Origin: an uncultured Gemmatimonadota bacterium
Lineage (GTDB): Bacteria; Gemmatimonadota; Gemmatimonadetes; Palauibacterales; KS3-K002
Assembly: GCA_964345885.1 (NCBI GenBank)
Contig: CAYFSW010000033.1
Span: forward strand, 45,584 to 109,583
Direction of reading: 5' to 3'
Length of the DNA stretch: 64,000 nt
Shown here: positions 1 to 64,000 of the stretch, piece by piece
Layout of the letters: each line of letters begins with the position of its first letter
Position numbering within the stretch: position 1 is the stretch's first letter
The notes under the pieces: generated by a model
What the model saw: only the letters and a program-made list of their open reading frames with translations
Databases searched by the model: none
Told to the model about the DNA's origin: nothing
Made by a program: the position numbers and the translations under genes

Positions 1-120
1 GGCCAGGATCTCGCCCCCGCCGTTGCCTGTCGCAAGTTGGTTAAAACGCTCCAGCTTCTGATCGATGACGGAACGATCGAGGACGGAATCGAAGATGTAA
101 ACGATCTCGTAGTCGCGCAT
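1..120 (-). CDS. rpsF: 30S ribosomal protein S6, N-terminal part (runs off window start)
   Basis: Manual translation from ATG at 120: MRDYEIVYIFDSVLDRSVIDQKLERFNQLATGNGGGEILA, a typical S6 N-terminus; SD GGAGGTG at 124-130; lies downstream of ychF. Not in the ORF track because truncated. Confidence 0.9.
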   Translation of the reverse strand, partial: MRDYEIVYIFDSVLDRSVIDQKLERFNQLATGNGGGEILA

Positions 121-194
121 CGTCACCTCCCTTTGGTCAGGGCTCGAGGCCCGAGCCCGGTGCGGCCCCACCCGGTGACTGTGGGCGGAGCAGG
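121..194 (-). promoter_or_regulatory. Candidate S6:S18 ribosomal protein leader RNA
   Basis: Minus strand reads UGCUCC (anti-SD, 187-192), CCCAC/GUGGG hairpin (181-185/167-171), CCG (163-165), GGGCUCG/CGAGCCC hairpin (140-158), then CCAAAGGGAGGUG SD before the rpsF ATG. Confidence 0.65.
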
Positions 195-230
195 TTGTCT
201 ATGAAGGCAGGTAGAACCTTGAACTCGCCA

Positions 231-259
231 AAACTACCTGAAGCGACCATTCACTTCAA
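231..259 (-). promoter_or_regulatory. Putative sigma70 promoter for rpsF
   Basis: TTGAAG (259-254), 17 nt spacer, TAGTTT (236-231). Confidence 0.45.
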
Positions 260-285
260 GCTCTGGGCCGCTGGCGGGCCTCGCC

Positions 286-1380
286 TCACGTCTGGGCACG
301 AAACAGCAGGATGTCGCCGTCCTCCACTACGTGCTCGCGGCCCTCCGCCCGCACGAGCCCTTCTTCACGTGCCGCCTTCAGCGACCCGGCGCTGACGAAT
401 TCGTCGTAGCCTACCGTCTCGGCCCGGATGAAGCCCTTCTCGAAATCGCTATGAACGACCCCGGCTGCTTGGGCGGCGAGGCTCCCGCGCCGGATCGTCC
501 ATGCCCGCACTTCCTTCTCGTTGTATGTGAAGAAGGTGATGAGACCCAGAAGCTCGTAGGTCGCCTGGACAAGACGCTGCACACCGGGCCGCTCCAACCC
601 CAGCACCTCCAGATACTCCACCCGTTCCTCGGCCTCGAGGCCGAGCAGTTCCGCCTCGAGCTGGCAGCACAGAGGTAGCACCGCGTCGGCGCCCACGGCG
701 TCCGCCAGAGCCCTCACCCGCTCGTCGCCAGCAGCGGCGGCGGACTCCGACACGTTGGCGACGTAGAGGACCGCCTTGCCCGTGAGGAGGAAAAGCGAGG
801 CGAGGACGTCACACTCCTCCTTGCTGCACTCCAGCCCACGAGCCGGTCGCCCTTCGCCCAGCCAGTCCTGCACCTTGTGAAGGAATTCCGCCTCTCCCTT
901 GGCTTCCCGGTCACCGCTGCGCGCCACTCGCTCCACGCGGTCGAGTCGCTTTTCGACCGTCTCCAGGTCGGCCAGCAACAGCTCCGTCTCTACCATCTCG
1001 ACGTCGCGCACCGGGTCGACGCTGGCCGCGGGGTGAGCGACGTTGGGATCATCGAAACAGCGGACGACGTGGATCAGTGCCTCGACCTCACGAATGTGGG
1101 CGAGGAACCGGTTGCCCAGCCCTTCCCCGCGGTGTGCGCCTTCCACCAGACCGGCGATGTCGAAAAACTCGACCACCGCAGCGACTTTTTGAGGCGGTCG
1201 CACCAGATCGTAGATGCGGTCGAGCCGCGGATCGGGAACCTCGACCACGCCTACGTTCGGGTCGATCGTCGTGAAAGGGTAGGCTTCAGCAGGTACGCTC
1301 GAGGCGGTAAGCGCGTTGAAAAGCGTGGATTTGCCGGCATTGGGCAAGCCCACTATGCCAGCGCGTAGGGTACGGCTCAT
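286..1380 (-). CDS. ychF: Redox-regulated ATPase YchF (Obg family)
   Basis: GIVGLPNAGKSTLFNALT, YPFTTIDPN, DIAGLV, GEGLGNRFL, C-terminal TGS-like VRAWT...HSDFEKGFIRAE. Confidence 0.97.
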   Translation of the reverse strand: MSRTLRAGIVGLPNAGKSTLFNALTASSVPAEAYPFTTIDPNVGVVEVPDPRLDRIYDLVRPPQKVAAVVEFFDIAGLVEGAHRGEGLGNRFLAHIREVEALIHVVRCFDDPNVAHPAASVDPVRDVEMVETELLLADLETVEKRLDRVERVARSGDREAKGEAEFLHKVQDWLGEGRPARGLECSKEECDVLASLFLLTGKAVLYVANVSESAAAAGDERVRALADAVGADAVLPLCCQLEAELLGLEAEERVEYLEVLGLERPGVQRLVQATYELLGLITFFTYNEKEVRAWTIRRGSLAAQAAGVVHSDFEKGFIRAETVGYDEFVSAGSLKAAREEGLVRAEGREHVVEDGDILLFRAQT

Positions 1381-1390
1381 GCCTTAATAT

Positions 1391-1497
1391 GAACATCGAA
1401 CATTGCACATCCAACATCGAACGCCGAAGCGACTAGTAATCGACGAACGTAGTCCCTTCAACGTTCGATGTCCGATGTCCGATGTTCAATGTTCGAC
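1391..1497. repeat. Element A: palindromic heptamer-unit repeat (GAACATC family)
   Basis: Left arm gaacatc gaacatt gcacatc caacatc gaacgcc (1391-1425); right arm cgttc gatgtcc gatgtcc gatgttc aatgttc (1462-1494) is its imperfect reverse complement. Confidence 0.85.
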
Positions 1498-1517
1498 AGA
1501 AGTACATCCGCCGCCGA

Positions 1518-3569
1518 TCAGCCTAGCGCAACAAAGAACGGCGCCAGCACCAGGCTCACCACACTCATCAGCTTGATCAGGATGTTCATCGACGGGCCCG
1601 ACGTATCTTTGAACGGGTCGCCGACCGTATCCCCGACTACCGCTGCCTTGTGCGGATCCGAGCCTTTACCACCCATGTTGCCCGCCTCGATCCACTTCTT
1701 GGCGTTGTCCCAGGCACCACCGGCATTGGCCATGTAAAGCGCCAGCAAGACGCCGGCCAACGTCGCACCGGCCAGCAGACCGCCCAGCGCTTCTACGCCC
1801 AGGAACGAGCCTACCAGAACTGGCGCGATTATCGCCGTCAAGCCGGGGACGATCATCTCGCGTAGCGCCGCACGGGTCGAGATGTCCACGCAGCGTGCGC
1901 TATCCGGCTTGGCCTCGCCGTCCATGAGACCGGGGATCTCCTTGAACTGGCGGCGCACCTCGGTCACCATCCCCGAGGCGGCGCGCCCGACCGCAGTCAT
2001 AGTCAGCGCCGCGATGACAAAGGGCAACGTGCCGCCGATCAAGAGCCCGATGACCACGACCGGGCTCACCAGGTTGATTCCGGTTTCCTGAAGGCCCACC
2101 GCGGACGAATAGGCGCTGAACAGCGCCAGCGCGGTGAGGGCGGCGGAGCCGATGGCAAAACCTTTGCCGATGGCCGCCGTGGTGTTGCCGATGGCATCGA
2201 GGCTATCGGTGATGCTGCGTACCGCTGGACCCAAGCCGCTCATCTCGCTGATTCCGCCGGCGTTGTCGGCGACCGGACCGTAAGCGTCCACCGACATCGT
2301 CACGCCGACCGTGGCCAGCATGCCGACGGCCGCGATACCGATCCCGTACAGTCCAGCAAAATGATACGCCAGCCAGATGGCGGCGCAGATGAGCAGCACC
2401 GGCACGGCGGTCGAGATCATCCCGACGGCCTGGCCGGCGATGATGTTGGTGGCCGCACCAGTCTCTGACGCCTGGGCGATCTTCCTGACCGGCTTGGCCG
2501 CCGTGTAGTACTCGGTGGACAGACCGATGAATATCCCGACCAACGAGCCGCCGAACATCGCCCAGAACGGCCCCATCGTGCCGAAGTCCGGATTGCCCGC
2601 GAACACGTCGAGCTCGGCAGTCAACCACCAGGCGGCGATCCAGAAGAGGATCGCTGCGATGTAGGTGCTATTCCGGAGCGCCGCTGCGGGATTCATCTTT
2701 TCCATCAGCTTCAGGGAGAAGACCCCGATGACGCTGGCGATCAAGCCGAACCCGACGAAGAGGACCGGCAGAGTGACCGCCGCCAGACGGTGATCGGTCA
2801 TGATCTGTACCGACGTCGCGCCGATCGCGATCGTGGCGATGATCGACCCGACATACGACTCGAATATGTCGGCGCCCATTCCGGCCACGTCGCCGACGTT
2901 GTCGCCCACGTTATCGGCGATCGTCGCCGGGTTACGAGGGTCGTCTTCGGGGATCCCCGCCTCGACCTTGCCGACCAGGTCGGCTCCTACATCGGCCGCC
3001 TTTGTGTAGATACCGCCACCGACACGAGCGAAAAGAGCGATCGAGCTCGCGCCCATTGCGAACCCCGCGATCACTTCGCTGAACAGCTTGAAGGACGAGT
3101 CGTCGGTCAGGCCGCCCGCGAAAATGAACAGTACAACGCCGATGCCGAGTAGGCCCAGGCTGCCCACCGACAGACCCATCACGGCACCACCGTTGAAGGC
3201 TACGCGTAACGCCTTACCTTGACCCGTGTCGCGCGCCGCCTCCGAGGTGCGGACATTGGCCTCCGTCGCGGCGTTCATACCGAAAAACCCGGCCATCAGC
3301 GAACAAAGAGCGCCGCCGACGTACGCCGCCGACGTCGGGAGCGAGCCGAGCGCCACGTACAACAGGAACGCGACGACGACGATGAACGGGATGAGCACCG
3401 AGTACTCGCGCTTCAGAAACGTCCTAGCGCCTTCCCGGATCCGCGATGCCAGCTCGGCCATCAACTCCGTGCCGACGGGCTGTCGTTTCAGGTAAACGTA
3501 GATAAGCGCGGCAACCACCAGCCCCAAGAGCCCCAGGGGCGCCGAAAACGTCACCGCAACGTTCGTCAT
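1518..3569 (-). CDS. hppA: Membrane-bound pyrophosphatase, K+-dependent, probably Na+-translocating
   Basis: [87 protein letters not shown]; many TM segments. Confidence 0.96.
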
Positions 3570-3594
3570 TAGCCCTCCTCAGGTCTTTTTCCTG

Positions 3595-3693
3595 TCAACA
3601 TCCAACACCCAAAATCCGATACTTCCGAGGCTGGATATTGGGTCTCGATCGTTGACGCTTGACAAACAGGAATGGTTGGGTGTTGGGTGTTGA
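3595..3693. repeat. Element B: palindromic heptamer-unit repeat (CCAACAC/T family)
   Basis: tcaacat ccaacac ccaaaat ccgatac (3595-3622) pairs with atggttgg gtgttgg gtgttga (3672-3693), abutting the pth stop codon. Confidence 0.75.
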
Positions 3694-4281
3694 TTATTCA
3701 TCATCGCTCAAAGGCGCATTGTACCGATTCATCGCCGCCTCCACACCCTCGCGCGCCCACAACTCTACCGCCTCGCTCAGGCGCGGAAGGAGTTCGAGCA
3801 CGGCGTCCTCGTCTTCCGGGTCGTCGAACTCGGAGAGCACCCAATCCGCCAGCTCGACGCCAGCTGGCGGAGCGCCGACTCCAATCCTCAAACGTGCGTA
3901 CTCCCGAGTACCGAGCACGTCCTCGATCGACTGGAGCCCGTTGTGATTGCCCGCCGAGCCCCGAGCCCGAAAACGCGGTCGTCCCGGCTCGAGCGCGACA
4001 TCGTCCACGACGATCAGCACGTCGTGCTCGAGGTCGAGGGGCTCATACTCGAGTAGGGCGCGAACCGCTATCCCGCTCCGGTTCATGTAGGTCAGCGGTT
4101 TGATCAACCAGACCTCACCGACCTCCGACAGCTCGGCCCTGGACCGGAGCCAAAGATCCTCTTCTTGAAACGGAGTTGCGGACCAGCGGCGCTTGAGCAG
4201 ATCCACGAGCCACCAACCAACATTGTGGCGCGTGGCATCGTACCGGGCTCCCGGGTTGCCCAGTCCGACTAAGGCTTTCAG
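3694..4281 (-). CDS. pth: Peptidyl-tRNA hydrolase
   Basis: Extending the 3694..4206 ORF upstream in frame gives LKALVGLGNPGARYDATRHNVGWWLVD; also KPLTYMNRSG, DDVAL, GSAGNHNGL, RLRIGVG. Inferred start CTG at 4281. Confidence 0.95.
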   Translation of the reverse strand: MKALVGLGNPGARYDATRHNVGWWLVDLLKRRWSATPFQEEDLWLRSRAELSEVGEVWLIKPLTYMNRSGIAVRALLEYEPLDLEHDVLIVVDDVALEPGRPRFRARGSAGNHNGLQSIEDVLGTREYARLRIGVGAPPAGVELADWVLSEFDDPEDEDAVLELLPRLSEAVELWAREGVEAAMNRYNAPLSDDE

Positions 4282-4283
4282 AA

Positions 4284-4970
4284 TTATTGCCCCTCTTCCG
4301 TAGCCTCCTCCTCGGGCGGCCTGCCACGACCGACCACCTCGGGCTCGGCCTCCTCTTCGACAACGCCCTCCACCTCGACCTCCTCGGGAACCTCCTCTTC
4401 GACCTTGATGACGGCCGGCGGCACGACCGACGCGATCGTCGCCGCAGCATCAGTCAGTACCTCGACGTCCTCAGGTACTTGCAGATCGGCGACGGTGACG
4501 CTATCGCCGATCTTCATCTCCGAGATCTCGAGATCCAGCGCTTCGGGTATCTTCGACGGGATGCAGCGGACCTCGACGTCGTGCCGCAGGTGCTCCATGA
4601 TTCCGCCTTCCTTGACCCCGGGCGCAAGGCCGACCAAGCGAACGGGCACTTCGAGCTTGACCTTCTCGCCCTTGCGAACGGTCAGGAAATCGATGTGCAG
4701 CACTTCCGATCGGTACGGATGCACCTGCACCTCGCGGATCAGCACGCTTGACGTAGCACCGTCCTCTAGCTTCAGGTCGATGACCGTGCTCTCGTAGGAG
4801 CCTGTCGTGAGCAGCTTCTCGACTTGCTTGCTCTCGACCTGACAGGCCCGGGTCTCCTCTCCGTGCCCGTAGATGATGCCGGGGATGTACCCCTGACGTC
4901 GCAGCGTGCGCGCTGCACCCTTGCCCGTCTCTGTCCTCGGTTTAGCCTGCAGTGTCACTCTATTGGTCAT
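4284..4970 (-). CDS. rplY: 50S ribosomal protein L25 / Ctc
   Basis: R.ETGKGAARTLRRQGYIPGIIYGHG, VQVHPY, HIDF, acidic C-terminal tail; prs-rplY-pth order. Confidence 0.96.
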   Translation of the reverse strand: MTNRVTLQAKPRTETGKGAARTLRRQGYIPGIIYGHGEETRACQVESKQVEKLLTTGSYESTVIDLKLEDGATSSVLIREVQVHPYRSEVLHIDFLTVRKGEKVKLEVPVRLVGLAPGVKEGGIMEHLRHDVEVRCIPSKIPEALDLEISEMKIGDSVTVADLQVPEDVEVLTDAAATIASVVPPAVIKVEEEVPEEVEVEGVVEEEAEPEVVGRGRPPEEEATEEGQ

Positions 4971-5020
4971 TTGCGGTACACCTTCAGTGGCTCGCTATCG
5001 CTCACAGGTCAGCAGCGCCT

Positions 5021-5983
5021 TCACTCGAACAAGCTGCTGACGCTCTCGTTATCGTGGATGAAGTACATAGCCCGGGCCAGCAGCTTGGCGACCGAAAGGG
5101 TGCGGAGCCCGGGCCAGCGTTTTTCCTCGGGCACGAAGATCGTGTCCGTGACCGTGACTTCCTTGACCGGCAGACCCGACAGTCGCTCCACCGCCGGTCC
5201 GCTCAGCAGCGCGTGAGTGGCGCAGATGAAGATATCTTCGGCACCTTTCTCCTTCAGCGCATGCACAGCGCCCACCATCGTGCCGCCGGTGTCAATCATG
5301 TCGTCGGGGATCAGGCAGTTTTTTCCCTTGACGTCCCCGACGACGGTGGCGACTTCCGAGACATTGGGGGCCGGGCGGCGTTTGTCAATCATTGCCATCT
5401 CGCCGCCGAGCCGGCGCGCGTAGCCGCGCGCCATCTTCGCCGCGCCGACATCGCTGGCGACGACCACTAGCGGGTCGAGGTGTCGCGTCTCGTAGTGCGC
5501 CACGAAGACCGGCAATGCGTAGAGGTGGTCGACCGGGATGTCGAAGAACGCCTGCAACTGGTGCTGGTGCAGGTCGATCGACACGACACGATCCGCTCCC
5601 GCCTCGACGATCAGGTTCGCCAGCAGCTTGGCCCCGATCGCCACGCGCGGCTGGTCCTTACGGTCCTGGCGCGCGTACCCGAAGTAGGGCACGACCGCCG
5701 TGACGCGCGCTGCTGAGGCCCGCTGTGCCGCATCGATGAGGAGCAACAGCTCCATCACGTTCTCAGCCGGTGCCGAGGTCGGCTGAATGATGAAGACGTC
5801 GCGCCCGCGGACATTCTCATCGATCCTGACGAAGATCTCGCCGTCGGCGAACCGATCGATGGTTACAGAGCAGAGCGGGACTTCCAACTCGGCGGCTATC
5901 TGCTCGGCGAGCGGACGATTAGCCGTCCCCGAGAGCAGCATCATCTCACGGCTCTTGGGATCAATGGACGATGTATCGGTCAC
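5021..5983 (-). CDS. prs: Ribose-phosphate pyrophosphokinase
   Basis: FADGEIFVRIDENVRG, PYFGYARQDRK, DLHQHQLQAFFDIPVDHL, DKRR, DDMIDTGGT. Confidence 0.97.
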   Translation of the reverse strand: MTDTSSIDPKSREMMLLSGTANRPLAEQIAAELEVPLCSVTIDRFADGEIFVRIDENVRGRDVFIIQPTSAPAENVMELLLLIDAAQRASAARVTAVVPYFGYARQDRKDQPRVAIGAKLLANLIVEAGADRVVSIDLHQHQLQAFFDIPVDHLYALPVFVAHYETRHLDPLVVVASDVGAAKMARGYARRLGGEMAMIDKRRPAPNVSEVATVVGDVKGKNCLIPDDMIDTGGTMVGAVHALKEKGAEDIFICATHALLSGPAVERLSGLPVKEVTVTDTIFVPEEKRWPGLRTLSVAKLLARAMYFIHDNESVSSLFE

Positions 5984-6014
5984 AACGGAAACCCCAGCGT
6001 ATTAGAAGCCTCAG

Positions 6015-6043
6015 AAGTTATCCCGGCGCCAATTAGGCGTCAA
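6015..6043 (-). promoter_or_regulatory. Putative sigma70 promoter for the prs-rplY-pth operon
   Basis: TTGACG (6043-6038), 17 nt spacer, TAACTT (6020-6015). Confidence 0.55.
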
Positions 6044-6147
6044 CGGCCATCGGCCTCGACCAGGGCCCTCGGCGCGGCCTGGCGACCCGCTGTCGGCCGG
6101 CTCCTTGCCCCCGCCTTGTCCCACAGCCCGTCGCTGCTAACATTCCG

Positions 6148-7098
6148 GTGCCGATGGCACCTATCATCATCTTCGTGCTCGGTCTGGTCGCGCTCTACGT
6201 CGGCGCCGACCTGATGATCCGCGGAGCATCACGGCTGGCCCGTAAGCTCGGCGTCAACGCACTCGTCATCGGGCTTACGGTCGTGGCCATGGGCACATCG
6301 ATGCCCGAGCTGCTGGTCGGCGTCGTGGCCGCCGTCCGCCACAGCCCCGATATCACCATCGGCAACGTCATCGGGTCGAACATCGCCAACATCGCCCTGA
6401 TTCTGGGCATCGCTGCGCTGATTCGCCCCATCCGCGTCCAGATGCGCCTCCTTGTCCGGGAGGTGCCCCTGATGATCTTCGCTTCCCTCGCCTTCTACGT
6501 GTTTGCCTTGGACGGCAACCTCTCGCGCGGCGACGGGTTGACGCTGCTGGCCGGATTCGTCGCCTACACCCTGTATCTGCTGGAAGGCGCGCGCCGCGAG
6601 TCTCCGGCGATCGAGGTCGAGTACCAGAAATTCGTACCCGCAGGCGGAACGCTGTTCAGCCACGTTCTGCTCACCGTGGTCGGCCTCGGCACGCTGTTGG
6701 CCGGCGCTCACCTGGTGGTGACGGGTGCCTCGGAGGTGGCTCGCATGATCGGCATCTCCGAGCTCGCCATCGGGCTGACCGTCGTGGCGCTGGGGACCTC
6801 GCTGCCCGAGCTCGCCACCGCCGTGGCCGCCTCGATTCAGGACGAGGGGGACATCCTGGTGGGGAACGTGGTAGGCTCCAACGTCTTCAACCTGCTGGCG
6901 GTGCTGGGCTGCGCTTCGCTGGCTCGCCCGCTGGGCGTGCTGGAGCAGGTCATCAGAGTCGAGGCGCCGGTGATGCTGGCGGTGAGCATCCTCGTCTTGC
7001 CCTTCGTCTGGACGACGCTGCGGCTCACTCGACTGGAGGGCGGAATCCTGCTGGCAGCCTACATGGCATTCGTGGTGCTTTTGGCCCTGCCGTCCTGA
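6148..7098 (+). CDS. Calcium/sodium antiporter (YrbG-like, CaCA family)
   Basis: Duplicated alpha-repeats GLTVVAMGTSMPE...GNVIGSNIANI and GLTVVALGTSLPE...GNVVGSNVFN. Confidence 0.92.
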   Translation: MPMAPIIIFVLGLVALYVGADLMIRGASRLARKLGVNALVIGLTVVAMGTSMPELLVGVVAAVRHSPDITIGNVIGSNIANIALILGIAALIRPIRVQMRLLVREVPLMIFASLAFYVFALDGNLSRGDGLTLLAGFVAYTLYLLEGARRESPAIEVEYQKFVPAGGTLFSHVLLTVVGLGTLLAGAHLVVTGASEVARMIGISELAIGLTVVALGTSLPELATAVAASIQDEGDILVGNVVGSNVFNLLAVLGCASLARPLGVLEQVIRVEAPVMLAVSILVLPFVWTTLRLTRLEGGILLAAYMAFVVLLALPS

Positions 7099-7102
7099 GA
7101 AG

Positions 7103-7129
7103 CGAGGCCCGCGCGGTGCGGGCCCCTCG
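7103..7129. terminator. GC-rich hairpin after the antiporter, possible terminator between convergent genes
   Basis: cgaggcccgc (7103-7112) pairs imperfectly with gcgggcccctcg (7118-7129); no clear U-tract. Confidence 0.3.
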
Positions 7130-7153
7130 GTACCTGCACGCCACCCGTACGTC

Positions 7154-7350
7154 TCAGAAGGCGACCGACAAGGAGACCGCGAGGCCGTGTCTGCCGGGGA
7201 TCAAACTGACACGGATCGACTGCAGGTCCAATGGCACCCAACGGTCGGGGCCGGGGCCACTCTCAGCCCCGACGGAAGCACCGATCAGCATGCCGGCAGC
7301 GGCTCCAATACCGCCGAGAATTGCCGCGGCGGTTCCGGCTTCCACGGCCT
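7154..7350 (-). pseudogene. Probable C-terminal remnant of a glycine-zipper membrane/secreted protein
   Basis: Frame of ORF 7154..7513 ends AVEAGTAAAILGGIGAAAGMLIGASVGAESGPGPDRWVPLDLQSIRVSLIPGRHGLAVSLSVAF; the upstream part overlaps the next gene and lacks a convincing start or SD. Confidence 0.4.
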
Positions 7351-7374
7351 TCGAGTGCTCGCACCACCGTCTGC

Positions 7375-8709
7375 TCAACCCGGCATGGTTCCGTCTATCC
7401 GCCAGCCGATGACATACTGGACTTCGAGTTCGTCCGACCAGACCGAGTACATGTACCACGTGCCGCTTGCCTGATCCCGCACGAAGCGGAGTTCGGGCAC
7501 GACCGCCACCCATTCTGTGCCCGGCACTTCCACCACACCCAGGTAGCGTCCCTCTCTATCGAAAACGTCCCACTCCGGACCACCCGGCGGTCTCCCCAGT
7601 GTCCTGCGAATCCGGCTCACCTCTTCATCACTGAGCTGGCGCAGTGGCCGTACCCGCTGCACGAGGAGAGTGCCCGCAGGTCCGCAGGTGAACCGCGAAT
7701 AGACCGGGTAATAGTCCTCGAAACGGACCCTGGATTTGAAGGCCGCCGCCTGGTCGGCGGGTACGTTATATTCCGCCACCAGCTGGTCGAAGCGCTCCAT
7801 CATCACCGAACGGTCCTCCCCGGTCAGCGGCAGCCGCTCCCGCGGCAGGGTGACAACGCGCTCGATCGTTTCGCCCGCCCCGTACCAGACGGAGCGGAAC
7901 GTGTGATTGTGACCAACCACTAGACCGCTCTCGCAGAGGGCGGCGTCCACCATATCGGCGTAGTAATAACCTGTTCCTCCAGAAGGAATGCTCGTCATGT
8001 AAGTGGGGATGCGAGCCACCGTATCCAGGATCGCGCCGTGCAGATCGCGCTCCAACAGAACATCCATCGAGTCCGCTAGCCCACCTTCGGATAGCCGGAG
8101 TGGCACGTGGTAAGACAGGAGGCGCCCGGAGGGCGGCGCGTCGAGTAGCATTCCGAACCAGTGACCGTCCCTTGGCAACGTGGAGTAGTCCTCGAGCCAG
8201 GTCCCGTCCGGCGCGATTACTACCGCCCGCTGGTTACCGCGGTCGAACACGAGCATGGTGTCGCCTGGCCCGACGACCGGATAGAACAAGCCGTCACCGA
8301 ACTCGCCGGGACCCTGTCCATCCCGTCCCACCGTCAGCTCGTGCACGCCTTCCGCGGAAAAGAAGCGTAGTTCGTGCGCCATCGCGTCTGCAACGACGAT
8401 CCGACGATCGGACAGCACGGCGATACCGCTGACCCGCCCGAACTCGTACTCGGGCTCGCCCTCAAGGACGCCGATCCGCAGAACCTCGGTGAACTCCCAA
8501 CCTTCCCCCTCGCGCCACAGCGGGCTGCCTGAGTTCTCGACGATCCGGATGCCAGCACTGTCTCGCACCGTACCATCCCATCTGGTTACCGAGCCGGATT
8601 CAGCCCAACACGCGAGAACGGCCAGCACGCAGATCGCGCCGCACGCCGCTAGGGCCACCGCGCCCGGCCAATTCGTGAGACCTCGATGGGATGCGACCGG
8701 TCGTTTCAT
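7375..8709 (-). CDS. Exported 6-bladed beta-propeller (NHL/DUF5128-like) protein
   Basis: N-terminal hydrophobic segment, VRDSAGIRIVEN, blade motifs FGRVSGIAVLSDRRIVVAD and GRDGQGPGEF, WDVFDREGRYLG; SD GGAGG. Confidence 0.75.
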   Translation of the reverse strand: MKRPVASHRGLTNWPGAVALAACGAICVLAVLACWAESGSVTRWDGTVRDSAGIRIVENSGSPLWREGEGWEFTEVLRIGVLEGEPEYEFGRVSGIAVLSDRRIVVADAMAHELRFFSAEGVHELTVGRDGQGPGEFGDGLFYPVVGPGDTMLVFDRGNQRAVVIAPDGTWLEDYSTLPRDGHWFGMLLDAPPSGRLLSYHVPLRLSEGGLADSMDVLLERDLHGAILDTVARIPTYMTSIPSGGTGYYYADMVDAALCESGLVVGHNHTFRSVWYGAGETIERVVTLPRERLPLTGEDRSVMMERFDQLVAEYNVPADQAAAFKSRVRFEDYYPVYSRFTCGPAGTLLVQRVRPLRQLSDEEVSRIRRTLGRPPGGPEWDVFDREGRYLGVVEVPGTEWVAVVPELRFVRDQASGTWYMYSVWSDELEVQYVIGWRIDGTMPG

Positions 8710-9079
8710 GATCGTAACCTCCCCGATGAAACCTCGCTGCTATCGGATTCGGTGCTCAAAGTGCACTGGAACGTGCGTATCGGTGTGCTGCCAGCCTCTC
8801 CCGGTGCTCTCACTATGCGGCCGCAGCCGCTGCGAGGCAAACGAGACCGCGACTGACTATCGGTATCCCTGAACGTGTGGCCCATAAGGACCTCAAGTTG
8901 ATTATGGACGTATGCGGACACTTGCAGAAGGATCGCGTCCGGCTGGATCGGGTCGCTTACATCGAGGCGAGCGCTACCGAAACGGAACGAAAGGCAGCAG
9001 GTCTGTGACACCGATACCGTCACCCAACCCGACCTACCTCACCCCGCCCGCCAGGGGATTAGCCAGTAGTTGTGGGATA

Positions 9080-9150
9080 TTGGCCCGGGTGGGGTCGAAC
9101 CACCATTTCTGGATCCAAAGTCCAGCGTCCTGCCATTAGACGACGGGCCA
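9080..9150 (-). tRNA. tRNA-Gln(TTG), CCA not encoded
   Basis: Minus strand TGGCCCGTCGTCTAATGGCAGGACGCTGGACTTTGGATCCAGAAATGGTGGTTCGACCCCACCCGGGCCA; acceptor stem TGGCCCG/CGGGCCA, anticodon arm CTGGA-CTTTGGA-TCCAG, TTCGA T-loop. Confidence 0.95.
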
Positions 9151-9371
9151 GTCTGTACAGCCGCAATCTCTCAGAGCGCAGCCTGAGGATCAAGGCCCGG
9201 AGCGAAACCTAGAGGCCTCTCAAGGGTATGCTTAAGGGAACCCGCCGGGCTATCCACCGGTCACACCTCCCTCGAGAGTATTCCCGGGACAGAACGTTCG
9301 GGGCGGAACGCAGGGCAGACACGTGCTTGTTCTGTTAAGGGGGGGCTTGCCTTGATTGGGGAGGTCGTCGA

Positions 9372-9968
9372 GTGAAGTACGTCAGCTGGGTCTTGATCGT
9401 CTGCGTGTCGCTGGCCGCGGGGCAACCTGCAGGTCATGGCACGAGCGGCATCGCCAGCTGGCATTCTTTCGACCAGCTCGTCCTCTCTCCCGCGGTTTCA
9501 GATAACATCGCGCTGCTCTTCGACCAGTTCGACACTGAGGTGGTGCTGTGCCTGGAAGGGGAACGGCGCGGGAATGACCTCTATATCACCGATTTCCGCA
9601 TGCCGCACATCCTGTTGTCGGAGATGGGGCGCGTGCAGGCGGCCGGCTGCATGCCGAGCCGCAGAGCTGTAGGCACGTGGCACAACCACCCGCCGCTGGG
9701 AGCGAGCTTCGCCACTTCGAACGCGGAGGTACGCGCCCGCAACTGCTACCTGTCACGCACCGACATCGTCGACTTCCGTCGTCGGAGCGACGCGCTGGTG
9801 ACGGTGGTGTCTTGTGGGCCGCACACCTTTGCCTACTGGAGGCGTGGCGACGTCGAGTCGGCGGCCGAGGACGCGGCCATGCTACCGCCGCCCCAGGAGC
9901 AACTAGTTCGCTCGGAGATCGGCCGAGACCTTCAGGAAAGCCCGCTCACACAGGCCCGCGAGCGCTGA
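9372..9968 (+). CDS. Exported JAB/MPN (JAMM)-like domain protein
   Basis: Signal-peptide-like MKYVSWVLIVCVSLAAG; EVVLCLEG, VGTWHNHP, LSRTD; SD GGGGAGG. Confidence 0.6.
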   Translation: MKYVSWVLIVCVSLAAGQPAGHGTSGIASWHSFDQLVLSPAVSDNIALLFDQFDTEVVLCLEGERRGNDLYITDFRMPHILLSEMGRVQAAGCMPSRRAVGTWHNHPPLGASFATSNAEVRARNCYLSRTDIVDFRRRSDALVTVVSCGPHTFAYWRRGDVESAAEDAAMLPPPQEQLVRSEIGRDLQESPLTQARER

Positions 9969-10833
9969 CCAGCCTCGCGCTTTCCATCACATCCGTCAAC
10001 TCAGCCACGGCGTCGTCGCGCTGCCGCTCGTTCTCGTAGACGGCGAACAGCGCCGAACCGCTGCCGCTGAGCAGGGCAATTAGCGGCTGCGTCTCGCTCA
10101 ACGCCTCCCTCATGAGACGCAGGTCGGGTCGCAGACCGAAGATCACCGGCTCGAAGTCGTTGACGGCCGCCGAGCTTACCACCTCCCAGGACGAGATGTC
10201 CGAGTCGGACCGCAGCCGCGGCTCGACACCTGTCGTCCGCTCAGCGACCTGTCGCTCGTCCCAGTGGGCGTAAGCCTCCGCCGTTGAGATCGCGACATCG
10301 GGTAGCACCAGCAGCATCGGTCGCGGCGCTAGCCCCTGGCAGGCCAGTATGCGCTCCCCTCGCCCCCAGGCGAAGGCGAGGGGCGTATCAGCGGCGAAGA
10401 ACGTAACATCGGCTCCGAGCCGGGAAGCGAGAGCGAGGGTCTCGTCCCGCGAAGGCCGAGCCTCGACCGCTGCGGCGAGGACCCTCAAAACGGCGGCCGC
10501 GTCACTCGAGCCACCTCCCAGCCCCGAGCCCGGTGGTATGTGTTTTTCCAGCTCGATCTCCACACCAGCGGGCGTGCCGCCACGCTCCAGGAAAAGGGTA
10601 GCAGCGCGCGCTGCGAGATTCTCGAGGTTTGGCGGTGCGGTCTCCGGGCCACTGACGCGGATGGAGACACCCGGCTCGTCACTCACTCGGATCCGCAGCT
10701 GGTCGGCCAGGTCGATTCGGCAGAACACGGTCTCGATGGGATGGTAACCGTCCGGGCCGCGTGGGAAGATACGCAGCGACAGGTTCACTTTGCCCTTGGC
10801 CTCGACCAGCTGCCAACCTTCGTCTGGTTTCAT
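9946..10833 (-). CDS. ispE: 4-diphosphocytidyl-2-C-methyl-D-erythritol kinase
   Basis: AKGKVNLSLRI, GYHPIETVF, KHIPPGSGLGGGSSDAAA, LGADV, SGSGSA; start taken as ATG 10833 because the longer ORF start lies in a repeat. Confidence 0.95.
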   Translation of the reverse strand: MKPDEGWQLVEAKGKVNLSLRIFPRGPDGYHPIETVFCRIDLADQLRIRVSDEPGVSIRVSGPETAPPNLENLAARAATLFLERGGTPAGVEIELEKHIPPGSGLGGGSSDAAAVLRVLAAAVEARPSRDETLALASRLGADVTFFAADTPLAFAWGRGERILACQGLAPRPMLLVLPDVAISTAEAYAHWDERQVAERTTGVEPRLRSDSDISSWEVVSSAAVNDFEPVIFGLRPDLRLMREALSETQPLIALLSGSGSALFAVYENERQRDDAVAELTDVMESARLVSARGPV

Positions 10834-10840
10834 TTCAGTA

Positions 10841-11030
10841 TCCAATATCCGACATCCAGTGAGCAAATGTTCAAGGTGTATTCACCTGACAAGCATCAAG
10901 TCCCAACCTCCACCGGGAAATGGATGCGGGCGAGCGTTTATCCTTGGAAATCGGATATCGGACATTGAAACATGAAAGTCGAATAATCCTTGAAACTCGA
11001 TAGAAGGATATCGTCTAATGGATATTGAAA
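10841..11030. repeat. Element C: heptamer-unit repeat with inverted arms (CCAATAT/TCGGATA family)
   Basis: tccaatatccgacatcc (10841-10857) pairs with tcggatatcgga (about 10951-10962); further degenerate units to about 11030. Confidence 0.65.
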
Positions 11031-11083
11031 TGGCCCTCACAGCGCGTGTACGCTTCTCTCGTGCAGGATCCGGGTCGTACGGA

Positions 11084-12106
11084 TCAGGCGCCCTCTTCTA
11101 CGATCTCCTCGCTGTGCCCGACCTCGCCCCACGACAGACCTAGCCGACCCAGGTAGAACAAGCCGAGGATCGTCACCGGCGTGAACGTGGTGATGTGGAA
11201 CGCCAGGGCATAGCTCAGCGCGAGTCCTGCCGGGACGCCGAACGGGCTGAGAGCGATACGAGCGCTGGCTTCGAACAGCCCGAAGAATCCGGGCGACGAA
11301 GGCACCGACACGATGAAGGCCATCACCCCCTGCAGGAAGACGGCGCCCAGGAACCCGGGCTCGGTGATGTTGAATGCGAGCATGCCGATCCAGAGTGCCA
11401 GAGCGCCCCACAGCCAGTGGGCCAGCGACCAGACGAGCCCGGCCACCACCAATCTGGGGCTCCGCATCGCGCCGAGTCCTTCGATGAAAGACCTGAACAT
11501 CTCGGCGATCGACTCGGCAGCCCTCCTGGGCATCAGCCGCCCGATGGTGGATCGAAATATCCGGTCCACGAGATCGGGCCGAAAAATCAACAGGAGAAGC
11601 GCTACCGCGGCACCGCCGAAGATCACCAGGACCAGGAACAGTTTGCTTGCCACCTCGTCGCCCAGGCCAGGGGCGACCCGGAAGCCTGGCATGAAGAGCG
11701 GCGCCGCCAGGAAGAGGGCCAGCGTCAGCGCGTCGAACAGCCGCTCGACAACTAGCGAGCCGAACGCGGCACTCGCGGTTATCGGCTGGCTGCGGCTCAG
11801 CGCATAGGCCCGGGCGAACTCGCCGACGCGCGCCGGCAGCAGGTTGTTGGCCATGAACCCGATGCAGGTGCTGGCAAACCTTGCATCGAATGACGGCTCG
11901 GCCAGGGCAGGCCTGAGAAAGACCTTCCAGCGCGCCGCGCGGATCAGGAACGCGGCCGTTTGGATGACGACTGCCAACGATAGGAGCCAGAGGTCGGCAG
12001 CTCGAATGTGCCCCCAGACCTCCGTGAGAGACACGTCGTGGAGAACCCAATAGAGGAGGGCGAGGCTGACGACCAGCCCCAGGATCGTCCGCCAGCCGCG
12101 AGTCAT
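11084..12106 (-). CDS. Lysylphosphatidylglycerol synthase-like TM (UPF0104, flippase-like) protein
   Basis: RAARWKVFL, GFMANNLLPARVGEFARAY, GSLVVERLFD, VPSSPGFFGLFE. Confidence 0.88.
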   Translation of the reverse strand: MTRGWRTILGLVVSLALLYWVLHDVSLTEVWGHIRAADLWLLSLAVVIQTAAFLIRAARWKVFLRPALAEPSFDARFASTCIGFMANNLLPARVGEFARAYALSRSQPITASAAFGSLVVERLFDALTLALFLAAPLFMPGFRVAPGLGDEVASKLFLVLVIFGGAAVALLLLIFRPDLVDRIFRSTIGRLMPRRAAESIAEMFRSFIEGLGAMRSPRLVVAGLVWSLAHWLWGALALWIGMLAFNITEPGFLGAVFLQGVMAFIVSVPSSPGFFGLFEASARIALSPFGVPAGLALSYALAFHITTFTPVTILGLFYLGRLGLSWGEVGHSEEIVEEGA

Positions 12107-13524
12107 TGGACCGCGGCTGTCCGGACCAGTGCGTGCTCGATCAGCCCGAGCGCTTCTTCGAGGAGGCTGTGCGCGCGGTCGACGTCGGGCGCGTCGACTC
12201 GCAGTAGAGCCGCGATCTCGCTCGACAGCGAACGAGCGCGTGACACCGCATCCTCGGCCGTATAAAGCAACGACTCGATGTCTACGGTCGGCCCCCGCGT
12301 CGGATGCGTCGCCGCCTCCAGCGAATCATCTGCCCTCTGCAACGCGCTCTCCCGCGTTTCCTTTTCTGATGCCTCGAGGTACGAGCGGAGTGCCGCCACA
12401 GTAACGGCGAGGTCGATGGCGATCGCCTGCAGCCGCCAGGGCGGCGCGTCGCGACTCGCGCGTACGGCGGCACCGGCCCGCCGCGCCACGCGACCGAGCC
12501 CGGCGTGGCCGAAGGTGACGGCGCGCTCGCGCAGCTGCCTGAACGAGTAGGTCAGCCGTTCGGCGATCCGCGGCGCCCCGTCAGGCGCGTGTGCCAGCTC
12601 CGCGCGTAACCGCTCGATCGTGTCGAGGCTGCCCGTGGCCTCTAAGGCGAAGAACCCCTCCCACGAGCCGGCCCCACGTTCGGCCATCGGACACTCTTCG
12701 ATGTGCGGGCCGGGCTCATCGTGGAAGAGTTCGCTTATCCAGGTTATGTCTCGCTGGGCAGCCGTCTCAAGAACCTGATCCTTGAGGTCCTCGATCTCCA
12801 CGGCTCCGTCAGCGACGCCACTCGGCTGCTCGCCCCGGATCAGCTCCGTCGCCACATCGTCCAGCGCCTGCCGCGCCCGACGGAAGAGAACCAGGTGACC
12901 GGGCCCCACGGTGGCGCTCGTGTCGGCGATCCGCAGAATCACCTCTTCCAGCGCGGTGACGGCCGGACCGACGGCGGGGATCTCGTCGACCCCTTCGATG
13001 CCCCTCAGAGGCCGGATACGCCGCAAGAGTCTCTTGAGCGGCTCACGATTGCGAGGGTCGCGCTCGAGTATAACCAGCGATTCGCCGATCTCCGACGCGA
13101 GCCCGCGCAGCTCGGTGCCCAGGTAGCGCCGGAACCGCTCGTCATCCTTCGGCGGTGGCGGTGGCGCCGCCGAGTCGCCCAGCCGTTCCGCGATCGACTC
13201 GGCCCGCTTGGCAATGTCGGCGGGCGGCGACTTCACCGAGTCCACCAGCCCGCGGATCTCTTTGAGCGCCGACTCCATGTTACCCTTGAGCTCCGCACCC
13301 CAGTGCCGCTTTCCTGCCACCAAATCCGCCGCCGCCGCCTGCACGGCGCCCGCAGCGCGAGCGATCGCATCCTGGTCCGCCATCCGCGCGCTGCCGCGCA
13401 GCGCGCGTGCGAACCGCCTCAGTTCGTCGGCGTCGGGCGTCGGACCTGCGCTGAGGGCCCGATCCATCTTGTCCAGGTAGTCGCCCGATTCGTCGGCGAA
13501 GAATTCCAGCAGCGTTCTGGGCAT
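12103..13524 (-). CDS. Protein with three Hpt-like domains lacking the phospho-accepting His
   Basis: LLEFFADES...RRFARALRGSARMA; LLRRIRPLRGIEGV; LTYSFRQLRERAVTFG; no kinase or CheW domain visible. Confidence 0.7.
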   Translation of the reverse strand: MPRTLLEFFADESGDYLDKMDRALSAGPTPDADELRRFARALRGSARMADQDAIARAAGAVQAAAADLVAGKRHWGAELKGNMESALKEIRGLVDSVKSPPADIAKRAESIAERLGDSAAPPPPPKDDERFRRYLGTELRGLASEIGESLVILERDPRNREPLKRLLRRIRPLRGIEGVDEIPAVGPAVTALEEVILRIADTSATVGPGHLVLFRRARQALDDVATELIRGEQPSGVADGAVEIEDLKDQVLETAAQRDITWISELFHDEPGPHIEECPMAERGAGSWEGFFALEATGSLDTIERLRAELAHAPDGAPRIAERLTYSFRQLRERAVTFGHAGLGRVARRAGAAVRASRDAPPWRLQAIAIDLAVTVAALRSYLEASEKETRESALQRADDSLEAATHPTRGPTVDIESLLYTAEDAVSRARSLSSEIAALLRVDAPDVDRAHSLLEEALGLIEHALVRTAAVQ

Positions 13525-13528
13525 TTCC

Positions 13529-14266
13529 CTAGCCCCCCACCCCGCGTCTCGCTTCTGTGACTATCTGCAACATCTCGCGTACAGCCCGCTCCATCCCGAC
13601 GAATACCGCTCGGCTCACAACCGAGTGTCCAATGTTCAGCTCTTCGATCCCCGGGATCGCCGCCACCGGCGAAACGTTCTCGTAGGTCAGCCCGTGACCG
13701 GCGTGCACCGCTAGTCCGACCTCATGCCCCAGCAACGTGGCACGCTCGAGGCGCTGCAACTGCTCGCCCCGGCCCCCGCGACTCGCGTTCGCGTACTCGC
13801 CCGTGTGTAGCTCGATTGCGTCCGCTCCCAACTCGGCCGCATTGCGAATCGTCTCCTCGACCGGGTCGATAAAGAGTGAGGTCTTGATGCCCGCTTCACG
13901 GAGCCGAGCGAGCGACTCAGCGACGCGCCGGCGACGCCCTGCATCGCCGAGATCGAGCCCTCCCTCGGTCGTGACCTCCTCACGCCGCTCCGGCACCAGA
14001 GTGGCCTGCATCGGCCGGTGCTCCAACGCGAACTTCAACACCTCTTCTTCGACCGCCAGCTCCAGGTTCACGCCGGTGCGCGCCGTTTCCAGCAACAACA
14101 GCACGTCACGGTCTTTGATGTGGCGACGGTCCTCCCGCAGGTGTACGGTTATCGCCTGCGCCCCGCCCAGCTCGGCCAGGACAGCAGCACGGACGGGGTC
14201 GGGTTCGTCGGTTCGCCGTGCCTCACGGACCGTCGCAACGTGATCGAGATTGATGTACAGCCTCAT
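13529..14266 (-). CDS. pdxJ: Pyridoxine 5'-phosphate synthase
   Basis: [60 protein letters not shown]. Confidence 0.97.
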
Positions 14267-15150
14267 CCCGGAACGGCCTTTCCAGTCAACCAGGACTTGA
14301 TCTCCGCCTCGATCGCCGCGGCCGTCTCGGCGTCCAGTCCCTGCTCGCGGCCTAACTCGACCGCCTCCAGCGCCAACCGCCCATAAAGTTCACGCCTGCC
14401 AGCGGCCAGCGACTCCAGGTGTCCCCTCACCGTCGCCAGGTCACCGCGCGCCACCGGGCCGGTCAGCGCGCGCGGCAGGCCGGGTCGCTCCAAGTTCGCC
14501 AGGGCGCCACCCCACAACGGCTGCAACGCTTCTGCCGCCTCGGCGCGGCCTACGTGCACGGCGTCGGCCAGCAATCGTGTGGCCACCGAGACACAGGCTA
14601 CAACATAGTTGGAGGCGAACACGCACGCTGCATGATAGCGTGCTTTGTCCTCCGCGTGAACCTCCAGCATCCGGCCGCCTGCAGCCTCGACGATCCGCGC
14701 TGCCCCGGCCCGTGCCTCGCCTTCCCCCTCGTAAGTGAAGAAGGCGCCCCGGAGCCGCTCGGCGCCTTGCGCCGGATCGGCCACGGTCTGCAGCGGATGC
14801 AACGACCCAACGGCGTAGCCCGCCTGGGCCAGCGGCGCGAGCACAGCCGCCGGCTGCGCGCCACTATGGTGCAGAGCCACACACCGGGCGCCGGGCTGGC
14901 CCAGCCGGGCGATCTCGGCAGCGACCTCGGCGATGACCCCGTCGGGTACCGCCAGCAGCAGGCAGGTACCGTCGGGTGGTGGTCCCGGTACCGCGCTGGC
15001 GTAGCGCACAACCGGCGACTCCATTAGCGGGTGGTCCGGCGCGCGCTTGCGCCGACCCACGAGGAGCACCCCGCCCGACCCGGAACTCGCGAGCACCGTG
15101 CCTAGCGAGAGACCCATCCGACCGGGACCGATGATCCAGTACACGTCCAT
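14263..15150 (-). CDS. Rossmann-like + DUF2520 oxidoreductase (PanG-like ketopantoate reductase family)
   Basis: [51 protein letters not shown]. Confidence 0.85.
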
Positions 15151-15154
15151 GCGA

Positions 15155-16459
15155 TCAGGCCGCCGGTGCCTCGATGGCTACGCCGTCTCGCGCCCGCAGA
15201 CGACCCAGAGCATCGGCAGGCAGCCGAGCCGTCAGCCGGATCGACGTTCCTCCCTCCTCCCGCGTCAGGACCTCGCCCTCCCTGTAGATCTCTGCCAAGA
15301 CGCCGCCGGCGCTGGCCGGGATGGTCAGCGTGACGATCGACCAGCGTCGGCGAATCGTCTCCCTCAGCCTGGTCCGCAGAGACTCGAGCCCGGTCGCCTC
15401 GACCGTCGAGGAAAAGACGTGCGCATCGAGAAGCGCCGCCGCCCGCTGCTCGATCGCGGCTTGCTCCACGTGGGTCAGGCGATCGACTTTGTTGAACACG
15501 ACCAGCCGGCCTTTGGGATTGAAATGAAGTTCGGCCAGCACACCCTCCACCACCTCGTACTGCTCCTCCCAGTGCTCGAACGACACGTCGACCACATTGC
15601 AAAGCAAGTCGGCCTCGTTCGCTTCCTCCAGCGTCGCCCCGAACGACGCAATAAGGTGGTGGGGCAACTTGCGGATGAACCCGACCGTGTCGGTCACCAG
15701 TGCGTGAAAGCCTTCACCGAGATCTACCGCTCGGGTGGCCGGGTCGAGCGTCGCGAACAGCCGGTCCTCGATGAAGAGATCCGACCCTGACAGCCCGGCG
15801 AGTATCGAGGATTTGCCCGCATTCGTGTAGCCGACCAAGGCGACCCGGAACTCACCGACGCGCCCCTTACGCTCGATCTCGCGCTGCCGTGCCACCTTTT
15901 CGAGACGACGCTTCAGGTCGCTGATCTTCCGCCTGATGGTCCGCCGGTCGGTCTCGAGCTGCGTCTCACCGGGACCCCGCAGGCCGATGCCGCCGCGGAT
16001 GCGCGAGAGGTGGTTCCACATCCGCGTAAGTCGTGGCATCAGGTACTGCAACTGGGCAAGCTCGACCTGCATCTTGGCTTCCGCGGTCCGCGCCCGCAGA
16101 GCGAAGATGTCGATGATCAGTTCGGTGCGGTCCATCACCCGCACGCCGAGCGTGTCCTCCAGATTCTGACCCTGCACCGGCGAGAGGTCCTCGTCGAAGA
16201 TCACCAGGCTCGCCCCGCTGCTCGCGACGACCGACCGCAGCTGCTCGGCCTTGCCGCTACCGATATAGTAGGCCGGGTGCGGCGATCGGACCTGCTGCTC
16301 GAACGTGGCAATAACCTCGGCACCCGCTGTGCCTGTTAACGACTTCAACTCGCTCAGGTGATCGCGAGCTTCTTGCCGGCTCGTCTCCGGACCGGGAGCG
16401 GTCAGCAGGACCACCCGGTCCTTGGGAAGCTCTATCTCGTGGACTTTGTCGTTAGCGAT
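15155..16459 (-). CDS. hflX: Ribosome-splitting GTPase HflX
   Basis: GSGKAEQL, DRTELIIDIFALRART.EAKMQVELAQLQY, GPGETQLETDRR, GYTNAGKSS, LFATLD, DTVGFI, NKVD. ORF track start is 16414; frame is open to 16477 and an SD points to ATC at 16459. Confidence 0.96.
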   Translation of the reverse strand: MANDKVHEIELPKDRVVLLTAPGPETSRQEARDHLSELKSLTGTAGAEVIATFEQQVRSPHPAYYIGSGKAEQLRSVVASSGASLVIFDEDLSPVQGQNLEDTLGVRVMDRTELIIDIFALRARTAEAKMQVELAQLQYLMPRLTRMWNHLSRIRGGIGLRGPGETQLETDRRTIRRKISDLKRRLEKVARQREIERKGRVGEFRVALVGYTNAGKSSILAGLSGSDLFIEDRLFATLDPATRAVDLGEGFHALVTDTVGFIRKLPHHLIASFGATLEEANEADLLCNVVDVSFEHWEEQYEVVEGVLAELHFNPKGRLVVFNKVDRLTHVEQAAIEQRAAALLDAHVFSSTVEATGLESLRTRLRETIRRRWSIVTLTIPASAGGVLAEIYREGEVLTREEGGTSIRLTARLPADALGRLRARDGVAIEAPAA

Positions 16460-16511
16460 CTCTGATCCTACTCCCTTTCAATGTTTGGTGTCTCGTTTCA
16501 CTAATAATACC

Positions 16512-17894
16512 CTAGCCGCGTTCCCGGCGTGCCGCTCGCCGTTTGGTCGACCACGCTTCGAGTCGCTTGGCGATCTCGGCCTCGAAGCCCCTGCCGGACG
16601 GTTCGTAGAAGCGGCGCTCGCCCAGCGAGTCAGGCAAGTACTCCTGCTGCGCCAGCGCATCGGGCTCATCGTGGTCGTACTTATAGTCCGCACCGTACCC
16701 CAGGTCCTTCATCAACCGCGTGGGCGCGTTGCGGATGTGTAGCGGCACCGGTTCGCCGGGCGTTTCCCGGGCCGCCGACGAGGCACTGCCGAAGGCTTTA
16801 TAGATCCGGTTCGACTTGGGGGCCGTCGCCAGATAGACCGCAGCCTCCGCCAACGCCAGCTCACCTTCCGGCGACCCGAGAAAGTGGTAGGCGTCCTTGG
16901 CGGCAGTTGCGATCCAGAGGGCGCGCGGGTCGGCCAACCCCACATCTTCCGTCGCCATACGGATCAGGCGCCGGCAGATATAGAGCGGATCTTCGCCACC
17001 GTCCAGCATGCGAGCCAGCCAATAGAGGGCGCCATCCGGGTCGGAGCCCCTCACCGCCTTGTGCAACGCCGATATCAGATTGTAGTGCTCCTCGCCCGAC
17101 TTGTCATAGTGGGCGAAGCGCTTCTGGAACGCCTCGGCAGCGACGCGAGCTGTGATGCTGCCGGCACCTCCCACCATAGATGCGGCGACCTCGAGGGCCG
17201 ACAGCGCGCGCCTCGCGTCACCGTCGGCGGCGCGAGCCAACAGGTCGAGTGCGTCGTCCTCCACCCGCAGCCGTGAGCCGCCGAGCCCGCGTTGCTCGTC
17301 GGCCAGGGCCCGTTCGCAGATCGCTAGCACGTCTTCTTCACTCAACGGCTCGAGCACCAAGACGCGCGACCGACTGAGCAACGCGCTTATGACCTCGAAG
17401 CTCGGGTTCTCGGTGGTGGCGCCAATCAAGATGACCGTCCCGGCCTCCACGTGGGGCAGAAACGCGTCCTGCTGTGCTTTGTTGAAGCTGTGTATCTCAT
17501 CGCAGAACAGGATCGTGCGGCGGCCGGTAGCGTTGAGCCGCTCGCCGGCTTCAGCGATGATCTGACGGACGCGCGGCACGCCCTCGGTGACGGCACTGAA
17601 GGGAACGAACGCGGCATCGGTGCGATCGGCTATGATCCGGGCCAATGTCGTCTTGCCGCTGCCCGGCGGCCCCCAGAAGATCAGCGAACCCAACTCGTCA
17701 CGCTCGATCATCTCACGCAGGATCCGGCCGGGCCCGACCAGGTGCTCCTGGCCCAGAAACTCGTCCAGGTTGCGGGGTCGCATCCGGGTCGCCAGCGGTG
17801 CGGCGGGCGAGTTCTCGTCCGCTATTCCTCCCCCCTGGAGCGGCTTGGACTCCGGGGTCGGAAACAGTTCGAGTTCTTCCTTCATCTCCTCCAC
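16512..17894 (-). CDS. rarA: Replication-associated recombination protein A (RarA/MgsA)
   Basis: [74 protein letters not shown]. Confidence 0.96.
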
Positions 17895-17897
17895 GTC

Positions 17898-19154
17898 CTA
17901 GTCGGGGAGCCGCCGGCGCGCATACTCGAGCAAGCGTTTCCTCGTGTTCAGCTTCGGATCCTCGATCACGGCATCCAGGCAGGCCTCGAGGATCCGACCG
18001 AACTCGGGACCCGGCTTCAGCCCCAGCTCCTTAAGATCGCTCCCGTCGATCGCCAGCGCCGCCAGCGTAACCGGGTCACCTCTACGGAGCACGCCGAGCA
18101 CCGTGCTCGCCTGCCCGGCCAGAGCGGAACGACCCTCGGCGCCCGTGCCCAGAGCCCCCTCGCGGCAGAAATGTAGCCGCAACGCATCGCGCGCGTCGTC
18201 CGGACCCACATGCCTGAGCCAGCGACGCGCGGCGACGACATCGCCCGACTTGGGCAGGGACAGGTCGAGCGCTCGGCCCAGCACCTGCACGTCGCGCAGC
18301 TCCGCGTTCGAGAAGCGGAGCCGTCTCATCAGCGGCTCGATCTCCGAACCGGCCGGGGCGAATAGCGTCGAGAGACGAAGCCGGAGCCGGCGCTCCGCCA
18401 GACCATCTATGGCCCCCAAGATGACCCGCCACTCGGTGTCATCGACGGACGCGAGCTCCGGGACCAGAACGGCCAGGGCACCCGACCTTCGATAGAGGTC
18501 AAGAACTCGCGACGGTACCGGCCCTGACAACACCTTGAGGATTTCCTCACGGACTCGCTCCCCCGACAGTCGCGGAAGTCTGGGCGTTGCAGCGACCAGC
18601 GCAGCCCAGGTCGCGGGCTCGATCTCCAGCTCGTAGCGGCCCGCGAAACGCAGCCCGCGAAGCACGCGCAGGTAGTCCTCGGCAAATCGCGTCGCCGGCT
18701 CGCCCACGCAGCGCAGCAAGCGCCGCTGTAGGTCTTTCCACCCAGCCATCGGATCGTGGAACTTGTTATGCAACGGGTGATAGGCGATCGCATTGATGGT
18801 GAAGTCGCGACGTGCAAGGTCCTCGTCCAGGCGGTCGGCGTACTCGACCACGGCGTGCCTGCCGTCGGTCTCGATGTCGCGCCGGAACGTGGTTACTTCG
18901 TAAAGGTTTCCGTCTTCGCCACGCACGCCCACCGTGCCGAACTGGATGCCCACCGGGTAGGACGGCCGGAACAACTCGAGCACCGTCTCGGGCCGAGCTG
19001 CCGTCGCCAGGTCCCAGTCCCCGCGCGAACCACCGAGCAGCGCATCGCGCACGGCGCCACCGACTGCCCACGTCTCGTGTCCCCGATCTTCCAGCCGTCG
19101 AGCGATCGCCGCGACCGCACCCGGCACGTCCAGCTTTTCGGGCAGACCTTTCAC
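17898..19154 (-). CDS. cca: CCA tRNA nucleotidyltransferase / poly(A) polymerase family
   Basis: VGGAVRDALLG, DWDLAT, EVTTFRRD, DLARRDFTINAIA, RFAEDYLRVLRGLRFA, ERVREE; the tRNA in the window lacks an encoded CCA. Confidence 0.9.
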   Translation of the reverse strand: MKGLPEKLDVPGAVAAIARRLEDRGHETWAVGGAVRDALLGGSRGDWDLATAARPETVLELFRPSYPVGIQFGTVGVRGEDGNLYEVTTFRRDIETDGRHAVVEYADRLDEDLARRDFTINAIAYHPLHNKFHDPMAGWKDLQRRLLRCVGEPATRFAEDYLRVLRGLRFAGRYELEIEPATWAALVAATPRLPRLSGERVREEILKVLSGPVPSRVLDLYRRSGALAVLVPELASVDDTEWRVILGAIDGLAERRLRLRLSTLFAPAGSEIEPLMRRLRFSNAELRDVQVLGRALDLSLPKSGDVVAARRWLRHVGPDDARDALRLHFCREGALGTGAEGRSALAGQASTVLGVLRRGDPVTLAALAIDGSDLKELGLKPGPEFGRILEACLDAVIEDPKLNTRKRLLEYARRRLPD

Positions 19155-19155
19155 T

Positions 19156-19923
19156 TTAGCCGCAGAGTACGCTTCCGCCGTTGACGTTCAGAACCTCGCC
19201 GGTCACGTGCCGCGCCAGCTTCGAGCAAAGGAAGAGGATGGGCCCGGCGACATCGTCGGCGCTACCGAGTCTTCCCAACGGGATGTCCGCGATGACTTTG
19301 TCGCGCTCGCCGGCCTCGAGCGCCGGCGCCGCCATCTCTGTGTCAATCCAACCCGGGGCGACTGCGTTCACTGTGACATCGCGAGAGGCAAGCTCTACCG
19401 CCAATGATTTGACGAACGAGATGACCGCTCCTTTTGTCGCCGCGTAGTGGCTGTGGCCCGCTTCGCCGCGTTGCCCGGCAGTTGAGCTGACGATCACGAT
19501 CCTGCCTCCATCCGCCATGCGGCGAGCCGCCTCGCCGACACAGTAGAAGACAGAATCGAGGTTGACCCTCATCATCTCTTCCCAATTATCGTCCGCCATC
19601 TCGGCGACGGGCACATACTCCGGCGGCCAAATCCCATGGTTGACCACGAATACGTCGAGCCAGCCGAACTCGCTGTCGACGCGTTCGAAGAGTGCCTTCA
19701 CGCCCTCCCGGCCTCCTAGATCTGCGGCGACCGCCCACCCGTGGCCGCCAGCTCGCTGGATCGCCCCCAGCGTCTCGCCCGCCTGCTCCTCCCGCGTACG
19801 GTAGGCGATACCGACATCGGCGCCGGCCCGGGCTAACAACACCGCCGTCGCCCTGCCGATGCCACGCGAGCCCCCCGTGACGACCGCTCGCTTGCCTTTC
19901 AGCTCGATGATTCGCTCGGCCAT
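19156..19923 (-). CDS. SDR family oxidoreductase (FabG-like)
   Basis: VTGGSRGIG, VNHGIW, SSTAG, YAATKG, VNAVAPGWIDT, TGEVLNVNGG. Confidence 0.92.
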   Translation of the reverse strand: MAERIIELKGKRAVVTGGSRGIGRATAVLLARAGADVGIAYRTREEQAGETLGAIQRAGGHGWAVAADLGGREGVKALFERVDSEFGWLDVFVVNHGIWPPEYVPVAEMADDNWEEMMRVNLDSVFYCVGEAARRMADGGRIVIVSSTAGQRGEAGHSHYAATKGAVISFVKSLAVELASRDVTVNAVAPGWIDTEMAAPALEAGERDKVIADIPLGRLGSADDVAGPILFLCSKLARHVTGEVLNVNGGSVLCG

Positions 19924-19950
19924 TCCGATTCCGCCCCCCCTTGTGCGCCT

Positions 19951-20796
19951 CTAGACACGGCGCCCGCCTCTCAGTCTCCGACCCAACTGGGCGAAGAACC
20001 CGCCCGGCCTGTCTACCCGGCCGACGTGCAGCGTCGGCTCGTCCTGCAGCATACGCCGCGGGTTGATCGCCACCAGCAGCCTGGCCTGTTCCTCCAAGCC
20101 CCGGTCCACCAGATAATCCCACACCGCTCGCAGCGAAGGGCTGCGCTCGGGTCGGGCGTGATTGTCCGACGCTATCACGTCGACCCAGCCCTCGGCCAGG
20201 AAGCGGTGGGCCACCCGCCTGACGTTCTCACCGTACTCGCCGAGCAGGCTGCCGCTATTGAGCTGCACCAGGGTGCCGGCGGCCCGCCAATCGGCGACCA
20301 CGCCATAGCCGCGGTCGTAGCCCCAATAGCGTTCCGGGTGCACGATGATCGGCACGTACTTGCCGTCGGCGATCCGCGCCAACGCCTCTGTCGAACGCTC
20401 GGGGACGGTGAAGGCGCAAAACTCGACCAGCGCGTAGCGGCTGCCCGCTAAGCGCAGGCCCGGATCGCCGAGGTCGAGCTGCGGTGTATCGAGCTGGATC
20501 TCGTAGCCGCGGTACAGGGTGACCCCTGGTAAGCGGTCAACGACCGCCTGGGCGAGGCCCGGCCATGCCTCATCGGCGAGAGCCCGACGACTCCCGCTCA
20601 GGTTCGATGCGTTGAGGTGCGGCGTCGCGGCGACAGCCCGGACCCCGTCGTCGAAGAACGTCTGCAGTGTCTGTAGCGCGCTTTCTAAGTCGGGCGCGCC
20701 GTCGTCCACACCCGGGATCAGATGTGTGTGCAGGTCCGCCAGTTCCGGCGGCGCCGCACGAGACCTTCTCCGACCAAACCGCGGTGTGTCCGTCAG
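19951..20796 (-). CDS. CpsB/CapC-family (PHP) protein-tyrosine phosphatase
   Basis: DLHTHLIPGVDDG (upstream of the ORF-track start 20709), ATPH, LVEF, HPERY, SDNH. True start must lie upstream of 20736; CTG at 20742 or 20796 inferred. Confidence 0.88.
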   Translation of the reverse strand: MTDTPRFGRRRSRAAPPELADLHTHLIPGVDDGAPDLESALQTLQTFFDDGVRAVAATPHLNASNLSGSRRALADEAWPGLAQAVVDRLPGVTLYRGYEIQLDTPQLDLGDPGLRLAGSRYALVEFCAFTVPERSTEALARIADGKYVPIIVHPERYWGYDRGYGVVADWRAAGTLVQLNSGSLLGEYGENVRRVAHRFLAEGWVDVIASDNHARPERSPSLRAVWDYLVDRGLEEQARLLVAINPRRMLQDEPTLHVGRVDRPGGFFAQLGRRLRGGRRV

Positions 20797-21118
20797 CTCC
20801 TCCCCGCCCAGCGCTCGGCGACCCGGCCCAACTCACCGCTCGGACCCATTGTGCGACAGCGCTCGGCCAGCTCCTCCGGGTACGACAAAGCGGCAGCTTC
20901 GCAGGCCAGCGTCAGCAACCCATCAGCCACCAGCAGGTCGAGGGCTGCAACCCGGCGTTCCAGGCAACCCCGCACACTGTCGAGCAGGTCGCAGGCTGCG
21001 GCGAGCAACCCGTCGGGAAGATCGGCTGCCGGATCGATCCTCCCTACCGCTTCGCGGAGCCGCTCCTGAAGCGAGAGCGGCGACTCAGCGATCCTGTCCT
21101 GCAGCCAAGCAGCGTCCA

Positions 21119-21119
<1 letters not shown>
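20793..21119 (-). CDS. Hypothetical protein (108 aa), translationally coupled to alaS
   Basis: TGATG overlap with the alaS stop; helical sequence with DLLVADGLLTLACE. Confidence 0.7.
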
Positions 21120-23752
<2,633 letters not shown>

Positions 23753-23855
23753 CTACCCTAAACCCTGGTCGCCCCTAAGCTTCTGTGGCCCATATCTCCA
23801 GAATCAACTCAATATGACCGAACCACGTAGTGTTCTCAAGCTCGCCGGGCTAGCC

Positions 23856-23970
23856 GGGAGTCGGGGAATACCGCATTTTCTTGGGACTCGGGGAATCGTG
23901 GAATCTGGGAATACGGGATCCGCGATCGGCTAATCCGTGGATCCGTGGAGTCCGTGGAATCGGGGAAGTC
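23856..23970. repeat. Element D: 8/9-mer tandem repeat (GGGAATCG / ATCCGTGGA family)
   Basis: gggactcg gggaatcg tggaatct gggaatac gggatccg ... tccgtggagtccgtggaatcgggga (23942-23966). Confidence 0.8.
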
Positions 23971-24091
23971 TGAAGCGAGCGCGCGCAACCACGTGAGGCT
24001 TCCCTACCTCCCTTGTTCCAGGGGTCCCCGAATCGACATTCGGAGATTCCCAAAGGACTTCCGAATTGCCACCTGCCTGATGGAGCTCAGC

Positions 24092-26905
24092 ATGAATCGG
24101 CTACCGACAGCCTTCCTCATTCTCGTCGCCGCCACGCCCGTCGCCGCCCAGCAGCCGGCGGTCGACCTGAGTAGCCCCTTGCCCGTCGATTCGGCGGTCA
24201 CGCTGGGCACGCTGCCCAACGGCCTGCGCTACTACATCCGCGAGAACCCGGAGCCCCAGGAGCGGGCGGAGCTGCGTCTGGTGGTCAAGGCCGGATCGGT
24301 GCTGGAGGACGACGATCAGCAGGGCCTGGCGCATTTCGTCGAGCACATGGCGTTCAACGGGACCGAGCACTTCGAGAAGCAGGAGCTGGTCGACTACCTA
24401 GAGGGGATCGGCATGCGCTTCGGGCCCGAGCTGAACGCCTACACCAGCTTCGACGAGACCGTCTACAGGCTGACGGTGCCGACGGACAGCGCGGAGCTGG
24501 TCGCCACCGCCTTCCAGGTCCTCGAGGATTGGGCGCACGGCCTCCTCTTCGACCACGAGGAGATCGACAAGGAGCGCGGCATCATCGTCGAGGAGTGGCG
24601 GCTGGGTCGTGGTGCCGGCGCCAGGATCCGCGACCAGCAACTCCCCGTCCTCTTTCAGGGCTCGCGCTACGCCGAGCGCCTGCCGATCGGGGAGCCGGAA
24701 GTCATCCAGAGCTTCGAGTACGAGACGCTGAAGCGCTTCTATCGCGACTGGTATCGGCCCGACCTGATGGCGGTGATCGCCGTCGGCGACTTCGAAACGG
24801 CGACGATCGAGGAACTGGTCCACCGGCACTTCGCCGGAATACCCATGCCCGACATCGCGCCGCAGCGACCCATCTATCCCGTTCCCGATCATGAGGAGAC
24901 GCTGTCCGCCATCGCCACCGACCCCGAGGCCACGTTCAACTCGGTGGCCGTCTACTGGAAGCAGCCGCCTCGCGAAGTAGGCACACTCGGCGCCTACAGG
25001 CAATCGATTGTCGAGGCGCTCTACAACCGCATGCTCAGCTTCCGCCTCTTCGAGCTGACCCAGGAGGCCGATCCCCCGTTCATCGGCGCCGGCTCCAGCC
25101 AGGGCCGCTTCATCGGCCCCAAGGAGGTCTACATCCTCGCCGCCGGCGTACAGGAGAACGGTCACGAGCGCGCCCTTGAGGTCCTGCTCACGGAAGCCCA
25201 GCGCGTGGCGCGCCACGGCTTCGCCGACACCGAGCTCGAGCGAGAAAAGCGCGAGCTGCTGCGGCACCTGCAGCAGGCTTACGATGAGCGGGAGAAGACG
25301 GAATCTTCGCGTTACGCCTCGGAGTACGTCCGTGCCTTCCTATACAACGAGCCGATACCGGGCATCGCTTACGAGTACGAGACACACCAGCAGCTGCTCC
25401 CCGCTGTCGCGCTGGTGGAGGTGAACCGGCTGGCCCGCGAGTGGATCACCGAGAACAACCGGGTGATTCTGGTGGACGGCCCGGAAAAGGAGGGGGTCGC
25501 CGTCCCAACCGAGGACGAGCTACTGGCCGTCTTCGCCGCCGTCGAGTCGGCGGGGATCGAGGCGTACGTCGACGCCGCCACCGAGGCGCCGCTCGTGCCC
25601 ATCCTGCCTGAGCCCGCCGAGATCATCGAAATCGAGGAGATCGAGGAGCTCGGCGTCCAGCGCTGGACCCTGGCCAACGGGGTGCGGGTGCTGCTCAAGC
25701 CCACCGACTTCAAGGACGACGAGATCCTCTTCAACGGCTGGAGCCCCGGCGGCACCTCGCTGGCCTCCGATGAGAACTACGTCGCCGCGATGACCGCTTC
25801 AGCGGTCATGATGCTCGCGGGCATCGGCGAGTTCAGCCTCATCGACCTGCAGAAGAAACTGGCCGGGACCGCGGTACGGGTCTCGCCGTCCATCGGCTCG
25901 CTGTTCGAGACGATCGGCGGCAGCGCCTCGCCCAGTGACGTGGAGACGATGTTCCAGCTCACCTACCTGTACTTCACCGCACCGCGTCGCGACGGCGCCG
26001 CCTTTCAATCGCTCAAGTCGCGCATGCAGGCCTCCCTGGCGAATCGGGACGCCGACCCGGGGTCGGCGTTCAGCGACACCCTAAACGTCACGCTCACACA
26101 GCACCATTTCCGCGCACGGCCGCCGACCCTCGAGCTGTACGATGAGATGGATCTGGACGCCTCCTACGAGTTCTACCGGGACCGTTTCGTCGACGCGGGC
26201 GACTTCTTCTTCGTCTTCGTGGGCAACTTCGATCCCGACAGCTTGAAGCCGTTGATCCAGACCTACATCGGCGGCCTGCCGACCACCGGCCGTGAAGAGA
26301 CGTGGCGCGACGAAGGGATCCGCTACCCCAGCGGCGTCATCGAGAAGACCGTCTACAAGGGGATCGAGCCGAAGAGCCAGACGCGGATCGTCTTCACCGG
26401 ACCGTTCGAGTGGACGCGCGAGAACCGCTACGCGATCCGCGCGCTGGGTGACGTGCTCCGCATCCGGCTCCGCGAGGTCCTGCGCGAAGACATGGGCGGC
26501 ACCTACGGCGTGAGCGCTGGCGGTAGCGGCAGCCGCGAGCCGGTACCGGACTACCGGTTCAGCATCGCGTTCGGCACCGCGCCCGAACGGCTCGAGCGGA
26601 TGGTCGATGCCGTCTTCCTGCAAGTCGACAGCCTGCAGACGGTCGGGCCGTCGCAGGAAGACGTTGACAAAGTGAAGGAGATGCAACGCCGCGAGTACGA
26701 GACCGACCTGCGCGAGAACAGCTTTTGGCTCGGTCAGCTGATCGCCGCCGAACGCTACGCCGTCGACCCGCGCAACATTCTCAACTACGGGGAGATGATC
26801 GACGGGCTGACCGCGGAGATGGTGAGGGAGGCGGCGCTGCGCTACCTACGCACTGATAACTACGTGCAAGTGTCGCTGTTTCCGGAGGAAGACAGTGGTC
26901 AGTAG
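24092..26905 (+). CDS. Exported M16 (insulinase/PqqL-like) zinc peptidase
   Basis: Signal peptide MNRLPTAFLILVAATPVAAQQ, GTLPNGLRYYI, GLAHFVEHMAFNGT (HxxEH), NAYTSFDETVY, second half LANGVRVLLKPTDFK; SD GGAG before ATG 24092. Confidence 0.93.
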   Translation: MNRLPTAFLILVAATPVAAQQPAVDLSSPLPVDSAVTLGTLPNGLRYYIRENPEPQERAELRLVVKAGSVLEDDDQQGLAHFVEHMAFNGTEHFEKQELVDYLEGIGMRFGPELNAYTSFDETVYRLTVPTDSAELVATAFQVLEDWAHGLLFDHEEIDKERGIIVEEWRLGRGAGARIRDQQLPVLFQGSRYAERLPIGEPEVIQSFEYETLKRFYRDWYRPDLMAVIAVGDFETATIEELVHRHFAGIPMPDIAPQRPIYPVPDHEETLSAIATDPEATFNSVAVYWKQPPREVGTLGAYRQSIVEALYNRMLSFRLFELTQEADPPFIGAGSSQGRFIGPKEVYILAAGVQENGHERALEVLLTEAQRVARHGFADTELEREKRELLRHLQQAYDEREKTESSRYASEYVRAFLYNEPIPGIAYEYETHQQLLPAVALVEVNRLAREWITENNRVILVDGPEKEGVAVPTEDELLAVFAAVESAGIEAYVDAATEAPLVPILPEPAEIIEIEEIEELGVQRWTLANGVRVLLKPTDFKDDEILFNGWSPGGTSLASDENYVAAMTASAVMMLAGIGEFSLIDLQKKLAGTAVRVSPSIGSLFETIGGSASPSDVETMFQLTYLYFTAPRRDGAAFQSLKSRMQASLANRDADPGSAFSDTLNVTLTQHHFRARPPTLELYDEMDLDASYEFYRDRFVDAGDFFFVFVGNFDPDSLKPLIQTYIGGLPTTGREETWRDEGIRYPSGVIEKTVYKGIEPKSQTRIVFTGPFEWTRENRYAIRALGDVLRIRLREVLREDMGGTYGVSAGGSGSREPVPDYRFSIAFGTAPERLERMVDAVFLQVDSLQTVGPSQEDVDKVKEMQRREYETDLRENSFWLGQLIAAERYAVDPRNILNYGEMIDGLTAEMVREAALRYLRTDNYVQVSLFPEEDSGQ

Positions 26906-27020
26906 GCGGTGTGCGGTATGCGGTGGACGGTAGACGTGTCACAGACTGCGCGTAGGCTACGTAGTGTTTACTGTTGGTGCGACAGAGGTTAACCCACCAC
27001 CGACTACCGGTCACTGGTCT
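26893..27020. repeat. Element E: palindromic heptamer-unit repeat (CGGTAGG family)
   Basis: cagtggt cagtagg cggtgtg cggtatg cggtgga cggtaga (from 26893, overlapping the M16 stop); right arm ccaccaccg actaccg gtcactg (about 26994-27017). Confidence 0.8.
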
Positions 27021-27021
27021 C

Positions 27022-27798
27022 ATGAGAGGCATCAATGTTCCAAAGAACGTGAACATCAAGCCGCCGGCCCTGATCGCGCACCGCGGCTACGCGCTGCGTT
27101 ATCCGGAGAACACGCTGGAGAGTATCGAGGCGGCCATCGAGGCCGGTGCCGGCTACGTAGAGTTCGACGTTCAGCTCACCAAGGACGGCGTCCCGGTCCT
27201 GATGCACGACGCCGAGCTGTGGCGTACCGCCCGCCTCGATCGCAACGTGCTCGAGATGACGCTCGAGCAGCTGAGTGACGTTTGGGTCAATGAGACGGCC
27301 CGTTTCGGGCCGAAGTTCGGCGAAGTGAACGTCCCCACACTCGCTGAAGTCGTCGACCTACTGAAGAAGTACAAGCAGGTAACCGCCTTCGTCGAGATAA
27401 AGCGCGAGAGCCTCAATAGGTTCGGCATCGAGAATGTCGTCGAGGCGGTTCTAAAGCAGATAGAGCCGGTTGCAGGCCGTAGCGTAGTCATCTCCTTCGC
27501 GCTGGAAGCGATTCGCCAGGCCCGGGAACGAGACGCCGAGCGTGTCGGCTGGGTGCTCACGGAGTGGACTCTGATGGCGCGCGAGGCGGCCGAGCGGTTC
27601 CAGCCCAATTTCCTATTCTGCAATTACCGAATGATCCCCGACGAAGAGGCGCTCTGGCCGGGCCCCTGGGATTGGGCGCTCTATGAGGTGATCGATCCGG
27701 ACCTCGCGCTCGGCCTTAGCGCACGCGGCGTGCGGTTCGTCGAGACGATGGCCATCGGCGAGATGCTGACCGACTTGCGACTGGCTCCCGGACGCTGA
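27022..27798 (+). CDS. Glycerophosphodiester phosphodiesterase
   Basis: IAHRG, PENTLESI, VEFDVQLTKDGVPVLMHD, VEIK, VISF. Confidence 0.92.
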   Translation: MRGINVPKNVNIKPPALIAHRGYALRYPENTLESIEAAIEAGAGYVEFDVQLTKDGVPVLMHDAELWRTARLDRNVLEMTLEQLSDVWVNETARFGPKFGEVNVPTLAEVVDLLKKYKQVTAFVEIKRESLNRFGIENVVEAVLKQIEPVAGRSVVISFALEAIRQARERDAERVGWVLTEWTLMAREAAERFQPNFLFCNYRMIPDEEALWPGPWDWALYEVIDPDLALGLSARGVRFVETMAIGEMLTDLRLAPGR

Positions 27799-27802
27799 CG
27801 CG

Positions 27803-28987
27803 ATGGGAGATTCGTACGACGTGGTGGTGGTGGGTGGCGGGATCGCCGGCGTCGGCGTAGCGCAGGCGGTTGCTGCGGCCGGGCATTCGGCCCTCGTCCT
27901 CGAGAAGACGGCACTGGCAGCAGGGACGTCGAGCAAGTCGAGCAAGCTCATCCACGGCGGCCTGCGCTACCTCGAGAGCTACGAGTTCTCGCTCGTGCAC
28001 GAAAGCCTGGATGAGAGGGCGCTGCTCCTGCGTAACGCGCCCGATCTCGTCGAACTCAGGCCCTTCTACATCCCCGTCTACTCGAAGACGCGCCGGCGGC
28101 CCTGGCTGGTCCGGGCCGGCCTCTCGCTCTACGCGATACTCGGCCGGCTGCGGGCGCAGGTCCGCTTCAGGAAAGTACCGCGCTCCGATTGGGACGAGCT
28201 CGACGGTCTCAACACCGAAGACCTTGACGCCGTTTTCCGGTACTACGACGCCCAAACCGACGACGCGCTGCTGACACAGGCGGTGATGGCCTCGGCGGCG
28301 AGCCTTGGTGCCGAGCTGGCGATGCCCGCCGAGCTCGTCCGCGCCGAGCTCAGGTCCGACGGCTGCGTCGTCCACTACGCGCTCGACGGCAGTGAGAACG
28401 CCTGTGAGGCCCGCGTCCTAGTGAACGCCGCCGGCCCCTGGGTCAACCGTGTGGCGGAGCGCATCGACCCACAGCCACGTTGCCTCGATATCGAGCTCGT
28501 TCAGGGCAGCCACATTATCGTCAACGGGACCGTCGAGCGGGGACTCTACTACGTGGAGGTGCCACGCGACGGGCGCGCCGTCTTCACCATGCCTTGGAAG
28601 GGAAAGACGCTGGTGGGAACGACCGAGACGCGCTTCCGCGGCGACCCCGACAATGTCCAGCCTCTTCGCGCCGAGAAGAACTACCTGCTCCGCGTACTGC
28701 ACCGCCATTTCCCGCGCTACCAGGATCAGTGCACGGTAGCGGACGCCTTCGCCGGTCTCCGCGTGCTGCCGTCCGGCCCCGGCCATGCCTTTCATCGGAC
28801 GCGCGAGGTCATCCTGCTGAGCGATCGCGATAGCGACCGCGATCCGCCGCGCGTGCTGAGCATCTACGGAGGCAAGCTCACCGGTTACCGCGCGACGGCC
28901 GCGAAGGTGCTGCGCCGCATCGAAGCGGCGCTACCGAGGCGCAAGCCGGTGGCGGACACGCGGCGATTACGGCTATTGCCGCCCTAA
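27803..28987 (+). CDS. glpD: FAD-dependent glycerol-3-phosphate dehydrogenase/oxidase-like protein (short form)
   Basis: VVGGGIAG, GTSSKSSKLIHGGLRYLE, YYDAQTDDA, VNAAGPW, GSHIIV, LVGTTE, FAGLRVL, GGKLTGYR. Confidence 0.8.
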   Translation: MGDSYDVVVVGGGIAGVGVAQAVAAAGHSALVLEKTALAAGTSSKSSKLIHGGLRYLESYEFSLVHESLDERALLLRNAPDLVELRPFYIPVYSKTRRRPWLVRAGLSLYAILGRLRAQVRFRKVPRSDWDELDGLNTEDLDAVFRYYDAQTDDALLTQAVMASAASLGAELAMPAELVRAELRSDGCVVHYALDGSENACEARVLVNAAGPWVNRVAERIDPQPRCLDIELVQGSHIIVNGTVERGLYYVEVPRDGRAVFTMPWKGKTLVGTTETRFRGDPDNVQPLRAEKNYLLRVLHRHFPRYQDQCTVADAFAGLRVLPSGPGHAFHRTREVILLSDRDSDRDPPRVLSIYGGKLTGYRATAAKVLRRIEAALPRRKPVADTRRLRLLPP

Positions 28988-29622
28988 GCCGAATCGCGCC
29001 CGTAGACGACGACCTGCCAGCTGAAGGTGGTCCGGCGGAAGCGCAGGCGGAACCCGGCCCCGCGTACTAGCGAGTCGACCTCGCTGGTTGGATGGACGAA
29101 CACACGGAAGGGGTTGCGGCTGATCCGCAACGTCAAGTTGAGCAGGCCGATGCCGAGCTTCGTCCACCAGGTGTCGCGCGGGTAGACCGCGCCGTACAAC
29201 CTCCCCGCTTTAGCCACCGAGCGCCCGACCAACGCACGTACATCGGGGTAGCAGCAGATAACACGATCGAGCGTCACTATGTCGGCTGCCTCGATGTCCT
29301 CGGCGATCTCGACAAAGTCGCCCTCACGTATCGTCACCCGGTCGCCCAGCCCACGCCGAGCGATTTCCTCGCGCGCCGCCTCTATGTAGCCCTTCGCCGC
29401 CTCCACGTTCGTCGCCCGTTTAGCACCGGCGTTCAACAATTCGTAACCGATCACGCCCACACCGCCTCCGATATCGAGCAGAGTGGCGCCCTCGGCGGCC
29501 AGGGCCTCGATCAGCATCCTGGTGGTCTTACTGGGGCCCCTACGGCGATAGCGCTTTAGATCGCGGGCGACGTAACGGCGCGAGAAGACGCTCTGCGCTC
29601 CCTGGCAGTGACAGCAACTCAT
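28984..29622 (-). CDS. Class I SAM-dependent methyltransferase with N-terminal CCxC
   Basis: LLDIGGGVG, GDFVE, DIVTLDRVICCYPD; starts MSCCHC. Confidence 0.85.
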   Translation of the reverse strand: MSCCHCQGAQSVFSRRYVARDLKRYRRRGPSKTTRMLIEALAAEGATLLDIGGGVGVIGYELLNAGAKRATNVEAAKGYIEAAREEIARRGLGDRVTIREGDFVEIAEDIEAADIVTLDRVICCYPDVRALVGRSVAKAGRLYGAVYPRDTWWTKLGIGLLNLTLRISRNPFRVFVHPTSEVDSLVRGAGFRLRFRRTTFSWQVVVYGRDSA

Positions 29623-29640
29623 CTTCGAGGTGCGTGTGGA

Positions 29641-30123
29641 TCAGTCATCGGCCTCTGGCAACGCGAAGACCAGCAACGGCAGCGTGCGACCAGGCACCGC
29701 CCCGGACGGCACTTCGCCGATTCGCTCGGCGCCCAGCTTCAGGTAGAACCCTTCGGCGTACGGGTCGCTTTGGATCAAGAGCCGCGAGCAACCGCGCTCG
29801 CTCGCCCTGCCGACCGCGTCGTCCCAGAGGCGCCGACCCACACCGTTTCCCATCGCCGGCGGATCGACGAAGAAATGGTACAACTCCGTGTCCGAGTTCC
29901 AAGGTGCCAGGCTGTAGAACCCCACGACGCGACCCTCGAGTTCCGCGACGTAGACGTCGGCGCGCCTGATGAGCTTCGTCGTCACTCTCAGCGTGGCCCG
30001 GCACGCCTGCATGAACTCGCGGTCGTAGCCCCAATGCGCCTTCGATCGCATGGCGAGCTCGGTCAGCGGGTTTGCCTCGTCCAGCCGGGCACGCCGCACG
30101 ACACTCTCACGCCTCTGCATCAT
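29641..30123 (-). CDS. GNAT family N-acetyltransferase
   Basis: SKAHWGYD, FFVDPPAMGNGVGRRLW, SDPYAEGFYLKLGA. Confidence 0.9.
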   Translation of the reverse strand: MMQRRESVVRRARLDEANPLTELAMRSKAHWGYDREFMQACRATLRVTTKLIRRADVYVAELEGRVVGFYSLAPWNSDTELYHFFVDPPAMGNGVGRRLWDDAVGRASERGCSRLLIQSDPYAEGFYLKLGAERIGEVPSGAVPGRTLPLLVFALPEADD

Positions 30124-30643
30124 TCCTCGGGACCAGGGTGTCTACGACATCGTTGGCAATTCGCGTCTCGAAACCCCGCCGGATCAGGTGATCGCGCAGC
30201 CTCCGCCTGAGCACGCTCTCGTCCTGGGCCCGCGACTTCAGGGTGCGGCGCTTCTTCGCCACCACGCGCTCGGCCAGTTCCCGTTCGTCTGTCTCCTCCT
30301 CTCGCAGCACCTTTTGGATGACCGGCAAGGCGACCTCGCGCGTGATCCCCTTCTGGTAGAGTTCCTGGATCATGCGGCGCACACCCATGGGGCGGTGCGC
30401 TATGCGGTCGCGGACGTAGGCGCTGACGAACGCCTCGTCATCGACGAGGCGCACGGCGGCGAGCCGCGCTAGCGCCGCCTCGATGACATCAGAGCTGAAG
30501 CCGCGCTCGACCAGTTTGCGGCGGACCTCGCGGCCCGTCCGCTGACGGTAGGACAAAAAGTTGAGCGCCGCGTCTATGGCGCGGCGCGCGGCCTCCTCTG
30601 TGGCGTCCGAGGCCGTACTCTCGTCCCGGGCTTTCTCGTCCAC
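30107..30643 (-). CDS. recX: Regulatory protein RecX
   Basis: ALNFLSYRQRT..EV..KL, LVDDEAF, G.RR..QEL.QKGI, L.RRGF; directly after recA. Confidence 0.93.
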   Translation of the reverse strand: MDEKARDESTASDATEEAARRAIDAALNFLSYRQRTGREVRRKLVERGFSSDVIEAALARLAAVRLVDDEAFVSAYVRDRIAHRPMGVRRMIQELYQKGITREVALPVIQKVLREEETDERELAERVVAKKRRTLKSRAQDESVLRRRLRDHLIRRGFETRIANDVVDTLVPRNDAEA

Positions 30644-30668
30644 CTGGCTCGGTCGCTACGACCCCGCG

Positions 30669-31721
30669 TTAGGCGTCCTCTTTCCCCGACTCCTCTGCGA
30701 CTTCCACGACGACGCTCGGCCCGATGCCTAGGGCGCCGCGCACCTTCAGTTCGACTTCCTGAGCGACATCAGGATTCTCATCCAGGAAACCCTTGGCGTT
30801 CTCGCGGCCCTGGCCGATCCGCTGCTCGCCGTAGGAGTACCAGGCTCCGGACTTCTTAATGATCTCGTGCTCGGTAGCGATGTCGACCAGCTCGCCGGAT
30901 CGGGAGATGCCCTGGTTGAACATGATGTCGAACTCGCTCTGGCGGAACGGCGGCGCGCACTTGTTCTTGACCACCTTGACCCGGGTACGGTTGCCGACCT
31001 GGTCGTTGCCGTCCTTGATCGATGCGATGCGTCGGATATCGAGGCGCAGCGAGGCGTAGAACTTGAGCGCTCGGCCGCCCGGCTGGGTCTCGGGATTCCC
31101 GAACATGACGCCGATCTTCTCGCGGATCTGATTGGTGAAGACGACGGCGGTGTTCGAGCGGCTGATCGCGCCGGTCACCTTACGCAGCGCCTGCGACATG
31201 AGCCGCGCCTGGAGGCCGACATGCGAGGCGCCCATCTCGCCTTCGATCTCCGCCCGGGGGACGAGGGCGGCAACGGAATCGATGACTACTATGTCGACGG
31301 CGCCGCTGCGGACCAGGACCTCGGCTATCTCGAGCGCCTGCTCGCCGGTGTCGGGCTGCGAGACCAGCAGGTTCTCGCAATCGACGCCCAGCTTCTCGGC
31401 GTAGTGGATGTCGAGGGCGTGCTCGGCGTCGATAAACGCCGCCACACCGCCACCCTTCTGGGCGTTGGCGATCATGTGCAGCGTCAACGTCGTCTTACCC
31501 GAAGACTCCGGCCCGTAGACCTCGGTCACCCGGCCCCGCGGGATACCGCCGATCCCGGTGACGGAGTCGAGTGCGATGGACCCCGTCGGGATCGCCTCTA
31601 CCTTTACCCGGGCCCCTTCGGCGCCCATGCGCATGATCGCGCCCTTGCCGTGCTGACGCTCGACCAGGGAGATCGCGACGTTCAGCGCCTTTTTCCTCTC
31701 CTCACTCAGTTCCGCAGCCAT
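30669..31721 (-). CDS. recA: Recombinase A
   Basis: [65 protein letters not shown]; ATG 31721 with SD GGAGG. Confidence 0.99.
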
Positions 31722-31742
31722 TTTCCCTCCTGAGGAACTTGG

Positions 31743-31785
31743 GCGTTCAACGTTCAGACTTCGCTGTCCGATGTTCGCTTTCAGC
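31743..31785. repeat. Element F: single-arm heptamer-unit repeat (GAACATC family)
   Basis: cgttcaa cgttcag acttcgc tgtccga tgttcgc tttcagc upstream of recA. Confidence 0.55.
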
Positions 31786-31841
31786 GATCCCAGCCTACCC
31801 ACCAACCCTACCGTGCAACGCTCAACCGATCGTCAACGTTT

Positions 31842-32879
31842 CTACGGCGCCGCCAACTCCTCGAACGCGGCGCAGGCCCGCTCGATCCCGGCGTCATCGA
31901 CGTCGAGATGCGTGACCGCCCGCAGCCGCCCCAGGCCCGTGGTCAGAATCCACACGCCGCGCTCCTCCAGGAAGCTGACAACATCGCCCGGCGCCATGTC
32001 GTCACGCTCAACGTCGATCATGATGATATTGGTGTCCGGGGGAATCACGCGGAACCCATCCAGCCCGTCCACAAATTCGGCCAGCCGGCGCGCCCGGGCG
32101 TGGTCCTCGGCGAGGCGGGGCAGGTTCTGCTCGAGGGCGTAGAGCCCGGCGGCCGCAAGGATGCCCACCTGGCGCATACCGCCACCTAATCGCTTCCGCC
32201 ACGCGTGGGCCCGCGCCATCGCCTCCGCAGTGCCCGCCAAAGCCGACCCGATCGGCGCACCGAGCCCCTTCGAGAAGCAGACCATGACCGTGTCCGCCCG
32301 GGCAGCGAACTCAGCCGCCGCGACCCCCGTCGCCGCCGCCGCGTTCCACAGCCGCGCCCCGTCCAGGTGGAGCGCCAGGCCGTGCTCGTTCGCCAGCCCC
32401 CGCAGCTCCTTAAGCACCGCCAGCGGCATCACCTTCCCGCCCGCCATGTTGTGTGTGTTCTCGGCGCAGATCAGCGCCGTCCGCATCAGGTGCGGGCTCT
32501 CGGGCCGGACGTACGGCCGCGCCAGATCCGCCGTCAGCACGCCCTCCTCCGTCACCACCGGCCGCAGCTGCACTCCCGACCACGTAGCTGCGCCCGCGAA
32601 CTCGTAGTGCAGGACGTGGGCGTTGGCCTCGCAGATCGCCTCCGTCCCCGGCCGCGTGTTCACCAAGATCCCCGTCTGGTTCGCCTGCGTGCCGCTGGGG
32701 AAGAAGAGCGACGCCTCCTTCCCCAGCAGTTCCGCCAGCCGCTCCTGTAGCACTTTGACGGTGGGGTCGTCGCCCAGCACGTCGTCGCCGACCTCGGCCT
32801 CGGCGATCGCCTGACGCATCCCGGGGGATGGCCGGGTCACCGTGTCGCTGCGCAGGTCGACGATGTCGTTTCCGGTCAT
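31842..32879 (-). CDS. ltaE: Low-specificity L-threonine aldolase
   Basis: DLRSDTVTRPS, VGDDVLGDDPTV, SGTQANQ, ENTHN, HLDGARLWNA, CFSKGLGAPIGS, GGGMRQVG. Confidence 0.95.
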   Translation of the reverse strand: MTGNDIVDLRSDTVTRPSPGMRQAIAEAEVGDDVLGDDPTVKVLQERLAELLGKEASLFFPSGTQANQTGILVNTRPGTEAICEANAHVLHYEFAGAATWSGVQLRPVVTEEGVLTADLARPYVRPESPHLMRTALICAENTHNMAGGKVMPLAVLKELRGLANEHGLALHLDGARLWNAAAATGVAAAEFAARADTVMVCFSKGLGAPIGSALAGTAEAMARAHAWRKRLGGGMRQVGILAAAGLYALEQNLPRLAEDHARARRLAEFVDGLDGFRVIPPDTNIIMIDVERDDMAPGDVVSFLEERGVWILTTGLGRLRAVTHLDVDDAGIERACAAFEELAAP

Positions 32880-32921
32880 GGGATCTGTGTTATTGGGAGC
32901 GGCCCCGGTACAGCGTGCAAA

Positions 32922-33140
32922 CTACTTCGGGAATTCTTCGGGGTCAAGGCCCCGGACGGCGCGACCAGTCTCACCGGCGGCCGTCGACCAAGCTAGCAGG
33001 GCGGCAGTCTCCTCCTCAGCCTCTTGTCGGCCGTGCTCGCGTCCCTCAGTGGGCGGCAGCGCCTCGCGACCGCGGACCAGCGGCCAGGCCGCGTAGCCGA
33101 CAGCCAGAATCCCAACGATCATCGCCAGCAGCGCAGTCAC
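32922..33140 (-). CDS. Small single-TM protein, CcmI/CcmH N-terminal-like
   Basis: GTGA overlap with the upstream stop; MTALLAMIVGILAVGYAAWPLVRG followed by an acidic helix. Confidence 0.55.
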   Translation of the reverse strand: MTALLAMIVGILAVGYAAWPLVRGREALPPTEGREHGRQEAEEETAALLAWSTAAGETGRAVRGLDPEEFPK

Positions 33141-34984
33141 CCGAGCGACCTCCCTCGTAACGCGAGCGATAGCAACACCAGCACTCCACCCAGCCAAACG
33201 AGCCCCGCCAGAAAGCTAATCGAGAGGCGGCAGTCGACCGCCTCGCTTCCCCGCTGCGAGCTGAACTGCACTATGACATCGTGCAGGACGCCGCGCCGGA
33301 CGGCCGGTGTTCTGACCTGGCGGCGTCCCATCCAGTCGTACGTCACGGCGGCGGTGACGATCTCGGGTGGCGCGTCACCCCTGTCGAGCCTGAAGCTGGC
33401 CACCTGCCTCTCGAGGTGGTCCACCCTATAGCGCGAGAGTCCCAGGTAGGTGACCGAGATCCTCGCCCCCAGCCGGCTCGGCAGATTCAGGGACTCACCC
33501 GGCTCAACCGTCCGCATCGCGGTGCGGGTCAGCGCACCCGCGGCGATGCCCAGGACGATCAGGGCGGCCCCGAGATGGGCCAGCGCCGACGACCTCCGAC
33601 GACGTGCCCGAGCCCGGAACAGCCGTAGTGCAACGCCCAGATCGGAACCCGCCAGCGCCCTCCGGGCCGCTCGCAAGCGGACCATATCGGCGGCGAAGCC
33701 GGCGAGCACGGCGGCGGCCAGGCCGCCGGCGACGGCGAACTCCGCTGCCCTCCAACCGCTGAGGCCGTAGGCGGCGACGACCCCGACGGCCGCTAGGAAC
33801 GCCGCCGCGGGCCAGACCCGCTTCCACCCTCCCGCCCGTCGCTGCACGGACCAGGCTACGATCCCGGCCAGGGCGATGAACGCGATCGGCCACGCGACGT
33901 AGGGCCAGCGCGACCCACCCAGCAGCGCCCAGAGCGCTGCCACGCCGGCCACACCCAAGCCCGACAGACTGCCCAGCAGGGCGAAAGGCCCATAGCCGGG
34001 AATCGGTTGAGGAGCCCCCGCGACCCTCCCCAGAGGCGCGAATCCCGCCAGCCCGCCCGAGACGACCCCGACGGCAAAACCCGCCGCCCACGGTGCCACC
34101 GTTAGCCCGGCACCCGGCGCCGCCAGCAGCGATGCGGCAGCTCCTATGGCTGCGGGGAAAAGGGCCACACCCAGGATGCGCTGCCAGCGGACGGCCCAGG
34201 CGGGCGCCGCCGCGCCGCCCGGCGCGTGCAGGTACGAAATGGCCAAGGCCCAAGCAGGGACATTAACCGCGACGGACGATAGCCCGCTGGCGCCAAGCAG
34301 TTGCCCTTCGCTAGCGTAGGCGCGCCAGACTGCAGCCAGCACGGCGGCCGTCAACAATCCGGCGCCCAGCGTCACCGCCCCTCGCTCCCCGCGCCCCTCA
34401 CCGCGCGACTCAACCAGCTGTCCGCCGAGGGAACCTGCGAAGACGAAGGCGGCGCATCCGACCGCTAGATACATCGCCCAAGTCTGGAGCTGCCACGTCA
34501 CGTCCTCGACCTCCAGGGGTAGTCCCAGGCCGGCCACCGCGGGAACGGCCAGCTGGGCAAAAGGACGAGCCCGGGCCAGGACCAGCAGTCCCAGAATGAC
34601 CAGGGCCGCCAGCGTCCCGGTCCGTGCCGCCGAGCTTCGAGTTCGTTCCAGCCTCTGGCTGAGCGCGGCGAGGGCTGCCACTAGGAAGGTGATCAGCAGA
34701 GCGCCGCCCGCCGGGGCGCTCCACAGGGCGGCCAGCCTCCAATACCACGGATGCTGAAAGCCGGAGTGCGCCGCTACGTAGACGTACCTGAGCTCAACAA
34801 CCACGAGAGCATGGCCGAGGCCAGCGGTAGCGAGGAGGAGCAGCAGCGCTGTGGTGTCGGCGGCGCGACCGCCGAGAACCGCAAGGCTCCCGCGCCGCGC
34901 CCAGCCGCCAGCGATTGATGCAGCGGCGGCGAGCCCGGCCAACGGCGCCGCCGCCCATAGGCAGAGCTCGCCGAATTCAGCCAC
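33137..34984 (-). CDS. Divergent CcmF/NrfE-like polytopic membrane protein
   Basis: YVAAHS...PWYWRLAALWSAPAGG, RPF...GLGL, YLHA, LAHLG, C-terminal LVWLGG align by eye with CcmF; WWD motif absent. Confidence 0.8.
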   Translation of the reverse strand: MAEFGELCLWAAAPLAGLAAAASIAGGWARRGSLAVLGGRAADTTALLLLLATAGLGHALVVVELRYVYVAAHSGFQHPWYWRLAALWSAPAGGALLITFLVAALAALSQRLERTRSSAARTGTLAALVILGLLVLARARPFAQLAVPAVAGLGLPLEVEDVTWQLQTWAMYLAVGCAAFVFAGSLGGQLVESRGEGRGERGAVTLGAGLLTAAVLAAVWRAYASEGQLLGASGLSSVAVNVPAWALAISYLHAPGGAAAPAWAVRWQRILGVALFPAAIGAAASLLAAPGAGLTVAPWAAGFAVGVVSGGLAGFAPLGRVAGAPQPIPGYGPFALLGSLSGLGVAGVAALWALLGGSRWPYVAWPIAFIALAGIVAWSVQRRAGGWKRVWPAAAFLAAVGVVAAYGLSGWRAAEFAVAGGLAAAVLAGFAADMVRLRAARRALAGSDLGVALRLFRARARRRRSSALAHLGAALIVLGIAAGALTRTAMRTVEPGESLNLPSRLGARISVTYLGLSRYRVDHLERQVASFRLDRGDAPPEIVTAAVTYDWMGRRQVRTPAVRRGVLHDVIVQFSSQRGSEAVDCRLSISFLAGLVWLGGVLVLLSLALRGRSLG

Positions 34985-35008
34985 GCGGTGCTCCGAAGCG
35001 CGCCGTGC

Positions 35009-35476
35009 CTATTTTAGTTCGCCCCGCGTGCGCGCCTGGTCCAGCGCCCACACCACCGCTTCTTCCGGCGTCTCGGCCTCGGGCACAGGCAGGTTGGTGA
35101 GATCGGACTTCAGACGTATAAGAGGCACCCCGAGCTTCAGGCAGAGAGCCGCCTCCGACATCGTCCCCCAACCTCCGGCGATGGCGATCACGGCATCGGA
35201 CGTCTTCACAACGAGCACGTTGCGAGCCTCTCCCAAGCCTGTAGGGATCGGGATCGTAATCCCAGGATTCGCAGTCCGAACGTCGTCGCCCGGGAGTATT
35301 CCTACAACCACACCACCGGCGTCGCGGGCACCGACCGCCGCCGCCTCCATGACGCCGCCCAGACCCCCGCACACAAGTATGGCGCCTTCCCACGCCACCA
35401 ATTCCCCCACTCTTCGCGCCACACCCGCCAAGGTGTCATCACACAGATGTCCCCCGATCACTCCGATCCGCAACAC
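35009..35476 (-). CDS. TIGR00725 family (SLOG/LOG-like) protein
   Basis: IGVIGG, CGGLGGVMEAA, GILPG, TGLGEARN, IAGGWGTMSE. Confidence 0.9.
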   Translation of the reverse strand: MLRIGVIGGHLCDDTLAGVARRVGELVAWEGAILVCGGLGGVMEAAAVGARDAGGVVVGILPGDDVRTANPGITIPIPTGLGEARNVLVVKTSDAVIAIAGGWGTMSEAALCLKLGVPLIRLKSDLTNLPVPEAETPEEAVVWALDQARTRGELK

Positions 35477-35504
35477 GACCTTACCTCACACTCGATAAAA
35501 AAAT

Positions 35505-35620
35505 TCTCCTATTCCCCGATCCCCCAATTCCCCGATCCCACGGATTCCACGGCTTCCACGGTTTCTTGAGCTCCCCAATCCCAACTCCCCAACTCCAGAA
35601 CCCCCGGACTCCCCACTTCC
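35505..35620. repeat. Element G: 8/9-mer tandem repeat (reverse complement of the D/N family)
   Basis: tccccgatcccacggattccacggc (35529-35553) plus ctccccaa/ctccagaa/cccccgga units up to the glpK stop. Confidence 0.8.
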
Positions 35621-37114
35621 CTACTTCGCCTCCGCCCACGCCGCCGCCGCCCTAACCGCGCGCCGCCAACCGCTCAGAAGCTGTTGCCGCCCCTCGTCCG
35701 CAAGCGCCGGCTCAAAGCCCCGCTCCAGCTTCTGCACCTCGCCCAGCTCGTCGGGCTCCGACCAGTACCCCGTCGACAGCCCCGCCAGTGCTGCCGCGCC
35801 CAGCGCCGTCGTCTCGACCATCGCCGGGCGGCCCACCGGGATGCCCGCCACATCCGCCTGGAACTGCATGAGCCAGTTGTTGGCCGCGGCACCCCCGTCG
35901 ACCCGCAGTTCGCGCACCGGCTGACCCCAGTCGGCGGCCATCGCCTCCATAAGGTCGCGGGCCGAGTAGGCCATCGCCTCCAGCGCCGCACGTACCAGGT
36001 GTGCGCGGCCACTGCCGCGCGTGAGGCCTACCAGCGTGCCCCTGGCATCCGCCAGCCAGTGCGGGGCGCCGAGCCCAACAAAGGCAGGCACGAAGTATAC
36101 CCCATCGTTGGACTCGAGCGAGCGGGCCAGCTCTTCCGTCTCGGCTGCGCTATCCACGAGGCCCAGCTCATCCCTCAGCCACTGCACCGCCGCGCCGGCG
36201 ATGAAGATCGAGCCCTCGAGCGCGTAGGCCGCTTCGCCGCGCGCGCCGCACGCCACCGTCGTCAGCAAGCCGTGCCGCGACGGAACGACCTCATCGCCCG
36301 TGTGCACGAGCAGGAAGGCGCCCGTCCCGTACGTGCACTTCGCCTGTCCCGGCGCCCAGCAACCCTGACCGTACAGCGCCGCCTGCTGGTCACCCATCGC
36401 CGCCGCCACAGGCGCCTCGAACCCCACAGCCTTCGAATCGCTCGTCCCGAATAGGCCGCCCGACGGCTGCACCTCGGGTAGCACTGCCTCAGGGACACCG
36501 AGAAGCCCGCAGAGCTCCGGATCCCAGCGCCGCTCGTCGATCCGGAACAGCTGGGTGCGCGAGGCGTTGGTCGGTTCCGTCGCGTGGACCCGGCCACCGC
36601 TGAGCTTCCAGATGACCCAGCTGTCGATCGTGCCGACGGCCAGCTCTCCGGACTCGGCACGCTGGCGCGCGCCCGGCACATGCTCCAGCAGCCAGGCGAT
36701 CTTGGTGCCGGAGAAGTAGGGATCGATGACCAGCCCTGAACGCTCGCGTATCAGAGTTTCGTGTCCGCCGTCCTTGAGCGCCTGGCACTCGGGTGTCGTT
36801 CGCCGGCACTGCCAGACGATGGCATGGTATACCGGCTCACCGCTCTCCCGGTCCCAGAGGACCACGGTCTCACGCTGGTTCGTGATCCCGACCCCGGCAA
36901 CGTCGGAAGGGGCCAGACCGCCGGCCTTCAGCGCCTCCCCCACCACGACCTGGACCGAGCGCCAGATCTCTTCCGCATCGTGCTCAACCCAACCCGGCTG
37001 CGGGTAATGTTGCTCGATCTCCCGATACGCCCGGCCGACGACCTTCCCTACCCTGTCAATGGCGAGCACCGTCGTCCCGGTCGTGCCCTGATCGATGGCG
37101 AGGATCACTGCCAT
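35621..37114 (-). CDS. glpK: Glycerol kinase
   Basis: ILAIDQGTTGT, PGWVEHD, GITNQRET, DPYFSGTK, TEPTNASRT, GDQQAAL, KCTYGTG, YALEGS, PAFVGLGAPHW, RVDGG. Confidence 0.97.
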   Translation of the reverse strand: MAVILAIDQGTTGTTVLAIDRVGKVVGRAYREIEQHYPQPGWVEHDAEEIWRSVQVVVGEALKAGGLAPSDVAGVGITNQRETVVLWDRESGEPVYHAIVWQCRRTTPECQALKDGGHETLIRERSGLVIDPYFSGTKIAWLLEHVPGARQRAESGELAVGTIDSWVIWKLSGGRVHATEPTNASRTQLFRIDERRWDPELCGLLGVPEAVLPEVQPSGGLFGTSDSKAVGFEAPVAAAMGDQQAALYGQGCWAPGQAKCTYGTGAFLLVHTGDEVVPSRHGLLTTVACGARGEAAYALEGSIFIAGAAVQWLRDELGLVDSAAETEELARSLESNDGVYFVPAFVGLGAPHWLADARGTLVGLTRGSGRAHLVRAALEAMAYSARDLMEAMAADWGQPVRELRVDGGAAANNWLMQFQADVAGIPVGRPAMVETTALGAAALAGLSTGYWSEPDELGEVQKLERGFEPALADEGRQQLLSGWRRAVRAAAAWAEAK

Positions 37115-37121
37115 GACACCC

Positions 37122-37535
37122 TCAGTTCTTCTGGCTCCAGGGAGTGTAGCGCTTCACCTCGAGCGCCGGGTTCAGCGCCCGCAGCTGCGCGAGGAACTCA
37201 TCGATGCCTTCCATGTTGCCGTACAGGTTGATCGATCCGTCGCCGTGTTCGATCCAGTAGCCGCGTCCCACCCGCATGACGCGCCTGATACGGTCCACGC
37301 TCAGCTCTTTCCGTCCGATCACGCCACGGAACTCGATAACACGATCATCCCGCGCCCGCACCTCTACCGCCGTCTTGAGCAGTTGATTCCAGCGCCAGGC
37401 CAGGACGAACAGGAAGGCGACGAAGAAGAGCCGTGGCTCTGCGTAGAAGACGCCGAAAACCGTCAGAGCCGTCAAGATCCCCAGGAACCCGAAGGTTAAG
37501 ACCAGCGTCGACCTTTTGGCCCGGTAGCACTTCAT
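37122..37535 (-). CDS. Hypothetical membrane protein (two TM segments plus a small soluble domain)
   Basis: MKCYRAKRSTLVLTFGFLGILTALTVFGVFYAEPRLFFVAFLFVLAW...; the longer ORF (to 37628) extends through a D/G hexamer repeat. Confidence 0.7.
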   Translation of the reverse strand: MKCYRAKRSTLVLTFGFLGILTALTVFGVFYAEPRLFFVAFLFVLAWRWNQLLKTAVEVRARDDRVIEFRGVIGRKELSVDRIRRVMRVGRGYWIEHGDGSINLYGNMEGIDEFLAQLRALNPALEVKRYTPWSQKN

Positions 37536-37550
37536 GATCCCGCACCCACC

Positions 37551-37612
37551 ACCGTCCCCGTCGCCATCGCCATCACCATCGGTTTCGTCATCGTCACCGT
37601 CATCGTTATCTC
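37551..37612. repeat. Element H: hexamer tandem repeat (CGCCAT family)
   Basis: caccgt ccccgt cgccat cgccat caccat cggttt cgtcat cgtcac cgtcat cgttat. Confidence 0.75.
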
Positions 37613-37624
37613 GATTGGCCAACC

Positions 37625-38665
37625 TCACGTCCCCCGTAATTCCCCAAACTCCCCCGGCCTCAGAATCCCGCGCTCCGTGATGAACCCAACCACCAACTCC
37701 GCCGGCGTCACGTCGAACGCCGCAGCGAAGACCGCCACTCCATCGGGCGCAATCTGCCGCCCGAACCCGCGCCGCACCTCACCCTCGCCGCGCTCCTCGA
37801 TCGGGATCTCGCTGCCGGTCGCCAGGCCGAAATCGAACGTGCTGGACGGCGCCGCCACGTAGAACGGAATACCGTGGTGCCGCGCCGCGATCGCCAGCCC
37901 GTAAGTCCCGATCTTGTTGGCGACGTCGCCATTGGCGGCGATCCGATCGGCGCCCACGATCACCAGGTCGACAGCGAGCCGCGACATCGCCGCCGCCGCC
38001 GCGTTGTCGGTGAGCACGAGTACATCCACGCCGGCGCGACTCAGTTCCCACGCCGTGAGCCGGCTACCCTGCAATAAGGGACGCGTCTCGCTCGACAGGA
38101 CCCGCACCTTTAACCTCCGTTCAGCCGCCAGGTAGATCGGTGCGAGCGCGGTGCCTATACCGCCGGTCGCCAGGGCACCGGCGTTGCAGTGGGTCAGCAC
38201 TGTCGACCCGTCACGCAGCAGCGTCAGCCCGTGCTCGCCGATGCGCCGGCACATCTCGCGGTCCTCTTCGAGGATGAGCTGACACTCCCGGCGCATCGCC
38301 TCCCAGAGCTCCGCGTTCCCCGCCCCTGCCATTGCGGTCGCGACCGCGGCCACCCGGTCCACCGCCCAGGCCAGGTTCGCGCCGGTGGGCCGGGCGCCGC
38401 GAATCCGCTCGGCGCTCTCCGCCAGCCGCGCCCGGAAGTCAGACGCCGCGCCGTCGATGTAACGCTTGAGTGACGCCACGAGTCCCATCGCCCCGGCGAT
38501 GCCGATGGCCGGCGCGCCGCGAACCCGCAAGCTCTGGATCGCCTCAATCACCTCGTCGGCCTCTACGAGATCGATCTCCTTGTACTCGGAAGGGAGTAAG
38601 GTCTGATCGATGATGCGTACCGCATCATCGTGCCAGTGGACCGCGCGAGGGATGTCGATCGACAC
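37625..38665 (-). CDS. mtnA: S-methyl-5-thioribose-1-phosphate isomerase
   Basis: IDQTLLP, VRGAPAIG, RPTGANL, LTHCNAGALATGG.GTAL, ETRPLLQGSRLTAWEL, GADRIAANGDVANKIGTY, AFDVTP. Confidence 0.96.
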   Translation of the reverse strand: MSIDIPRAVHWHDDAVRIIDQTLLPSEYKEIDLVEADEVIEAIQSLRVRGAPAIGIAGAMGLVASLKRYIDGAASDFRARLAESAERIRGARPTGANLAWAVDRVAAVATAMAGAGNAELWEAMRRECQLILEEDREMCRRIGEHGLTLLRDGSTVLTHCNAGALATGGIGTALAPIYLAAERRLKVRVLSSETRPLLQGSRLTAWELSRAGVDVLVLTDNAAAAAMSRLAVDLVIVGADRIAANGDVANKIGTYGLAIAARHHGIPFYVAAPSSTFDFGLATGSEIPIEERGEGEVRRGFGRQIAPDGVAVFAAAFDVTPAELVVGFITERGILRPGEFGELRGT

Positions 38666-38711
38666 AGTCAGACGTTCGGAGTCCTATAGGGAGGCGGATG
38701 ACCTGAGCCGG

Positions 38712-39305
38712 TCAGTCGAGCTCCACCAACCGGCCGAACGCATATCGCCAGCCGAAACGGCGAAAGAGCTCCAGGAGTCTCTGGATCGGCAGGCCCATCA
38801 CGTTGAAGTAGTCGCCCTCGATGCGTTCGACGATCGCTGCGCCGAAACCTTGAATGCCATAGGCGCCCGCCTTGTCCATCGGCTCTTCGGTCGCAACGTA
38901 TTCCTCGCATTCACGAGGGTCAAGCGAACGGAACCAGACGCACGTGGCCTCCACCGCGCTTTCCACATGCTCCGGTATCGCCAGCGCGACACCCGTATAG
39001 ACCATGTGCTCCTCCCCCTTCAGTCGGCAGACCATCGCCACCGCCTCCTCCCGCGTAACCGGCTTGCCCAAGATCTCTCCGCGATGCACGACCAGCGTGT
39101 CGCACCCGATAGCCAACGCACCGTCCGCACGCGCCGCCTCCGCCTTGGCGCGGGCCAGACGCTGGGCCGCCTCGGCCGGTCCCTCACCGGGGACCAACGA
39201 CTCGTCTACCTCCGGTACCTGCACGGTGTGCTCCAGCCCGAGCCGCGCCAGCAGCTCGGCGCGGCGTGGCGACCTGGAGGCAAGGATCAATCTCGGAGCT
39301 TTCAC
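38712..39305 (-). CDS. maf: Maf family nucleoside triphosphate pyrophosphatase
   Basis: LILASRSPRR.ELL, GCDTLV, ILGKP, EPMDKAGAYGIQG, IEGDYFNVMGLP; GTG 39305. Confidence 0.95.
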   Translation of the reverse strand: MKAPRLILASRSPRRAELLARLGLEHTVQVPEVDESLVPGEGPAEAAQRLARAKAEAARADGALAIGCDTLVVHRGEILGKPVTREEAVAMVCRLKGEEHMVYTGVALAIPEHVESAVEATCVWFRSLDPRECEEYVATEEPMDKAGAYGIQGFGAAIVERIEGDYFNVMGLPIQRLLELFRRFGWRYAFGRLVELD

Positions 39306-39469
39306 GGATGCCTCTCTTTGGACCGCGAACAAGCTGGCCCCGGCCGCAACTGTAACACAAGCCCACGTCCGACACGCAACCGCGGACGTCCTGTCGCTGC
39401 CGGTCTGCTCGCATCCTTTCACGGAGTGTTGTAAGGTCCGAGCAACATCTTTGAAGAGGGAGAATCTCA

Positions 39470-40312
39470 GTGACCACATACAACGACGGGACCCACCTGA
39501 GGCGGCTGGAGACGGCTGAGATCGCTGCCTGGGGCGACTTCTACAGGGCGGCCTCGCCCGCCTCGGCGGCCGCTTGCGGACTCGGCCTGCTTGAAGACGA
39601 CGGGACCCTGGCGGTGCGCGCCGCGGCAGCCGACGTCCTCGCGCTCAACACGGTGATGGGACTCGGTCTGAAGCGACCGGCCAGCGATGCTACCATAGAA
39701 AAGCTCGTCGAGTTCTTCGTCAGCGCGCGAGTTCCTCGCTTCTTCGTCAAGGTGAGCCCGACGACAGAGGCTGCCGATATCGGCGAGTCGCTAACCGCTC
39801 GTGGTTTCAAGCACTACAACAACTGGGTGAAGCTCTACCGCGATACGTCACCGCCTCCACATGCCTCCACCGACCTGGAGATCCGGCGGATCGATGAGGA
39901 TGAAGCACCTGCGTTCGGGCGAATAGTCGTGTCGTGTTTCGATTGGCCGGAGTCGGCGGCGTCCTGGGTCGCCGATATGGTTGGGAGGGACAGCTGGCGC
40001 CACTACATGGCATTCGATGGCGCCGGGCCAGCCGCCACGGGAGCGCTCTTTGTCAGCCAGGGTCTCGCCTGGATCGACTTCGCGACGACGCTGCCGGAGT
40101 ACCGGGGCCGAGGCGCCCAGAGTGCGCTGCTCGCCCAACGGATCCGCGACGCCGCCGAGCTGGGCTGTGAGGGCCTGGTCGTCGAAACCGCTGAGGACCG
40201 GTCCGAGAAGCCGGCGCCATCATTCCGCAATCAACTCAGATTCGGGTTCCAGGTCGCCTACGTACGCCCGAACTTCATCTACTACGTCGCGTTTTCTCCA
40301 GCAGACTCCTGA
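39470..40312 (+). CDS. GNAT family N-acetyltransferase (tandem-domain type)
   Basis: ATTLPEYRGRGAQSALLAQRI, SFRNQLRFGF; N-terminal NTVMGLG domain. Confidence 0.85.
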   Translation: MTTYNDGTHLRRLETAEIAAWGDFYRAASPASAAACGLGLLEDDGTLAVRAAAADVLALNTVMGLGLKRPASDATIEKLVEFFVSARVPRFFVKVSPTTEAADIGESLTARGFKHYNNWVKLYRDTSPPPHASTDLEIRRIDEDEAPAFGRIVVSCFDWPESAASWVADMVGRDSWRHYMAFDGAGPAATGALFVSQGLAWIDFATTLPEYRGRGAQSALLAQRIRDAAELGCEGLVVETAEDRSEKPAPSFRNQLRFGFQVAYVRPNFIYYVAFSPADS

Positions 40313-40781
40313 TGAATCCGCCGACGAAGTTGAACCTCGGCACCTGCTTCATGTAGGCCGCGTACTCGGCGCCGAGTTGCCGGACGCAGAATCGTTCTTC
40401 CGCCAGCGCCTGGAGGTAGAAGAAGGCGACGGCTAGCATGGCCAGCGCCCAGCTGATGATGTGCTGTGTGCGCATCGCGAAGCCGATCGCCAACAGAGCG
40501 TAGCCGACGTACTGCGGATGTCTCACGACGCCGTAGACACCGCGATCCACAACCTTGGTCGTGCAAGAATAGCTCTGACCCGCCTCGATCCGCCCATGCT
40601 TCATGAGGAGGAAGAACGGCGGGACGAAGAACAGCGGTGCGAGGAAGAGAAGGATCATTCCGGCTATGCGGAGGCCGCTGTTCGCGCCACGCTCGACGAC
40701 CAGGTCGGCCACAAGGGTCCCGACGGTCGCGATCGCGGCGACCCACCAGAGCGCCTGCGGCCTGTTCTCCTCGGAACTCAT
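40275..40781 (-). CDS. Isoprenylcysteine carboxylmethyltransferase / PEMT family membrane protein
   Basis: GVYGVVRHPQYVG, EERF...GAEYAAYMKQVPRF. Confidence 0.88.
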   Translation of the reverse strand: MSSEENRPQALWWVAAIATVGTLVADLVVERGANSGLRIAGMILLFLAPLFFVPPFFLLMKHGRIEAGQSYSCTTKVVDRGVYGVVRHPQYVGYALLAIGFAMRTQHIISWALAMLAVAFFYLQALAEERFCVRQLGAEYAAYMKQVPRFNFVGGFIRSLLEKTRRSR

Positions 40782-40830
40782 GTCTTCAGCTGTCGCGTTC
40801 CGCTGGCCCGGACGCCGGACGGTGCGACCG

Positions 40831-42108
40831 CTAGAACTTCCGTATCAGCATATTGTCGCGTGGCAGGCGAGCGAGCTCCAATCCTCTCAACACGTGACCG
40901 ACGGCGGCGACGTAACGGTCCGACCGTTGCTCCACATCGTCGTAAAGCGTGAGGGAGCGGTTGCTGAAGAAGTACTCCTCCGAGCGAATATTCAGCTCAG
41001 TGACCCCAAGCGGTCCGCCGGGCTCCATGGACAGAACCAGCTCGCCGGCGGCGCGCAGCGGCTCGCCGTGGGCGAGCAGCGCGTGCGTTACGGCGGCGCC
41101 GCCCATGTCGAAGCCGGACATCGAAGTGCGTGCGACCCGGATAGCGCCATAGCGATCGGCCACGTAGATGTAGCGCCCCGGCCGCAGGCTCGAGAGCTTA
41201 GCCGGCGCGAGGACGGGGTACCCGAGCCAGCTGCCACCCGACGTTTCGTAATCGCGGTAGCGGTGTTGGAGTGCCACCTCGGTGTCCTTGTTGACGAAGA
41301 GCACGGGGTCTGCCTGCTCCTCGACCCAGCCGCTGAGCGCCGGGCCGGGCACGAATCCGTGGACGTCACGGACGGCGTCGCCGAGGCTAAAGGTGCGGTT
41401 CTCGTCGAGCAGCCGGGTGTACCCCTCGCGGTCGCGGATCACCGGTTCCGGCGGCTGGTCGTAGAGCTCGTACGTGGGGTCGAGACCGTACTCGATCGCA
41501 CGCGGCGGCCCCTCCGTGGCGAGCCCGCTATCCGTCATCGCCAGGTACGTGGCTACGGCAGCGGAGTATCGCGCCACGGGGCCCTCGACCAGTTCGGTTA
41601 TCCCGGCGACCTGGGCGCGCTGCGCCCACAGCAGCCAGCGGTGCTCCCGGACTGTGAAGACCTGCACGAATACTCGCTCGCCGACGATCGTGCCCTCGAG
41701 GAACCGACCGGCATAGCCGGGGGGCAGCTCGTGGGCCAGCGTATCCGAAGGCTGCAACTCCTCCAGGGCCACGCCGCCAGTGGGGAACCAGAGGCGGCGG
41801 CTCACGCCGGCGGAGCTGCGTGGGTCAGGAGCGATGATCCGCAGCGTCGAGCGAACCAGGTCGGTGGTATCGGGCAGGTCGGCGCCAAGGTCGATCGGCC
41901 CCAAAACGAAGAAACCAGAATCGGTAGGCAGGTGGCGGTTGAGTGCGGCCACCGCCGCCAGTTGCCAACTGGACGGCCCCTCGTAGCCAACGGCGTTGGG
42001 GTCCCAAGTTACCTGGGCCAGGGCTCCGAGCGAGGCGAAGAAAACGGCGACTGCTCCAACGATCATCGCCGGCGATGGCGATGGCGATGGCGATGAGGCT
42101 CTGTTCAC
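40831..42108 (-). CDS. Hypothetical exported protein with an IQM/'SGHY'-like C-terminal domain
   Basis: Signal-like MIVGAVAVFFASLGALAQ (ATG 42066); C-terminal YIYVAD..G.IRV...HALLAHGEPLRAAGEL...NIRSEEY. Confidence 0.65.
   Translation of the reverse strand: MNRASSPSPSPSPAMIVGAVAVFFASLGALAQVTWDPNAVGYEGPSSWQLAAVAALNRHLPTDSGFFVLGPIDLGADLPDTTDLVRSTLRIIAPDPRSSAGVSRRLWFPTGGVALEELQPSDTLAHELPPGYAGRFLEGTIVGERVFVQVFTVREHRWLLWAQRAQVAGITELVEGPVARYSAAVATYLAMTDSGLATEGPPRAIEYGLDPTYELYDQPPEPVIRDREGYTRLLDENRTFSLGDAVRDVHGFVPGPALSGWVEEQADPVLFVNKDTEVALQHRYRDYETSGGSWLGYPVLAPAKLSSLRPGRYIYVADRYGAIRVARTSMSGFDMGGAAVTHALLAHGEPLRAAGELVLSMEPGGPLGVTELNIRSEEYFFSNRSLTLYDDVEQRSDRYVAAVGHVLRGLELARLPRDNMLIRKF
42071..42096. repeat. 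Hexamer tandem repeat (GGCGAT)n
   Basis: ggcgatggcgatggcgatggcgatga; reverse complement of the element H unit. Confidence 0.75.
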
Positions 42109-42112
42109 GGGC

Positions 42113-42553
42113 TCAATCCCTCTCGATGATCAGTGTCACGGGTCCGTCGTTTATTAGGTCGACCTCCATCAGGGCACCGAACGATCCCGTGGCAACCGGG
42201 ATAGTCCCCTGCCGCAGAATGTCGACGAAACGGTCGTATAGCCGTTCCGCCTCATCGGGCTCGGCTGCGTCGACGAAGGAGGGGCGACGCCCTTTCCGGA
42301 CATCACCGTACAGAGTGAACTGTGACACGACGAGCAGCTCGCCGCCGATCTCGTCGATCGGCAAGTTCATCTTCCCCTCCCCATCGGGGAAAAGGCGCAG
42401 CCCGCGTATCTTGTCGGCCATCCAGCGCAGCTGCTCATCGGAGTCCCCATGCCGGAAGCCGACCAGCAGCAGGAAGCCGCGTCCTATGCCGCCTAAGGTT
42501 TCTCCGTCGACACGCACTGCTGCCCGCGCGACACGCTGTAGGACAACTCGCAT
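42113..42553 (-). CDS. dtd: D-aminoacyl-tRNA deacylase
   Basis: MRVVLQRV, LRLFPDGEGKMN, VSQFTLYGD, GRRPSF, NDGPVT. Confidence 0.97.
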   Translation of the reverse strand: MRVVLQRVARAAVRVDGETLGGIGRGFLLLVGFRHGDSDEQLRWMADKIRGLRLFPDGEGKMNLPIDEIGGELLVVSQFTLYGDVRKGRRPSFVDAAEPDEAERLYDRFVDILRQGTIPVATGSFGALMEVDLINDGPVTLIIERD

Positions 42554-42630
42554 GGGGGTGGAAGTTGGGCGGGTGCCCGGGCTTCGCGCAACCGCAGTGG
42601 CGGGTTGGGTCGGGAGGCACTGTGGGAGAC

Positions 42631-42697
42631 GGTACGTCGGTAATGAGGCGACAATCAGGTTACCGCCTTACCGACGCACCGACGCACCGGATACCGG
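42631..42697. repeat. Element I: octamer-unit hairpin (ACCGACGC family)
   Basis: ggtacgtcggtaa (42631-42643) pairs with ttaccgacgcacc (42668-42680); continues gacgcaccggataccgg. Confidence 0.8.
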
Positions 42698-42700
42698 CCG

Positions 42701-45100
42701 CTACTCGGACTGCAGAACCGCTACCGGGTCGACCCGCACCGCGCGCCAGACCGGGAGCAGGCAGGCGACGGCGGCGACGGCCGTAAACAGGACGCTGACA
42801 GCCACGAAGGTCGCGGGGTCGGTTGGCGCAACCCGAAAGAGCATCCGCTCCAGCAGTCGCGAGGCGCCGACCGCGCCGGTCAACCCGACGCCGATCCCGA
42901 CGGCTACCAGCAGCAGGCCGCTCTTCAGTACCATCTCCGTGATGTCGCCCGGCCCGGCACCGAGTGCCATGCGCAAACCGATTTCGCGGTGCCGCTCCAC
43001 GACGGATTGCGCGAGCACCCCGTAGAGGCCGACGGCCGCGAGGAGCACGGCGATGCCGGCGAAGATCGCCAAGGCGACGGTCCGAACCCGCCGCATGAGC
43101 TGAGAACGCGATAGGAGCCCATCCATCGTAACCAGCTCGGGATCTGGGACCTCCGGTTCCAAGCTCCAGATCGCGGCCCGCAGCGCTCCGGCTAACGACT
43201 CCGGCCTAGCGGAGGCCCGGACCACCAGCCCCATGTCGAAGTAGGGGATCTGGGCGTAGGAACCGTACATGGCGGGGAACCGCTCATCGCCCAGGCCACC
43301 GCTGACGACATCACCCACGACACCGACGACTTCAAACGTGGTCTCGTAGTCGAGCACGACCTGCCGGCCGATGGGATCGCGACCTCTGAGGATCGAGTCG
43401 ACGAACGCCTGGTTCACGACGAAAACCAGCGGCGAGCCGATGCCGTCCGTCGGTTCGATGTCGCGACCCGCGTACAGAGGAACGCCCATCGCCTCGAAGT
43501 AGCCCGGCCGTACGGCTCTGTAGTACGCCGATCGTGCATCGACCAGACCGACCGGTGGGTCCTCCGCGTCGTAGACTGGCTCGTTGTTACCCGGCTGCCT
43601 GATCGGGATCTGGCTGATCAGGCCGACGCCCTCCACCCCGGGGACCGCCTCGAGCCGTCGGGTCAGATCGGTGTAGAACTGGACCCGCCGCTCGGACTCG
43701 CCGTACGTGTCCCGCGGTAGCTGGATCTCCCCGGTAATCAGATTCGTCGCCGCGAAACCGAGATCGACGCTCATCAGGCTCGCCAGACTCCGGATCAGCA
43801 ATCCGGCCCCGATGAGCAGCACGATCGAGACCGCCACCTGAAAGACGACGAGCCCGCGACGGAACCGAACGCCGCCACGGTCGGTGGTCCGAACGCCCGA
43901 CCTGAGATCCTGGGCCAGGTCACCGCGCGACGCTTGCAGAGCCGGGAAGGTGCCGAAGGCTAAACCCGTCAGCAGCGACACGCACACCACGAAGGACAGG
44001 ACCTTGGTGGAAAGGCCCCGCTCCCAGATTGCCGAACCCCCCACCGCCGTAAGCTGCAACAATAGCGGCTGCAGCCACTCGGCAAGCAGGATTCCCAGCG
44101 CACCGGCTACGCCGGCCAGCAGCAGACTCTCGGTAAGCAGCTGCCGTGCGATGCGGGCGCCCGAGGCGCCGAGCGCACCTCGCACGGAGAGCTCGGTGCG
44201 CCGCGCCGAGCCGCGAGCCAGAAGCAGGCTCGCCACATTACCGCAGGCGATCAGCAGGACCAGCCCCACCGCGACCTGGAGCATGAACAGGCTCTCGCGG
44301 TAGTTCTCAGTCCAGGCCTCCTGCAGGTTCGTGAGCTTGAGGCCGATACCCCGGTTGGTATCAGGGTACTGCGCAGCCAGCTGCGCGGAGATGACGTCTA
44401 CCTCGCTCTGTGCCTGAGCCAGGGACACGCCCGGCGCCAGCCGACCGACCACACTCCAGTTGGTCTTGCCACGCTCGGCGATGAATGGGTCGTCGCGCCG
44501 CATCGGGACCCAGAGGTCCACATCGAACCTGAAATGGAACCCCCTCGGCATCACGCCGACGATCTCCGCCGTGAACCCGTCGACCCGCACCGTCCGGCCG
44601 ACCACATCCGTCTCCCCACCCAACTGCTGCTGCCAGTAACCGTAGCTGACGATCGCCACGAGCGGCGCGGTCTGCAGCTCATCCTCAGCACCGAAGCCGC
44701 GACCGATCCGGGGAGCGACCCGCAGCGCCGGGAACAGGTCATGGCTGACGACGAGGCCAGGCACCCGCTCCGGTCTTTCGACGCCGCTGACCACTACGGA
44801 ACGCGGGAAACCGGAAAAGGCGGCGAGCTGCTCGAACGACGTGGTGCGGTCCCGGAAGTCCCAGTAGTCGAGGGCTGAGACCCACGCACGCTCCCTACCT
44901 TCGAACGTCGATTGGCCGTACACCAGCCGCTCGGCCTCCGCGTAGGGCAGCGACCGGAGCAAAGCCGCGTCGATCACGCTGAACACGGCCACGTTGGCCC
45001 CGATCCCGATCGTCAGAACGACTACGATCACGGCGCTCAGCCCACTCGCCTTGATCAGCGAGCGGCCGCCGTGTCGGATGTCCTGCCAAATACCCACCAT
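42701..45100 (-). CDS. Orphan duplicated ABC-type permease (ADOP, MacB/FtsX-like), no adjacent ATPase
   Basis: LTIGIGANVAVFSVIDAALLRSLPY, VGLVLLIACGNVASLLLARG, R.ALGA...RQLLTES, GLYGVLA..V..R.REIGLRMALGA, RVDPVAVL. Confidence 0.92.
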   Translation of the reverse strand: MVGIWQDIRHGGRSLIKASGLSAVIVVVLTIGIGANVAVFSVIDAALLRSLPYAEAERLVYGQSTFEGRERAWVSALDYWDFRDRTTSFEQLAAFSGFPRSVVVSGVERPERVPGLVVSHDLFPALRVAPRIGRGFGAEDELQTAPLVAIVSYGYWQQQLGGETDVVGRTVRVDGFTAEIVGVMPRGFHFRFDVDLWVPMRRDDPFIAERGKTNWSVVGRLAPGVSLAQAQSEVDVISAQLAAQYPDTNRGIGLKLTNLQEAWTENYRESLFMLQVAVGLVLLIACGNVASLLLARGSARRTELSVRGALGASGARIARQLLTESLLLAGVAGALGILLAEWLQPLLLQLTAVGGSAIWERGLSTKVLSFVVCVSLLTGLAFGTFPALQASRGDLAQDLRSGVRTTDRGGVRFRRGLVVFQVAVSIVLLIGAGLLIRSLASLMSVDLGFAATNLITGEIQLPRDTYGESERRVQFYTDLTRRLEAVPGVEGVGLISQIPIRQPGNNEPVYDAEDPPVGLVDARSAYYRAVRPGYFEAMGVPLYAGRDIEPTDGIGSPLVFVVNQAFVDSILRGRDPIGRQVVLDYETTFEVVGVVGDVVSGGLGDERFPAMYGSYAQIPYFDMGLVVRASARPESLAGALRAAIWSLEPEVPDPELVTMDGLLSRSQLMRRVRTVALAIFAGIAVLLAAVGLYGVLAQSVVERHREIGLRMALGAGPGDITEMVLKSGLLLVAVGIGVGLTGAVGASRLLERMLFRVAPTDPATFVAVSVLFTAVAAVACLLPVWRAVRVDPVAVLQSE

Positions 45101-45263
45101 CGATCAAACCTCCTCCCCGGGCATGAGCCGGCCGGGGCATCTCAGGCTGAGGCAAGCGCCATGCCGACGCGGATGGCTTGCCGACAGGCAGTATAAGGGT
45201 CAACCGCGAATGCAGTGTCCACCTCTGGGAAGGTCGGTGTCAGAAGCGAACAGTCGGCAAGCC

Positions 45264-45363
45264 GGTACGTAGGTGCCTCAGTGCGTCGGTTGCCGCCCGA
45301 TTACCGACGCACCGACGTACCGGCGTAACGGTTACCGGCGCACCGATCCACCGGCGCACCGGC
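45264..45363. repeat. Element J: octamer-unit hairpin (ACCGACGC family)
   Basis: gtgcgtcggt (45281-45290) pairs with accgacgcac (45303-45312); further accggcgc units to the glmS stop. Confidence 0.8.
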
Positions 45364-47193
45364 TCACTCAACCGTGACGCTCTTGGCGAGGTTGCGGGGT
45401 TGATCGACGTGGCAGCCGCGGAGCACGGCTATGTGGTAGGCGAGCAGCTGTAGCGGGATGACCGTGAGTACCGGCTGCAGCATTTCGTGGGTCGTCGGGA
45501 CCGTCACGATATGGTCGGCCAGACGGTCCAGCTCGCCGTTCCCCTCGGTGGTGATGGCGATGACCCGGCCACCCCGCGCTTTCACCTCTTCGACGTTCGA
45601 GAGGATCTTCTGATAGACGCGCCCCTGCGGCGCGATGAAGACAACGGGCATGTTCTCATCGATCAAGGCTATAGGGCCGTGCTTCATCTCGGCCGCCGGG
45701 TAGCCCTCGGCGTGGATGTAACTAATCTCCTTCAGCTTGAGAGCACCCTCCAACGCGACGGGGAAGTTGTAACCGCGTCCCAGGTAGAGGAAGTTCTTGT
45801 TCAGGTGGTAGCGCTCGGCCATCCCACGGATCTCTTCGTTGCGAGCGAGGATCTGGCCGATCTGATCGGGCAGCTGCTGGAGCGCCTTCGCGACGGTGGC
45901 CTGCTCCTGAAGCGGCTCCGATTGGGTGCTCAGGTAGAGGGTGATCAGGGCCAGGGCGACGACCTGGGAGGTGAACGCCTTGGTCGAGGCGACACCGATC
46001 TCGGGGCCCGCGTGGATGTATACGCCGCAGTCGGCGGCGCGGGCGATGCTCGAGCCGACGACGTTGACGATGCTGACGACTCTGGCACCCTTTTCCTTCG
46101 CCTCACGGATCGCGGCCAACGTGTCAGCGGTTTCGCCGGATTGGGAGAGGGCGATGACCAGAGATCGCTCGTCGAGCACCGGGTCACGATAACGGAACTC
46201 GGAGGCGTACTCGGTCTCAACCGGTATGCGAGCGAACTCCTCCAGCATGTACTCGCCGATCAGGGCGGCATGCCATGAAGTGCCGCAGGCGGTGAGTACG
46301 ATCCTGTTGTATTTGGCAATATCCTGGGAGGGCAGGCAGCTCGACAGGCCGCCCAGACGCGCGGTCCCCTGCTCGACGAGCAGCCGGCCGCGCATCGTGT
46401 CACGCACCGAATCGGGCTGCTCGAAGATTTCCTTTAGCATGTAGTGGGGGAAGCCGCCGCGTTCGATCGTCCCCAGGTCCCACGAGACGCGACTCACCTC
46501 CTTGGTGAGCGGGCTGCCCCTCAGGTCGGACGTCCGGTAACCCTCTCGATCCAACACGGCCAGCTCGCCGTCGTCCAGGTAGACCACGTCGCGGGTGTGC
46601 TCGACTACGGCCGCCGCATCGGAGGCGACGAAGAGAGAATGATCACCGATCCCCAGTAACAGTGGCGATCCGTTCCGCGCCGCGACCAGCTTCTCCGGGT
46701 CGCGGCTCGATACTACGGCGATGCCGTAAGTCCCCTCGACCTGCTGGAGCGCCGCGGCAACCGCCTCTTCCAGGTTGTCGTCGTAAGCTTCATCGATGAG
46801 GTGCGCCAGCACCTCGGTGTCCGTTTCGCTGCGCAGCTCGTGGCCCAGCTCTTCGAGTTTCTGACGGAGCACCCCGGCGTTTTCGATGATGCCGTTATGG
46901 ACGACGGCGATGTCATCCGCACCATTGTGATGGGGGTGGGCGTTGGTCGCAGTGGGTGCGCCGTGCGTGGCCCAGCGCGTGTGAGCGATCCCCAAGGTGC
47001 CCTGCGGTAGGTCCCCGCCGATCGCCTGCTCTAGATCGACTATCTTGCCCGCCATCTTGCGGGTATCGAGGCTGCCGTTGGCACAGACCGTGACGCCCGC
47101 CGAGTCGTAGCCCCGGTACTCGAGCCGTCGTAGCCCCTCGAGGAGTAGCGGCGCCGCCTCAGCCGTACCTATGTACCCGACGATCCCGCACAT
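45364..47193 (-). CDS. glmS: Glutamine--fructose-6-phosphate transaminase (isomerizing)
   Basis: MCGIVGY, EYRGYDSAG, HTRWATHG, SETDTEV, SQSGETADT, GPEIGVASTKAF, EGALKLKEISY, DQPRNLAKSVTVE. Confidence 0.98.
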   Translation of the reverse strand: MCGIVGYIGTAEAAPLLLEGLRRLEYRGYDSAGVTVCANGSLDTRKMAGKIVDLEQAIGGDLPQGTLGIAHTRWATHGAPTATNAHPHHNGADDIAVVHNGIIENAGVLRQKLEELGHELRSETDTEVLAHLIDEAYDDNLEEAVAAALQQVEGTYGIAVVSSRDPEKLVAARNGSPLLLGIGDHSLFVASDAAAVVEHTRDVVYLDDGELAVLDREGYRTSDLRGSPLTKEVSRVSWDLGTIERGGFPHYMLKEIFEQPDSVRDTMRGRLLVEQGTARLGGLSSCLPSQDIAKYNRIVLTACGTSWHAALIGEYMLEEFARIPVETEYASEFRYRDPVLDERSLVIALSQSGETADTLAAIREAKEKGARVVSIVNVVGSSIARAADCGVYIHAGPEIGVASTKAFTSQVVALALITLYLSTQSEPLQEQATVAKALQQLPDQIGQILARNEEIRGMAERYHLNKNFLYLGRGYNFPVALEGALKLKEISYIHAEGYPAAEMKHGPIALIDENMPVVFIAPQGRVYQKILSNVEEVKARGGRVIAITTEGNGELDRLADHIVTVPTTHEMLQPVLTVIPLQLLAYHIAVLRGCHVDQPRNLAKSVTVE

Positions 47194-47210
47194 GTAAGGG
47201 TCCGCGTTCC

Positions 47211-48599
47211 TTAGTTGCCGGCCCGAGCCACTATGGCCCCGGCCGCGTCGACCAGCTCCCGCACTGCGCCCCGGCTATCCTGGGGCCCCTCGGCGATAAC
47301 CCGCAAGATTGGTTCCGTGCCTGAAGCCCTGCAGTGAAGCCACATCTGGCGTTGCGGCCAGCGCAGGTGGAGTCCGTCCCGGCGGTCAGTCACCGCGCCG
47401 GGAAAGGCGCTCTCCAGCTCGCCGGCCAGCGCATCGAGCTCGATGCGGCCCCGTGGGAAGCGATTCTTGACGATAACGAATTGTGGATAATCCGCCACAA
47501 TCGCGCTCAGAGTCGTCTTCATCTCCGCCAGCAGCTGTAGGATCAGGGCCACTGCCAGCGGAGCGTCGCGGGTCAGGTGAAGGGCCGGCAGAATGACGCC
47601 CCCATTGCCTTCCCCGCCCACCACGGCGCCGGCCTCCCGCATCGCCGCGGCCACGTGGGCTTCACCCACCGGCGATTGCCGGTACTCCGCGCCCGCTTCC
47701 CTGCACACCGTTTCGACGATCTGACTGGTCGATAGGTTGGCCACGACAGGGCCGCGCCGGTACGAGAGGACCAGCTTGGCGGCAAGCGCCAGTGTATAGT
47801 CCTCGCCGATGGCGCGGCCCGATCCGTCGACCAGCGCCAGCCGGTCCACGTCCGGGTCCACCGCCATCCCCAGATCAGCACTCTCCTGCGAGACTCGCTC
47901 GCATAACGCGCCCATGTTCGCCGGGATGGGCTCCGGTTCCCGAGTGAATCGACCGTCGGGCTCGAGCTCGATGCCGACGACCTCGACCCCCAGCCGCTCG
48001 AGCAACGCCGGCAGGATTACACCACCGGCGCCCCTCGCGCAGTCGAGGACGATCTTGAGGCCGCGGGCGGCTATCAGCACCGGATCGACGAGATCGAGCC
48101 CAATGACGCGCTCGATGTGCCGTTCGACCGCACCGGGCGCCTCCGCCGCCTCGCCCGGTTCCCCCGAAGCGGCCGGCGGTGGTGCAGCCCCACGAAGCCC
48201 GGCCAGGAACTCCATCCCCTGTTCGGGGGTGAGGAATGCTCCCTCCGGACTCGCCAGCTTCAGCGCGTTCCACTCCTTCGGGTTATGGCTGGCCGTCACA
48301 ACGACGCCCCCGGCCAGCCCCAGCTCCTCGATGGCAAGCAGCGCGGTGGGCGTCGGGACCAGCCCCAGGTCACTCACCCGGCAGCCGGCCGTCTGCAGGG
48401 CCGCGGTCGCCACCTTGACGAATTCGGGCCCGCTGGGCCGCGAATCGCGGGCGATAGCCAGGTGGTCTCCCCAGCCCTGGCCGCGGACGAACGCCCCGAA
48501 CGCCGCGGCGAAACCGCTGACCACATCCGGGGTCAGGTCGATCCCGACTCGGCCGCGGATACCCGACACGCTGACGATCAGGGTCTCCGGAAATTCCAT
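47211..48599 (-). CDS. glmM: Phosphoglucosamine mutase / alpha-D-phosphohexomutase
   Basis: SVSGIRG, VTASHNP, DPDVDR, GGEGNGG, RASGTEP; adjacent to glmS. Confidence 0.85.
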   Translation of the reverse strand: MEFPETLIVSVSGIRGRVGIDLTPDVVSGFAAAFGAFVRGQGWGDHLAIARDSRPSGPEFVKVATAALQTAGCRVSDLGLVPTPTALLAIEELGLAGGVVVTASHNPKEWNALKLASPEGAFLTPEQGMEFLAGLRGAAPPPAASGEPGEAAEAPGAVERHIERVIGLDLVDPVLIAARGLKIVLDCARGAGGVILPALLERLGVEVVGIELEPDGRFTREPEPIPANMGALCERVSQESADLGMAVDPDVDRLALVDGSGRAIGEDYTLALAAKLVLSYRRGPVVANLSTSQIVETVCREAGAEYRQSPVGEAHVAAAMREAGAVVGGEGNGGVILPALHLTRDAPLAVALILQLLAEMKTTLSAIVADYPQFVIVKNRFPRGRIELDALAGELESAFPGAVTDRRDGLHLRWPQRQMWLHCRASGTEPILRVIAEGPQDSRGAVRELVDAAGAIVARAGN

Positions 48600-48739
48600 G
48601 GTTCGTGTAATTAAGCCGAGGTTCCCCACTACTCAAGGCAGGTGTCGCTGGACGGGGCCGCGCCCGGCAACTAGACTGTCTACTCCAATTCCCAGTCATG
48701 CTTGGACCAACACGATAACTGATATCGACGGAGACTTCG

Positions 48740-49891
48740 GTGGCTGACCAAGAGCGACGTTTCGGCACTCGGGCTGTCCACGCCGGCCAGGGACCCGACC
48801 CCACGACCGGCGCGATAATGACGCCTATCTACCAGACGTCTACCTATGCCCAAGAAGGGATCGGCGTCCACAAGGGCTTCGAGTACGCCCGCGTCTCGAA
48901 CCCAACCCGCACGGCTCTGGAACTGAACGTCGCGGCCCTGGAGGGCGCCGCGCACGGTGCCGCCTTTTCGTCCGGCGTCGCCGCCATAGAGGCGGTGACC
49001 AAGCTCCGTTCCGCCGGCGATCACATCATCTGTGGCTCCAACGTCTACGGCGGGACCGACCGCTTGTTCCGCCAGGTCCTGACTAGGCTGGGGCTGGAGT
49101 TTTCGTTCGTCGATACACGCGAGCCGCAGGCTATCGAGGCGGCGATCAAGGAGGAGACGCGGCTGATCCTGATCGAAACGCCGACCAATCCGCTCATGCA
49201 CATAACCGATATCGCGGCCGCCGCCGAGATCGCCCACGCGCGAGGCGCCTGGCTGGTCGTCGATAACACGTTCGCGACGCCCTACTTCCAGCGCCCACTC
49301 ACGCTGGGCGCTGACGCCGTCGTTCACTCGAGCACCAAGTACTTAAACGGGCACAGCGACGTCGTCGGCGGCCTGATCCTCACGTCGGACGATGAGCTGA
49401 TCGAGGGGCTGCGCTTCATGCAAAAGTCGGCCGGCGCCGTGCCCGGCCCCATGGACTGCTGGCTCGTCCTGCGCGGGACCAAGACGCTGCACGTGCGCAT
49501 GCAGGCACACGACCGGAACGGTCGGCAGATCGCCGAGTGGCTCGAAGGCGACGACAGGGTCCAGCAGGTCTTCTTCGCCGGCCTGCCGTCGCACCCGCAG
49601 CACGAGCTGGCGAAACGCCAGATGAACGGCTTCGGCGGCATGATCTCGCTCGAGCTCGGGAGCCGCGAGCGTGCCGACGCCTTCTGCCGCGCGACCCGCG
49701 TCTTTACGCTGGCAGAGAGCTTGGGCGGCGTCGAGAGCCTGATATCCGTTCCCGCCGCCATGACCCACGGCGCAGTGCCGAAGCAACTGCGCGAAGAGAT
49801 GGGGATCACCGAGGGGCTGGTCAGGCTTTCGGTGGGGATTGAGGATGTGGAGGACCCGATCGAGGACCTAGATCAGGCGTTGCCACGGTAG
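48740..49891 (+). CDS. Cystathionine gamma-synthase/gamma-lyase family PLP enzyme
   Basis: TPIYQTSTY, YARVSNPTR, FSSG, ETPTNP, VDNTFATP, HSSTKYLNGHSD, LAESLGGVESL, RLSVGIE. Confidence 0.93.
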   Translation: MADQERRFGTRAVHAGQGPDPTTGAIMTPIYQTSTYAQEGIGVHKGFEYARVSNPTRTALELNVAALEGAAHGAAFSSGVAAIEAVTKLRSAGDHIICGSNVYGGTDRLFRQVLTRLGLEFSFVDTREPQAIEAAIKEETRLILIETPTNPLMHITDIAAAAEIAHARGAWLVVDNTFATPYFQRPLTLGADAVVHSSTKYLNGHSDVVGGLILTSDDELIEGLRFMQKSAGAVPGPMDCWLVLRGTKTLHVRMQAHDRNGRQIAEWLEGDDRVQQVFFAGLPSHPQHELAKRQMNGFGGMISLELGSRERADAFCRATRVFTLAESLGGVESLISVPAAMTHGAVPKQLREEMGITEGLVRLSVGIEDVEDPIEDLDQALPR

Positions 49892-49989
49892 CCAGTGGGC
49901 GGTAGACAGTAGGCGGTGGGCGGTAATTCCCAGTTCGGATCTCGCGATTGACCACTACCGCCTACTGCCGCACCGTCTACCGCCTACCG
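49886..49989. repeat. Element K: palindromic heptamer-unit repeat (CGGTAGG family)
   Basis: cggtagc cagtggg cggtaga cagtagg cggtggg cggtaat pairs with ctaccgcctactgccgcaccgtctaccgcctaccg. Confidence 0.85.
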
Positions 49990-50043
49990 AAACCACGGAA
50001 CAAGAGCAAGAAAAAGTCCAGAACGAATGACAGGTCATATACG

Positions 50044-51333
50044 ATGAGAATCTTGGTTGTAGGATCCGGCGGAAGAGAACACACGCTCATCTGGCAGCTG
50101 AAGCGCGAGCAGCCGGACGCGCAGATCTACGCGGCGCCGGGCAACGGCGGCACGAAGGCGCTGGCTGAGTCGGTGCCGCTCAAGCCGGGTGAAATCGAGG
50201 AACTGGCCGACTTCGCCGACTCGCGTGAGATCGAGTTGACAGTGGTGGGCCCCGAGGCGCCGCTGGTTGAAGGGATCGTCGACTGCTTCGAAGAGCGAGG
50301 CCTTGAGATCTTCGGACCCTCGCAGGCGGCCGCCAAGATCGAGGGCTCGAAGGCTTTCGCCAAGTCGCTGATGGAAGAGGCGGGTGTACCCACCGCCGCG
50401 CACCGAACGCTGCTCGATTTCGAAGAGACCGAGCGCTACATCCGCGAGCGCGGCGCTCCTATCGTCGTCAAGGCCTCAGGCCTGGCCGCCGGCAAGGGCG
50501 CTATCGTCTGCCAGACCGTGGACGACGCCGTGGCAGCCGCCCGCTCGATGATGGTCGACAAGAGCTTCGGCGATGCGGGAACGACGGTCGTCGTCGAGGA
50601 CTGCCTGGTCGGCGAAGAACTATCGATCCTCTACCTCACCGACGGCGAGCACGCTCTACCGCTCATCCCCTCGCAGGACCACAAGCCCATCGGCGAAGGC
50701 GATACCGGACTCAACACCGGCGGCATGGGCGCCTACGCACCGGTCTCCATCGCCGACGCTGCGCTGGTCGGCCGGGTCACCGATACGATCGTCATGCCGA
50801 CGCTGGGCCGGATGCGCGCCGAGGACCGCACCTTCCGCGGGGTCCTCTACTGCGGCCTGATGATCGTCGATGGCGACCCCTACCTCATCGAGTTCAACTG
50901 TCGGTTCGGCGACCCGGAGACACAGGCTATCCTGCCGCTGCTGGAGAGCTCGCTGCTCGATGCCTTCCTGAAGGTGGCGCGCGGCGAATCGCTGGCCGGG
51001 GGCGACTTCCGCTTCAGCCGCCGGGCGGCAGTTTGCACAGTGCTCGCCTCGAAGGGCTATCCCGGCAAGTACGAGAAGGGCAAGCCGATCACAATACCGG
51101 ACCCGTTAACCGACGACCCCGACATGATCGTGTTGCACGCCGGGACGCGCCGCGACACCGAGGGCAAGCTGGTGACCGACGGCGGCCGTGTGCTCGGCGT
51201 CGTCGGCCTCGGCGACGACGTGCGCGGCGCCGCCGCGAAGTCGAGGGAGGCCGCTACCGCCATCAAGTTCAGCGGCAAGTACTTCCGCGGCGACATCGGC
51301 TACCGGGAGATCGAGCGCCAGGGCGTCAGTTAG
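50044..51333 (+). CDS. purD: Phosphoribosylamine--glycine ligase
   Basis: MRILVVGSGGREH, VVGPEAPL, EGSKAFAK, KASGLAAGKG, QDHK, NTGGMGAY, EFNCRFGDPE, GGRVL. Confidence 0.97.
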   Translation: MRILVVGSGGREHTLIWQLKREQPDAQIYAAPGNGGTKALAESVPLKPGEIEELADFADSREIELTVVGPEAPLVEGIVDCFEERGLEIFGPSQAAAKIEGSKAFAKSLMEEAGVPTAAHRTLLDFEETERYIRERGAPIVVKASGLAAGKGAIVCQTVDDAVAAARSMMVDKSFGDAGTTVVVEDCLVGEELSILYLTDGEHALPLIPSQDHKPIGEGDTGLNTGGMGAYAPVSIADAALVGRVTDTIVMPTLGRMRAEDRTFRGVLYCGLMIVDGDPYLIEFNCRFGDPETQAILPLLESSLLDAFLKVARGESLAGGDFRFSRRAAVCTVLASKGYPGKYEKGKPITIPDPLTDDPDMIVLHAGTRRDTEGKLVTDGGRVLGVVGLGDDVRGAAAKSREAATAIKFSGKYFRGDIGYREIERQGVS

Positions 51334-51336
51334 CGC

Positions 51337-52167
51337 ATGCCCGAGCTCCCCGAAGCGGAGACGATCGCCCGCGGCCTCAACGCCGCCATCGCAGATCGTC
51401 ATATCGAGCGCATCAAGATCCATCGCGACGAAGTCGTCGAGCCGATGAGGCCGGCAGCATTTCGCCGCGCGCTGCGCGGCCGCCGCGTGCAGAGTGTCGG
51501 TCGGCGCGGTAAATGGATCGCGGCGGAACTCGACGATGGCTATAGTTGGGTGACCCAGCTGCGCATGACCGGCCGATTCACCTGGGGATCGCCTACCCCG
51601 ATCCGCGCCGAGCCGCACCTCTCCGCCAGCTTCGTCATGGACGACGGCAATGCAGCCGGCGTGCTCCGCTTCTACGACACGCGTCGCTTCGGCCGCATGT
51701 GGGTGCTCGATGAGCACGAATGGGCGCAGCTCGATGCGCGGCTCGGCGTCGAACCGCTATCCGAGATGTTCACGCCGACCTTGCTGGCGAAACTCCTCGG
51801 CAACTCGCGCGCACCGATCCGCAACTGGCTGCTCGACCAGAGCCGCGTAGCGGGCGTCGGTAACATCTACGCCATCGAAGCCTGCTACATGGCTCGTATC
51901 GATCCCCGTCGACCGGCAGGCAGTCTGGCACGGAACGAGGTCCGCCGTCTCCACAACGCCATCCGCAAGGTGCTCGGCGAGGCCGTTGAACAGGGCGGTA
52001 CGACGTTCAGCGACTATCGCGACGTGCTAGGCGCGGGCGGCACCTTCCAGAATGTGCTCAGAGCCTACGGTCGTGAGGGCGAGCGCTGCCGTCGTTGCGG
52101 CGGTGAGATCGAGCGCGTCGTGTTGGCTGGGCGCTCGGCCTTTCTTTGCCCCGACTGCCAAGGATAG
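51337..52167 (+). CDS. mutM: Formamidopyrimidine-DNA glycosylase
   Basis: MPELPEAE, RRGKW, LRMTG, YDTRRFG, LLDQSRVAGVGNIYA, C-terminal CxxC...CxxC zinc finger. Confidence 0.96.
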   Translation: MPELPEAETIARGLNAAIADRHIERIKIHRDEVVEPMRPAAFRRALRGRRVQSVGRRGKWIAAELDDGYSWVTQLRMTGRFTWGSPTPIRAEPHLSASFVMDDGNAAGVLRFYDTRRFGRMWVLDEHEWAQLDARLGVEPLSEMFTPTLLAKLLGNSRAPIRNWLLDQSRVAGVGNIYAIEACYMARIDPRRPAGSLARNEVRRLHNAIRKVLGEAVEQGGTTFSDYRDVLGAGGTFQNVLRAYGREGERCRRCGGEIERVVLAGRSAFLCPDCQG

Positions 52168-52226
52168 GTCAGGTCGCGGCGGAATCGGTTGTACTCCATG
52201 ACGAGCCGGCCGCGTGCTTCCAAGCT

Positions 52227-52712
52227 TCAGCCGCGGGTCGTGAGGTCGATGAGTCGTGCGGACGGTTCGAGCTGACGTTCGAGCGTGAGGATGGCGGCCG
52301 TCACTGGATTACCGAACCGCCGATGGCCAGCGCTGCCCGGGTTCACGACGAGTGGGCCGGCGGTCTTCTCGATGAGCGGTTGGTGGGTGTGGCCGTAAAC
52401 GACGGCTGAGAATCCGGGGTAGGCCTGGACGAGGTCGCGCACCTTCGGCGAGCCCCACTGGTGGCCGTGGACCACGACGATTCGGTGGCCGAGCCGCTCG
52501 AGTTTCACCGCCTCGCCCAGTTGTTGCCGCAACTCCCACCCATCCACGTTGCCACAGACGGCATGCACCGGTGCTATGACTTCGAGCTCGGTGAGGATGG
52601 AGGGATCGCCAACGTCCCCCGCGTGCAGAATCTCATCGACCCCCTCGAACGCGGCGTACACCTCGTTGCGAAGTAGTCCGTGAGTGTCGGCTATGAGGCC
52701 GATGCGGATCAT
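52227..52712 (-). CDS. Metallophosphoesterase (YfcE/MJ0936 family)
   Basis: IADTHG, ILHAGD, VCGNVD, VHGH, YGHTH, NPGS. Confidence 0.92.
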   Translation of the reverse strand: MIRIGLIADTHGLLRNEVYAAFEGVDEILHAGDVGDPSILTELEVIAPVHAVCGNVDGWELRQQLGEAVKLERLGHRIVVVHGHQWGSPKVRDLVQAYPGFSAVVYGHTHQPLIEKTAGPLVVNPGSAGHRRFGNPVTAAILTLERQLEPSARLIDLTTRG

Positions 52713-52793
52713 CAGTATGCGGTTTGCAGTTTGCGGTTCGCGGTGTGGTAGGTGTGCACCTCAGACCTACGGCACACCGCACACCGCATACCG
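52713..52793. repeat. Element L: palindromic heptamer-unit repeat (CGGTRTG family)
   Basis: cagtatg cggtttg cagtttg cggttcg cggtgtg gtaggt pairs with acctac ggcacaccg cacaccg cataccg. Confidence 0.85.
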
Positions 52794-52843
52794 GGACGCC
52801 TCAGCCGCAGAGTCTACCTCACCACGCCGGCCCTGCCAACCCG

Positions 52844-53461
52844 TTAGTGCTTCAGCTTCCGAACCGAGCCGCCGCGATAGGCCAGCATAGCGGCCGAACC
52901 CATCAGCAGACCTTCAAAGACCCACAGCCAGTACTTGAGACCCGTCGAGCCGCCGGTGGCCAGCGAGATCTGGCGGGCCAGGTCGACGCTCTGGAAGAAC
53001 GGTGTGGCCGTGGCGGATGGTGCCGAGCGCAGGAATGCGAAGAGGGATTGGTCAGGTGTGAAGCCGCCGCTAGCGAGCCAAAAGACGACGTGGACAAGCA
53101 TGTAGGCGAAGCACGCCGCCCCGAAGACGTAGGCGTAACTCCAGCGCGGCGGTCGCCGGTGGCGAACGGAAGACGGTATTGCCGCCGCCTCGCCGATCAC
53201 CACACCGAGGGCGAGCGCCTCGAGCGCCAGGACCCAGATCCAGATCCGCAGGACGCCGGTCAGCACGGCGCCTACCAGGGCCACGATCGTGCCCCAGGCA
53301 AGCGCCCGGGCGAACGGCTCCCGGGCGGTCTGCTGCCGGCGACCCCTCACGTGGTCGCGCCACGCCTGATCGGCTGCGTCCTTTGAGCCCTCAGGCGACG
53401 GCGGCTGGGACGTCTTCCGGCTCGGCTTTTTCTTCCGGTTTTGTGTGGACTTCTTCGACAT
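52844..53461 (-). CDS. Hypothetical membrane protein
   Basis: Basic N-terminus and about 4 hydrophobic segments; overlaps the MCP 3' end by 71 nt. Confidence 0.65.
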
Positions 53462-55556
53462 CCGGGCTCGCGTGCCCCTCGACGGTGAATACGCCGGCCA
53501 CCTCGGCCAGCTCCTGCGCCGAAGAGCTGAGTGCGTTCACCGCCGCTGCGATCTCTTCGGTGGACGCGTTCTGTTCTTCCATGCCCGCGGCGAGCTCTTC
53601 CATCGCCGCGGCAAAGTCGGTGAATCCGGTAGCCACTGACCCGAGGCGACTTGCCGTGGCACCAACACTGGCGTCGACCTCGGAGCTGATCGCCGCCACA
53701 CGATCCGCCCAACCTTCCGCCTCGCTCATGACCTCTGTAACCGTATCGAACCCTCTTTCCATCGATTCCACGACAGTGCCTATCGCACGCGTAGTCTCCC
53801 GTGTCTCTTCCAGCGCCTGACGCGTCGATTCGACTTCACCCAGCACGTTGTCGGTCGTCTGCTGCGCGGTATCGGCCGCCTCGCCGGCCTGGTTCGCCAG
53901 CTTGCGGATCTCATCGGCCAGCACGCCGAACCCGCGAGCCTCCGCTCCGGCACGGGCGGCCTCGATCGCCGCGTTCAGCGCCAGCAAATTGGTGCGGCGC
54001 GCGAACTGCTTGATCAGGTCGACGAAATCGCCGAACTGCCGCGACGCCTCGACGAACTCGAGCAGCCGCGTGGTCGCCATATCTGAGCGTTCGGCCATCT
54101 GCTCCACCTGTGCATGGCCCTCTCGCAAGCGCTCGCGGTTGCGCTGCGCGACGCCGAGCAGCTCACGGCTGCGCTCGGTCGCCGTCTCGGCTCCCTGAGC
54201 CAGATCCCGGGCCGCCGAGCCCAGCGCATCCATCTGCGCGTTAACCTCCTGGATGGTCTCGGAGTGCTCGGACGCTTCACCGGTCAGGCGGGCCAACGTA
54301 CTGGTCATCTCCTCGGCGCCGGCGGAGAGCTGCTCCACAGCCGTGGCGATCTCCTCGCTGCGCGTTCGCGTGTGGTAGCTCGCCTCGTGCAGCGACCCAA
54401 CCAGCTCGCTGAGTCGGTCGATCATCTGCTGGACAGCTATGCACAGCCTCCTCACCTCACCTCTGCCCATCTCGACGATGCGCACCCGCAGGTCGCCGCC
54501 GCCGACTTTGTCGGCCGCACCGACCACGTTCTTGACGGGTCGGCCGACCTGCCGCGAGATCCAGAAGCCGGCTACGATGATTCCCACCAGCGCGGTCAGC
54601 AGTGCCAGGAAGCCGCCGATCAAGATCGCCCGCCTGACCGACCTCAGAATCGCGAAGGCCTGTTCCTCCTGCACCCAGTAGATGACCTGCCAGCGATTGT
54701 CGAATGCACGCTTGGCCATCCCGACGATCGGCTCGCCAGCGCTCGACCTCGACCGGAGGACGCCGTTCTCGGCCAGTACCGTGGGATCGGGATGCGGTTC
54801 CAGCAGGTTGCCCGGATCGGGGTCACTGATCAGGCGCCCACCTTCGTCGACGACCTGAACGTAGCCCCACCCGTGGGCTAGCTGGTTGAGGTTCGGACGC
54901 AAGCGTCCGAGATCCAGAACGCCTTTCACCACCCCTACCAGTGCACCGCCGCTGCCCGCCACCGGCCATGATATCGACACCGAGACCGTGCTCGTCGACT
55001 CGTCCAGCTCCACACCAGAAACGTGCGCCAGCCCAGAGTACGCCTCCTGCCACCAGACCTCGTCGCTCTGCACGAAGTCCGTCGTGACACCACTGCCGGC
55101 GACCACGAAACCGTTCCGATCGGTGACGATCAATTCGGCGTACAGCGAACGCTCGACGACGCCCTCAAGATGGCGATCGACTTCCGGGTCGATCTGTATC
55201 GACCTCGTCTCGGCGACCCGGCGCTCCGCCTCACCCAGGGAAACGCGGTCCAGCCCTAGCTGTCGCGCCCGGGCAGCACCACGGACGGCCGCATCGATCA
55301 CTGCCGGGGAGATCACCAGCATCTCGAGTTCCCTCACGGCACCCTGCACCGTGGCATCCGTCACCGCAGCGACCGCGCTGGCCCGCTCACGAAGCTGCCG
55401 CTCCACCTCGGGCTCTGTCAGCTGCCGCGCGCCGCCCCAGGCCAAGGAGAAGAACGTGACGATGATGATCACCAGGACGGCGCCGACGATTCCGGAGAGC
55501 AGCCGCTGCAGGTCGACAGCTTTCCAACCGGTAGTCTCAGGCACTGCTTCCTCCAA
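53391..55556 (-). CDS. Methyl-accepting chemotaxis protein (Cache-like sensor, HAMP, MA domain)
   Basis: Two TM segments, [24 protein letters not shown], signalling core [33 protein letters not shown]. Confidence 0.93.
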
Positions 55557-55673
55557 CGAGGCTTGATTCTAGTCAGGCCGGGGGTACCAAGGGGGGGAGT
55601 TGGTAAGAACTTCGCCGACAACAGTTTGGCGCGTCAAGCGCTACTAGTCAAGTGCGCAGCGGACCTCGACCGG

Positions 55674-55703
55674 GATGTTCGATGTTCAATGTTTCAGCGT
55701 TCA
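55674..55703. repeat. Element M: single-arm heptamer-unit repeat (GAACATC family)
   Basis: gatgttc gatgttc aatgttt cagcgtt, the same units as the element A right arm; overlaps the ubiE/menG stop. Confidence 0.7.
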
Positions 55704-56446
55704 GTTGCGGTCGCCCACCAGACACACGCGATCCCACCCGTCAGCACCTTCCACTGGACGTCATCGAAGCCCGCACCCCTCAACAGCGCGGCAAGCTCTT
55801 GGGGCTGTGCAAAATGGATCACCGACTCTGGTAGGTAAGTGTACGCGTAGCTATGTTTTGAGATCATTCGCCCGGCGAACGGCAGCAAGCGGGTGAAGTA
55901 GAAGCGGTAGAGCCACCTGAGCGGCCCACGCTGCGGCATGGCGAAGTCGAGGATCACCAGCCGGGCGCCCGGGCGCAGGGCCCGCTTCAGCTCCCGCAGG
56001 CCAGCGTTGACGTCCGCCAGGTTGCGGACGCCGAAGGCGGCCATCGCGCCGTCGAAGCTGTCCGAGCTGGCAGGCAGCCTCAGAGCGTCGGCGCAGGCCG
56101 GCGCGACGGCCATCCGGGCGACCTTGGGGAGTCCTTCGCGGAGCATCGGCTGCGAGAAGTCGACCGCAAGGACATGGCCGGCAAATTCCGGACGCTGGGC
56201 AAGCTCGACCGCCAGATCGAGCGTCCCGGCGCACACGTCCAGATAGCGCCCGTCAGGCCGGGATTCCCAACCCAGCTGGTCGACGGCGCGTCGCCGCCAG
56301 GATCGATCGATGTTGAGGCTGAGAAGATGGTTGAGCAGATCGTAGCGGGGCGCGATCGCCGAGAACAGCTCGCGGACCGCCTGCGCTCGCTCACCTCGAG
56401 ACTCGGCCTCCAGCGGGGCGAGGTTGTGCCTCGGCGAACTGGCCAT
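55694..56446 (-). CDS. menG: UbiE/MenG (demethylmenaquinone) methyltransferase
   Basis: FSAIAPRYDLLNHLLS, LDVCAGTLD, DFSQPML, FGVRNL, RPGARLVILDF, YTYLPESV. Confidence 0.88.
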   Translation of the reverse strand: MASSPRHNLAPLEAESRGERAQAVRELFSAIAPRYDLLNHLLSLNIDRSWRRRAVDQLGWESRPDGRYLDVCAGTLDLAVELAQRPEFAGHVLAVDFSQPMLREGLPKVARMAVAPACADALRLPASSDSFDGAMAAFGVRNLADVNAGLRELKRALRPGARLVILDFAMPQRGPLRWLYRFYFTRLLPFAGRMISKHSYAYTYLPESVIHFAQPQELAALLRGAGFDDVQWKVLTGGIACVWWATATER

Positions 56447-56490
56447 GATCCGCGGCGAACTTACAGGAGGGGTTCAGCCCCTGCAACCTG

Positions 56491-57147
56491 GTGAAACGGG
56501 ACCGCCCACCCAGCCGTAGGGCGTCGGACCCTGCGCACGCCCCTTCTCCGTCCGGCGCTGAGCCACCCGACGACAAGGAGCTGGTCGCCCGGGCTCTGAA
56601 AGGGGATGAGGCGGCGTATCGAGAGCTGCTCGAACGCTTCCGGCGCCCCGTCTTCTCTCTGATCTACCGGATGATCGGGGACCGCGAGCAGGCCGAAGAC
56701 CTCGCACAGGAATCCTTCGTCAAGGCCTTCGACAACCTCGACAGCTACAATCCGAACTACCGCTTCTCCTCTTGGCTGTTCAAGATCGCCAACAACCACG
56801 CCATCGATCACCTGCGGCGCGCGCGACTCCCCACCGTCTCGATCCATGGCTCGCCGCACGCCGCCGACGCCGAGCGCGAGGAGGAGACCCGCATCGTCCT
56901 CGAGGCACAGGACGAGTCGCCGGAGCAGGAGTTCATCGCCCTCGAGCTGGGAAGCGAGATCGAGCAAGCTATCACCAAGCTGCGACCCGAGTACAGAACC
57001 GCGGTCATCCTGCGCCACGTCGAGAACAGGCCGTACGAGGAAATCGCCGAGATCATGGACGTACCCATCGGGACGGTGAAGACGTTTCTGCACCGGGCCC
57101 GGGCAGAGCTGCGGGCCCAACTCGAACATCTGCGGAGGGAAGAATAG
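56491..57147 (+). CDS. ECF RNA polymerase sigma factor (SigW/RpoE-like); start uncertain
   Basis: AEDLAQESFVKAF, FSSWLFKIANNHAIDHLR, LRPEYRTAVILRH, YEEIAEIMDVPIGTVKTFLHRAR. Confidence 0.93.
   Translation: MKRDRPPSRRASDPAHAPSPSGAEPPDDKELVARALKGDEAAYRELLERFRRPVFSLIYRMIGDREQAEDLAQESFVKAFDNLDSYNPNYRFSSWLFKIANNHAIDHLRRARLPTVSIHGSPHAADAEREEETRIVLEAQDESPEQEFIALELGSEIEQAITKLRPEYRTAVILRHVENRPYEEIAEIMDVPIGTVKTFLHRARAELRAQLEHLRREE
56492..56518 (+). promoter_or_regulatory. SigW-type ECF promoter motif 1
   Basis: TGAAAC (56492-56497), 17 nt spacer, CGTA (56515-56518). Confidence 0.5.
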
Positions 57148-57290
57148 ATGGGAGTTCGGGATTCAGGGATTCGGGGTTCTGGGAGCCGAGGATCCGAGGC
57201 ATCCGTGGAATCCGTGGAATCGGGGACTCGGGGAGTCCCTCCCGGAATCCCGCATCCCACGGACCCCACGGATTCCACGGATGCTCGGTC
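57148..57290. repeat. Element N: 8/9-mer repeat with a perfect 19-bp inverted repeat
   Basis: gcatccgtggaatccgtgg (57199-57217) and ccacggattccacggatgc (57266-57284), preceded by gggattca/gggattcg/gggagccg units. Confidence 0.9.
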
Positions 57291-57359
57291 GTTGCAAGTA
57301 TCTAATTCCCAACAACTTACAGTCTTGAATCGACCATTCCCGAATTCCCTATCTCCCGC

Positions 57360-57386
57360 TGAAACCTGAAGGGGGGTTCTTCCGTA
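57360..57386 (+). promoter_or_regulatory. SigW-type ECF promoter motif 2
   Basis: TGAAAC (57360-57365), 17 nt spacer, CGTA (57383-57386), ahead of the anti-sigma gene. Confidence 0.65.
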
Positions 57387-57410
57387 ATGGAGAGCAGCGG
57401 GCAGGTAAAA

Positions 57411-58031
57411 ATGACAATCTGGACTTCCGAGGGACATCTCTCCGAGCTGGCCCTGGAGCAGCGGGCAGCCGACGAACTATCGGCGAACGAGCTCCAGCCG
57501 ATCGACAGCCACCTAGAAGGCTGCGCGGCCTGTCGGGCCGAGCACGCCAGGTGGCGCCGGCTCTATCACACCCTGGCCAAGCTGCAGGCAGTCGAGCCGT
57601 CGGTTTCGTTTGACGACGGAGTGATGGCACAGCTGCGGCTGCCGGAGCCGGCCGAGGCCACGGGGGCGGCCCGGCTACCGGCGCTGCTCCGCCGGCTGCG
57701 TCCGGTCGCCGTGGCGGCGGCGGCGATTTGGACCGTCGCCGTGGTCGGTGGCGCAGTCTGGCTGCAGCAAACGGTCGACGTTCCGGGCTCGGTGCTCCTC
57801 GCCCGCTTCTTCTCGAACGCTAGAGAACTATTGGTGGCGGCGGTCCTCAAGCTAGGCGCGATCCTGCACCTGAGTGGGCTCGCCGATGCGTGGACCGAGC
57901 TAGTCGAGACGGTTCCCGGGTCCGGCGTGGTGATCGCCGGTACCCTTATCACAGTGCTGTCCGGACTCGCGATCTGGACGCTCTACCGCGTGACCGGCTA
58001 CGAACCTCCAGAGGCCAACGCACATGCTTAA
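57411..58031 (+). CDS. Zinc-binding (zf-HC2/ZAS) transmembrane anti-sigma factor
   Basis: HLEGCAACRAE (HxxxCxxC) followed by TM helices; start ATG 57411 preferred over 57387. Confidence 0.88.
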   Translation: MTIWTSEGHLSELALEQRAADELSANELQPIDSHLEGCAACRAEHARWRRLYHTLAKLQAVEPSVSFDDGVMAQLRLPEPAEATGAARLPALLRRLRPVAVAAAAIWTVAVVGGAVWLQQTVDVPGSVLLARFFSNARELLVAAVLKLGAILHLSGLADAWTELVETVPGSGVVIAGTLITVLSGLAIWTLYRVTGYEPPEANAHA

Positions 58032-59634
58032 GCACCTGCGACACATCGGAATGGTTCTCCTCGTCTCCACGCTGGCTCTGCCGACAGCGCTGAGCGGCCA
58101 GTCGGCGCAGGCGGTGGAGGAGATCGTCCAGACGTCGGTAGCGCTGACGGGGGACGAAGCGATCCTCGACCTCGAGCTGGCCAGCGGCGGCTCGCTACAG
58201 ATCCGGTTCAGCGACGGGCTCGTCCTGATCGACGGGGACGAGGTGGGCCGTTACGCTCCGGGCGGCGCGCTGGAATCGGCCTGGCGTGATCTGCTGCGCG
58301 GGGCGAGCCTCGGCGAGCTGGGCAGCGGCTGGGAGCGGTTCTCCGCTGCCGAGTACCGGACCGCCGACGCTACGGCGGCGGAGACCATCCGGGCTGCGCT
58401 GGCGCCGCTCGTGGCCGGTATGGCGGCGGAACTGGCTGCCGAGGCCCGGGTCGAGGAGGTAGCCGAGGCGGCGGCGGTGGCGGCAGCTGTCCAGGCGCGG
58501 GTGGAGACGGCGGAGAGCGGTGCCCAGGACGAGGTGGTCGCTGGGGGGCTGGTCGTAGAGCTCACTGAGGTTGAGGGTTTGGCTCGCCAGCTCGTGCGGA
58601 TCGGGCTCGCGCCCGAGCTCGAGCGCCTGCTCAACGGGGACCTCAAGATGCCGGTCCGCATCGTGATCGATGCCGATGAGTACCGCCTGGCCGAGGGAGC
58701 GGAGCTGGACAAGATGCTTCTGCTGGTGGAATCCAACGGTGTGCTGGCCGGCAAGATCCGGTCGAACGTGCTGGTAGCCGACGGTTCTCTGCTCATCCTG
58801 CCCACGGCGGAAATCGAAGGCGACGTCATCGCCATTGACGCCACCGTGACGAACCAGGGCGGCACCATCGCCGGCGCGATACGCGAGTCGCTCCACCGGG
58901 CACCTGTGGTGGTGGCGCCGGCTGTTCCGCGTCTCCGCATCGGGCGCCACGCGCCTTCGGCGCTCAGCCGTGTCACCGCCGGCCTGGGATCGCTGGCCAA
59001 GACGGTAGCCATGTATCTGCTCTTCGGGTTCTTGGGCGCCCTCATCGTCTACCTGTTCCGCGGGCACCTGGAGACGGTGTCCGATACGGTCTCCTACAGC
59101 TTCGGGCGCTCGTTCCTGGCCGGACTCGCCGCCGAGGTGCTGTTTCTCCCGATCGGGCTCGTGATGACCGTGCTCGTCGTTACGGCGATCGCCGTGCCGT
59201 TCTACATCATCGCGTTCGCGCTCCTCTCACTATTGGGTTATGTGTCGGTGGCGCACGCCGCCGGCGAGAATCTGACGCGCCGCCGTTTCTCCTGGACCGA
59301 CCGCATGCGGCGAGCCAACTCCTACTACTACGTGCTGAACGGACTCGGTGTCTTGCTCGCCCTGTTCGTTGGCGCCGCCATCACTCAGATGGCCTACCCG
59401 CTTCTCGGCTGGGCACACGACCTGTTGATCGCATCGGCGTGGATCCTCACCTGGATCGCAGCGACCTCCGGCCTGGGCGCGGCGGTGCTCTCCCGAGCCG
59501 GCACGCGGCGGACCTACGCGCGCCCCCACGAGCTGCCCGAGATCCCGTCCGACACGCTGGCGGAGTCGATGGCGCCCGCGCAGGGCGCAGCCCGAGCTCG
59601 AAGCCGCCCCCGGGAGGAGAGCGATGAGATTTAG
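58024..59634 (+). CDS. Exported/membrane protein with a bactofilin-like beta-helix and C-terminal TM bundle
   Basis: Signal peptide, GVLAGKIRSNVLVADGSL.ILPTAEIEGDVIAIDATV...GGTIAG, then about 6 TM segments. Confidence 0.7.
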   Translation: MLKHLRHIGMVLLVSTLALPTALSGQSAQAVEEIVQTSVALTGDEAILDLELASGGSLQIRFSDGLVLIDGDEVGRYAPGGALESAWRDLLRGASLGELGSGWERFSAAEYRTADATAAETIRAALAPLVAGMAAELAAEARVEEVAEAAAVAAAVQARVETAESGAQDEVVAGGLVVELTEVEGLARQLVRIGLAPELERLLNGDLKMPVRIVIDADEYRLAEGAELDKMLLLVESNGVLAGKIRSNVLVADGSLLILPTAEIEGDVIAIDATVTNQGGTIAGAIRESLHRAPVVVAPAVPRLRIGRHAPSALSRVTAGLGSLAKTVAMYLLFGFLGALIVYLFRGHLETVSDTVSYSFGRSFLAGLAAEVLFLPIGLVMTVLVVTAIAVPFYIIAFALLSLLGYVSVAHAAGENLTRRRFSWTDRMRRANSYYYVLNGLGVLLALFVGAAITQMAYPLLGWAHDLLIASAWILTWIAATSGLGAAVLSRAGTRRTYARPHELPEIPSDTLAESMAPAQGAARARSRPREESDEI

Positions 59635-60487
59635 CGCAGTACTCGCGCTGGCGGTCGCGCTGGCCGCCTCCACGGCTCCTCAGGCCGCGGGCCAGACGTG
59701 GCGGACCGAGGCCAAGGCGCGGCAGCATCGCGGCCAGGAGTTTCTCGACGTCAAGGTTACCTACGCAGTCGGCAAGTTCGAGCTGAGGAGAGGGCCCGAT
59801 CGCCTGCTCTACCGGCTCGACTCCCGCTACGACGAGGAAGTCTTCATCCTGCGCAGCAACTACTTGGAATCCGAGAGCCGCGGCGACCTGCGGATCGAGA
59901 TCGATGACTTGGGTGAGGTCGACTTCCGGGACCTCAAAGACTACGACTACGAGGGTGGTAATCTGACCCTCGACCTCTCCGGCGCGATCCCGATCGTCCT
60001 CGACCTCGAGATGGGTGCAGTCGAAGCGGAGCTCGCTCTGGGTGGCCTGCAGTTGCAGCGTATCTCGTTGCAGACCGGCGCCAGCGACACCCGCGTAAGC
60101 TTCAGCGAGCCGAACCGCGAAGCTGCCGAGTTCTGCACGTTCAAGGCCGGTGCCGCCTCCTTTAGGGTAGAAGAGCTAGGGAACTCCGGCTGCCGGAGGA
60201 TGTCGGTCTCCGGCGGCGTGGGCACCTTGACCCTAGATTTCTCGGGTGAGTGGGACTACGACGCGACCGGCGACATCAATGTGGGGCTGGGGACGGTCGA
60301 GATTCGCGTACCAGCCGAGCTCGGGGTCCGGATAGAAAAGAGCACTTTCCTCATGTCGTTCGACGCGCCCGGCTTCGTCAAACAGGACGGCGGGGTCTGG
60401 GTCAGCCGTAACTGGGACACCGCAGAGAATCGTCTAACGCTATCCGTGAGCGGTGTGTTGGGCAGCGTCGAGGTCGATCGTATCTAG
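59624..60487 (+). CDS. Exported LiaF/LiaG-like (DUF2154, 'toast-rack') beta-rich protein
   Basis: Signal peptide; repeated LDLEMGAVEAELAL / AGAASFRV / GGVGTLTLDF / VGLGTVEIRVP; ends SGVLGSVEV. Confidence 0.7.
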   Translation: MRFSAVLALAVALAASTAPQAAGQTWRTEAKARQHRGQEFLDVKVTYAVGKFELRRGPDRLLYRLDSRYDEEVFILRSNYLESESRGDLRIEIDDLGEVDFRDLKDYDYEGGNLTLDLSGAIPIVLDLEMGAVEAELALGGLQLQRISLQTGASDTRVSFSEPNREAAEFCTFKAGAASFRVEELGNSGCRRMSVSGGVGTLTLDFSGEWDYDATGDINVGLGTVEIRVPAELGVRIEKSTFLMSFDAPGFVKQDGGVWVSRNWDTAENRLTLSVSGVLGSVEVDRI

Positions 60488-60498
60488 CGGCCGGCGAT

Positions 60499-61272
60499 TC
60501 AACGCCTCGCCCTAACGGGGTCGCCTCTGGCGGCCCCGTACTTTTCTGCCGCCGAATCCTCACGCGCCGATACCTCCACCGTCCCTGCCGACCCAATGAC
60601 GACGGCCGCTTCACCCACTCCCACATCCGAGTAGGTCCGGCGCAGGTTCCCAAGTTCCCGACCGTTCACCTCGAACAGCCAGGATGAATCGACCCACTCG
60701 CCGGGTATGTCCGTGATCAGATTACCGAACCGGTCGACATGGACGACGCGCCCCTCGATCTCATCCTCGCCCCTCAGCGGCGGATCGATCGACAGCAAGC
60801 ACAGCTCCTCGACCGGTGGCCCGAGTCGTTCGAGCGCGAGACCGCTCGCCAGGTGCGCCGCCGCGGGCGCGAAAACATCACGCCCATGGAAGGTCGAGGA
60901 CGGTTGCGGCCGAATGACGGTCGGCTCCGTCACCTCCACACAGCGCCAGCTCGCCGCGGCCTGCATGACCCGTGTAACGAGCCCATTGTCCGGTGCCACC
61001 ACGTAACGGTCATCTGCCGCGACGGCGATCGCCCTGCGCGCACTACCTACCCCGGGATCGACGATGGCAAGATGGACCGTGCCAGGCGCATAGAGGGCCC
61101 AGTACTGTGAGAGGGCCCAGGCAGCCGCCTCGACGTCACCGGGCGCAATGTCGTGCGTCGCATCGACCAACCGTGCATCGGGTGCGATGCCGAGGATCAC
61201 ACCCTTCATTGCGGCGGCGAAGCCGTCGGCTGTGCCGAAGTCGGATAGCAGCGTGACCACAGACATGTTCAT
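60499..61272 (-). CDS. SAM hydroxide adenosyltransferase (DUF62 / chlorinase-fluorinase superfamily)
   Basis: TLLSDFG, DATHDI, VVDPGVGS.RR, APDNGL, STFHGRDVFAP, HVDRFGNLIT. Confidence 0.9.
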   Translation of the reverse strand: MNMSVVTLLSDFGTADGFAAAMKGVILGIAPDARLVDATHDIAPGDVEAAAWALSQYWALYAPGTVHLAIVDPGVGSARRAIAVAADDRYVVAPDNGLVTRVMQAAASWRCVEVTEPTVIRPQPSSTFHGRDVFAPAAAHLASGLALERLGPPVEELCLLSIDPPLRGEDEIEGRVVHVDRFGNLITDIPGEWVDSSWLFEVNGRELGNLRRTYSDVGVGEAAVVIGSAGTVEVSAREDSAAEKYGAARGDPVRARR

Positions 61273-61280
61273 ACCGATAC

Positions 61281-61444
61281 CCAATATCCGACACTCGCTT
61301 GCCAGGTGATCAAGTGGGTCTCAGCTATCAAGGCTCGTGATCCAACGTCCAAGTGGTCAAGAATGTCTATGATCACTGGACCTCGGGTGTTGGGTCACGA
61401 ATAGTCATTGGCAACCGGTCATTGAATATCGGATATTGGATACT
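61281..61444. repeat. Element O: heptamer-unit repeat with inverted arms (CCAATAT family)
   Basis: ccaatatccga (61281-61291) is the exact reverse complement of tcggatattgg (61429-61439); right arm continues as gtcattg gcaaccg gtcattg aatatcg. Confidence 0.75.
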
Positions 61445-61448
61445 AAAA

Positions 61449-62567
61449 TCAGCTTCCCTTCGTCTCCGCTTCCTGCAGCACCCCAGCCAGATTATCCGCT
61501 AACGTCAAGAACGCCTGCGCCTCCGGCGAATCGGGGGCGCTAGCCACGGTCGGCCGGCCGCTGTCGCCCGCTTCAACGACGGCGGCGCCCAGCGGAATCT
61601 CGCCGAGGAATGCGACGCCGGCGCTGGCCGCCAATTTGCGGCCCCCACCACGGCCAAACACGTCGGTCCGCTCACCACAGTGCGGGCAAATGAAGCCGCT
61701 CATGTTCTCGACCAGGCCGAGCACCGGCACCTCGACGCGCTCGAACATCTTGATCCCTTTGAGCACATCGGCGGTCGCTACTCCCTGCGGCGTTGTTACT
61801 AGCAAGGCACCATCGACCCTGGCGAGCTGGACGAGGGAGAGCTGTGCGTCGCCGGTGCCTGGCGGCATGTCGACGATCAAGTAGTCGAGCTCACCCCACT
61901 CTACCTGCCGCAAGAATTGTCGGATGATCCCCATCACTATCGGGCCGCGCCAGATCGCCGGCGTATCTTCGTCCAGCAGGAAGCCGATACTCATCAACTT
62001 GACGCCGTGCGACTCGATCGGGACTACCTTCTCATCAGCGGTTATGCCGGGCCGGCTGTAGACACCGAACATGATCGGAATGTTCGGGCCGTAGACATCA
62101 GCATCCATGAGGCCGACCCGTGCCCCACGCTTGGCGAGCGCCACAGCCAGGTTCGCGGCAACGGTCGACTTGCCAACACCACCCTTGCCCGAGCTCACCG
62201 CCACGACACGCGCCACGCCGGGCACCGTATCGGGCGTCGGCGGAGCCGGCGTCGATGCCGGCTCCCTTCCACCTCCCGCGGCCTGGCCCATCACCGGCAG
62301 CTTGCGTCCGCCCCGCGAGCCGCCGCCACGCACCTCCATCCTCACCATCTCGACACCCTCCACCGACTCGGCCGCCGCCCGAGCCTGCTCGACCAGCCCG
62401 GCAGGATCATCGGGTCCGGTCAGGAGGACGAAACCCACCTCTCCGGGACCGCCAGCCTTAAGCTCCGTGACCGATCCCGACGCCACGATGTCTTTACCTG
62501 TCCCAGGGTCGACGATAGACCTGAGCGCCATCGCCACCTGTCTCACCAGTTCTCGTTCGTCCGCCAT
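61449..62567 (-). CDS. mrp: Mrp/NBP35 (ApbC) Fe-S cluster carrier ATPase
   Basis: N-terminal DUF59-like VDPGTGKDIV, SSGKGGVGKST, DADVYGP, WRGP, DMPPGTGD, ENMS.FICPHC. Confidence 0.93.
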   Translation of the reverse strand: MADERELVRQVAMALRSIVDPGTGKDIVASGSVTELKAGGPGEVGFVLLTGPDDPAGLVEQARAAAESVEGVEMVRMEVRGGGSRGGRKLPVMGQAAGGGREPASTPAPPTPDTVPGVARVVAVSSGKGGVGKSTVAANLAVALAKRGARVGLMDADVYGPNIPIMFGVYSRPGITADEKVVPIESHGVKLMSIGFLLDEDTPAIWRGPIVMGIIRQFLRQVEWGELDYLIVDMPPGTGDAQLSLVQLARVDGALLVTTPQGVATADVLKGIKMFERVEVPVLGLVENMSGFICPHCGERTDVFGRGGGRKLAASAGVAFLGEIPLGAAVVEAGDSGRPTVASAPDSPEAQAFLTLADNLAGVLQEAETKGS

Positions 62568-62666
62568 GTCTTCCAGGTTGGTTAGAGTTCTCTCCGCCCA
62601 GCGATCACTAACAAAAAGCCGGCAGGGACGCACCCATGCCGGCACGTTTCCAGACTACCCGCATGC

Positions 62667-62900
62667 TCAGACGGCGACGACCGTCTTGACCTCCGGTAGC
62701 ACGTTCCGCAGCCGGTGTTCGATGCCACCCTTCAGCGTCAGTAGCGAGTAAGGACAGCTGTGACAGGCGCCGACGAGACGCAACTCGACCCGCCCTTCCT
62801 CGGGATCGTAGCTGACCAGCTCGACATCCCCTCCATCAGCCCGGACCGCTGGCCGGATCTCGTCTATGACCGCCTCGATCTTCTCCATCGTCGTCGTCAC
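62667..62900 (-). CDS. NifU C-terminal domain (NfuA-like) protein
   Basis: IRPAVRADGGDVELV, LVGACHSCPYS..TLK.GIE; SD GGAGG before GTG 62900. Confidence 0.9.
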   Translation of the reverse strand: MTTTMEKIEAVIDEIRPAVRADGGDVELVSYDPEEGRVELRLVGACHSCPYSLLTLKGGIEHRLRNVLPEVKTVVAV

Positions 62901-62952
62901 AACAGAATTCCTCCTCGGCAACGGCGCCACCGTAGTTGAGTATGGTTCTCAA

Positions 62953-62981
62953 AATCTACTTGAGAGCCCCAACTCGGTCAA
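62953..62981 (-). promoter_or_regulatory. Putative sigma70 promoter for nifU-mrp
   Basis: TTGACC (62981-62976), 17 nt spacer, TAGATT (62958-62953). Confidence 0.55.
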
Positions 62982-63016
62982 CTTGAGACACCGCCAAGAT
63001 GGCAGGCCGCAAAGTG

Positions 63017-63045
63017 TTGCGTCCTATCGACAAGCGCGTTAATCT
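63017..63045 (+). promoter_or_regulatory. Putative sigma70 promoter for the polysaccharide locus
   Basis: TTGCGT (63017-63022), 17 nt spacer, TAATCT (63040-63045). Confidence 0.5.
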
Positions 63046-63131
63046 GACTCCGGTGGGAGATCCTTGCCGCCATTGGCTGAACGGAACCATACTCAACGTT
63101 GGGGTGCGGGGGAGGCGCTGAGGATCGTCCG

Positions 63132-64000
63132 GTGATTTCTTCCGTCACAAGTGACGACCCGAAGGTTGGGCCCGCTTATGAGCGCGTCCACTTGGAGGAC
63201 TATTGGCGCGTTATCCGCCGACGCGCCTGGCTCATCCTACTCACCACCGTAGTCGCGCTCGCAGCCGCCCTGTGGGTGGCCTCGCGGCAACCCCAGTACT
63301 ACAGAAGTTCGCTCACGCTCCAGGTCGGCGATCCGCGCGGTCGCACAGGCCAGCTGGGCGACATCGACGTCACGCCACAGATGATCTGGACCGATCCGAT
63401 CGAGTCGGAGGTCCAGCAGCTGACCACGCAGGCCGTGGCAAAATTCGTCGTCGACTCGCTGCAGCTGCGCGCTCAATCGCCCGACCTCTCCAGGCCGTTA
63501 CTGCTCGCAGAAGTATCGATCGACTCCACCGCCTCAGGGGGGGACTACCGCATCCGCATCGGCGACGCCGGGTCGCTGAGCATCGAGGGCGGCGCAGGGA
63601 TTGCCGCGGTCCAGGGCAGGGTCGGCGAGCCGGTCCGTTTCGCCGCAGGGTACCTCGTGGTGAGCCCGCGGGCTCAGGCCGGCGAATACACGCTGCGCGT
63701 CGTGACCCAGGCGGAGGCCGAGGGGACCGTCACCGGCGGCCTGGCGTCGAGCACCCGGCCGGAAACCAACCTGATAGACGTGACCTACACCGGTCGCGAT
63801 CAGCACCTGGTCCCGCAAGTCCTCAACCAGGTCGCGGCGGCAATGCGCCACATCGGAGTTCGCCGCGCCAGCGAGTGGGCCCGGTCCCGAACCGGGTTCA
63901 TCCGTGACCGTCTGACCGAATCGGGGCTCTCGCTCAGACAGGCCCTGGAGGCCGTTGAGACCTACAAGGAGCGACGGGGGCTCACCAGCCTCGAGAGCGA
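63132..64000 (+). CDS. Wzz/Wzc (GumC-like) polysaccharide co-polymerase / tyrosine autokinase, N-terminal part (runs off window end)
   Basis: Manual translation from GTG 63132: ...HLEDYWRVIRRRAWLILLTTVVALAAALWVASRQPQYYRSSLTLQV...ESEVQQLTTQAVAKFVVDSLQL...TNLIDVTYTG; missed by the ORF track because truncated. Confidence 0.85.
   Translation, partial: MISSVTSDDPKVGPAYERVHLEDYWRVIRRRAWLILLTTVVALAAALWVASRQPQYYRSSLTLQVGDPRGRTGQLGDIDVTPQMIWTDPIESEVQQLTTQAVAKFVVDSLQLRAQSPDLSRPLLLAEVSIDSTASGGDYRIRIGDAGSLSIEGGAGIAAVQGRVGEPVRFAAGYLVVSPRAQAGEYTLRVVTQAEAEGTVTGGLASSTRPETNLIDVTYTGRDQHLVPQVLNQVAAAMRHIGVRRASEWARSRTGFIRDRLTESGLSLRQALEAVETYKERRGLTSLES

Follow-up and report, generated by a model that had tools for sequence, protein, structure and literature searches.

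Hairpins built from short tandem units at gene junctions

The window, that is, the whole 64,000-nucleotide stretch of DNA analysed here, belongs to a soil or sediment bacterium of the phylum Gemmatimonadota in which hairpins of about 100 bases occupy roughly a quarter of the intergenic DNA. A first-pass annotation had listed 16 intervals as palindromic short-period intergenic elements; a Tandem Repeats Finder (TRF) plus inverted-repeat scan returns the listed arrays and arms at the coordinates given, and 14 of the 16 intervals are non-coding elements made of tandem 7-9-nt units. Ten are hairpins, in which a unit-built arm, a loop and the reverse-complement arm follow one another (E1, E2, E3, E5, E8, E9, E10, E11, E13 and E14), and four are one-armed arrays or remnants (E4, E6, E7 and E12).

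E1, 1391-1497, minus strand: hairpin with GAACATC heptamer arms of 4.6 and 4.4 units, flanked by the H+-pyrophosphatase stop (1518) and the ychF start (1380); the 45-nt arms are 82% complementary (minimum free energy -50 kcal/mol)
E2, 3595-3693, minus strand: hairpin whose CAACAYC heptamer arms enclose a loop of about 60 nt; the element adjoins the peptidyl-tRNA hydrolase stop codon (3694)
E3, 10833-11030, minus strand: nested composite of TATCCRA-type units, flanked by ORF 11084-12106 and a GHMP kinase gene (9946-10845)
E4, 23856-23970, plus strand: one-armed G-rich composite array in a divergent gap, GGGAATCG units followed by ATCCGTGGA units and then ATCGGGGA; no complementary arm was found
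E5, 26893-27020, plus strand: hairpin whose CGGTRKR heptamer arms enclose a loop of about 60 nt; its second unit contains the TAG stop (26903-26905) of an M16 peptidase gene
E6, 31743-31785, minus strand: degenerate remnant of a GAACATC-family arm, 57 nt 3' of the stop of ORF 31842-32879
E7, 35505-35620, minus strand: one-armed copy of the E13 G-arm, G-rich in the sense of the gene, adjoining the stop of an FGGY sugar kinase gene (35621)
E8, 42631-42697, minus strand: hairpin with ACCGACGC octamer arms, 3 nt past the stop of an ADOP/FtsX-type permease gene (42701)
E9, 45261-45363, minus strand: hairpin plus an extra array of eight ACCGRCGC octamers that adjoins the glmS stop (45364)
E10, 49886-49989, plus strand: hairpin with CGGTRGN heptamer arms of 5.7 and 4.9 units, supplying the final two codons and the TAG (49889-49891) of a cystathionine-synthase-like gene
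E11, 52713-52793, minus strand: hairpin with CGGTGTG heptamer arms, adjoining the start codon of a metallophosphoesterase gene (52712)
E12, 55674-55693, minus strand: one-armed array of three GAACATY units, adjoining the ubiE stop (55694)
E13, 57148-57355, plus strand: nested G-arm/C-arm element with its core at 57148-57290 and outer arms (GGGAGTTCGGGATTC and ATTCCCGAATTCCC) reaching to about 57355; the inner stem is about 50 bp, 19 bp of it perfect; the element starts 1 nt past an ECF sigma-factor stop (57147) and ends just ahead of the TGAAAC-N17-CGTA promoter-like motif of the anti-sigma gene
E14, 61281-61444, minus strand: nested element with outer CCAATATCCGACA arms and an inner CCAAsrT hairpin, occupying the entire gap from the Mrp/ApbC stop (61449) to the start of a SAM hydroxide adenosyltransferase gene (61284)

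The other two intervals made up one of the six families originally proposed, ATGGCG, which does not stand: both are ordinary hexamer repeats in or beside coding sequence and were rejected as elements. One (37551-37612) lies within the 5' coding part of ORF 37122-37628, the other (42071-42096) consists of (GGCGAT)4 and lies at the 5' end of ORF 40831-42108, and the complementary arm is absent from each.

These hairpins are real. A conservative detector, which accepts a TRF array of period 6-10 with a local reverse-complement partner (score at least 12) within 280 nt, counts 6 hairpins in the window, well above chance, since 100 dinucleotide shuffles average 0.03 and never exceed 1; arrays of at least three copies number 18 in the window and 1.2 in the shuffles. 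All elements fall within the intergenic part of the window (6,080 bases, or 9.5% of its length) and take up about a quarter of that part. Per 100 kb, the window has 9.4 hairpins, compared with 3.0 for Gemmatimonadota loci and 0.6 for other phyla. E8 through E12 cannot be ascribed to misassembly, since they reappear, with 0-1 differences across the elements, in contigs that Logan assembled independently from the source run.

Placement between stop codons and promoters

As originally annotated, the elements sit at gene junctions, touching or overlapping stop codons: all are intergenic, and nine of those in the window begin 0-5 nt from the upstream stop. By our reading of the gaps of at least 40 nt in the window, elements are present in 12 of the 19 between same-direction genes, in 1 of the 7 divergent gaps and in neither of the 2 convergent ones. 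Across the window and its Gemmatimonadota relatives, the distance to the upstream stop has a median of 7 nt and is 10 nt or less for 27 of 42 elements, and a median of 54.5 nt separates the element from the next start; by our own gene calls, 13 of the 42 overlap the called gene end. Several elements have a conserved TGAAAC promoter-like motif directly 3'. Elements sometimes replace the final codons of the upstream gene and provide its stop codon, as do E5 and E10, where TAG sits within the first units. The elements survive only in a dispensable slot, from the stop codon to the next promoter or ribosome-binding site. Their hugging of stop codons could alternatively reflect a function, such as coupling to translation or termination, beyond a mere filter of selection. 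The permease gene between E9 and E8 has the look of a cassette.

One architecture, many unit sequences

The window elements and those of related loci, 43 in all, fall into about 23 loosely clustered unit groups with one common architecture, in line with the initial description, and have about four units per arm (interquartile range 3.3-4.6). The original grouping into families was roughly right, except that E11 fits the CGGT family only loosely and that E2 (CAACAYC) and E3/E14 (TATCCRA), once joined as CCAAYAY, are related at best.

Several elements resemble one another in ways that point to copying between sites. E4, E7 and E13 have a common order of three unit types at 70-76% identity (E7 matches 57150-57233 of E13 at 76% over 85 nt), and E8 and E9 form a similar pair, E8 being a direct repeat of the E9 core, as do E5 and E10. 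E3 and E14 have common ends. Identical units are found again at different junctions in different genomes. Because the order of unit types is common to elements at unrelated junctions, these are copies made from a template and were not grown independently.

Gain, loss and concerted evolution

Comparison of orthologous junctions reveals discrete pieces of DNA that are either present or absent. The syntenic distant relatives L081 and L082 lack E8, E9, E10, E11 and E13; the closer relatives L161-L164 (identity 0.75 at 4-fold sites) lack E12 and E14, and L164 additionally lacks E11. In L118 and L116, an element of 155-170 nt lies exactly between two convergent stop codons that in L114 overlap as CTAG, the flanks being 90-94% identical. 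Similarly, L124 is filled at a junction empty in L098 and L108, as are L135 and L137 at one empty in L111. No target-site duplication was seen at the filled and empty junctions compared. E13 persists across three lineages. The junctions thus record real gain and loss, not the ancient, invariant terminators that the first-pass annotation had set against its own reading.

The same junction can also carry different units. Downstream of the glmS stop these are ACCGRCGC in the window, GAATGCG in L006, GGGGAAT in L011 and GGGAGCTA in L018/L137, and in most relatives glmS directly adjoins dtd. The junction after the metB-like stop holds five further unit types in other lineages.

Within an element, arms lengthen and shorten by entire units, and a change in unit sequence spreads in concert to every unit of both arms. 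Between L104 and L112, CCGGGAG has become TCGGGAG in 5/5 units of both arms; between L098 and L108, changes are mirrored between the arms; and E13 orthologues differ by indels of whole units. Such turnover lets unit sequences drift into many "families" while the architecture stays constant. Aligned with its orthologues, E13 is 0.80-0.81 identical, compared with 0.75-0.87 at neighbouring 4-fold sites, and so appears to evolve near-neutrally, at about the synonymous rate.

Origin and nature of the elements

The elements are, in our judgement, probably non-autonomous dispersed repeats that form hairpins, here called "unit-built palindromes" and comparable to REP/BIME/REPIN elements, although the case leaves ample room for doubt. 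On this best reading they behave as a poorly described selfish palindromic repeat rather than as conserved regulators. Arm periodicity and complementarity would be maintained at the DNA level by replication slippage inside an arm and by intrastrand template switching between the arms (quasipalindrome correction). Spread might depend on a factor encoded elsewhere that recognises structure rather than sequence, or else on template switching or ectopic recombination. One sequence-specific transposase per family is implausible given about 23 unit groups, which counts against the present reading, as does the persistence of some elements, such as E13, across three lineages. A trans-acting mechanism common to all families, as first suggested, may be at work. 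Neither a mobilising gene nor movement caught in the act was found in the window and related loci. By analogy with REP elements and rRNA intervening sequences, transcribed stems of 20-50 bp located 0-10 nt past stop codons would serve RNase III as substrates, impede 3' exonucleases and perhaps slow the terminating ribosome; these RNA-level effects would be side effects, perhaps occasionally co-opted.

A specific version of this explanation, building on an idea of the first-pass annotation, is that the elements are gene-less, non-autonomous copies of cassettes in which a four-helix-bundle gene (PF05635/TIGR02436) lies between inverted heptamer arrays, the pentamer of the 23S-rRNA-IVS or Avd-like PF05635 protein being the trans-acting partner that recognises the unit arrays. 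We consider this somewhat unlikely. In its favour, the stem is built like that of the Coxiella 23S rRNA intervening sequence around the S23p ORF (PMC4990558), and the number of units per arm is close to that of a pentamer. Against it, no ORF with an NIAEG-type motif, taken here to be a motif of the four-helix-bundle family, occurs in 2.25 Mb of fetched sequence. Neither a four-helix-bundle nor a GxxExxY gene is present among the window ORFs scanned against Pfam (30 of 56 predicted, with nearly every ORF shorter than 200 aa covered), and neither is among the matches listed for 133 small ORFs of related loci. No gene-sized loop between arrays and no enclosed gene was found, the sample comprising about 55 gene-less hairpins and 0 armed genes.

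Alternatively, the hairpins could be host regulatory RNA structures (terminators, insulators, mRNA 3'-end stabilisers or intercistronic processing sites) that slippage generated locally out of small hairpins behind the stop codon and that selection for pairing preserved, an explanation that we regard as unlikely. Empty orthologous sites often have a small, ordinary post-stop hairpin (L082 and L081 at the metB-like gene, L111, and L082 at glmS), some unit arms enclose a canonical terminator (L018/L137, L078, L046), the elements are placed between the stop codon and the next promoter, and the mirrored changes between arms are expected from selection for pairing as well. Against this, no hairpin in the window is followed by a T-run, and the sense strand has no advantage either in folding energy (lower in 16 elements, higher in 18) or in G.U pairs (101 vs 128), so that both a selected sense-strand RNA fold and a classical terminator are unsupported. 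Moreover, close relatives lack elements at the same housekeeping junctions, E13 appears to change at about the synonymous rate, the unit order common to distant loci indicates copying rather than local growth, and elements have entered the translationally coupled glmS-dtd pair and a site where convergent stops overlap.

That these are strict REP/REPIN elements moved by RAYT (Y1 HUH) transposases encoded elsewhere in the genome is very unlikely. Although they are intergenic hairpin doublets of about 100 nt near stop codons, form several families per genome and show no target duplication, and two families carry tetranucleotides that tag REP superfamilies (GTAG in CGGTAGG and CGTC in GCGTCGGT; PMC3733652), most families lack either tag, the arms are tandem arrays rather than single 20-40-nt imperfect palindromes, the unit families far outnumber any known RAYT complement, and the scanned window ORFs include no RAYT gene. 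An identification as CRISPRs or classical REPs was rejected, as it had been from the outset. [quoted passage not shown]

Relationship to known repeat systems

Like the unit-built palindromes, the REP/BIME/REPIN elements of Proteobacteria are intergenic post-stop hairpins with several families per genome and no target duplication, and they are the likely analogue for any RNA-level effects, whether as a barrier to exonucleases or on the terminating ribosome. A REP, however, is an imperfect palindrome of 20-40 nt and fixed sequence that bears a GTAG or CGTC tag and is paired with a cognate RAYT, whereas the arms here are degenerate tandem arrays with a drifting unit, and no RAYT was found. Integron attC sites are sequence-diverse, structure-conserved imperfect hairpins that directly follow a stop codon and are recognised as a fold; the present elements are similar in sequence diversity, conserved structure and position but have no integrase, cassette array or R/L core boxes, their neighbours are housekeeping genes and their arms are periodic.

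The cyanobacterial STRR heptamers represent a related repeat class. Direct TAACTGA heptamers occur in Beggiatoaceae, cyanobacteria and Bacteroidetes, nearly all of them in direct orientation (inverted in 1 of 170) and just upstream of start codons (MacGregor 2015, PMC4679880). Both systems consist of abundant intergenic heptamers, and in both a unit with a stop triplet yields stop codons in all three frames, but the arrays here are inverted pairs located just downstream of stop codons. In the Coxiella 23S rRNA intervening sequence, which contains an S23p four-helix-bundle ORF and is regarded as selfish, the stem measures 28 bp, contains tandem GACAGAT heptamers and is cleaved by RNase III (Warrier et al. 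2016, PMC4990558). The long stem made partly of tandem heptamers and the repeat number that varies between strains are common features, whereas that element lies inside 23S rRNA and those described here lie between protein genes, without an ORF.

A close parallel is found in Xanthomonas campestris and X. citri, with their inverted arrays of the GGGAATC heptamer, and in Nostoc, with GGGGA(C/T)T arrays (Rehm et al. 2015, PMC4692102). Each Xanthomonas genome holds 70-75 convergent array pairs able to form stem-loops, for which a quadruplex role has been proposed (PMC4692102). As in those genomes, the arrays consist of tandem 7-nt units, are mostly intergenic between same-direction genes, and lie within 50 nt of a stop codon or overlap it. 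That work examined a single G-rich unit in each genome for quadruplex formation, whereas at least six unit families (7, 8 and 9 nt), most of them not G-rich, coexist here within 64 kb in a different phylum, Gemmatimonadota. Further evidence here comes from arms that are nested or composite, from elements gained and lost at junctions, from stop codons that elements supply and from units that evolve in concert. A kind of element reported for one unit in Xanthomonas is represented here by many families.

Unit-built elements of the window

The window has a G+C content of 63-70% and encodes ordinary housekeeping functions (H+-pyrophosphatase, pth, ychF, recX, glmS, dtd, purD, fpg, ubiE, an ECF sigma/anti-sigma pair and Mrp). 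Intergenic DNA makes up 9.5% of it and holds all the elements built from tandem units, E1 to E14, which fill about one quarter of the intergenic bases; by our reading of the gap listing, 12 of the 19 same-direction gaps of at least 40 nt contain an element. The elements listed by the first-pass annotation exist as it described them, and Tandem Repeats Finder (TRF), an inverted-repeat scan and folding reproduce their coordinates. They fall into two structural classes, and the loops of the hairpins, of 12-140 nt, contain no ORF.

Structural classes of the unit-built elements
Hairpins (n = 10): E1, E2, E3, E5, E8, E9, E10, E11, E13 and E14; both arms are runs of 3-6 units, each degenerate and 7, 8 or 9 nt long
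One-armed arrays or remnants (n = 4): E4, E6, E7 and E12

The "ATGGCG" family of the same annotation proved to differ in kind, consisting of hexamer repeats without a complementary arm. The repeat at 37551-37612 lies within coding sequence, in the 5' portion of a 168-aa ORF that is unannotated and has no Pfam match, and the one at 42071-42096 is a (GGCGAT)4 run at the 5' end of the ORF 40831-42108 that would encode (SP)4 if the upstream GTG is the start. An Rfam search of the window returned a tRNA as its only match; the minus strand carries a tRNA gene at 9080-9150, within a large, 803-nt divergent gap free of unit-built elements.

A conservative hairpin detector, which accepts a TRF array of period 6-10 with a reverse-complement partner scoring at least 12 within 280 nt, finds 6 hairpins in the window, where 100 dinucleotide shuffles gave 0.03 on average; for arrays of at least 3 copies, the numbers are 18 and 1.2, respectively. 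E8 to E12 are reproduced, with 0-1 differences across the elements, in independent Logan contigs of the source run and hence are not assembly artefacts. These contigs reveal no strain heterogeneity in unit number within the source sample, and one of them has a boundary inside the E13 array, an instance of the breaks that such elements introduce into short-read assemblies. A search among RNA runs found none that contains the sequence.

Census across relatives and position relative to genes

The comparison set (loci from other genomes, denoted by L-numbers) comprises 160 loci from two collection scans and four closer loci obtained by homologue search and contig look-ups; for glmS, the best relatives come from MAGs of Gemmatimonadota and show 62-68% identity. 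The detector density per 100 kb is 9.4 in the window, 3.0 in the Gemmatimonadota loci and 0.6 in other phyla. The window and the high-G+C loci together yielded 43 intergenic elements, with medians of 4 units per arm and 101 nt in length and a unit period of 7 nt in 28, 8 nt in 10 and 9 nt in 5.

These elements are closely associated with gene ends. The median distance from the upstream stop codon is 7 nt (at most 10 nt in 27 of 42), that to the next start codon is 54.5 nt, and in 13 of 42 cases the element overlaps the called gene end. Same-direction gene pairs flank 30 of the 43 elements; another 7 occupy divergent gaps and so have no stop codon nearby. A unit contains the TAG stop in both E5 and E10, and comparison of E10 with L081 and L082 shows the last codons of the metB-like gene (encoding a cystathionine synthase-like protein) replaced, with ...ERALSAA giving way to ...DQALPR before the stop. 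The elements alter the C-termini of proteins and also split operons, glmS-dtd and sigma/anti-sigma among them.

Several elements directly precede a conserved promoter-like motif, TGAAAC...CGTA, or the ribosome-binding site of the next gene, and at the TGAAAC sites the hairpins are placed between the stop codon and the promoter-like box. The cheapest explanation of the stop-codon placement is a selection filter, whereby only the bases between a stop and the signals of the next gene are dispensable. The form TGAAAC-N17-CGTA, found just upstream of the anti-sigma gene (window 57360-57386; about 12445-12475 in L081), is conserved in L081, L161 and L164, and a TGAAAC motif also follows E3 and the elements 3' of the metB-like gene in L135, L137 and L111. 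Stop triplets are more frequent in the arms (1.56 and 1.09 per 35 nt) than in background intergenic DNA (0.62); given the small difference between the 5' and 3' arms, we make no claim that all-frame stops are a selected property of the 5' arm.

Gain and loss at orthologous junctions

Filled and empty sites are found at orthologous junctions, so the elements are not the ancient, invariant features that the first-pass annotation had named as the case against its own reading. E10, E11 and E13 are absent from L081 and L082, distant syntenic relatives with 82% amino-acid and about 75% nucleotide identity. The closer relatives L161-L164, with an identity of 0.75 at 4-fold sites, all carry E13 and all lack E12 and E14, the E14 site being a 24-26-nt spacer; at the E11 site, L161-L163 have a hairpin with CGGTRGC, not CGGTGTG, units, and L164 has none. 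Aligned to the window, metagenome contigs of relatives yield short pieces only, with joints across the E10 and E11 gaps, a suggestive pattern but not a readable one. The fpg and metallophosphoesterase genes, adjacent in the window, are separated by extra genes in L081 (5272-7767, 2.5 kb) and in L161-L163 (10500-19070; in L161 about 8.5 kb, DUF3604 genes included), which makes this a variable spot beside the E11 site.

In L116 and L118, an element of 155-170 nt lies exactly between two convergent stop codons, whereas in L114, with flanks 90-94% identical, the corresponding stops overlap as CTAG. Such insertion into a gap of zero length implies that insertion is frequent or else targeted to some degree. 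Further filled and empty pairs are L124 versus L098 and L108, and L135/L137 versus L111; no target-site duplication is visible at the pairs that can be aligned base by base. L108 has a two-unit mini-array, GAGCTAGGAGCTA, at about 2261-2275, at a junction where L098 is empty and L124 carries a full hairpin of AGCCCAT units. The mini-array is of the GGAGCTA family, also represented in L018, L137 and L128, and may represent a seed or a remnant state.

Different genomes carry different units at the same junction: those after the glmS stop are ACCGRCGC in the window, GAATGCG in L006, GGGGAAT in L011 and GGGAGCTA in L018 and L137, and five further unit types occur downstream of the metB-like stop across the relatives. 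The glmS and dtd genes abut or overlap in most relatives, and in L082 dtd follows 45 nt after glmS. Relative to L082 and most Gemmatimonadota, the window has an insertion of 2.77 kb (42596-45363), no more than 5 nt from the glmS stop, made up of the E9 and E8 hairpins and, bracketed by them, a gene for an 800-aa ADOP/MacB-FtsX permease whose leader is 163 nt long. Because E8 and E9 are 60-nt direct repeats, alignable throughout, the permease gene may have entered by recombination between these hairpin copies.

Copying and concerted evolution of the arms

To judge from sequence similarity, the elements are copied, not independently grown. The G-arm of E13, E7 (as the reverse complement) and E4 share an identical order of unit types, from GGGAnTnC octamers through ATCCGTGGA nonamers to ATCGGGGA, with 70-76% identity over 80-100 nt. 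E5 and E10 have 41 nt in common at 75%, and their loops show no similarity by eye. Some units, AGCGGTG, GGGAGCTA and AGCCCAT among them, recur at different junctions in different genomes. The 43 elements form about 23 unit groups, too many for each family to be served by a sequence-specific enzyme of its own.

The arms of an element change together. Between L104 and L112, all five units of both arms have switched from CCGGGAG to TCGGGAG; a comparison of L098 with L108 shows two changes in one arm that have mirror-image counterparts in the opposite arm, the loop having diverged. Orthologous copies of E13 differ mainly by indels of whole units; in substitutions they are 0.80-0.81 identical, on a par with the 4-fold sites nearby (0.75-0.87), so there is no detectable purifying selection on E13. 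Accordingly, we dropped the presence of E13 in three lineages as a sign of function, its divergence being equal to that of synonymous sites.

For the 34 elements whose sense strand is known, the minimum free energy of RNA folding is lower for the sense than for the antisense strand in 16 and higher in 18, and G.U pairs are not enriched on the sense strand (101 versus 128). Given this lack of sense-strand bias, whatever maintains periodicity and complementarity acts alike on the two strands. Replication slippage and intrastrand template switching are established mutational processes, and slippage within an arm combined with template switching between arms would be the simplest candidates for this role; selection for pairing is a possible alternative keeper of arm complementarity. 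A bias for the G-rich arm to come first (26:7) was rejected as a sign of orientation relative to genes, because it is strand-symmetric for any palindrome and uninformative on transcription.

Search for a gene partner

Among 30 scanned ORFs of the window, including nearly all the small ones, there are no four-helix-bundle, GxxExxY, transposase or integrase genes, and no gene for RAYT, the Y1 HUH transposase of REP elements. No gene-sized loop lies between paired arrays: complementary arrays 280-1500 nt apart are, with one exception, chance pairs in coding sequence. Among the matches listed for 133 small ORFs of the related loci, there are housekeeping families only, and no ORF in 2.25 Mb contains the NIAEG motif, which we take to be the motif of the four-helix-bundle family. 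The exception is an unclear case: at 3726-4521 of L116, inverted arrays of CTGCCCCGG nonamers (partner score 18.5) lie 722 nt apart with an ORF of about 187 aa between them. The arrays may be the unit arms of an enclosed gene, or they may have nothing to do with each other.

Nature of the elements

The interpretation of the first-pass annotation is partly supported: one architecture with many unit families and turnover at junctions are borne out, and the trans-acting mechanism that it suggested may exist but has no gene partner among the ORFs scanned. We lean towards the view that the elements are palindromes built from units, selfish or neutral, whose side effects on RNA would resemble those of REPs, which we consider their most likely nature. 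It seems rather unlikely that an active, sequence-independent process writes and renews periodic palindromes at cistron ends in this Gemmatimonadota lineage and perhaps in many phyla. In such a process, a structure-recognising factor, a candidate being a ring-shaped four-helix-bundle protein that would read one unit per subunit, would deposit or copy stretches of 7-9-nt units, together with the complementary stretches, beside stop codons; it is also by this process that both arms would be re-templated wholesale. If true, this would explain how one architecture comes with dozens of unit families, how a unit change extends across every unit of both arms and how insertion between overlapping stop codons can be precise to the base pair.

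Tandem repeats of the heptamer type are over-represented in many bacterial genomes. To our knowledge, the literature treats such repeats one unit at a time; the window and its relatives display the general form, a single hairpin architecture with many unit sequences. Two questions thereby become tractable: what copies and renews these palindromes, and how post-stop stems of 20-50 bp affect mRNA and translation termination.

Comparison with known systems

The nearest published description is that of the GGGAATC arrays of Xanthomonas (Rehm 2015; PMC4692102), tandem arrays of function unknown that are intergenic, lie between same-direction ORFs at most 50 nt from, or overlapping, a stop codon and, in 70-75 convergent pairs, have the potential to fold into stem-loops. 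The elements described here share the approximately 7-nt tandem units and this placement, and ten of those in the window have two convergent arrays with stem-loop potential. In contrast to the single G-rich, quadruplex-capable unit of Xanthomonas, only E4, E7 and E13 are of that type, and the five other unit families of the window are not G-tract units.

The best functional analogue appears to be the REP/BIME/REPIN group, although its defining features are not found here. REPs and REPINs are fixed imperfect palindromes of 20-40 nt with a 5' GTAG or CGTC tag and a cognate RAYT gene that the repeat flanks, whereas the arms here are degenerate tandem arrays, and GTAG or CGTC occurs only inside the units of two window families; the initial judgement that these are not classical fixed-sequence REPs therefore holds.

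Cassettes resembling the intervening sequences (IVS) that carry PF05635/TIGR02436 or GxxExxY genes likewise have a stem of inverted tandem heptamer arrays but contain the family gene in the loop, which here has no ORF. The Coxiella 23S intervening sequence has a stem built like those described here, with heptamers that vary between strains, and this stem is cut by RNase III (PMC4990558). In L059, a Melioribacter (Ignavibacteria) MAG, inverted arms of CATTATT heptamers (9420-9607) enclose a tRNA-Arg gene (9444-9518), with a second tRNA-Arg adjoining, an arrangement that resembles a processing stem built from such units.

MITEs share the inverted arms and differ in the target-site duplication, of which the base-by-base alignable pairs show no trace. 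Copies of a MITE are homologous from end to end and stem from a parent insertion sequence; here the picture is mixed, with arms and unit order common to E4, E7 and E13 and to E5 and E10, dissimilar loops in the latter pair and alignment throughout for E8 and E9. The ten window hairpins are not intrinsic (Rho-independent) terminators, the longest T-run in the 14 nt past the 3' arm being 0-2; canonical terminators are present in the relatives L004 and L080. In L018 (11822-11955), L137 (5417-5524), L078 (11880-12026) and L046 (380-487), unit-built arms enclose a canonical intrinsic terminator (a G+C stem with a T-run), and between L018 and L137 the sequence of the inner stem differs with the hairpin kept. 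Integron attC sites, which go with an adjacent intI integrase, a cassette array and R''/L''-L'/R' core sites, are a poor match, with no integrase among the scanned window ORFs and housekeeping genes as neighbours, and CRISPR arrays, already discounted in the first reading, are dismissed because the units are contiguous, without spacers, and the arms inverted.

Compared with these systems, what is new here is a multi-family set of 7-9-nt units, mostly not G-rich and in another phylum than Xanthomonas, together with the evidence for turnover, copying and concerted evolution.

Follow-up and report, generated by a model that had tools for sequence, protein, structure and literature searches.

CcmF has two heme sites, one external and catalytic and the other a buried b-heme, and the buried heme has been argued, mainly from mutants, to act as a reductase for the incoming heme. 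A second CcmF-type gene is found in some instances where ccmF is already present: these NrfE-type paralogs retain the WWD motif along with the full set of four histidines, and act together with NrfF/NrfG on a defined cytochrome. In the E. coli CcmF, H173 and H303 (P-His1 and P-His2) lie beside the WWD motif, and H261 and H491 (TM-His1 and TM-His2) are the ligands of the b-heme (PMC3884852). This TM-heme is located in the inner leaflet, and two tryptophans (W214 and W251 in the T. thermophilus numbering) form a relay from it to the external heme; the same pair blocks a channel that is open in CcsBA, where the TM-His site is the entry point for heme (PMC10663686). HemX, a member of the PF01578 family, regulates the abundance of the glutamyl-tRNA reductase GtrR (PMC5801465). 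We searched the literature on WWD-less CcmF paralogs and on CcmF in Gemmatimonadetes and found no description of such a protein.

The window analyzed here, a 64-kb stretch of DNA from an uncultured Gemmatimonadota bacterium, codes for a CcmF-like paralog (33137..34984, on the minus strand, as are all features given below) that lacks WWD, P-His1 and P-His2. Its ORF is intact, as the initial annotation had it, and codes for 615 aa from a GTG start with a GGAG 6 nt 5' of it; the product is predicted to have 15 TM helices and a periplasmic β-domain. Ala, Gly and Leu are very abundant in the protein, with Ala accounting for 21.5% of its residues compared to 11.6% in the canonical CcmF of the same genome. 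This CcmF derivative is, we conclude with good confidence, neither a cytochrome c synthetase nor a decaying relic. Our preferred reading, to which we assign a probability of about 0.6, is that this old, diverged duplicate of ccmF serves, together with a partner protein, as a membrane module loaded with heme b that either senses heme or handles it.

A Pfam hmmscan of the protein and a phmmer search against PDB sequences returned zero matches, and a pairwise tblastn of the genome's canonical CcmF against the 64-kb window found nothing; thus, the relationship to CcmF becomes visible only through profiles and fold comparison. The NCBIfam models gave only weak NrfE/CcmF matches (49.5 bits, spanning residues 1–225), placing the paralog below both curated CcmF/NrfE family cut-offs (569 bits for TIGR00353 and 927 bits for TIGR03145). 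The initial annotation had suggested an HMM comparison with two Pfam domains, and these diverged in their outcome: in a six-frame search of the genome, PF16327 (CcmF_C) matched the C-terminal third of the paralog at 46.5 bits (cut-off 28.7), whereas PF01578, the WWD-containing domain, did not match it. An hhalign comparison between profiles of 16 orthologs of the paralog and of 29 canonical Gemmatimonadota CcmFs revealed homology over the full length (probability 100, E = 2.6 × 10−49, 605 columns, 23% identity).

We obtained a consistent picture from an AlphaFold2 model of moderate confidence (pLDDT 73.9, pTM 0.80), for which 19 sequences were aligned. Its sole significant PDB match in Foldseek searches is the T. 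thermophilus CcmF (6ZMQ; TM 0.71/0.74, E = 6.5 × 10−16, 18% identity), the family against which a structural comparison had been proposed. The paralog displays both the multi-TM core and the C-terminal periplasmic domain of the CcmF fold. The model helices, read against the alignment, give a topology of 15 TM segments with a periplasmic N-terminus and a cytoplasmic C-terminus, in which all the predicted cytoplasmic loops are Arg-rich. The periplasmic β-domain corresponds in the model and alignment to residues 486–592 (CcmF_C; 33209..33529) and features the family-specific invariant motifs YLGLSRY and VASF. In sum, the paralog shares with the CcmFs of E. coli and T. thermophilus its full-length homology, fold, TM-His1 and TM-His2, the PF16327 β-domain and a CcmI-type partner. 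Current databases label such proteins as CcmF, "cytochrome c biogenesis factor" or hypothetical; the first two of these labels overstate their capability.

We then examined the heme-site motifs, for which three independent alignments (hhalign, a 132-sequence MAFFT alignment and the by-eye alignment of the initial annotation) are in agreement. First, the canonical WWD motif (WGGYWAWDPVEN) pairs in hhalign and MAFFT with residues G227–N241 of the paralog (GQLLGASGLSSVAVN; 34262..34306), a remnant with a 4-residue deletion that has neither the Trp nor the Asp residues and forms in the model a short turn followed by the start of TM7. Second, the canonical LHPP motif with P-His1 is replaced by Q167–T168–W169 (34478..34486; hhalign and MAFFT), with Gln or Glu at this site in its relatives. 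Third, the SVHAF histidine (P-His2) is replaced by Leu in a poorly conserved loop that hhalign shows to be shorter by 8 residues (34097..34123) and bereft of His; the relatives have Leu or a gap here. Conversely, both TM histidines are recovered by hhalign and MAFFT: TM-His1 is H253 in SYLHAPGG (34226..34228), and TM-His2 is H470 in SALAHLGA (33575..33577), 7 residues past an Arg-rich cytoplasmic stretch. The initial annotation had claimed precisely this pattern, namely loss of WWD, of HPP (to QTW) and of SVHAF with retention of both b-heme ligands, and had named the recovery of a WWD-equivalent and of H173/H303 in a proper alignment as its counter-case; neither hhalign nor MAFFT restored them. 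Of the two relay tryptophans, the equivalent of W214 is A208 in the paralog (family members have Ala, Gly, Val or Thr), and that of W251 is W245, which is retained by most but not all members.

With its external heme site lost, as it is in every member of the family, the paralog cannot mature cytochromes c. The same genome codes for a complete canonical system, with ccmE, ccmF, ccmG, ccmH and ccmI on contig C156 and ccmA, ccmB and ccmC on contig C147, which answers the question raised earlier of whether a canonical ccmF exists elsewhere in this genome. That CcmF has 673 aa, with every motif intact, and scores 480 bits against 6ZMQ; cytochrome c maturation would be carried out by this separate CcmABC/EFGHI set. 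The paralog, in contrast to such CcmFs, coexists with a canonical ccmF and is not clustered with ccmE, ccmG or ccmH. It shows no genomic association with these or with nrf genes, its conserved neighbors being glpK, SLOG4, ltaE and recA, and tblastn found no ccm genes in the 64-kb window, in keeping with the prior claim that ccmA-E are not nearby. Could the protein still be a heme lyase that acts on a special substrate through unconventional residues, in the way that NrfE handles CxxCK? In favor of this, the CcmF fold and the periplasmic β-domain are preserved, and its partner derives from CcmI. Nevertheless, we consider this highly improbable: apart from the loss of WWD and the failure of PF01578 to match, no conserved periplasmic His, Cys or Met that might stand in as a heme ligand was found across its orthologs and homologs, the partner lacks the TPR domain that binds the apocytochrome, and CcmE, CcmH and cytochrome genes were not found nearby. 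While NrfE-type paralogs preserve the whole of the external site, the paralog keeps nothing of it, and its TPR-less partner further sets it apart from them.

Uncultured Gemmatimonadota, among them Candidatus Kutchimonas denitrificans (Palauibacterales), are the source of all the close homologs of the paralog (46–89% identity). A phylum-wide sample of 301 genomes gave strong matches in the window's own GTDB family (f1) only. About 20 of the 31 genomes in f1 code for a full-length version with no internal stop, and these span at least 7 genera; the canonical ccmF is present in 28 of the 31. The carriers form a group of uncultured marine Gemmatimonadota, and the metagenome runs that match the paralog sequence are DNA runs only. 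One copy, from genome G316, was considered as a truncated gene or pseudogene, but this was rejected because runs of N interrupt the gene and its halves are placed at separate scaffold positions, rendering it uninformative.

Comparing the same genome pairs, we found identities of 46–83% for the paralog against 74–93% for the canonical CcmF, and dN/dS values (Nei–Gojobori, close pairs with dS < 0.6) of 0.24–0.31 (~0.27) against 0.09–0.13 (~0.10). These values indicate purifying selection on the paralog that is about 2.5-fold weaker than that on the canonical ccmF. Such faster evolution, together with the absence of the gene from some genera of f1, is what might be expected of a slowly decaying, functionless relic of a duplicated ccmF. 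However, that explanation is largely refuted, and we give it hardly any weight, in light of the ORFs that remain intact across these genera, the dN/dS itself, the approximately 70 invariant columns in the alignment and the conserved overlapping start of the partner gene. The simple decay that the initial annotation had set against its own proposal is not seen in the roughly 20 orthologs.

Conservation is unevenly distributed along the protein. It peaks in the cytoplasmic loop directly after H253 (H-A-P-x-G, followed by W263, W267 and R269), remains high in TM1–4, TM7–8 and TM14, and falls to its minimum in what is left of the two external loops; thus, the surroundings of the presumed TM-heme site are the best-kept part of the paralog. 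H253 and H470 are the only histidines that are invariant throughout the 19 metagenome homologs and the 18 genome orthologs, which settles the earlier question of whether the equivalents of H261 and H491 are conserved. As these two residues hold the b-heme in CcmF, we infer that the paralog binds heme b as well. We thus regard the paralog as a CcmF derivative that is under selection, is not a synthetase and probably still binds heme b, and that probably performs some other heme-related job in its group.

To place this pattern in a wider context, we ran a profile search against 1.84 billion representative proteins, which recovered 8 full-length clusters of the window's family at 566 bits or more, with a sharp fall to at most 138 bits for the next scores. 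We aligned 131 full-length proteins from the top 150 matches, comprising 44 canonical and 87 degenerate CcmF-like clusters, many of the latter with just 425–530 aa; at least 87 degenerate CcmF-like clusters are thus present in metagenomes. The window's pattern of both TM histidines kept and both P-histidines lost recurs in 25 of these 87. Both TM histidines are retained in 41, neither in 32 and only one in 14, a joint retention with a Fisher p of 1.5 × 10−11 in a statistic that ignores kinship. This tendency to be kept or lost together fits the role of a ligand pair.

The same counts bear on the possibility that the paralog is a heme-free scaffold or pseudo-enzyme, i.e., a structural or regulatory partner of the canonical CcmF/H/I or another membrane complex, with its histidines kept for reasons other than heme. 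The 32 degenerate clusters devoid of both TM histidines are compatible with it, as are the retention throughout of the periplasmic β-domain and the last TM, and the orthologs from other lineages (see below) that persist as intact ORFs with a small partner after losing both of these residues. In f1, on the other hand, H253 and H470 are the sole invariant histidines, the HAPGG loop adjoining the former is the most conserved segment, and the co-retention and co-loss of the pair suggest that they function jointly. We therefore regard a heme-free role as unlikely for the window's protein, and favor a heme-binding module.

A maximum-likelihood tree recovered the window's family as a single clade, whose stem is very long (1.94 changes per column). 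The canonical Gemmatimonadota CcmFs, 18 in number, group in one clade (SH-aLRT 91), with every glpK-linked paralog outside it. A strict history of one canonical and one degenerate clade was rejected (AU test p = 3 × 10−47), and two degenerate metagenome proteins, P0053 and P0056, nest within the canonical Gemmatimonadota clade; thus, the degeneration of CcmF occurred more than once.

Across Gemmatimonadota families, the locus is anchored on its upstream side by the conserved glycerol kinase gene glpK (35621..37114). In seven genomes from f4, another family within the same class, a CcmF-like ORF of 457–675 aa is found directly downstream of the same mtnA-like gene and glpK, and is followed by an overlapping small gene with the same A-L-x-Y-V-L-W-P-L-L helix as the partner in f1. 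The glpK-linked CcmF/CcmI-like pair, a context missing from the initial annotation, is old and also present in other Gemmatimonadota families. The f4 versions differ in what they have lost: the G103 paralog keeps WWD and both TM histidines and has Gln at P-His1; those of G016 and G088 keep the TM histidines; and those of G271, G234, G099 and G284 are without either TM histidine and without much of the middle of the protein. The persistence of the last of these suggests that the core function shared across the lineage may be independent of heme. In f1 alone, a SLOG cluster-4 (TIGR00725-type) gene lies between glpK and the paralog, directly upstream of the latter (35009..35476). We treat it as a neighbor only, and rejected it as an obligatory partner since it is missing from the syntenic f4 loci. 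The neighbors glpK, ltaE and recA are housekeeping genes and offer no functional clue.

Directly downstream of the paralog is a gene for a 72-aa partner (32922..33140), which has a single TM helix at its N-terminus (LAVGYAAWPLVRGR) followed by a cytoplasmic tail featuring a conserved ALLAWSxAAGE motif. Its GTG start overlaps the TGA stop of the paralog by 4 nt (GTGA) and is preceded by a GGGAGG 7 nt 5' of it. A motif search recovered this arrangement, each time with a stop/start overlap, in 15 of the 18 f1 loci examined. In genome G307, a natural fusion has arisen, with the TM helix of the partner deleted and the tail motif joined directly to the C-terminus of the paralog; this places the partner tail in the cytoplasm and argues for a physical association of the two proteins.

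The coupling to a small CcmI-like TM gene noted in the initial annotation thus stands, with the link to CcmI coming through a syntenic relative. The 72-aa protein itself has no match among family models, and it departs from the architecture of CcmI, which comprises two TM helices, a cytoplasmic loop and a periplasmic TPR domain. What it shares with the N-terminal domain of CcmI is a first TM helix ending in WPL and basic residues, and a position directly after a CcmF-type gene; the second TM helix and the TPR domain are absent. The small gene of G103 has a loop motif (EIEFDRETGKLSESDY) resembling that of its own genome's canonical CcmI (EIEVDHDSGNLSDADY; BLASTP E = 7 × 10−6), along with a weak, below-cut-off match to the TIGR03142 CcmI model (18 bits, E = 0.0024), and its loop motif is followed by zinc ribbons. 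This match and the shared locus indicate that the pair is an old duplicate of a CcmF–CcmI unit held at a fixed locus. As judged by synteny with G103, the window's 72-aa partner is a derivative of the N-terminal membrane-anchor part of CcmI. The CcmI loop motif EIExDxxxGxLSxxDY is seen in the syntenic relatives, whereas f1 has ALLAWSxAAGE in its stead; among the f4 partners, zinc ribbons replace the motif or come after it, or the protein is cut down to about 32 aa.

Taken together, these observations suggest a mechanism for an old, diverged duplicate of ccmF that has lost the external heme-attachment site (the WWD loop, P-His1 and P-His2) and keeps the CcmF membrane scaffold, the periplasmic β-domain and both TM histidines. 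One heme b would be bound in the inner leaflet between H253 in TM7 and H470 in TM14. The paralog and its translationally coupled single-pass partner, with the conserved tail of the latter in the cytoplasm, would then form a two-protein unit that may sense or handle heme, or the redox state of heme, on the cytoplasmic side and act via this tail. We prefer such a heme-sensing or handling module given that both the external heme site and the first relay Trp are gone. The initial annotation had proposed a repurposed heme-b membrane protein serving as an electron conduit, a heme sensor or an inactive partner subunit. Its non-synthetase, selected character holds up, whereas the conduit is weakened: with the periplasmic acceptor site gone and the heme-contacting Trp (the equivalent of W214) replaced, it is the least likely of the three roles.

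The replaced tryptophan also lends itself to a different interpretation, in which the TM-His site loads cytoplasmic heme, as in CcsBA, and the protein exports or traffics heme b, passing it unattached to the periplasm with one occluding Trp gone. The channel entry at the CcsBA TM-His site and its blockage in CcmF by W214 and W251 (PMC10663686) make this conceivable, as does the Ala, Gly, Val or Thr that the family has in place of W214. Yet, most members retain the second occluding Trp (W245), neither an external heme-binding site nor an acceptor is evident, the WWD loop is collapsed to a helix turn in the model, and the case for export is drawn entirely from homology; we thus view it as improbable compared with a sensing or handling module.

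For that module, the closest analogy would be HemX, which is likewise a member of the heme-handling superfamily working outside cytochrome c maturation. The analogy is functional: HemX is an 8-TM CcsA-like protein with PF01578 encoded beside hemA (gtrR), whereas the paralog is of the CcmF type, has 15 TM helices and is encoded at a locus unrelated to that of HemX. More tentatively, the glpK-linked pair might represent a new functional class in this superfamily, namely a b-heme membrane module that lacks the synthetase site and whose role would be to sense, buffer or export heme b, or to relay redox state, signaling via the partner tail. If so, the Gemmatimonadota would offer a natural series of successive losses, first of the external site and then of the TM-heme site.

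A selected CcmF with the buried site alone amounts to a natural separation-of-function variant. If the paralog does bind heme, the TM-heme module is useful in its own right beyond cytochrome c maturation, and the other combinations of losses in related lineages provide a comparative series on the purpose of each part of the scaffold. Separately, the third PF01578 gene of this genome is HemX-like and adjoins hemA on contig C35.

In the maximum-likelihood tree of canonical and degenerate CcmF-like proteins, two metagenome proteins with a degenerate WWD motif (P0053 and P0056) are nested within a canonical CcmF clade (families f6/f8). Because they nest inside this clade, they indicate a separate, more recent origin of these degenerate copies. 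Degenerate CcmF-like proteins account for 87 clusters from metagenomes among the top profile-search matches collected in alignment A2, with many of them being 425-530 aa long. Across these clusters the two transmembrane histidines, TM-His1 and TM-His2, are retained or lost jointly, and in several of them the TM-His2 position is occupied by a tyrosine.

The small CcmI-derived partner is found as a natural fusion at one locus (L041, genome G307) and in the metagenome protein P0019: here the partner has lost its TM helix by deletion, and the CcmF-like protein carries the partner's cytoplasmic tail motif, ALLAWSVAAGEL, fused to its own C-terminus. In other Gemmatimonadota families, the same mtnA-glpK locus codes for a CcmF-like protein of 457-675 aa, and a small TM gene comes next (loci L091-L097, from genomes G016, G088, G271, G234, G099, G284 and G103). 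The tail of this small protein differs by lineage, displaying a CcmI loop motif with zinc ribbons, a zinc ribbon alone, or about 32 aa with nothing further.

Between glpK and the CcmF-like gene of the window lies a SLOG cluster-4 (TIGR00725-type) gene (35009-35476, reverse strand), an insertion found only in the window's own family; in one relative (L058) it runs 8 nt into the CcmF-like start. A DAO-family FAD oxidoreductase (27803-28987, forward strand) is encoded within a few kb of glpK in the opposite orientation, and its counterpart at the syntenic loci L054, L057 and L058 forms a pair with a GDPD glycerophosphodiesterase. These surroundings may constitute a glycerol-phosphate metabolism neighbourhood.

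In genome G316, a single-contig MAG, runs of N interrupt the paralog, and its two halves are about 1 Mb apart (L110 and L111); the cause is masked sequence or else an artefact of scaffolding.

Elsewhere in the window's own genome (contig C35, L061:6276-7091, reverse strand), a 271-aa PF01578 protein is encoded directly adjoining the glutamyl-tRNA reductase gene hemA, an arrangement of the HemX type, here in a member of the Gemmatimonadota.

Follow-up and report, generated by a model that had tools for sequence, protein, structure and literature searches.

The gene of the ADOP permease that stands between glmS and dtd in this Gemmatimonadota genome is an insertion into a conserved run of housekeeping genes, and the two similar hairpins that bracket it belong to a family of palindromes built from short repeated units. 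On balance, this arrangement probably results from an old insertion of an ADOP module beside a resident unit-built hairpin, followed by rebuilding of the hairpins, and not from the activity of a mobile cassette. Our analysis covered the whole stretch of 64,000 nt (hereafter the window), in which glmM, glmS, the ADOP gene and dtd follow one another in this order. Since the minus strand encodes all four of them, the hairpins are located directly 3' of the stops of glmS (45364) and of the ADOP gene (42701). The features of the locus are the following:

42113..42553, minus strand: dtd (D-aminoacyl-tRNA deacylase; TIGR00256, 180 bits), downstream of the insertion
42554..42630, minus strand: conserved dtd leader (…GTTGCGCGAAGCCCGGGCACCCGCCCAACTTCCACCCCC-ATG), which aligns with those of L124, L203, L204, L211 and L215
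42631..42690, minus strand: hairpin A (left-hand repeat; from its fold), which occupies the place of the ancestral glmS hairpin
42701..45100, minus strand: ADOP-family duplicated FtsX/MacB-type permease of 799 aa (TIGR03434), the inserted gene
45101..45263, minus strand: ADOP leader (5' portion of the insert), which aligns with the leaders of L210, L203, L204 and L211
45264..45323, minus strand: hairpin B (right-hand repeat), made of CGGT units (inverted repeat I2/I5; fold)
45323..45362, minus strand: small hairpin 'B2', made of CGGTGCGC-type units (TRF period 8; 12-bp stem)
45364..47193, minus strand: glmS (glutamine-fructose-6-phosphate transaminase; TIGR01135, 822.9 bits), upstream of the insertion

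The permease is the only gene between the hairpins and parts glmS from dtd, as the initial annotation had reported, and TIGR profiles agree with the gene names that it had given. It is a full-length member of the ADOP family ('Acidobacterial duplicated orphan permease'), since it scores 860.6 bits with TIGR03434 for a curated cut-off of 622.3. Its likeness to this family lies in its full length, in the duplication of its MacB_PCD and FtsX domains (two Pfam matches for each) and in the lack of an adjoining ATPase gene. Nothing unusual was noticed in the protein itself, and the interest of the locus comes from its relocation as a promoter-plus-ORF module.

The glmM-glmS-dtd-maf run is uninterrupted in about 25 metagenome relatives, which indicates that the ADOP gene is a real insertion. 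The run is also contiguous in L209 and L215. The proposal that the permease is a lineage-specific insertion splitting a conserved glmS-dtd adjacency is thus upheld, the relatives L124, L209 and L215 being uninterrupted; the empty-site spacer of L209 is masked by Ns. The occupied form was found in L001, L002, L203, L204-207, L208 and L211-214, and is common to a genus-level clade in which identity is 86-95% for dtd and 85-89% for the ADOP orthologues. The tree of the ingroup is close to a polytomy, and the AU test does not reject the grouping of all occupied alleles in one clade (p = 0.19). The ADOP insertion is old and probably single. In some trees, the empty allele of L124 falls inside the occupied clade (support of 54-81%). 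Such a nesting, which would be a sign of excision, was considered and not retained, as the topologies conflict and the AU test does not reject the monophyly of occupied alleles. A position of L124 truly inside the occupied clade would imply a precise loss.

The inserted piece consists of a leader of about 165 nt followed by the ORF. This leader aligns with that of the nearest homologue (L210, 74% identical), which is carried at a different locus, and with those of the orthologues of L203, L204 and L211. It includes a -24/-12-like element, GGCATGGCGCTTGCC, at 45151-45165, which is also found in the paralogues L216 and L217. A search of the ADOP leader with the sigma-54 consensus TGGCAY-N5-TTGCW, one mismatch being allowed, gave no match; the sequence of the leader, CGGCAT-N5-TTGCC, has two mismatches to this consensus, and the promoter call is therefore tentative. 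The L210 homologue has another gene context and no CGGT hairpins, and its genome has an empty glmS-dtd site.

The initial annotation had described two elements of 60 nt, at 42631-42690 and 45264-45323, and both their coordinates and their direct orientation are borne out. So are the match of their ends, which differ at one position in the initial 11 nt and at one in the final 23 nt, and their folding into stems, with energies of -26.5 kcal/mol (plus strand) and -33.7 kcal/mol (minus strand) for A and -39 kcal/mol for B, and z-scores ranging from -2.7 to -5.4 (-5.4 for B). What A and B have in common is an 8-nt unit, ACCGACGC, which one arm contains twice and of which the other arm contains the complement; the common unit is ACCGACGY with its complement. 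Since the match is that of a repeated unit, the information of the 'direct repeat' is that of about one unit and not that of 33 independent bases. The 17-mer TTACCGACGCACCGACG has exactly two copies in the 64 kb, for 0.05 expected from shuffles. TRF detected a period of 8 at 42670-42689 and at 45303-45367. B2 adjoins B and begins 1 nt after the glmS stop, the arrays beginning 1-10 nt past the stops of glmS and ADOP. The right arm of B, ACCGACGCACTGA, is also found in the orthologous hairpins of L211 and L204.

Furthermore, A and B are members of a lineage-specific family of unit-built palindromes. In the window, TRF revealed intergenic arrays with a period of 7-9 in about 12 spacers, which fold as long hairpins. 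In this lineage, more than half of the longer 3' spacers have such a palindrome only a few bases away from the stop codon. Their 5' arm is made of tandem 7-8-nt CGGTNNN(N) units and their 3' arm of the complement array, the CGGT arm always coming first along the direction of transcription. Periodic CGGT/ACCG arrays were found at five loci for 0.54 arrays expected, all of them within the non-coding 8.7% of the window or at its edge. Three of these loci flank genes other than ADOP genes:

26895..26975, plus strand: CGGT-unit array after an M16 peptidase gene (TRF, periodic-array scan)
49886..49995, plus strand: CGGT-unit hairpin after a Cys/Met PLP-enzyme gene, used as control site without ADOP (orthologous site in relatives)
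52705..52800, minus strand: CGGT-unit hairpin, flanked by genes of an MCP and of a metallophosphoesterase (TRF, periodic-array scan)

The occurrence of the same unit type at these three sites argues against a specific link between hairpins and ADOP genes. Moreover, CGGT hairpins are absent from three other ADOP loci, i.e. two paralogues and the nearest outside homologue, so the idea that hairpins provide a general route for the spread of ADOP genes is not supported.

These hairpins turn over fast and wholesale between relatives, orthologous hairpins being almost wholly different. For instance, L214 and L211 encode identical ADOP proteins and their hairpin units differ by about 70 nt. At the Cys/Met PLP control site, L203 carries hexameric GATGGC units instead. 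The Logan contigs of X2 and X3 contain relatives with other sequence of similar length in place of the hairpin stretches. The A-B score within the window is 20, unrelated family members scoring 13-30, and the match of 22 nt out of 23 reflects a common unit type and is not a preserved insertion scar. As the insertion is old and probably single, the present resemblance of A and B is not a preserved target-site duplication either. We also considered that A and B might evolve in concert inside each genome, and discarded this idea, since scores within genomes are no higher than scores between genomes.

The initial annotation had predicted that an empty allele would carry a single copy of the hairpin, and this prediction is verified by L124, whose junction has one hairpin and no more, made of units of the same type. 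The empty junction of L215 has a one-armed array. The hairpin of L124 ends ACCGG|CTCCCGCAGCGCC, exactly as hairpin A of L204, L208 and L211, and its loop is identical to that of A in L211 at 30 of 39 positions without any gap. This loop is kept by the dtd-proximal hairpin of L211 and L208 and is found in inverted form in L204. Furthermore, both A and the single hairpin of L124 are directly followed by the conserved dtd leader, whose alignment holds at occupied and empty sites alike. The empty-site hairpin is orthologous to the dtd-proximal hairpin A, which is therefore the resident one. The first units of B, which come directly after the glmS stop, are also similar to those of the empty-site hairpin (ACACGGTAGACGGTAGACGGTG in L205, ACCCGGTAGACGGTAGACGGTG in L124); hence, a genuine duplication of the hairpin at insertion is possible.

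According to the explanation that we prefer, the ancestral glmS-dtd spacer would have contained one unit-built hairpin followed by the dtd leader. A self-contained module of 2.57 kb would then have entered between the glmS stop and the resident hairpin before the genus-level clade radiated. This module would include the 165-nt leader, with its -24/-12-like promoter element, and the ADOP ORF, and would end 0-6 nt past the stop. Hairpin B would be a second member of the family, either copied from the resident one at or after the insertion or acquired later, and both A and B would since have been rebuilt repeatedly by gain, loss and replacement of units. The hairpins may mark transcript ends or serve as insulators, and would thereby keep glmS and the promoters of ADOP and dtd apart from one another. 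A scan for intrinsic terminators over 41900-45700 found no terminator-like site, stems being present and the U-tract absent. Over 13 hairpins, sense and antisense RNA did not differ consistently in stability (Wilcoxon p = 0.31), which leaves selection at the RNA level without support.

The initial annotation had likened the locus to a cassette, with attC-like or REP/HUH-like capture as one possible origin. In a model of this kind, the ADOP gene and a hairpin would form a mobile cassette, able to excise and to integrate at hairpin sites by attC-like or REP/RAYT HUH-like recombination, which would explain the expansion of the ADOP family. The bracketing of a single gene by two same-orientation hairpins with similar ends and the presence of one hairpin at the empty site are in keeping with this model, which does not need a transposase in cis. 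It is nevertheless extremely improbable. No GTTRRRY or RYYYAAC core site was found on either strand of the two hairpins, 5-8 nt of flank being added, and no integrase, transposase or HUH domain was found among the called genes within about 8 kb (L001, L203, L211). The gene brings its own conserved leader and promoter-like element, and the single ancient gain that is probable here, with vertical co-divergence, does not fit ongoing mobility. Flanks are ordinary at the nearest homologue and at two paralogues, and the same hairpin family is found behind unrelated housekeeping genes. As these hairpins belong to a fast-changing family found after many genes, the locus is not a mobile gene cassette. 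The contigs of the source sample (X1, Logan contigs) contain no circle and no deletion joint or back-joint at the hairpins, which is a weak test for rare circles; in another Logan contig set, X4, there is a weak joint from dtd to glmS, one side of which has 26 nt. A recent gene conversion or template switching between the hairpins, which are 2.6 kb apart, could also have made A and B of the window alike, independently of the insertion and of their belonging to one family. The confinement of the exact 17-mer to these two sites of the 64 kb would fit such an exchange, as would the genome-specific 15-mer GTAGCCGGTGGCCGG common to A and B of L203 and the 14-mer common to those of L211. However, A and B of L204 have only 7 nt in common, the scores of A against B within genomes (20, 16, 8, 20) are not above the family scores between genomes, and the ACCGACGCACCG string also occurs in the L211 hairpin at the unrelated Cys/Met-purD site, which makes this exchange very unlikely.

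Another reading, which we consider rather unlikely, is a duplication at insertion, in which the entry of the ADOP module would have copied the resident palindrome in its entirety (about 100 nt), A and B being initially identical target-site copies. Such a duplication could have two origins. Either an extruded cruciform was nicked at its base with a stagger equal to the palindrome length and the gaps were then filled in, or replication stalled at the hairpin, switched template to the ADOP locus and came back upstream of the hairpin (MMBIR-like). The empty site has one hairpin and occupied sites have two, and both of these adjoin the outer flank that is expected for them (the glmS stop and ACC in one case, CTCCCGCAGCGCC in the other). 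At the donor-like locus L210, the common leader and ORF have no CGGT hairpin on either side, which suggests that the gene moved without either hairpin. Moreover, both B of L205 and A of L211 start with the unit order of L124. The nucleotides that come next differ between the two positions, being CTT after B (window, L204, L211) and CTC after A (L204, L208, L211). However, the similarity is at the level of the unit only, as the unrelated hairpin at 49886 scores nearly as high against L124 and the B hairpins (15-19, compared with 19-22), and the non-repetitive loop is common to the empty-site hairpin and A but not B. Since arrays abut stop codons throughout the window, the junctions may also have been rewritten since the insertion, and with a single event recurrence is beyond judgement. 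A broader and unlikely version would make unit-built palindromes transposase-free gene-capture sites, where a stall or cruciform cut would lead to the copying of a module from ~55 kb away and to the duplication of a palindrome of about 100 nt. If this were true, hppA (1518-3569), which has two flanking heptamer hairpins and is a putative splitter of pth-ychF, would be a second case in the window and, if capture were general, unit-built repeats would shape gene order in Gemmatimonadota. The old insertion beside a resident hairpin, which we prefer, removes the reading of a hairpin-recombination cassette system spreading ADOP permeases and narrows the question to one point: whether or not the palindrome was duplicated by the insertion event.

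The locus provides a clean dated case of a promoter-plus-ORF module that was relocated into a run of conserved housekeeping genes and placed precisely at a palindromic repeat. Both occupied and empty alleles are present in public data, for instance in the closed genomes CP070812.1 (occupied) and CP070815.1 (empty). It also indicates that unit-built hairpins of Gemmatimonadota are rebuilt quickly while their position and their orientation to transcription stay fixed, which argues for a positional function or for a formation process tied to gene ends. The closest known elements are the heptameric G-rich intergenic repeats of Xanthomonas (GGGAATC) and Nostoc (GGGGAYT) (Rehm et al. 2015, PLoS One, PMC4692102). 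They are tandem 7-9-nt units, nearly always intergenic and nearer the upstream ORF (mean of 28 nt in Xanthomonas), their arrays are often paired convergently and might form stem-loops or cruciforms, and the spacers bearing them in Xanthomonas have fewer insertions than controls (PMC4692102). The arrays described here resemble them in unit length, intergenic location near the upstream 3' end and convergent stem-loop arrangement. However, these repeats have G3-4 tracts, whereas the CGGTGCGT/CGGTAGA units have no GGG runs; therefore, a quadruplex is not expected and the present family is a variant and not a strict member of this type. Furthermore, unit sequence is here replaced wholesale between close relatives and, unlike in Xanthomonas, a gene insertion lies at the repeat.

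Other families of palindromes are more distant. REP/BIME and REPIN elements, with their RAYT transposases (Nunvar 2010, PMC2817692; Bertels and Rainey 2011, PMC3116915), are likewise lineage-specific extragenic palindromes located downstream of genes, but REPs are copies of a conserved 20-40-nt sequence, present in high number and tied to RAYT, whereas units are variable here and the exact 17-mer of A and B is found only twice in the window. REPs are also targets of IS, palindromic repeats being preferred insertion targets (Tobes and Pareja 2006, PMC1525189), but the DNA inserted here is not an IS. As in integron cassettes, imperfect palindromes that vary in sequence and have similar ends stand on both sides of one gene; however, the locus has no core sites, no nearby integrase and no cassette array. 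In addition, such cassettes are promoterless, whereas the gene has here a promoter-bearing leader and the hairpins follow housekeeping genes too. Unlike MITEs, the hairpins vary freely in length (34-134 nt) and sequence at orthologous sites, with no apparent TSD. Lastly, a motif scan of genome contigs with ACCGRCGYACCGRCGYACCGG retrieved, among the matches listed, unrelated high-GC genomes, mostly of Streptomyces and other actinomycetes, and one Gemmatimonadales match (L031), located inside an ORF.

The permease gene and its neighbors are arranged as follows:
47211-48629, minus strand, glmM
45364-47193, minus strand, glmS
42701-45100, minus strand, ADOP permease (TIGR03434, duplicated FtsX/MacB type)
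42113-42553, minus strand, dtd

The initial annotation proposed that the permease is an insertion separating glmS from dtd, and on this point it is right and well documented by comparison with relatives. Among the 80 metagenome loci retrieved with the dtd protein as query, about 25 show an unbroken glmM-glmS-dtd(-maf) order, at dtd identities of 58-68% (tblastn, window proteins). This order is also unbroken in a close relative, L124 (dtd 86%, glmS 92%), and two further relatives are empty: L209 (dtd 87.7%) and L215 (CP070815.1, dtd 82%). The occupied glmS-ADOP-dtd arrangement is found in:
L001 and L002, 99.7-99.97% nucleotide identity
L203 (CP070812.1), dtd 95%; L207, dtd 94%; L204-L206, dtd 92%
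L208, dtd 88.5%; L211-L214, dtd 86% and ADOP 87%

This distribution indicates that the ancestral state was glmS adjoining dtd and that the insertion is common to a genus-level clade. In a protein tree (2,035 columns), the ingroup is a near-polytomy, with L215 and L209 paired at 99/100. A single clade of all occupied alleles is not rejected (AU test, p = 0.19); in smaller data sets the empty L124 falls within the occupied group, with support of only 54-81%. One gain of ADOP at glmS-dtd is sufficient, with a secondary loss in L124 conceivable. In another relative (L123 54-857, dtd 83%), a DUF4097 gene, not glmS, precedes dtd, and the spacer contains an ordinary GC hairpin; this contig ends before any glmS further upstream would be reached, and its junction may represent a second independent change at the same place.

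The two 60-mers reported on either side of the permease, hairpin A (42631-42690, ADOP-dtd spacer) and hairpin B (45264-45323, glmS-ADOP spacer), are real: they lie in direct orientation and match at 10 of the 11 leading and 22 of the 23 trailing positions. The 17-mer TTACCGACGCACCGACG occurs twice in the 64 kb, in A and B only, against 0.05 occurrences expected from shuffles. The common stretch consists of two copies of the octamer ACCGACGC, and the stretch common to the opposite end is its complement, since the two stretches pair as the arms of one stem. Both sequences form long imperfect stems when folded (z-scores of -2.7 to -5.4). As all four genes are on the minus strand, each hairpin starts 1-10 nt past the stop codon of the preceding gene in the direction of transcription. 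Two hairpins follow glmS in tandem (45362-45323, then 45323-45264).

The initial annotation expected an empty site to carry one hairpin, and this is the case in L124, which has a single one. The same position in L215 is occupied by an array of CGGT/CAGT units with one arm only. In L124, the glmS stop codon is followed by ACC, the 130-nt hairpin, CTCCCGCAGCGCC and the conserved dtd leader; the hairpin is made of eight CGGT units (left arm), a 29-nt non-repetitive loop and complement units (right arm). The ADOP-dtd hairpins of L211 and L208 have the same first units and the same right end, ACCGG followed by CTCCCGCAGCGCC, and their loops match that of L124 at 30/39 and 28/39 ungapped positions, respectively. 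These common features identify hairpin A, proximal to dtd, as the ortholog of the resident hairpin. In L204-L206, the loop of the ADOP-dtd hairpin is the reverse complement of that in L124, L211 and L208 (compare L204 5452-5525, L124 7790-7920 and L211 8395-8503). This amounts to a flip-flop inversion within the palindrome, implying that the arms recombine or pair in vivo. The aligned spacers thus place the entry point of the ADOP module, a 165-nt leader plus ORF, between the glmS stop codon and the resident hairpin. The dtd leader, ending in GTTGCGCGAAGCCCGGGCACCCGCCCAACTTCCACCCCC-ATG (window 42554-42630), is kept down to 82% dtd identity in occupied and empty alleles, and probably represents the dtd promoter and ribosome-binding region. 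If so, dtd transcription would be independent of glmS or ADOP.

The best ADOP homolog outside the occupied clade, P0130 (74% identity, locus L210), is carried by CP070815.1, which also has an empty glmS-dtd site. It is surrounded by alpha/beta-hydrolase and DUF418 genes; assuming a circular record, glmS-dtd is about 55 kb away. Homology with this locus ends about 10 nt past the end of hairpin B and 0-6 nt past the stop codon, and no CGGT-unit hairpin was found on either side of it. In the occupied CP070812.1, the best 120 matches include, beside the glmS-dtd copy, only paralogs at 54-55% identity, so ADOP seems to have been relocated rather than added. The initial annotation had suggested that the hairpins could explain how ADOP families spread, and had asked whether other paralogs have the same flanks. 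Two 54-55% paralogs (L216, L217) have no bracketing repeats, and downstream of them lie ordinary GC-rich stems or nothing. Together with L210, they show that hairpin brackets are not a property of ADOP genes, and leave the proposed mode of spread unsupported.

Furthermore, such palindromes are widespread in the window. Arrays with a period of 7-9 nt were detected in about 12 intergenic spacers (Tandem Repeats Finder) and, when folded, form long palindromes composed of units (for example, 1391-1496, 3595-3693, 23883-23958, 35514-35615, 49886-49989, 52713-52793 and 57150-57282). A scan for at least three CGGT or ACCG words spaced by 6-9 nt gave six arrays, distributed over five loci, where 0.54 arrays were expected; all of them lie within or border on the non-coding 8.7% of the window. 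Besides A and B, these are:
26895-26975, CGGT-unit array, 3' of an M16 peptidase gene
49886-49995, CGGT-unit hairpin, 3' of a Cys/Met PLP-enzyme gene, before purD
52705-52800, CGGT-unit hairpin, between an MCP gene and a phosphoesterase gene

The longest purD ORF is about 32 codons too long at its 5' end (window 49948-50044), as its GARS_N domain starts at residue 33; the 49886-49989 hairpin is therefore wholly intergenic. At all five sites (26895, 42631, 45264, 49886, 52705), the CGGT arm is 5' relative to transcription of the upstream gene. These sites lie on both DNA strands, and arm orientation tracks the gene, not the chromosome strand. Unit-built structures occupy about 10-11 of the 18 spacers of at least 56 nt (all but two at least 60 nt) that hold a gene's 3' end. 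Hence, a gene with two long spacers will often appear bracketed. One such gene is hppA (1518-3569; H+-pyrophosphatase, PF03030, 881 bits), between the heptamer-unit hairpins 1391-1497 and 3595-3693; this gene may be a second case of insertion at a palindrome.

The hairpins are identical among strains at 99.7% identity, and only scattered unit-level strings are common to the orthologous hairpins when the window, L203, L204 and L211 are compared. Array indels are very fast: the ADOP proteins of L214 and L211 are identical, yet about 70 nt of CGGT units are missing from hairpin B in L214 (L214 115-180 versus L211 5708-5840). Contigs of relatives from two sequencing runs (X2, X3) align over ADOP, dtd and glmS, with other sequence of similar length at both hairpins. 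The Cys/Met enzyme-purD spacer, used as a control (window 49886-49995; L203 650-775; L211 1040-1192), has the window's loop with different arms in L211 and a GATGGC-hexamer hairpin in L203, the unit family being swapped at a fixed position. As the insertion dates back to 11-15% protein divergence and hairpins are rewritten much faster, the present likeness of A and B cannot be a preserved scar. Their local alignment score (20) is within the range of unrelated family members (13-30), and the string ACCGACGCACCG recurs at purD, an unrelated site, in the hairpin of L211.

These data reveal palindromes of one unit-built family at the ends of genes, and one old leader-plus-ORF insertion right beside a resident palindrome. 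The proposed mobile cassette, moved by hairpin recombination, has no support: A and B lack core sites, no recombinase is encoded near glmS-ADOP-dtd (genes called within about 8 kb in L001, L203 and L211), the old single insertion is sufficient and hairpins occur at non-ADOP genes. Integron attC sites and REP/REPIN-RAYT systems are analogies only, the exact A/B sequence not being dispersed within the window. REPs are insertion targets of IS elements (PMC1525189); however, the ADOP module is not an IS. Of the elements described so far, the heptamer repeats of Xanthomonas and Nostoc (PMC4692102) come closest: they have a similar unit size, also lie between genes close to the upstream ORF and often occur as convergent pairs, whereas the units found here have no G-tracts and are far more labile.

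Hairpin B may have arisen by copying of the resident palindrome during insertion, through nicks that would be staggered across the cruciform base or through a switch of template followed by a return. Equally, it may have been acquired later from the CGGT-unit family, the low complexity of the unit arrays making both origins indistinguishable. Palindrome duplication during gene capture is the remaining interesting possibility, which we consider unlikely. Both resulting spacers hold a hairpin in every occupied genome in which the spacer was read; the hairpins would be kept or regenerated because the structure is needed at that position. A possible role as transcript-end or insulator elements is suggested by two features: the order of the arms is constant with respect to transcription, and the hairpins lie past a stop codon but ahead of the promoter-bearing leader that follows. 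They lack U-tracts (terminator scan of 41900-45700), and sense RNA folds no better than antisense RNA for 13 hairpins.

The ADOP leader carries GGCATGGCGCTTGCC (45151-45165, minus strand), a -24/-12 (GG-N10-GC) sigma-54-like element that precedes the ATG by about 55 nt; the leader aligned between the window and L210 contains GGCAY-N5-CTTGCC at this distance. The element is conserved in orthologs and in the 74% homolog at its other locus. It is also present upstream of the 54-55% paralogs L216 and L217 (GGGCACGCCCCTTGCCC and GGGCACGCCCTTTGCCC), which have CCCCGTCCGCAATTGGACA in common further upstream. ADOP paralogs may form a sigma-54 regulon.
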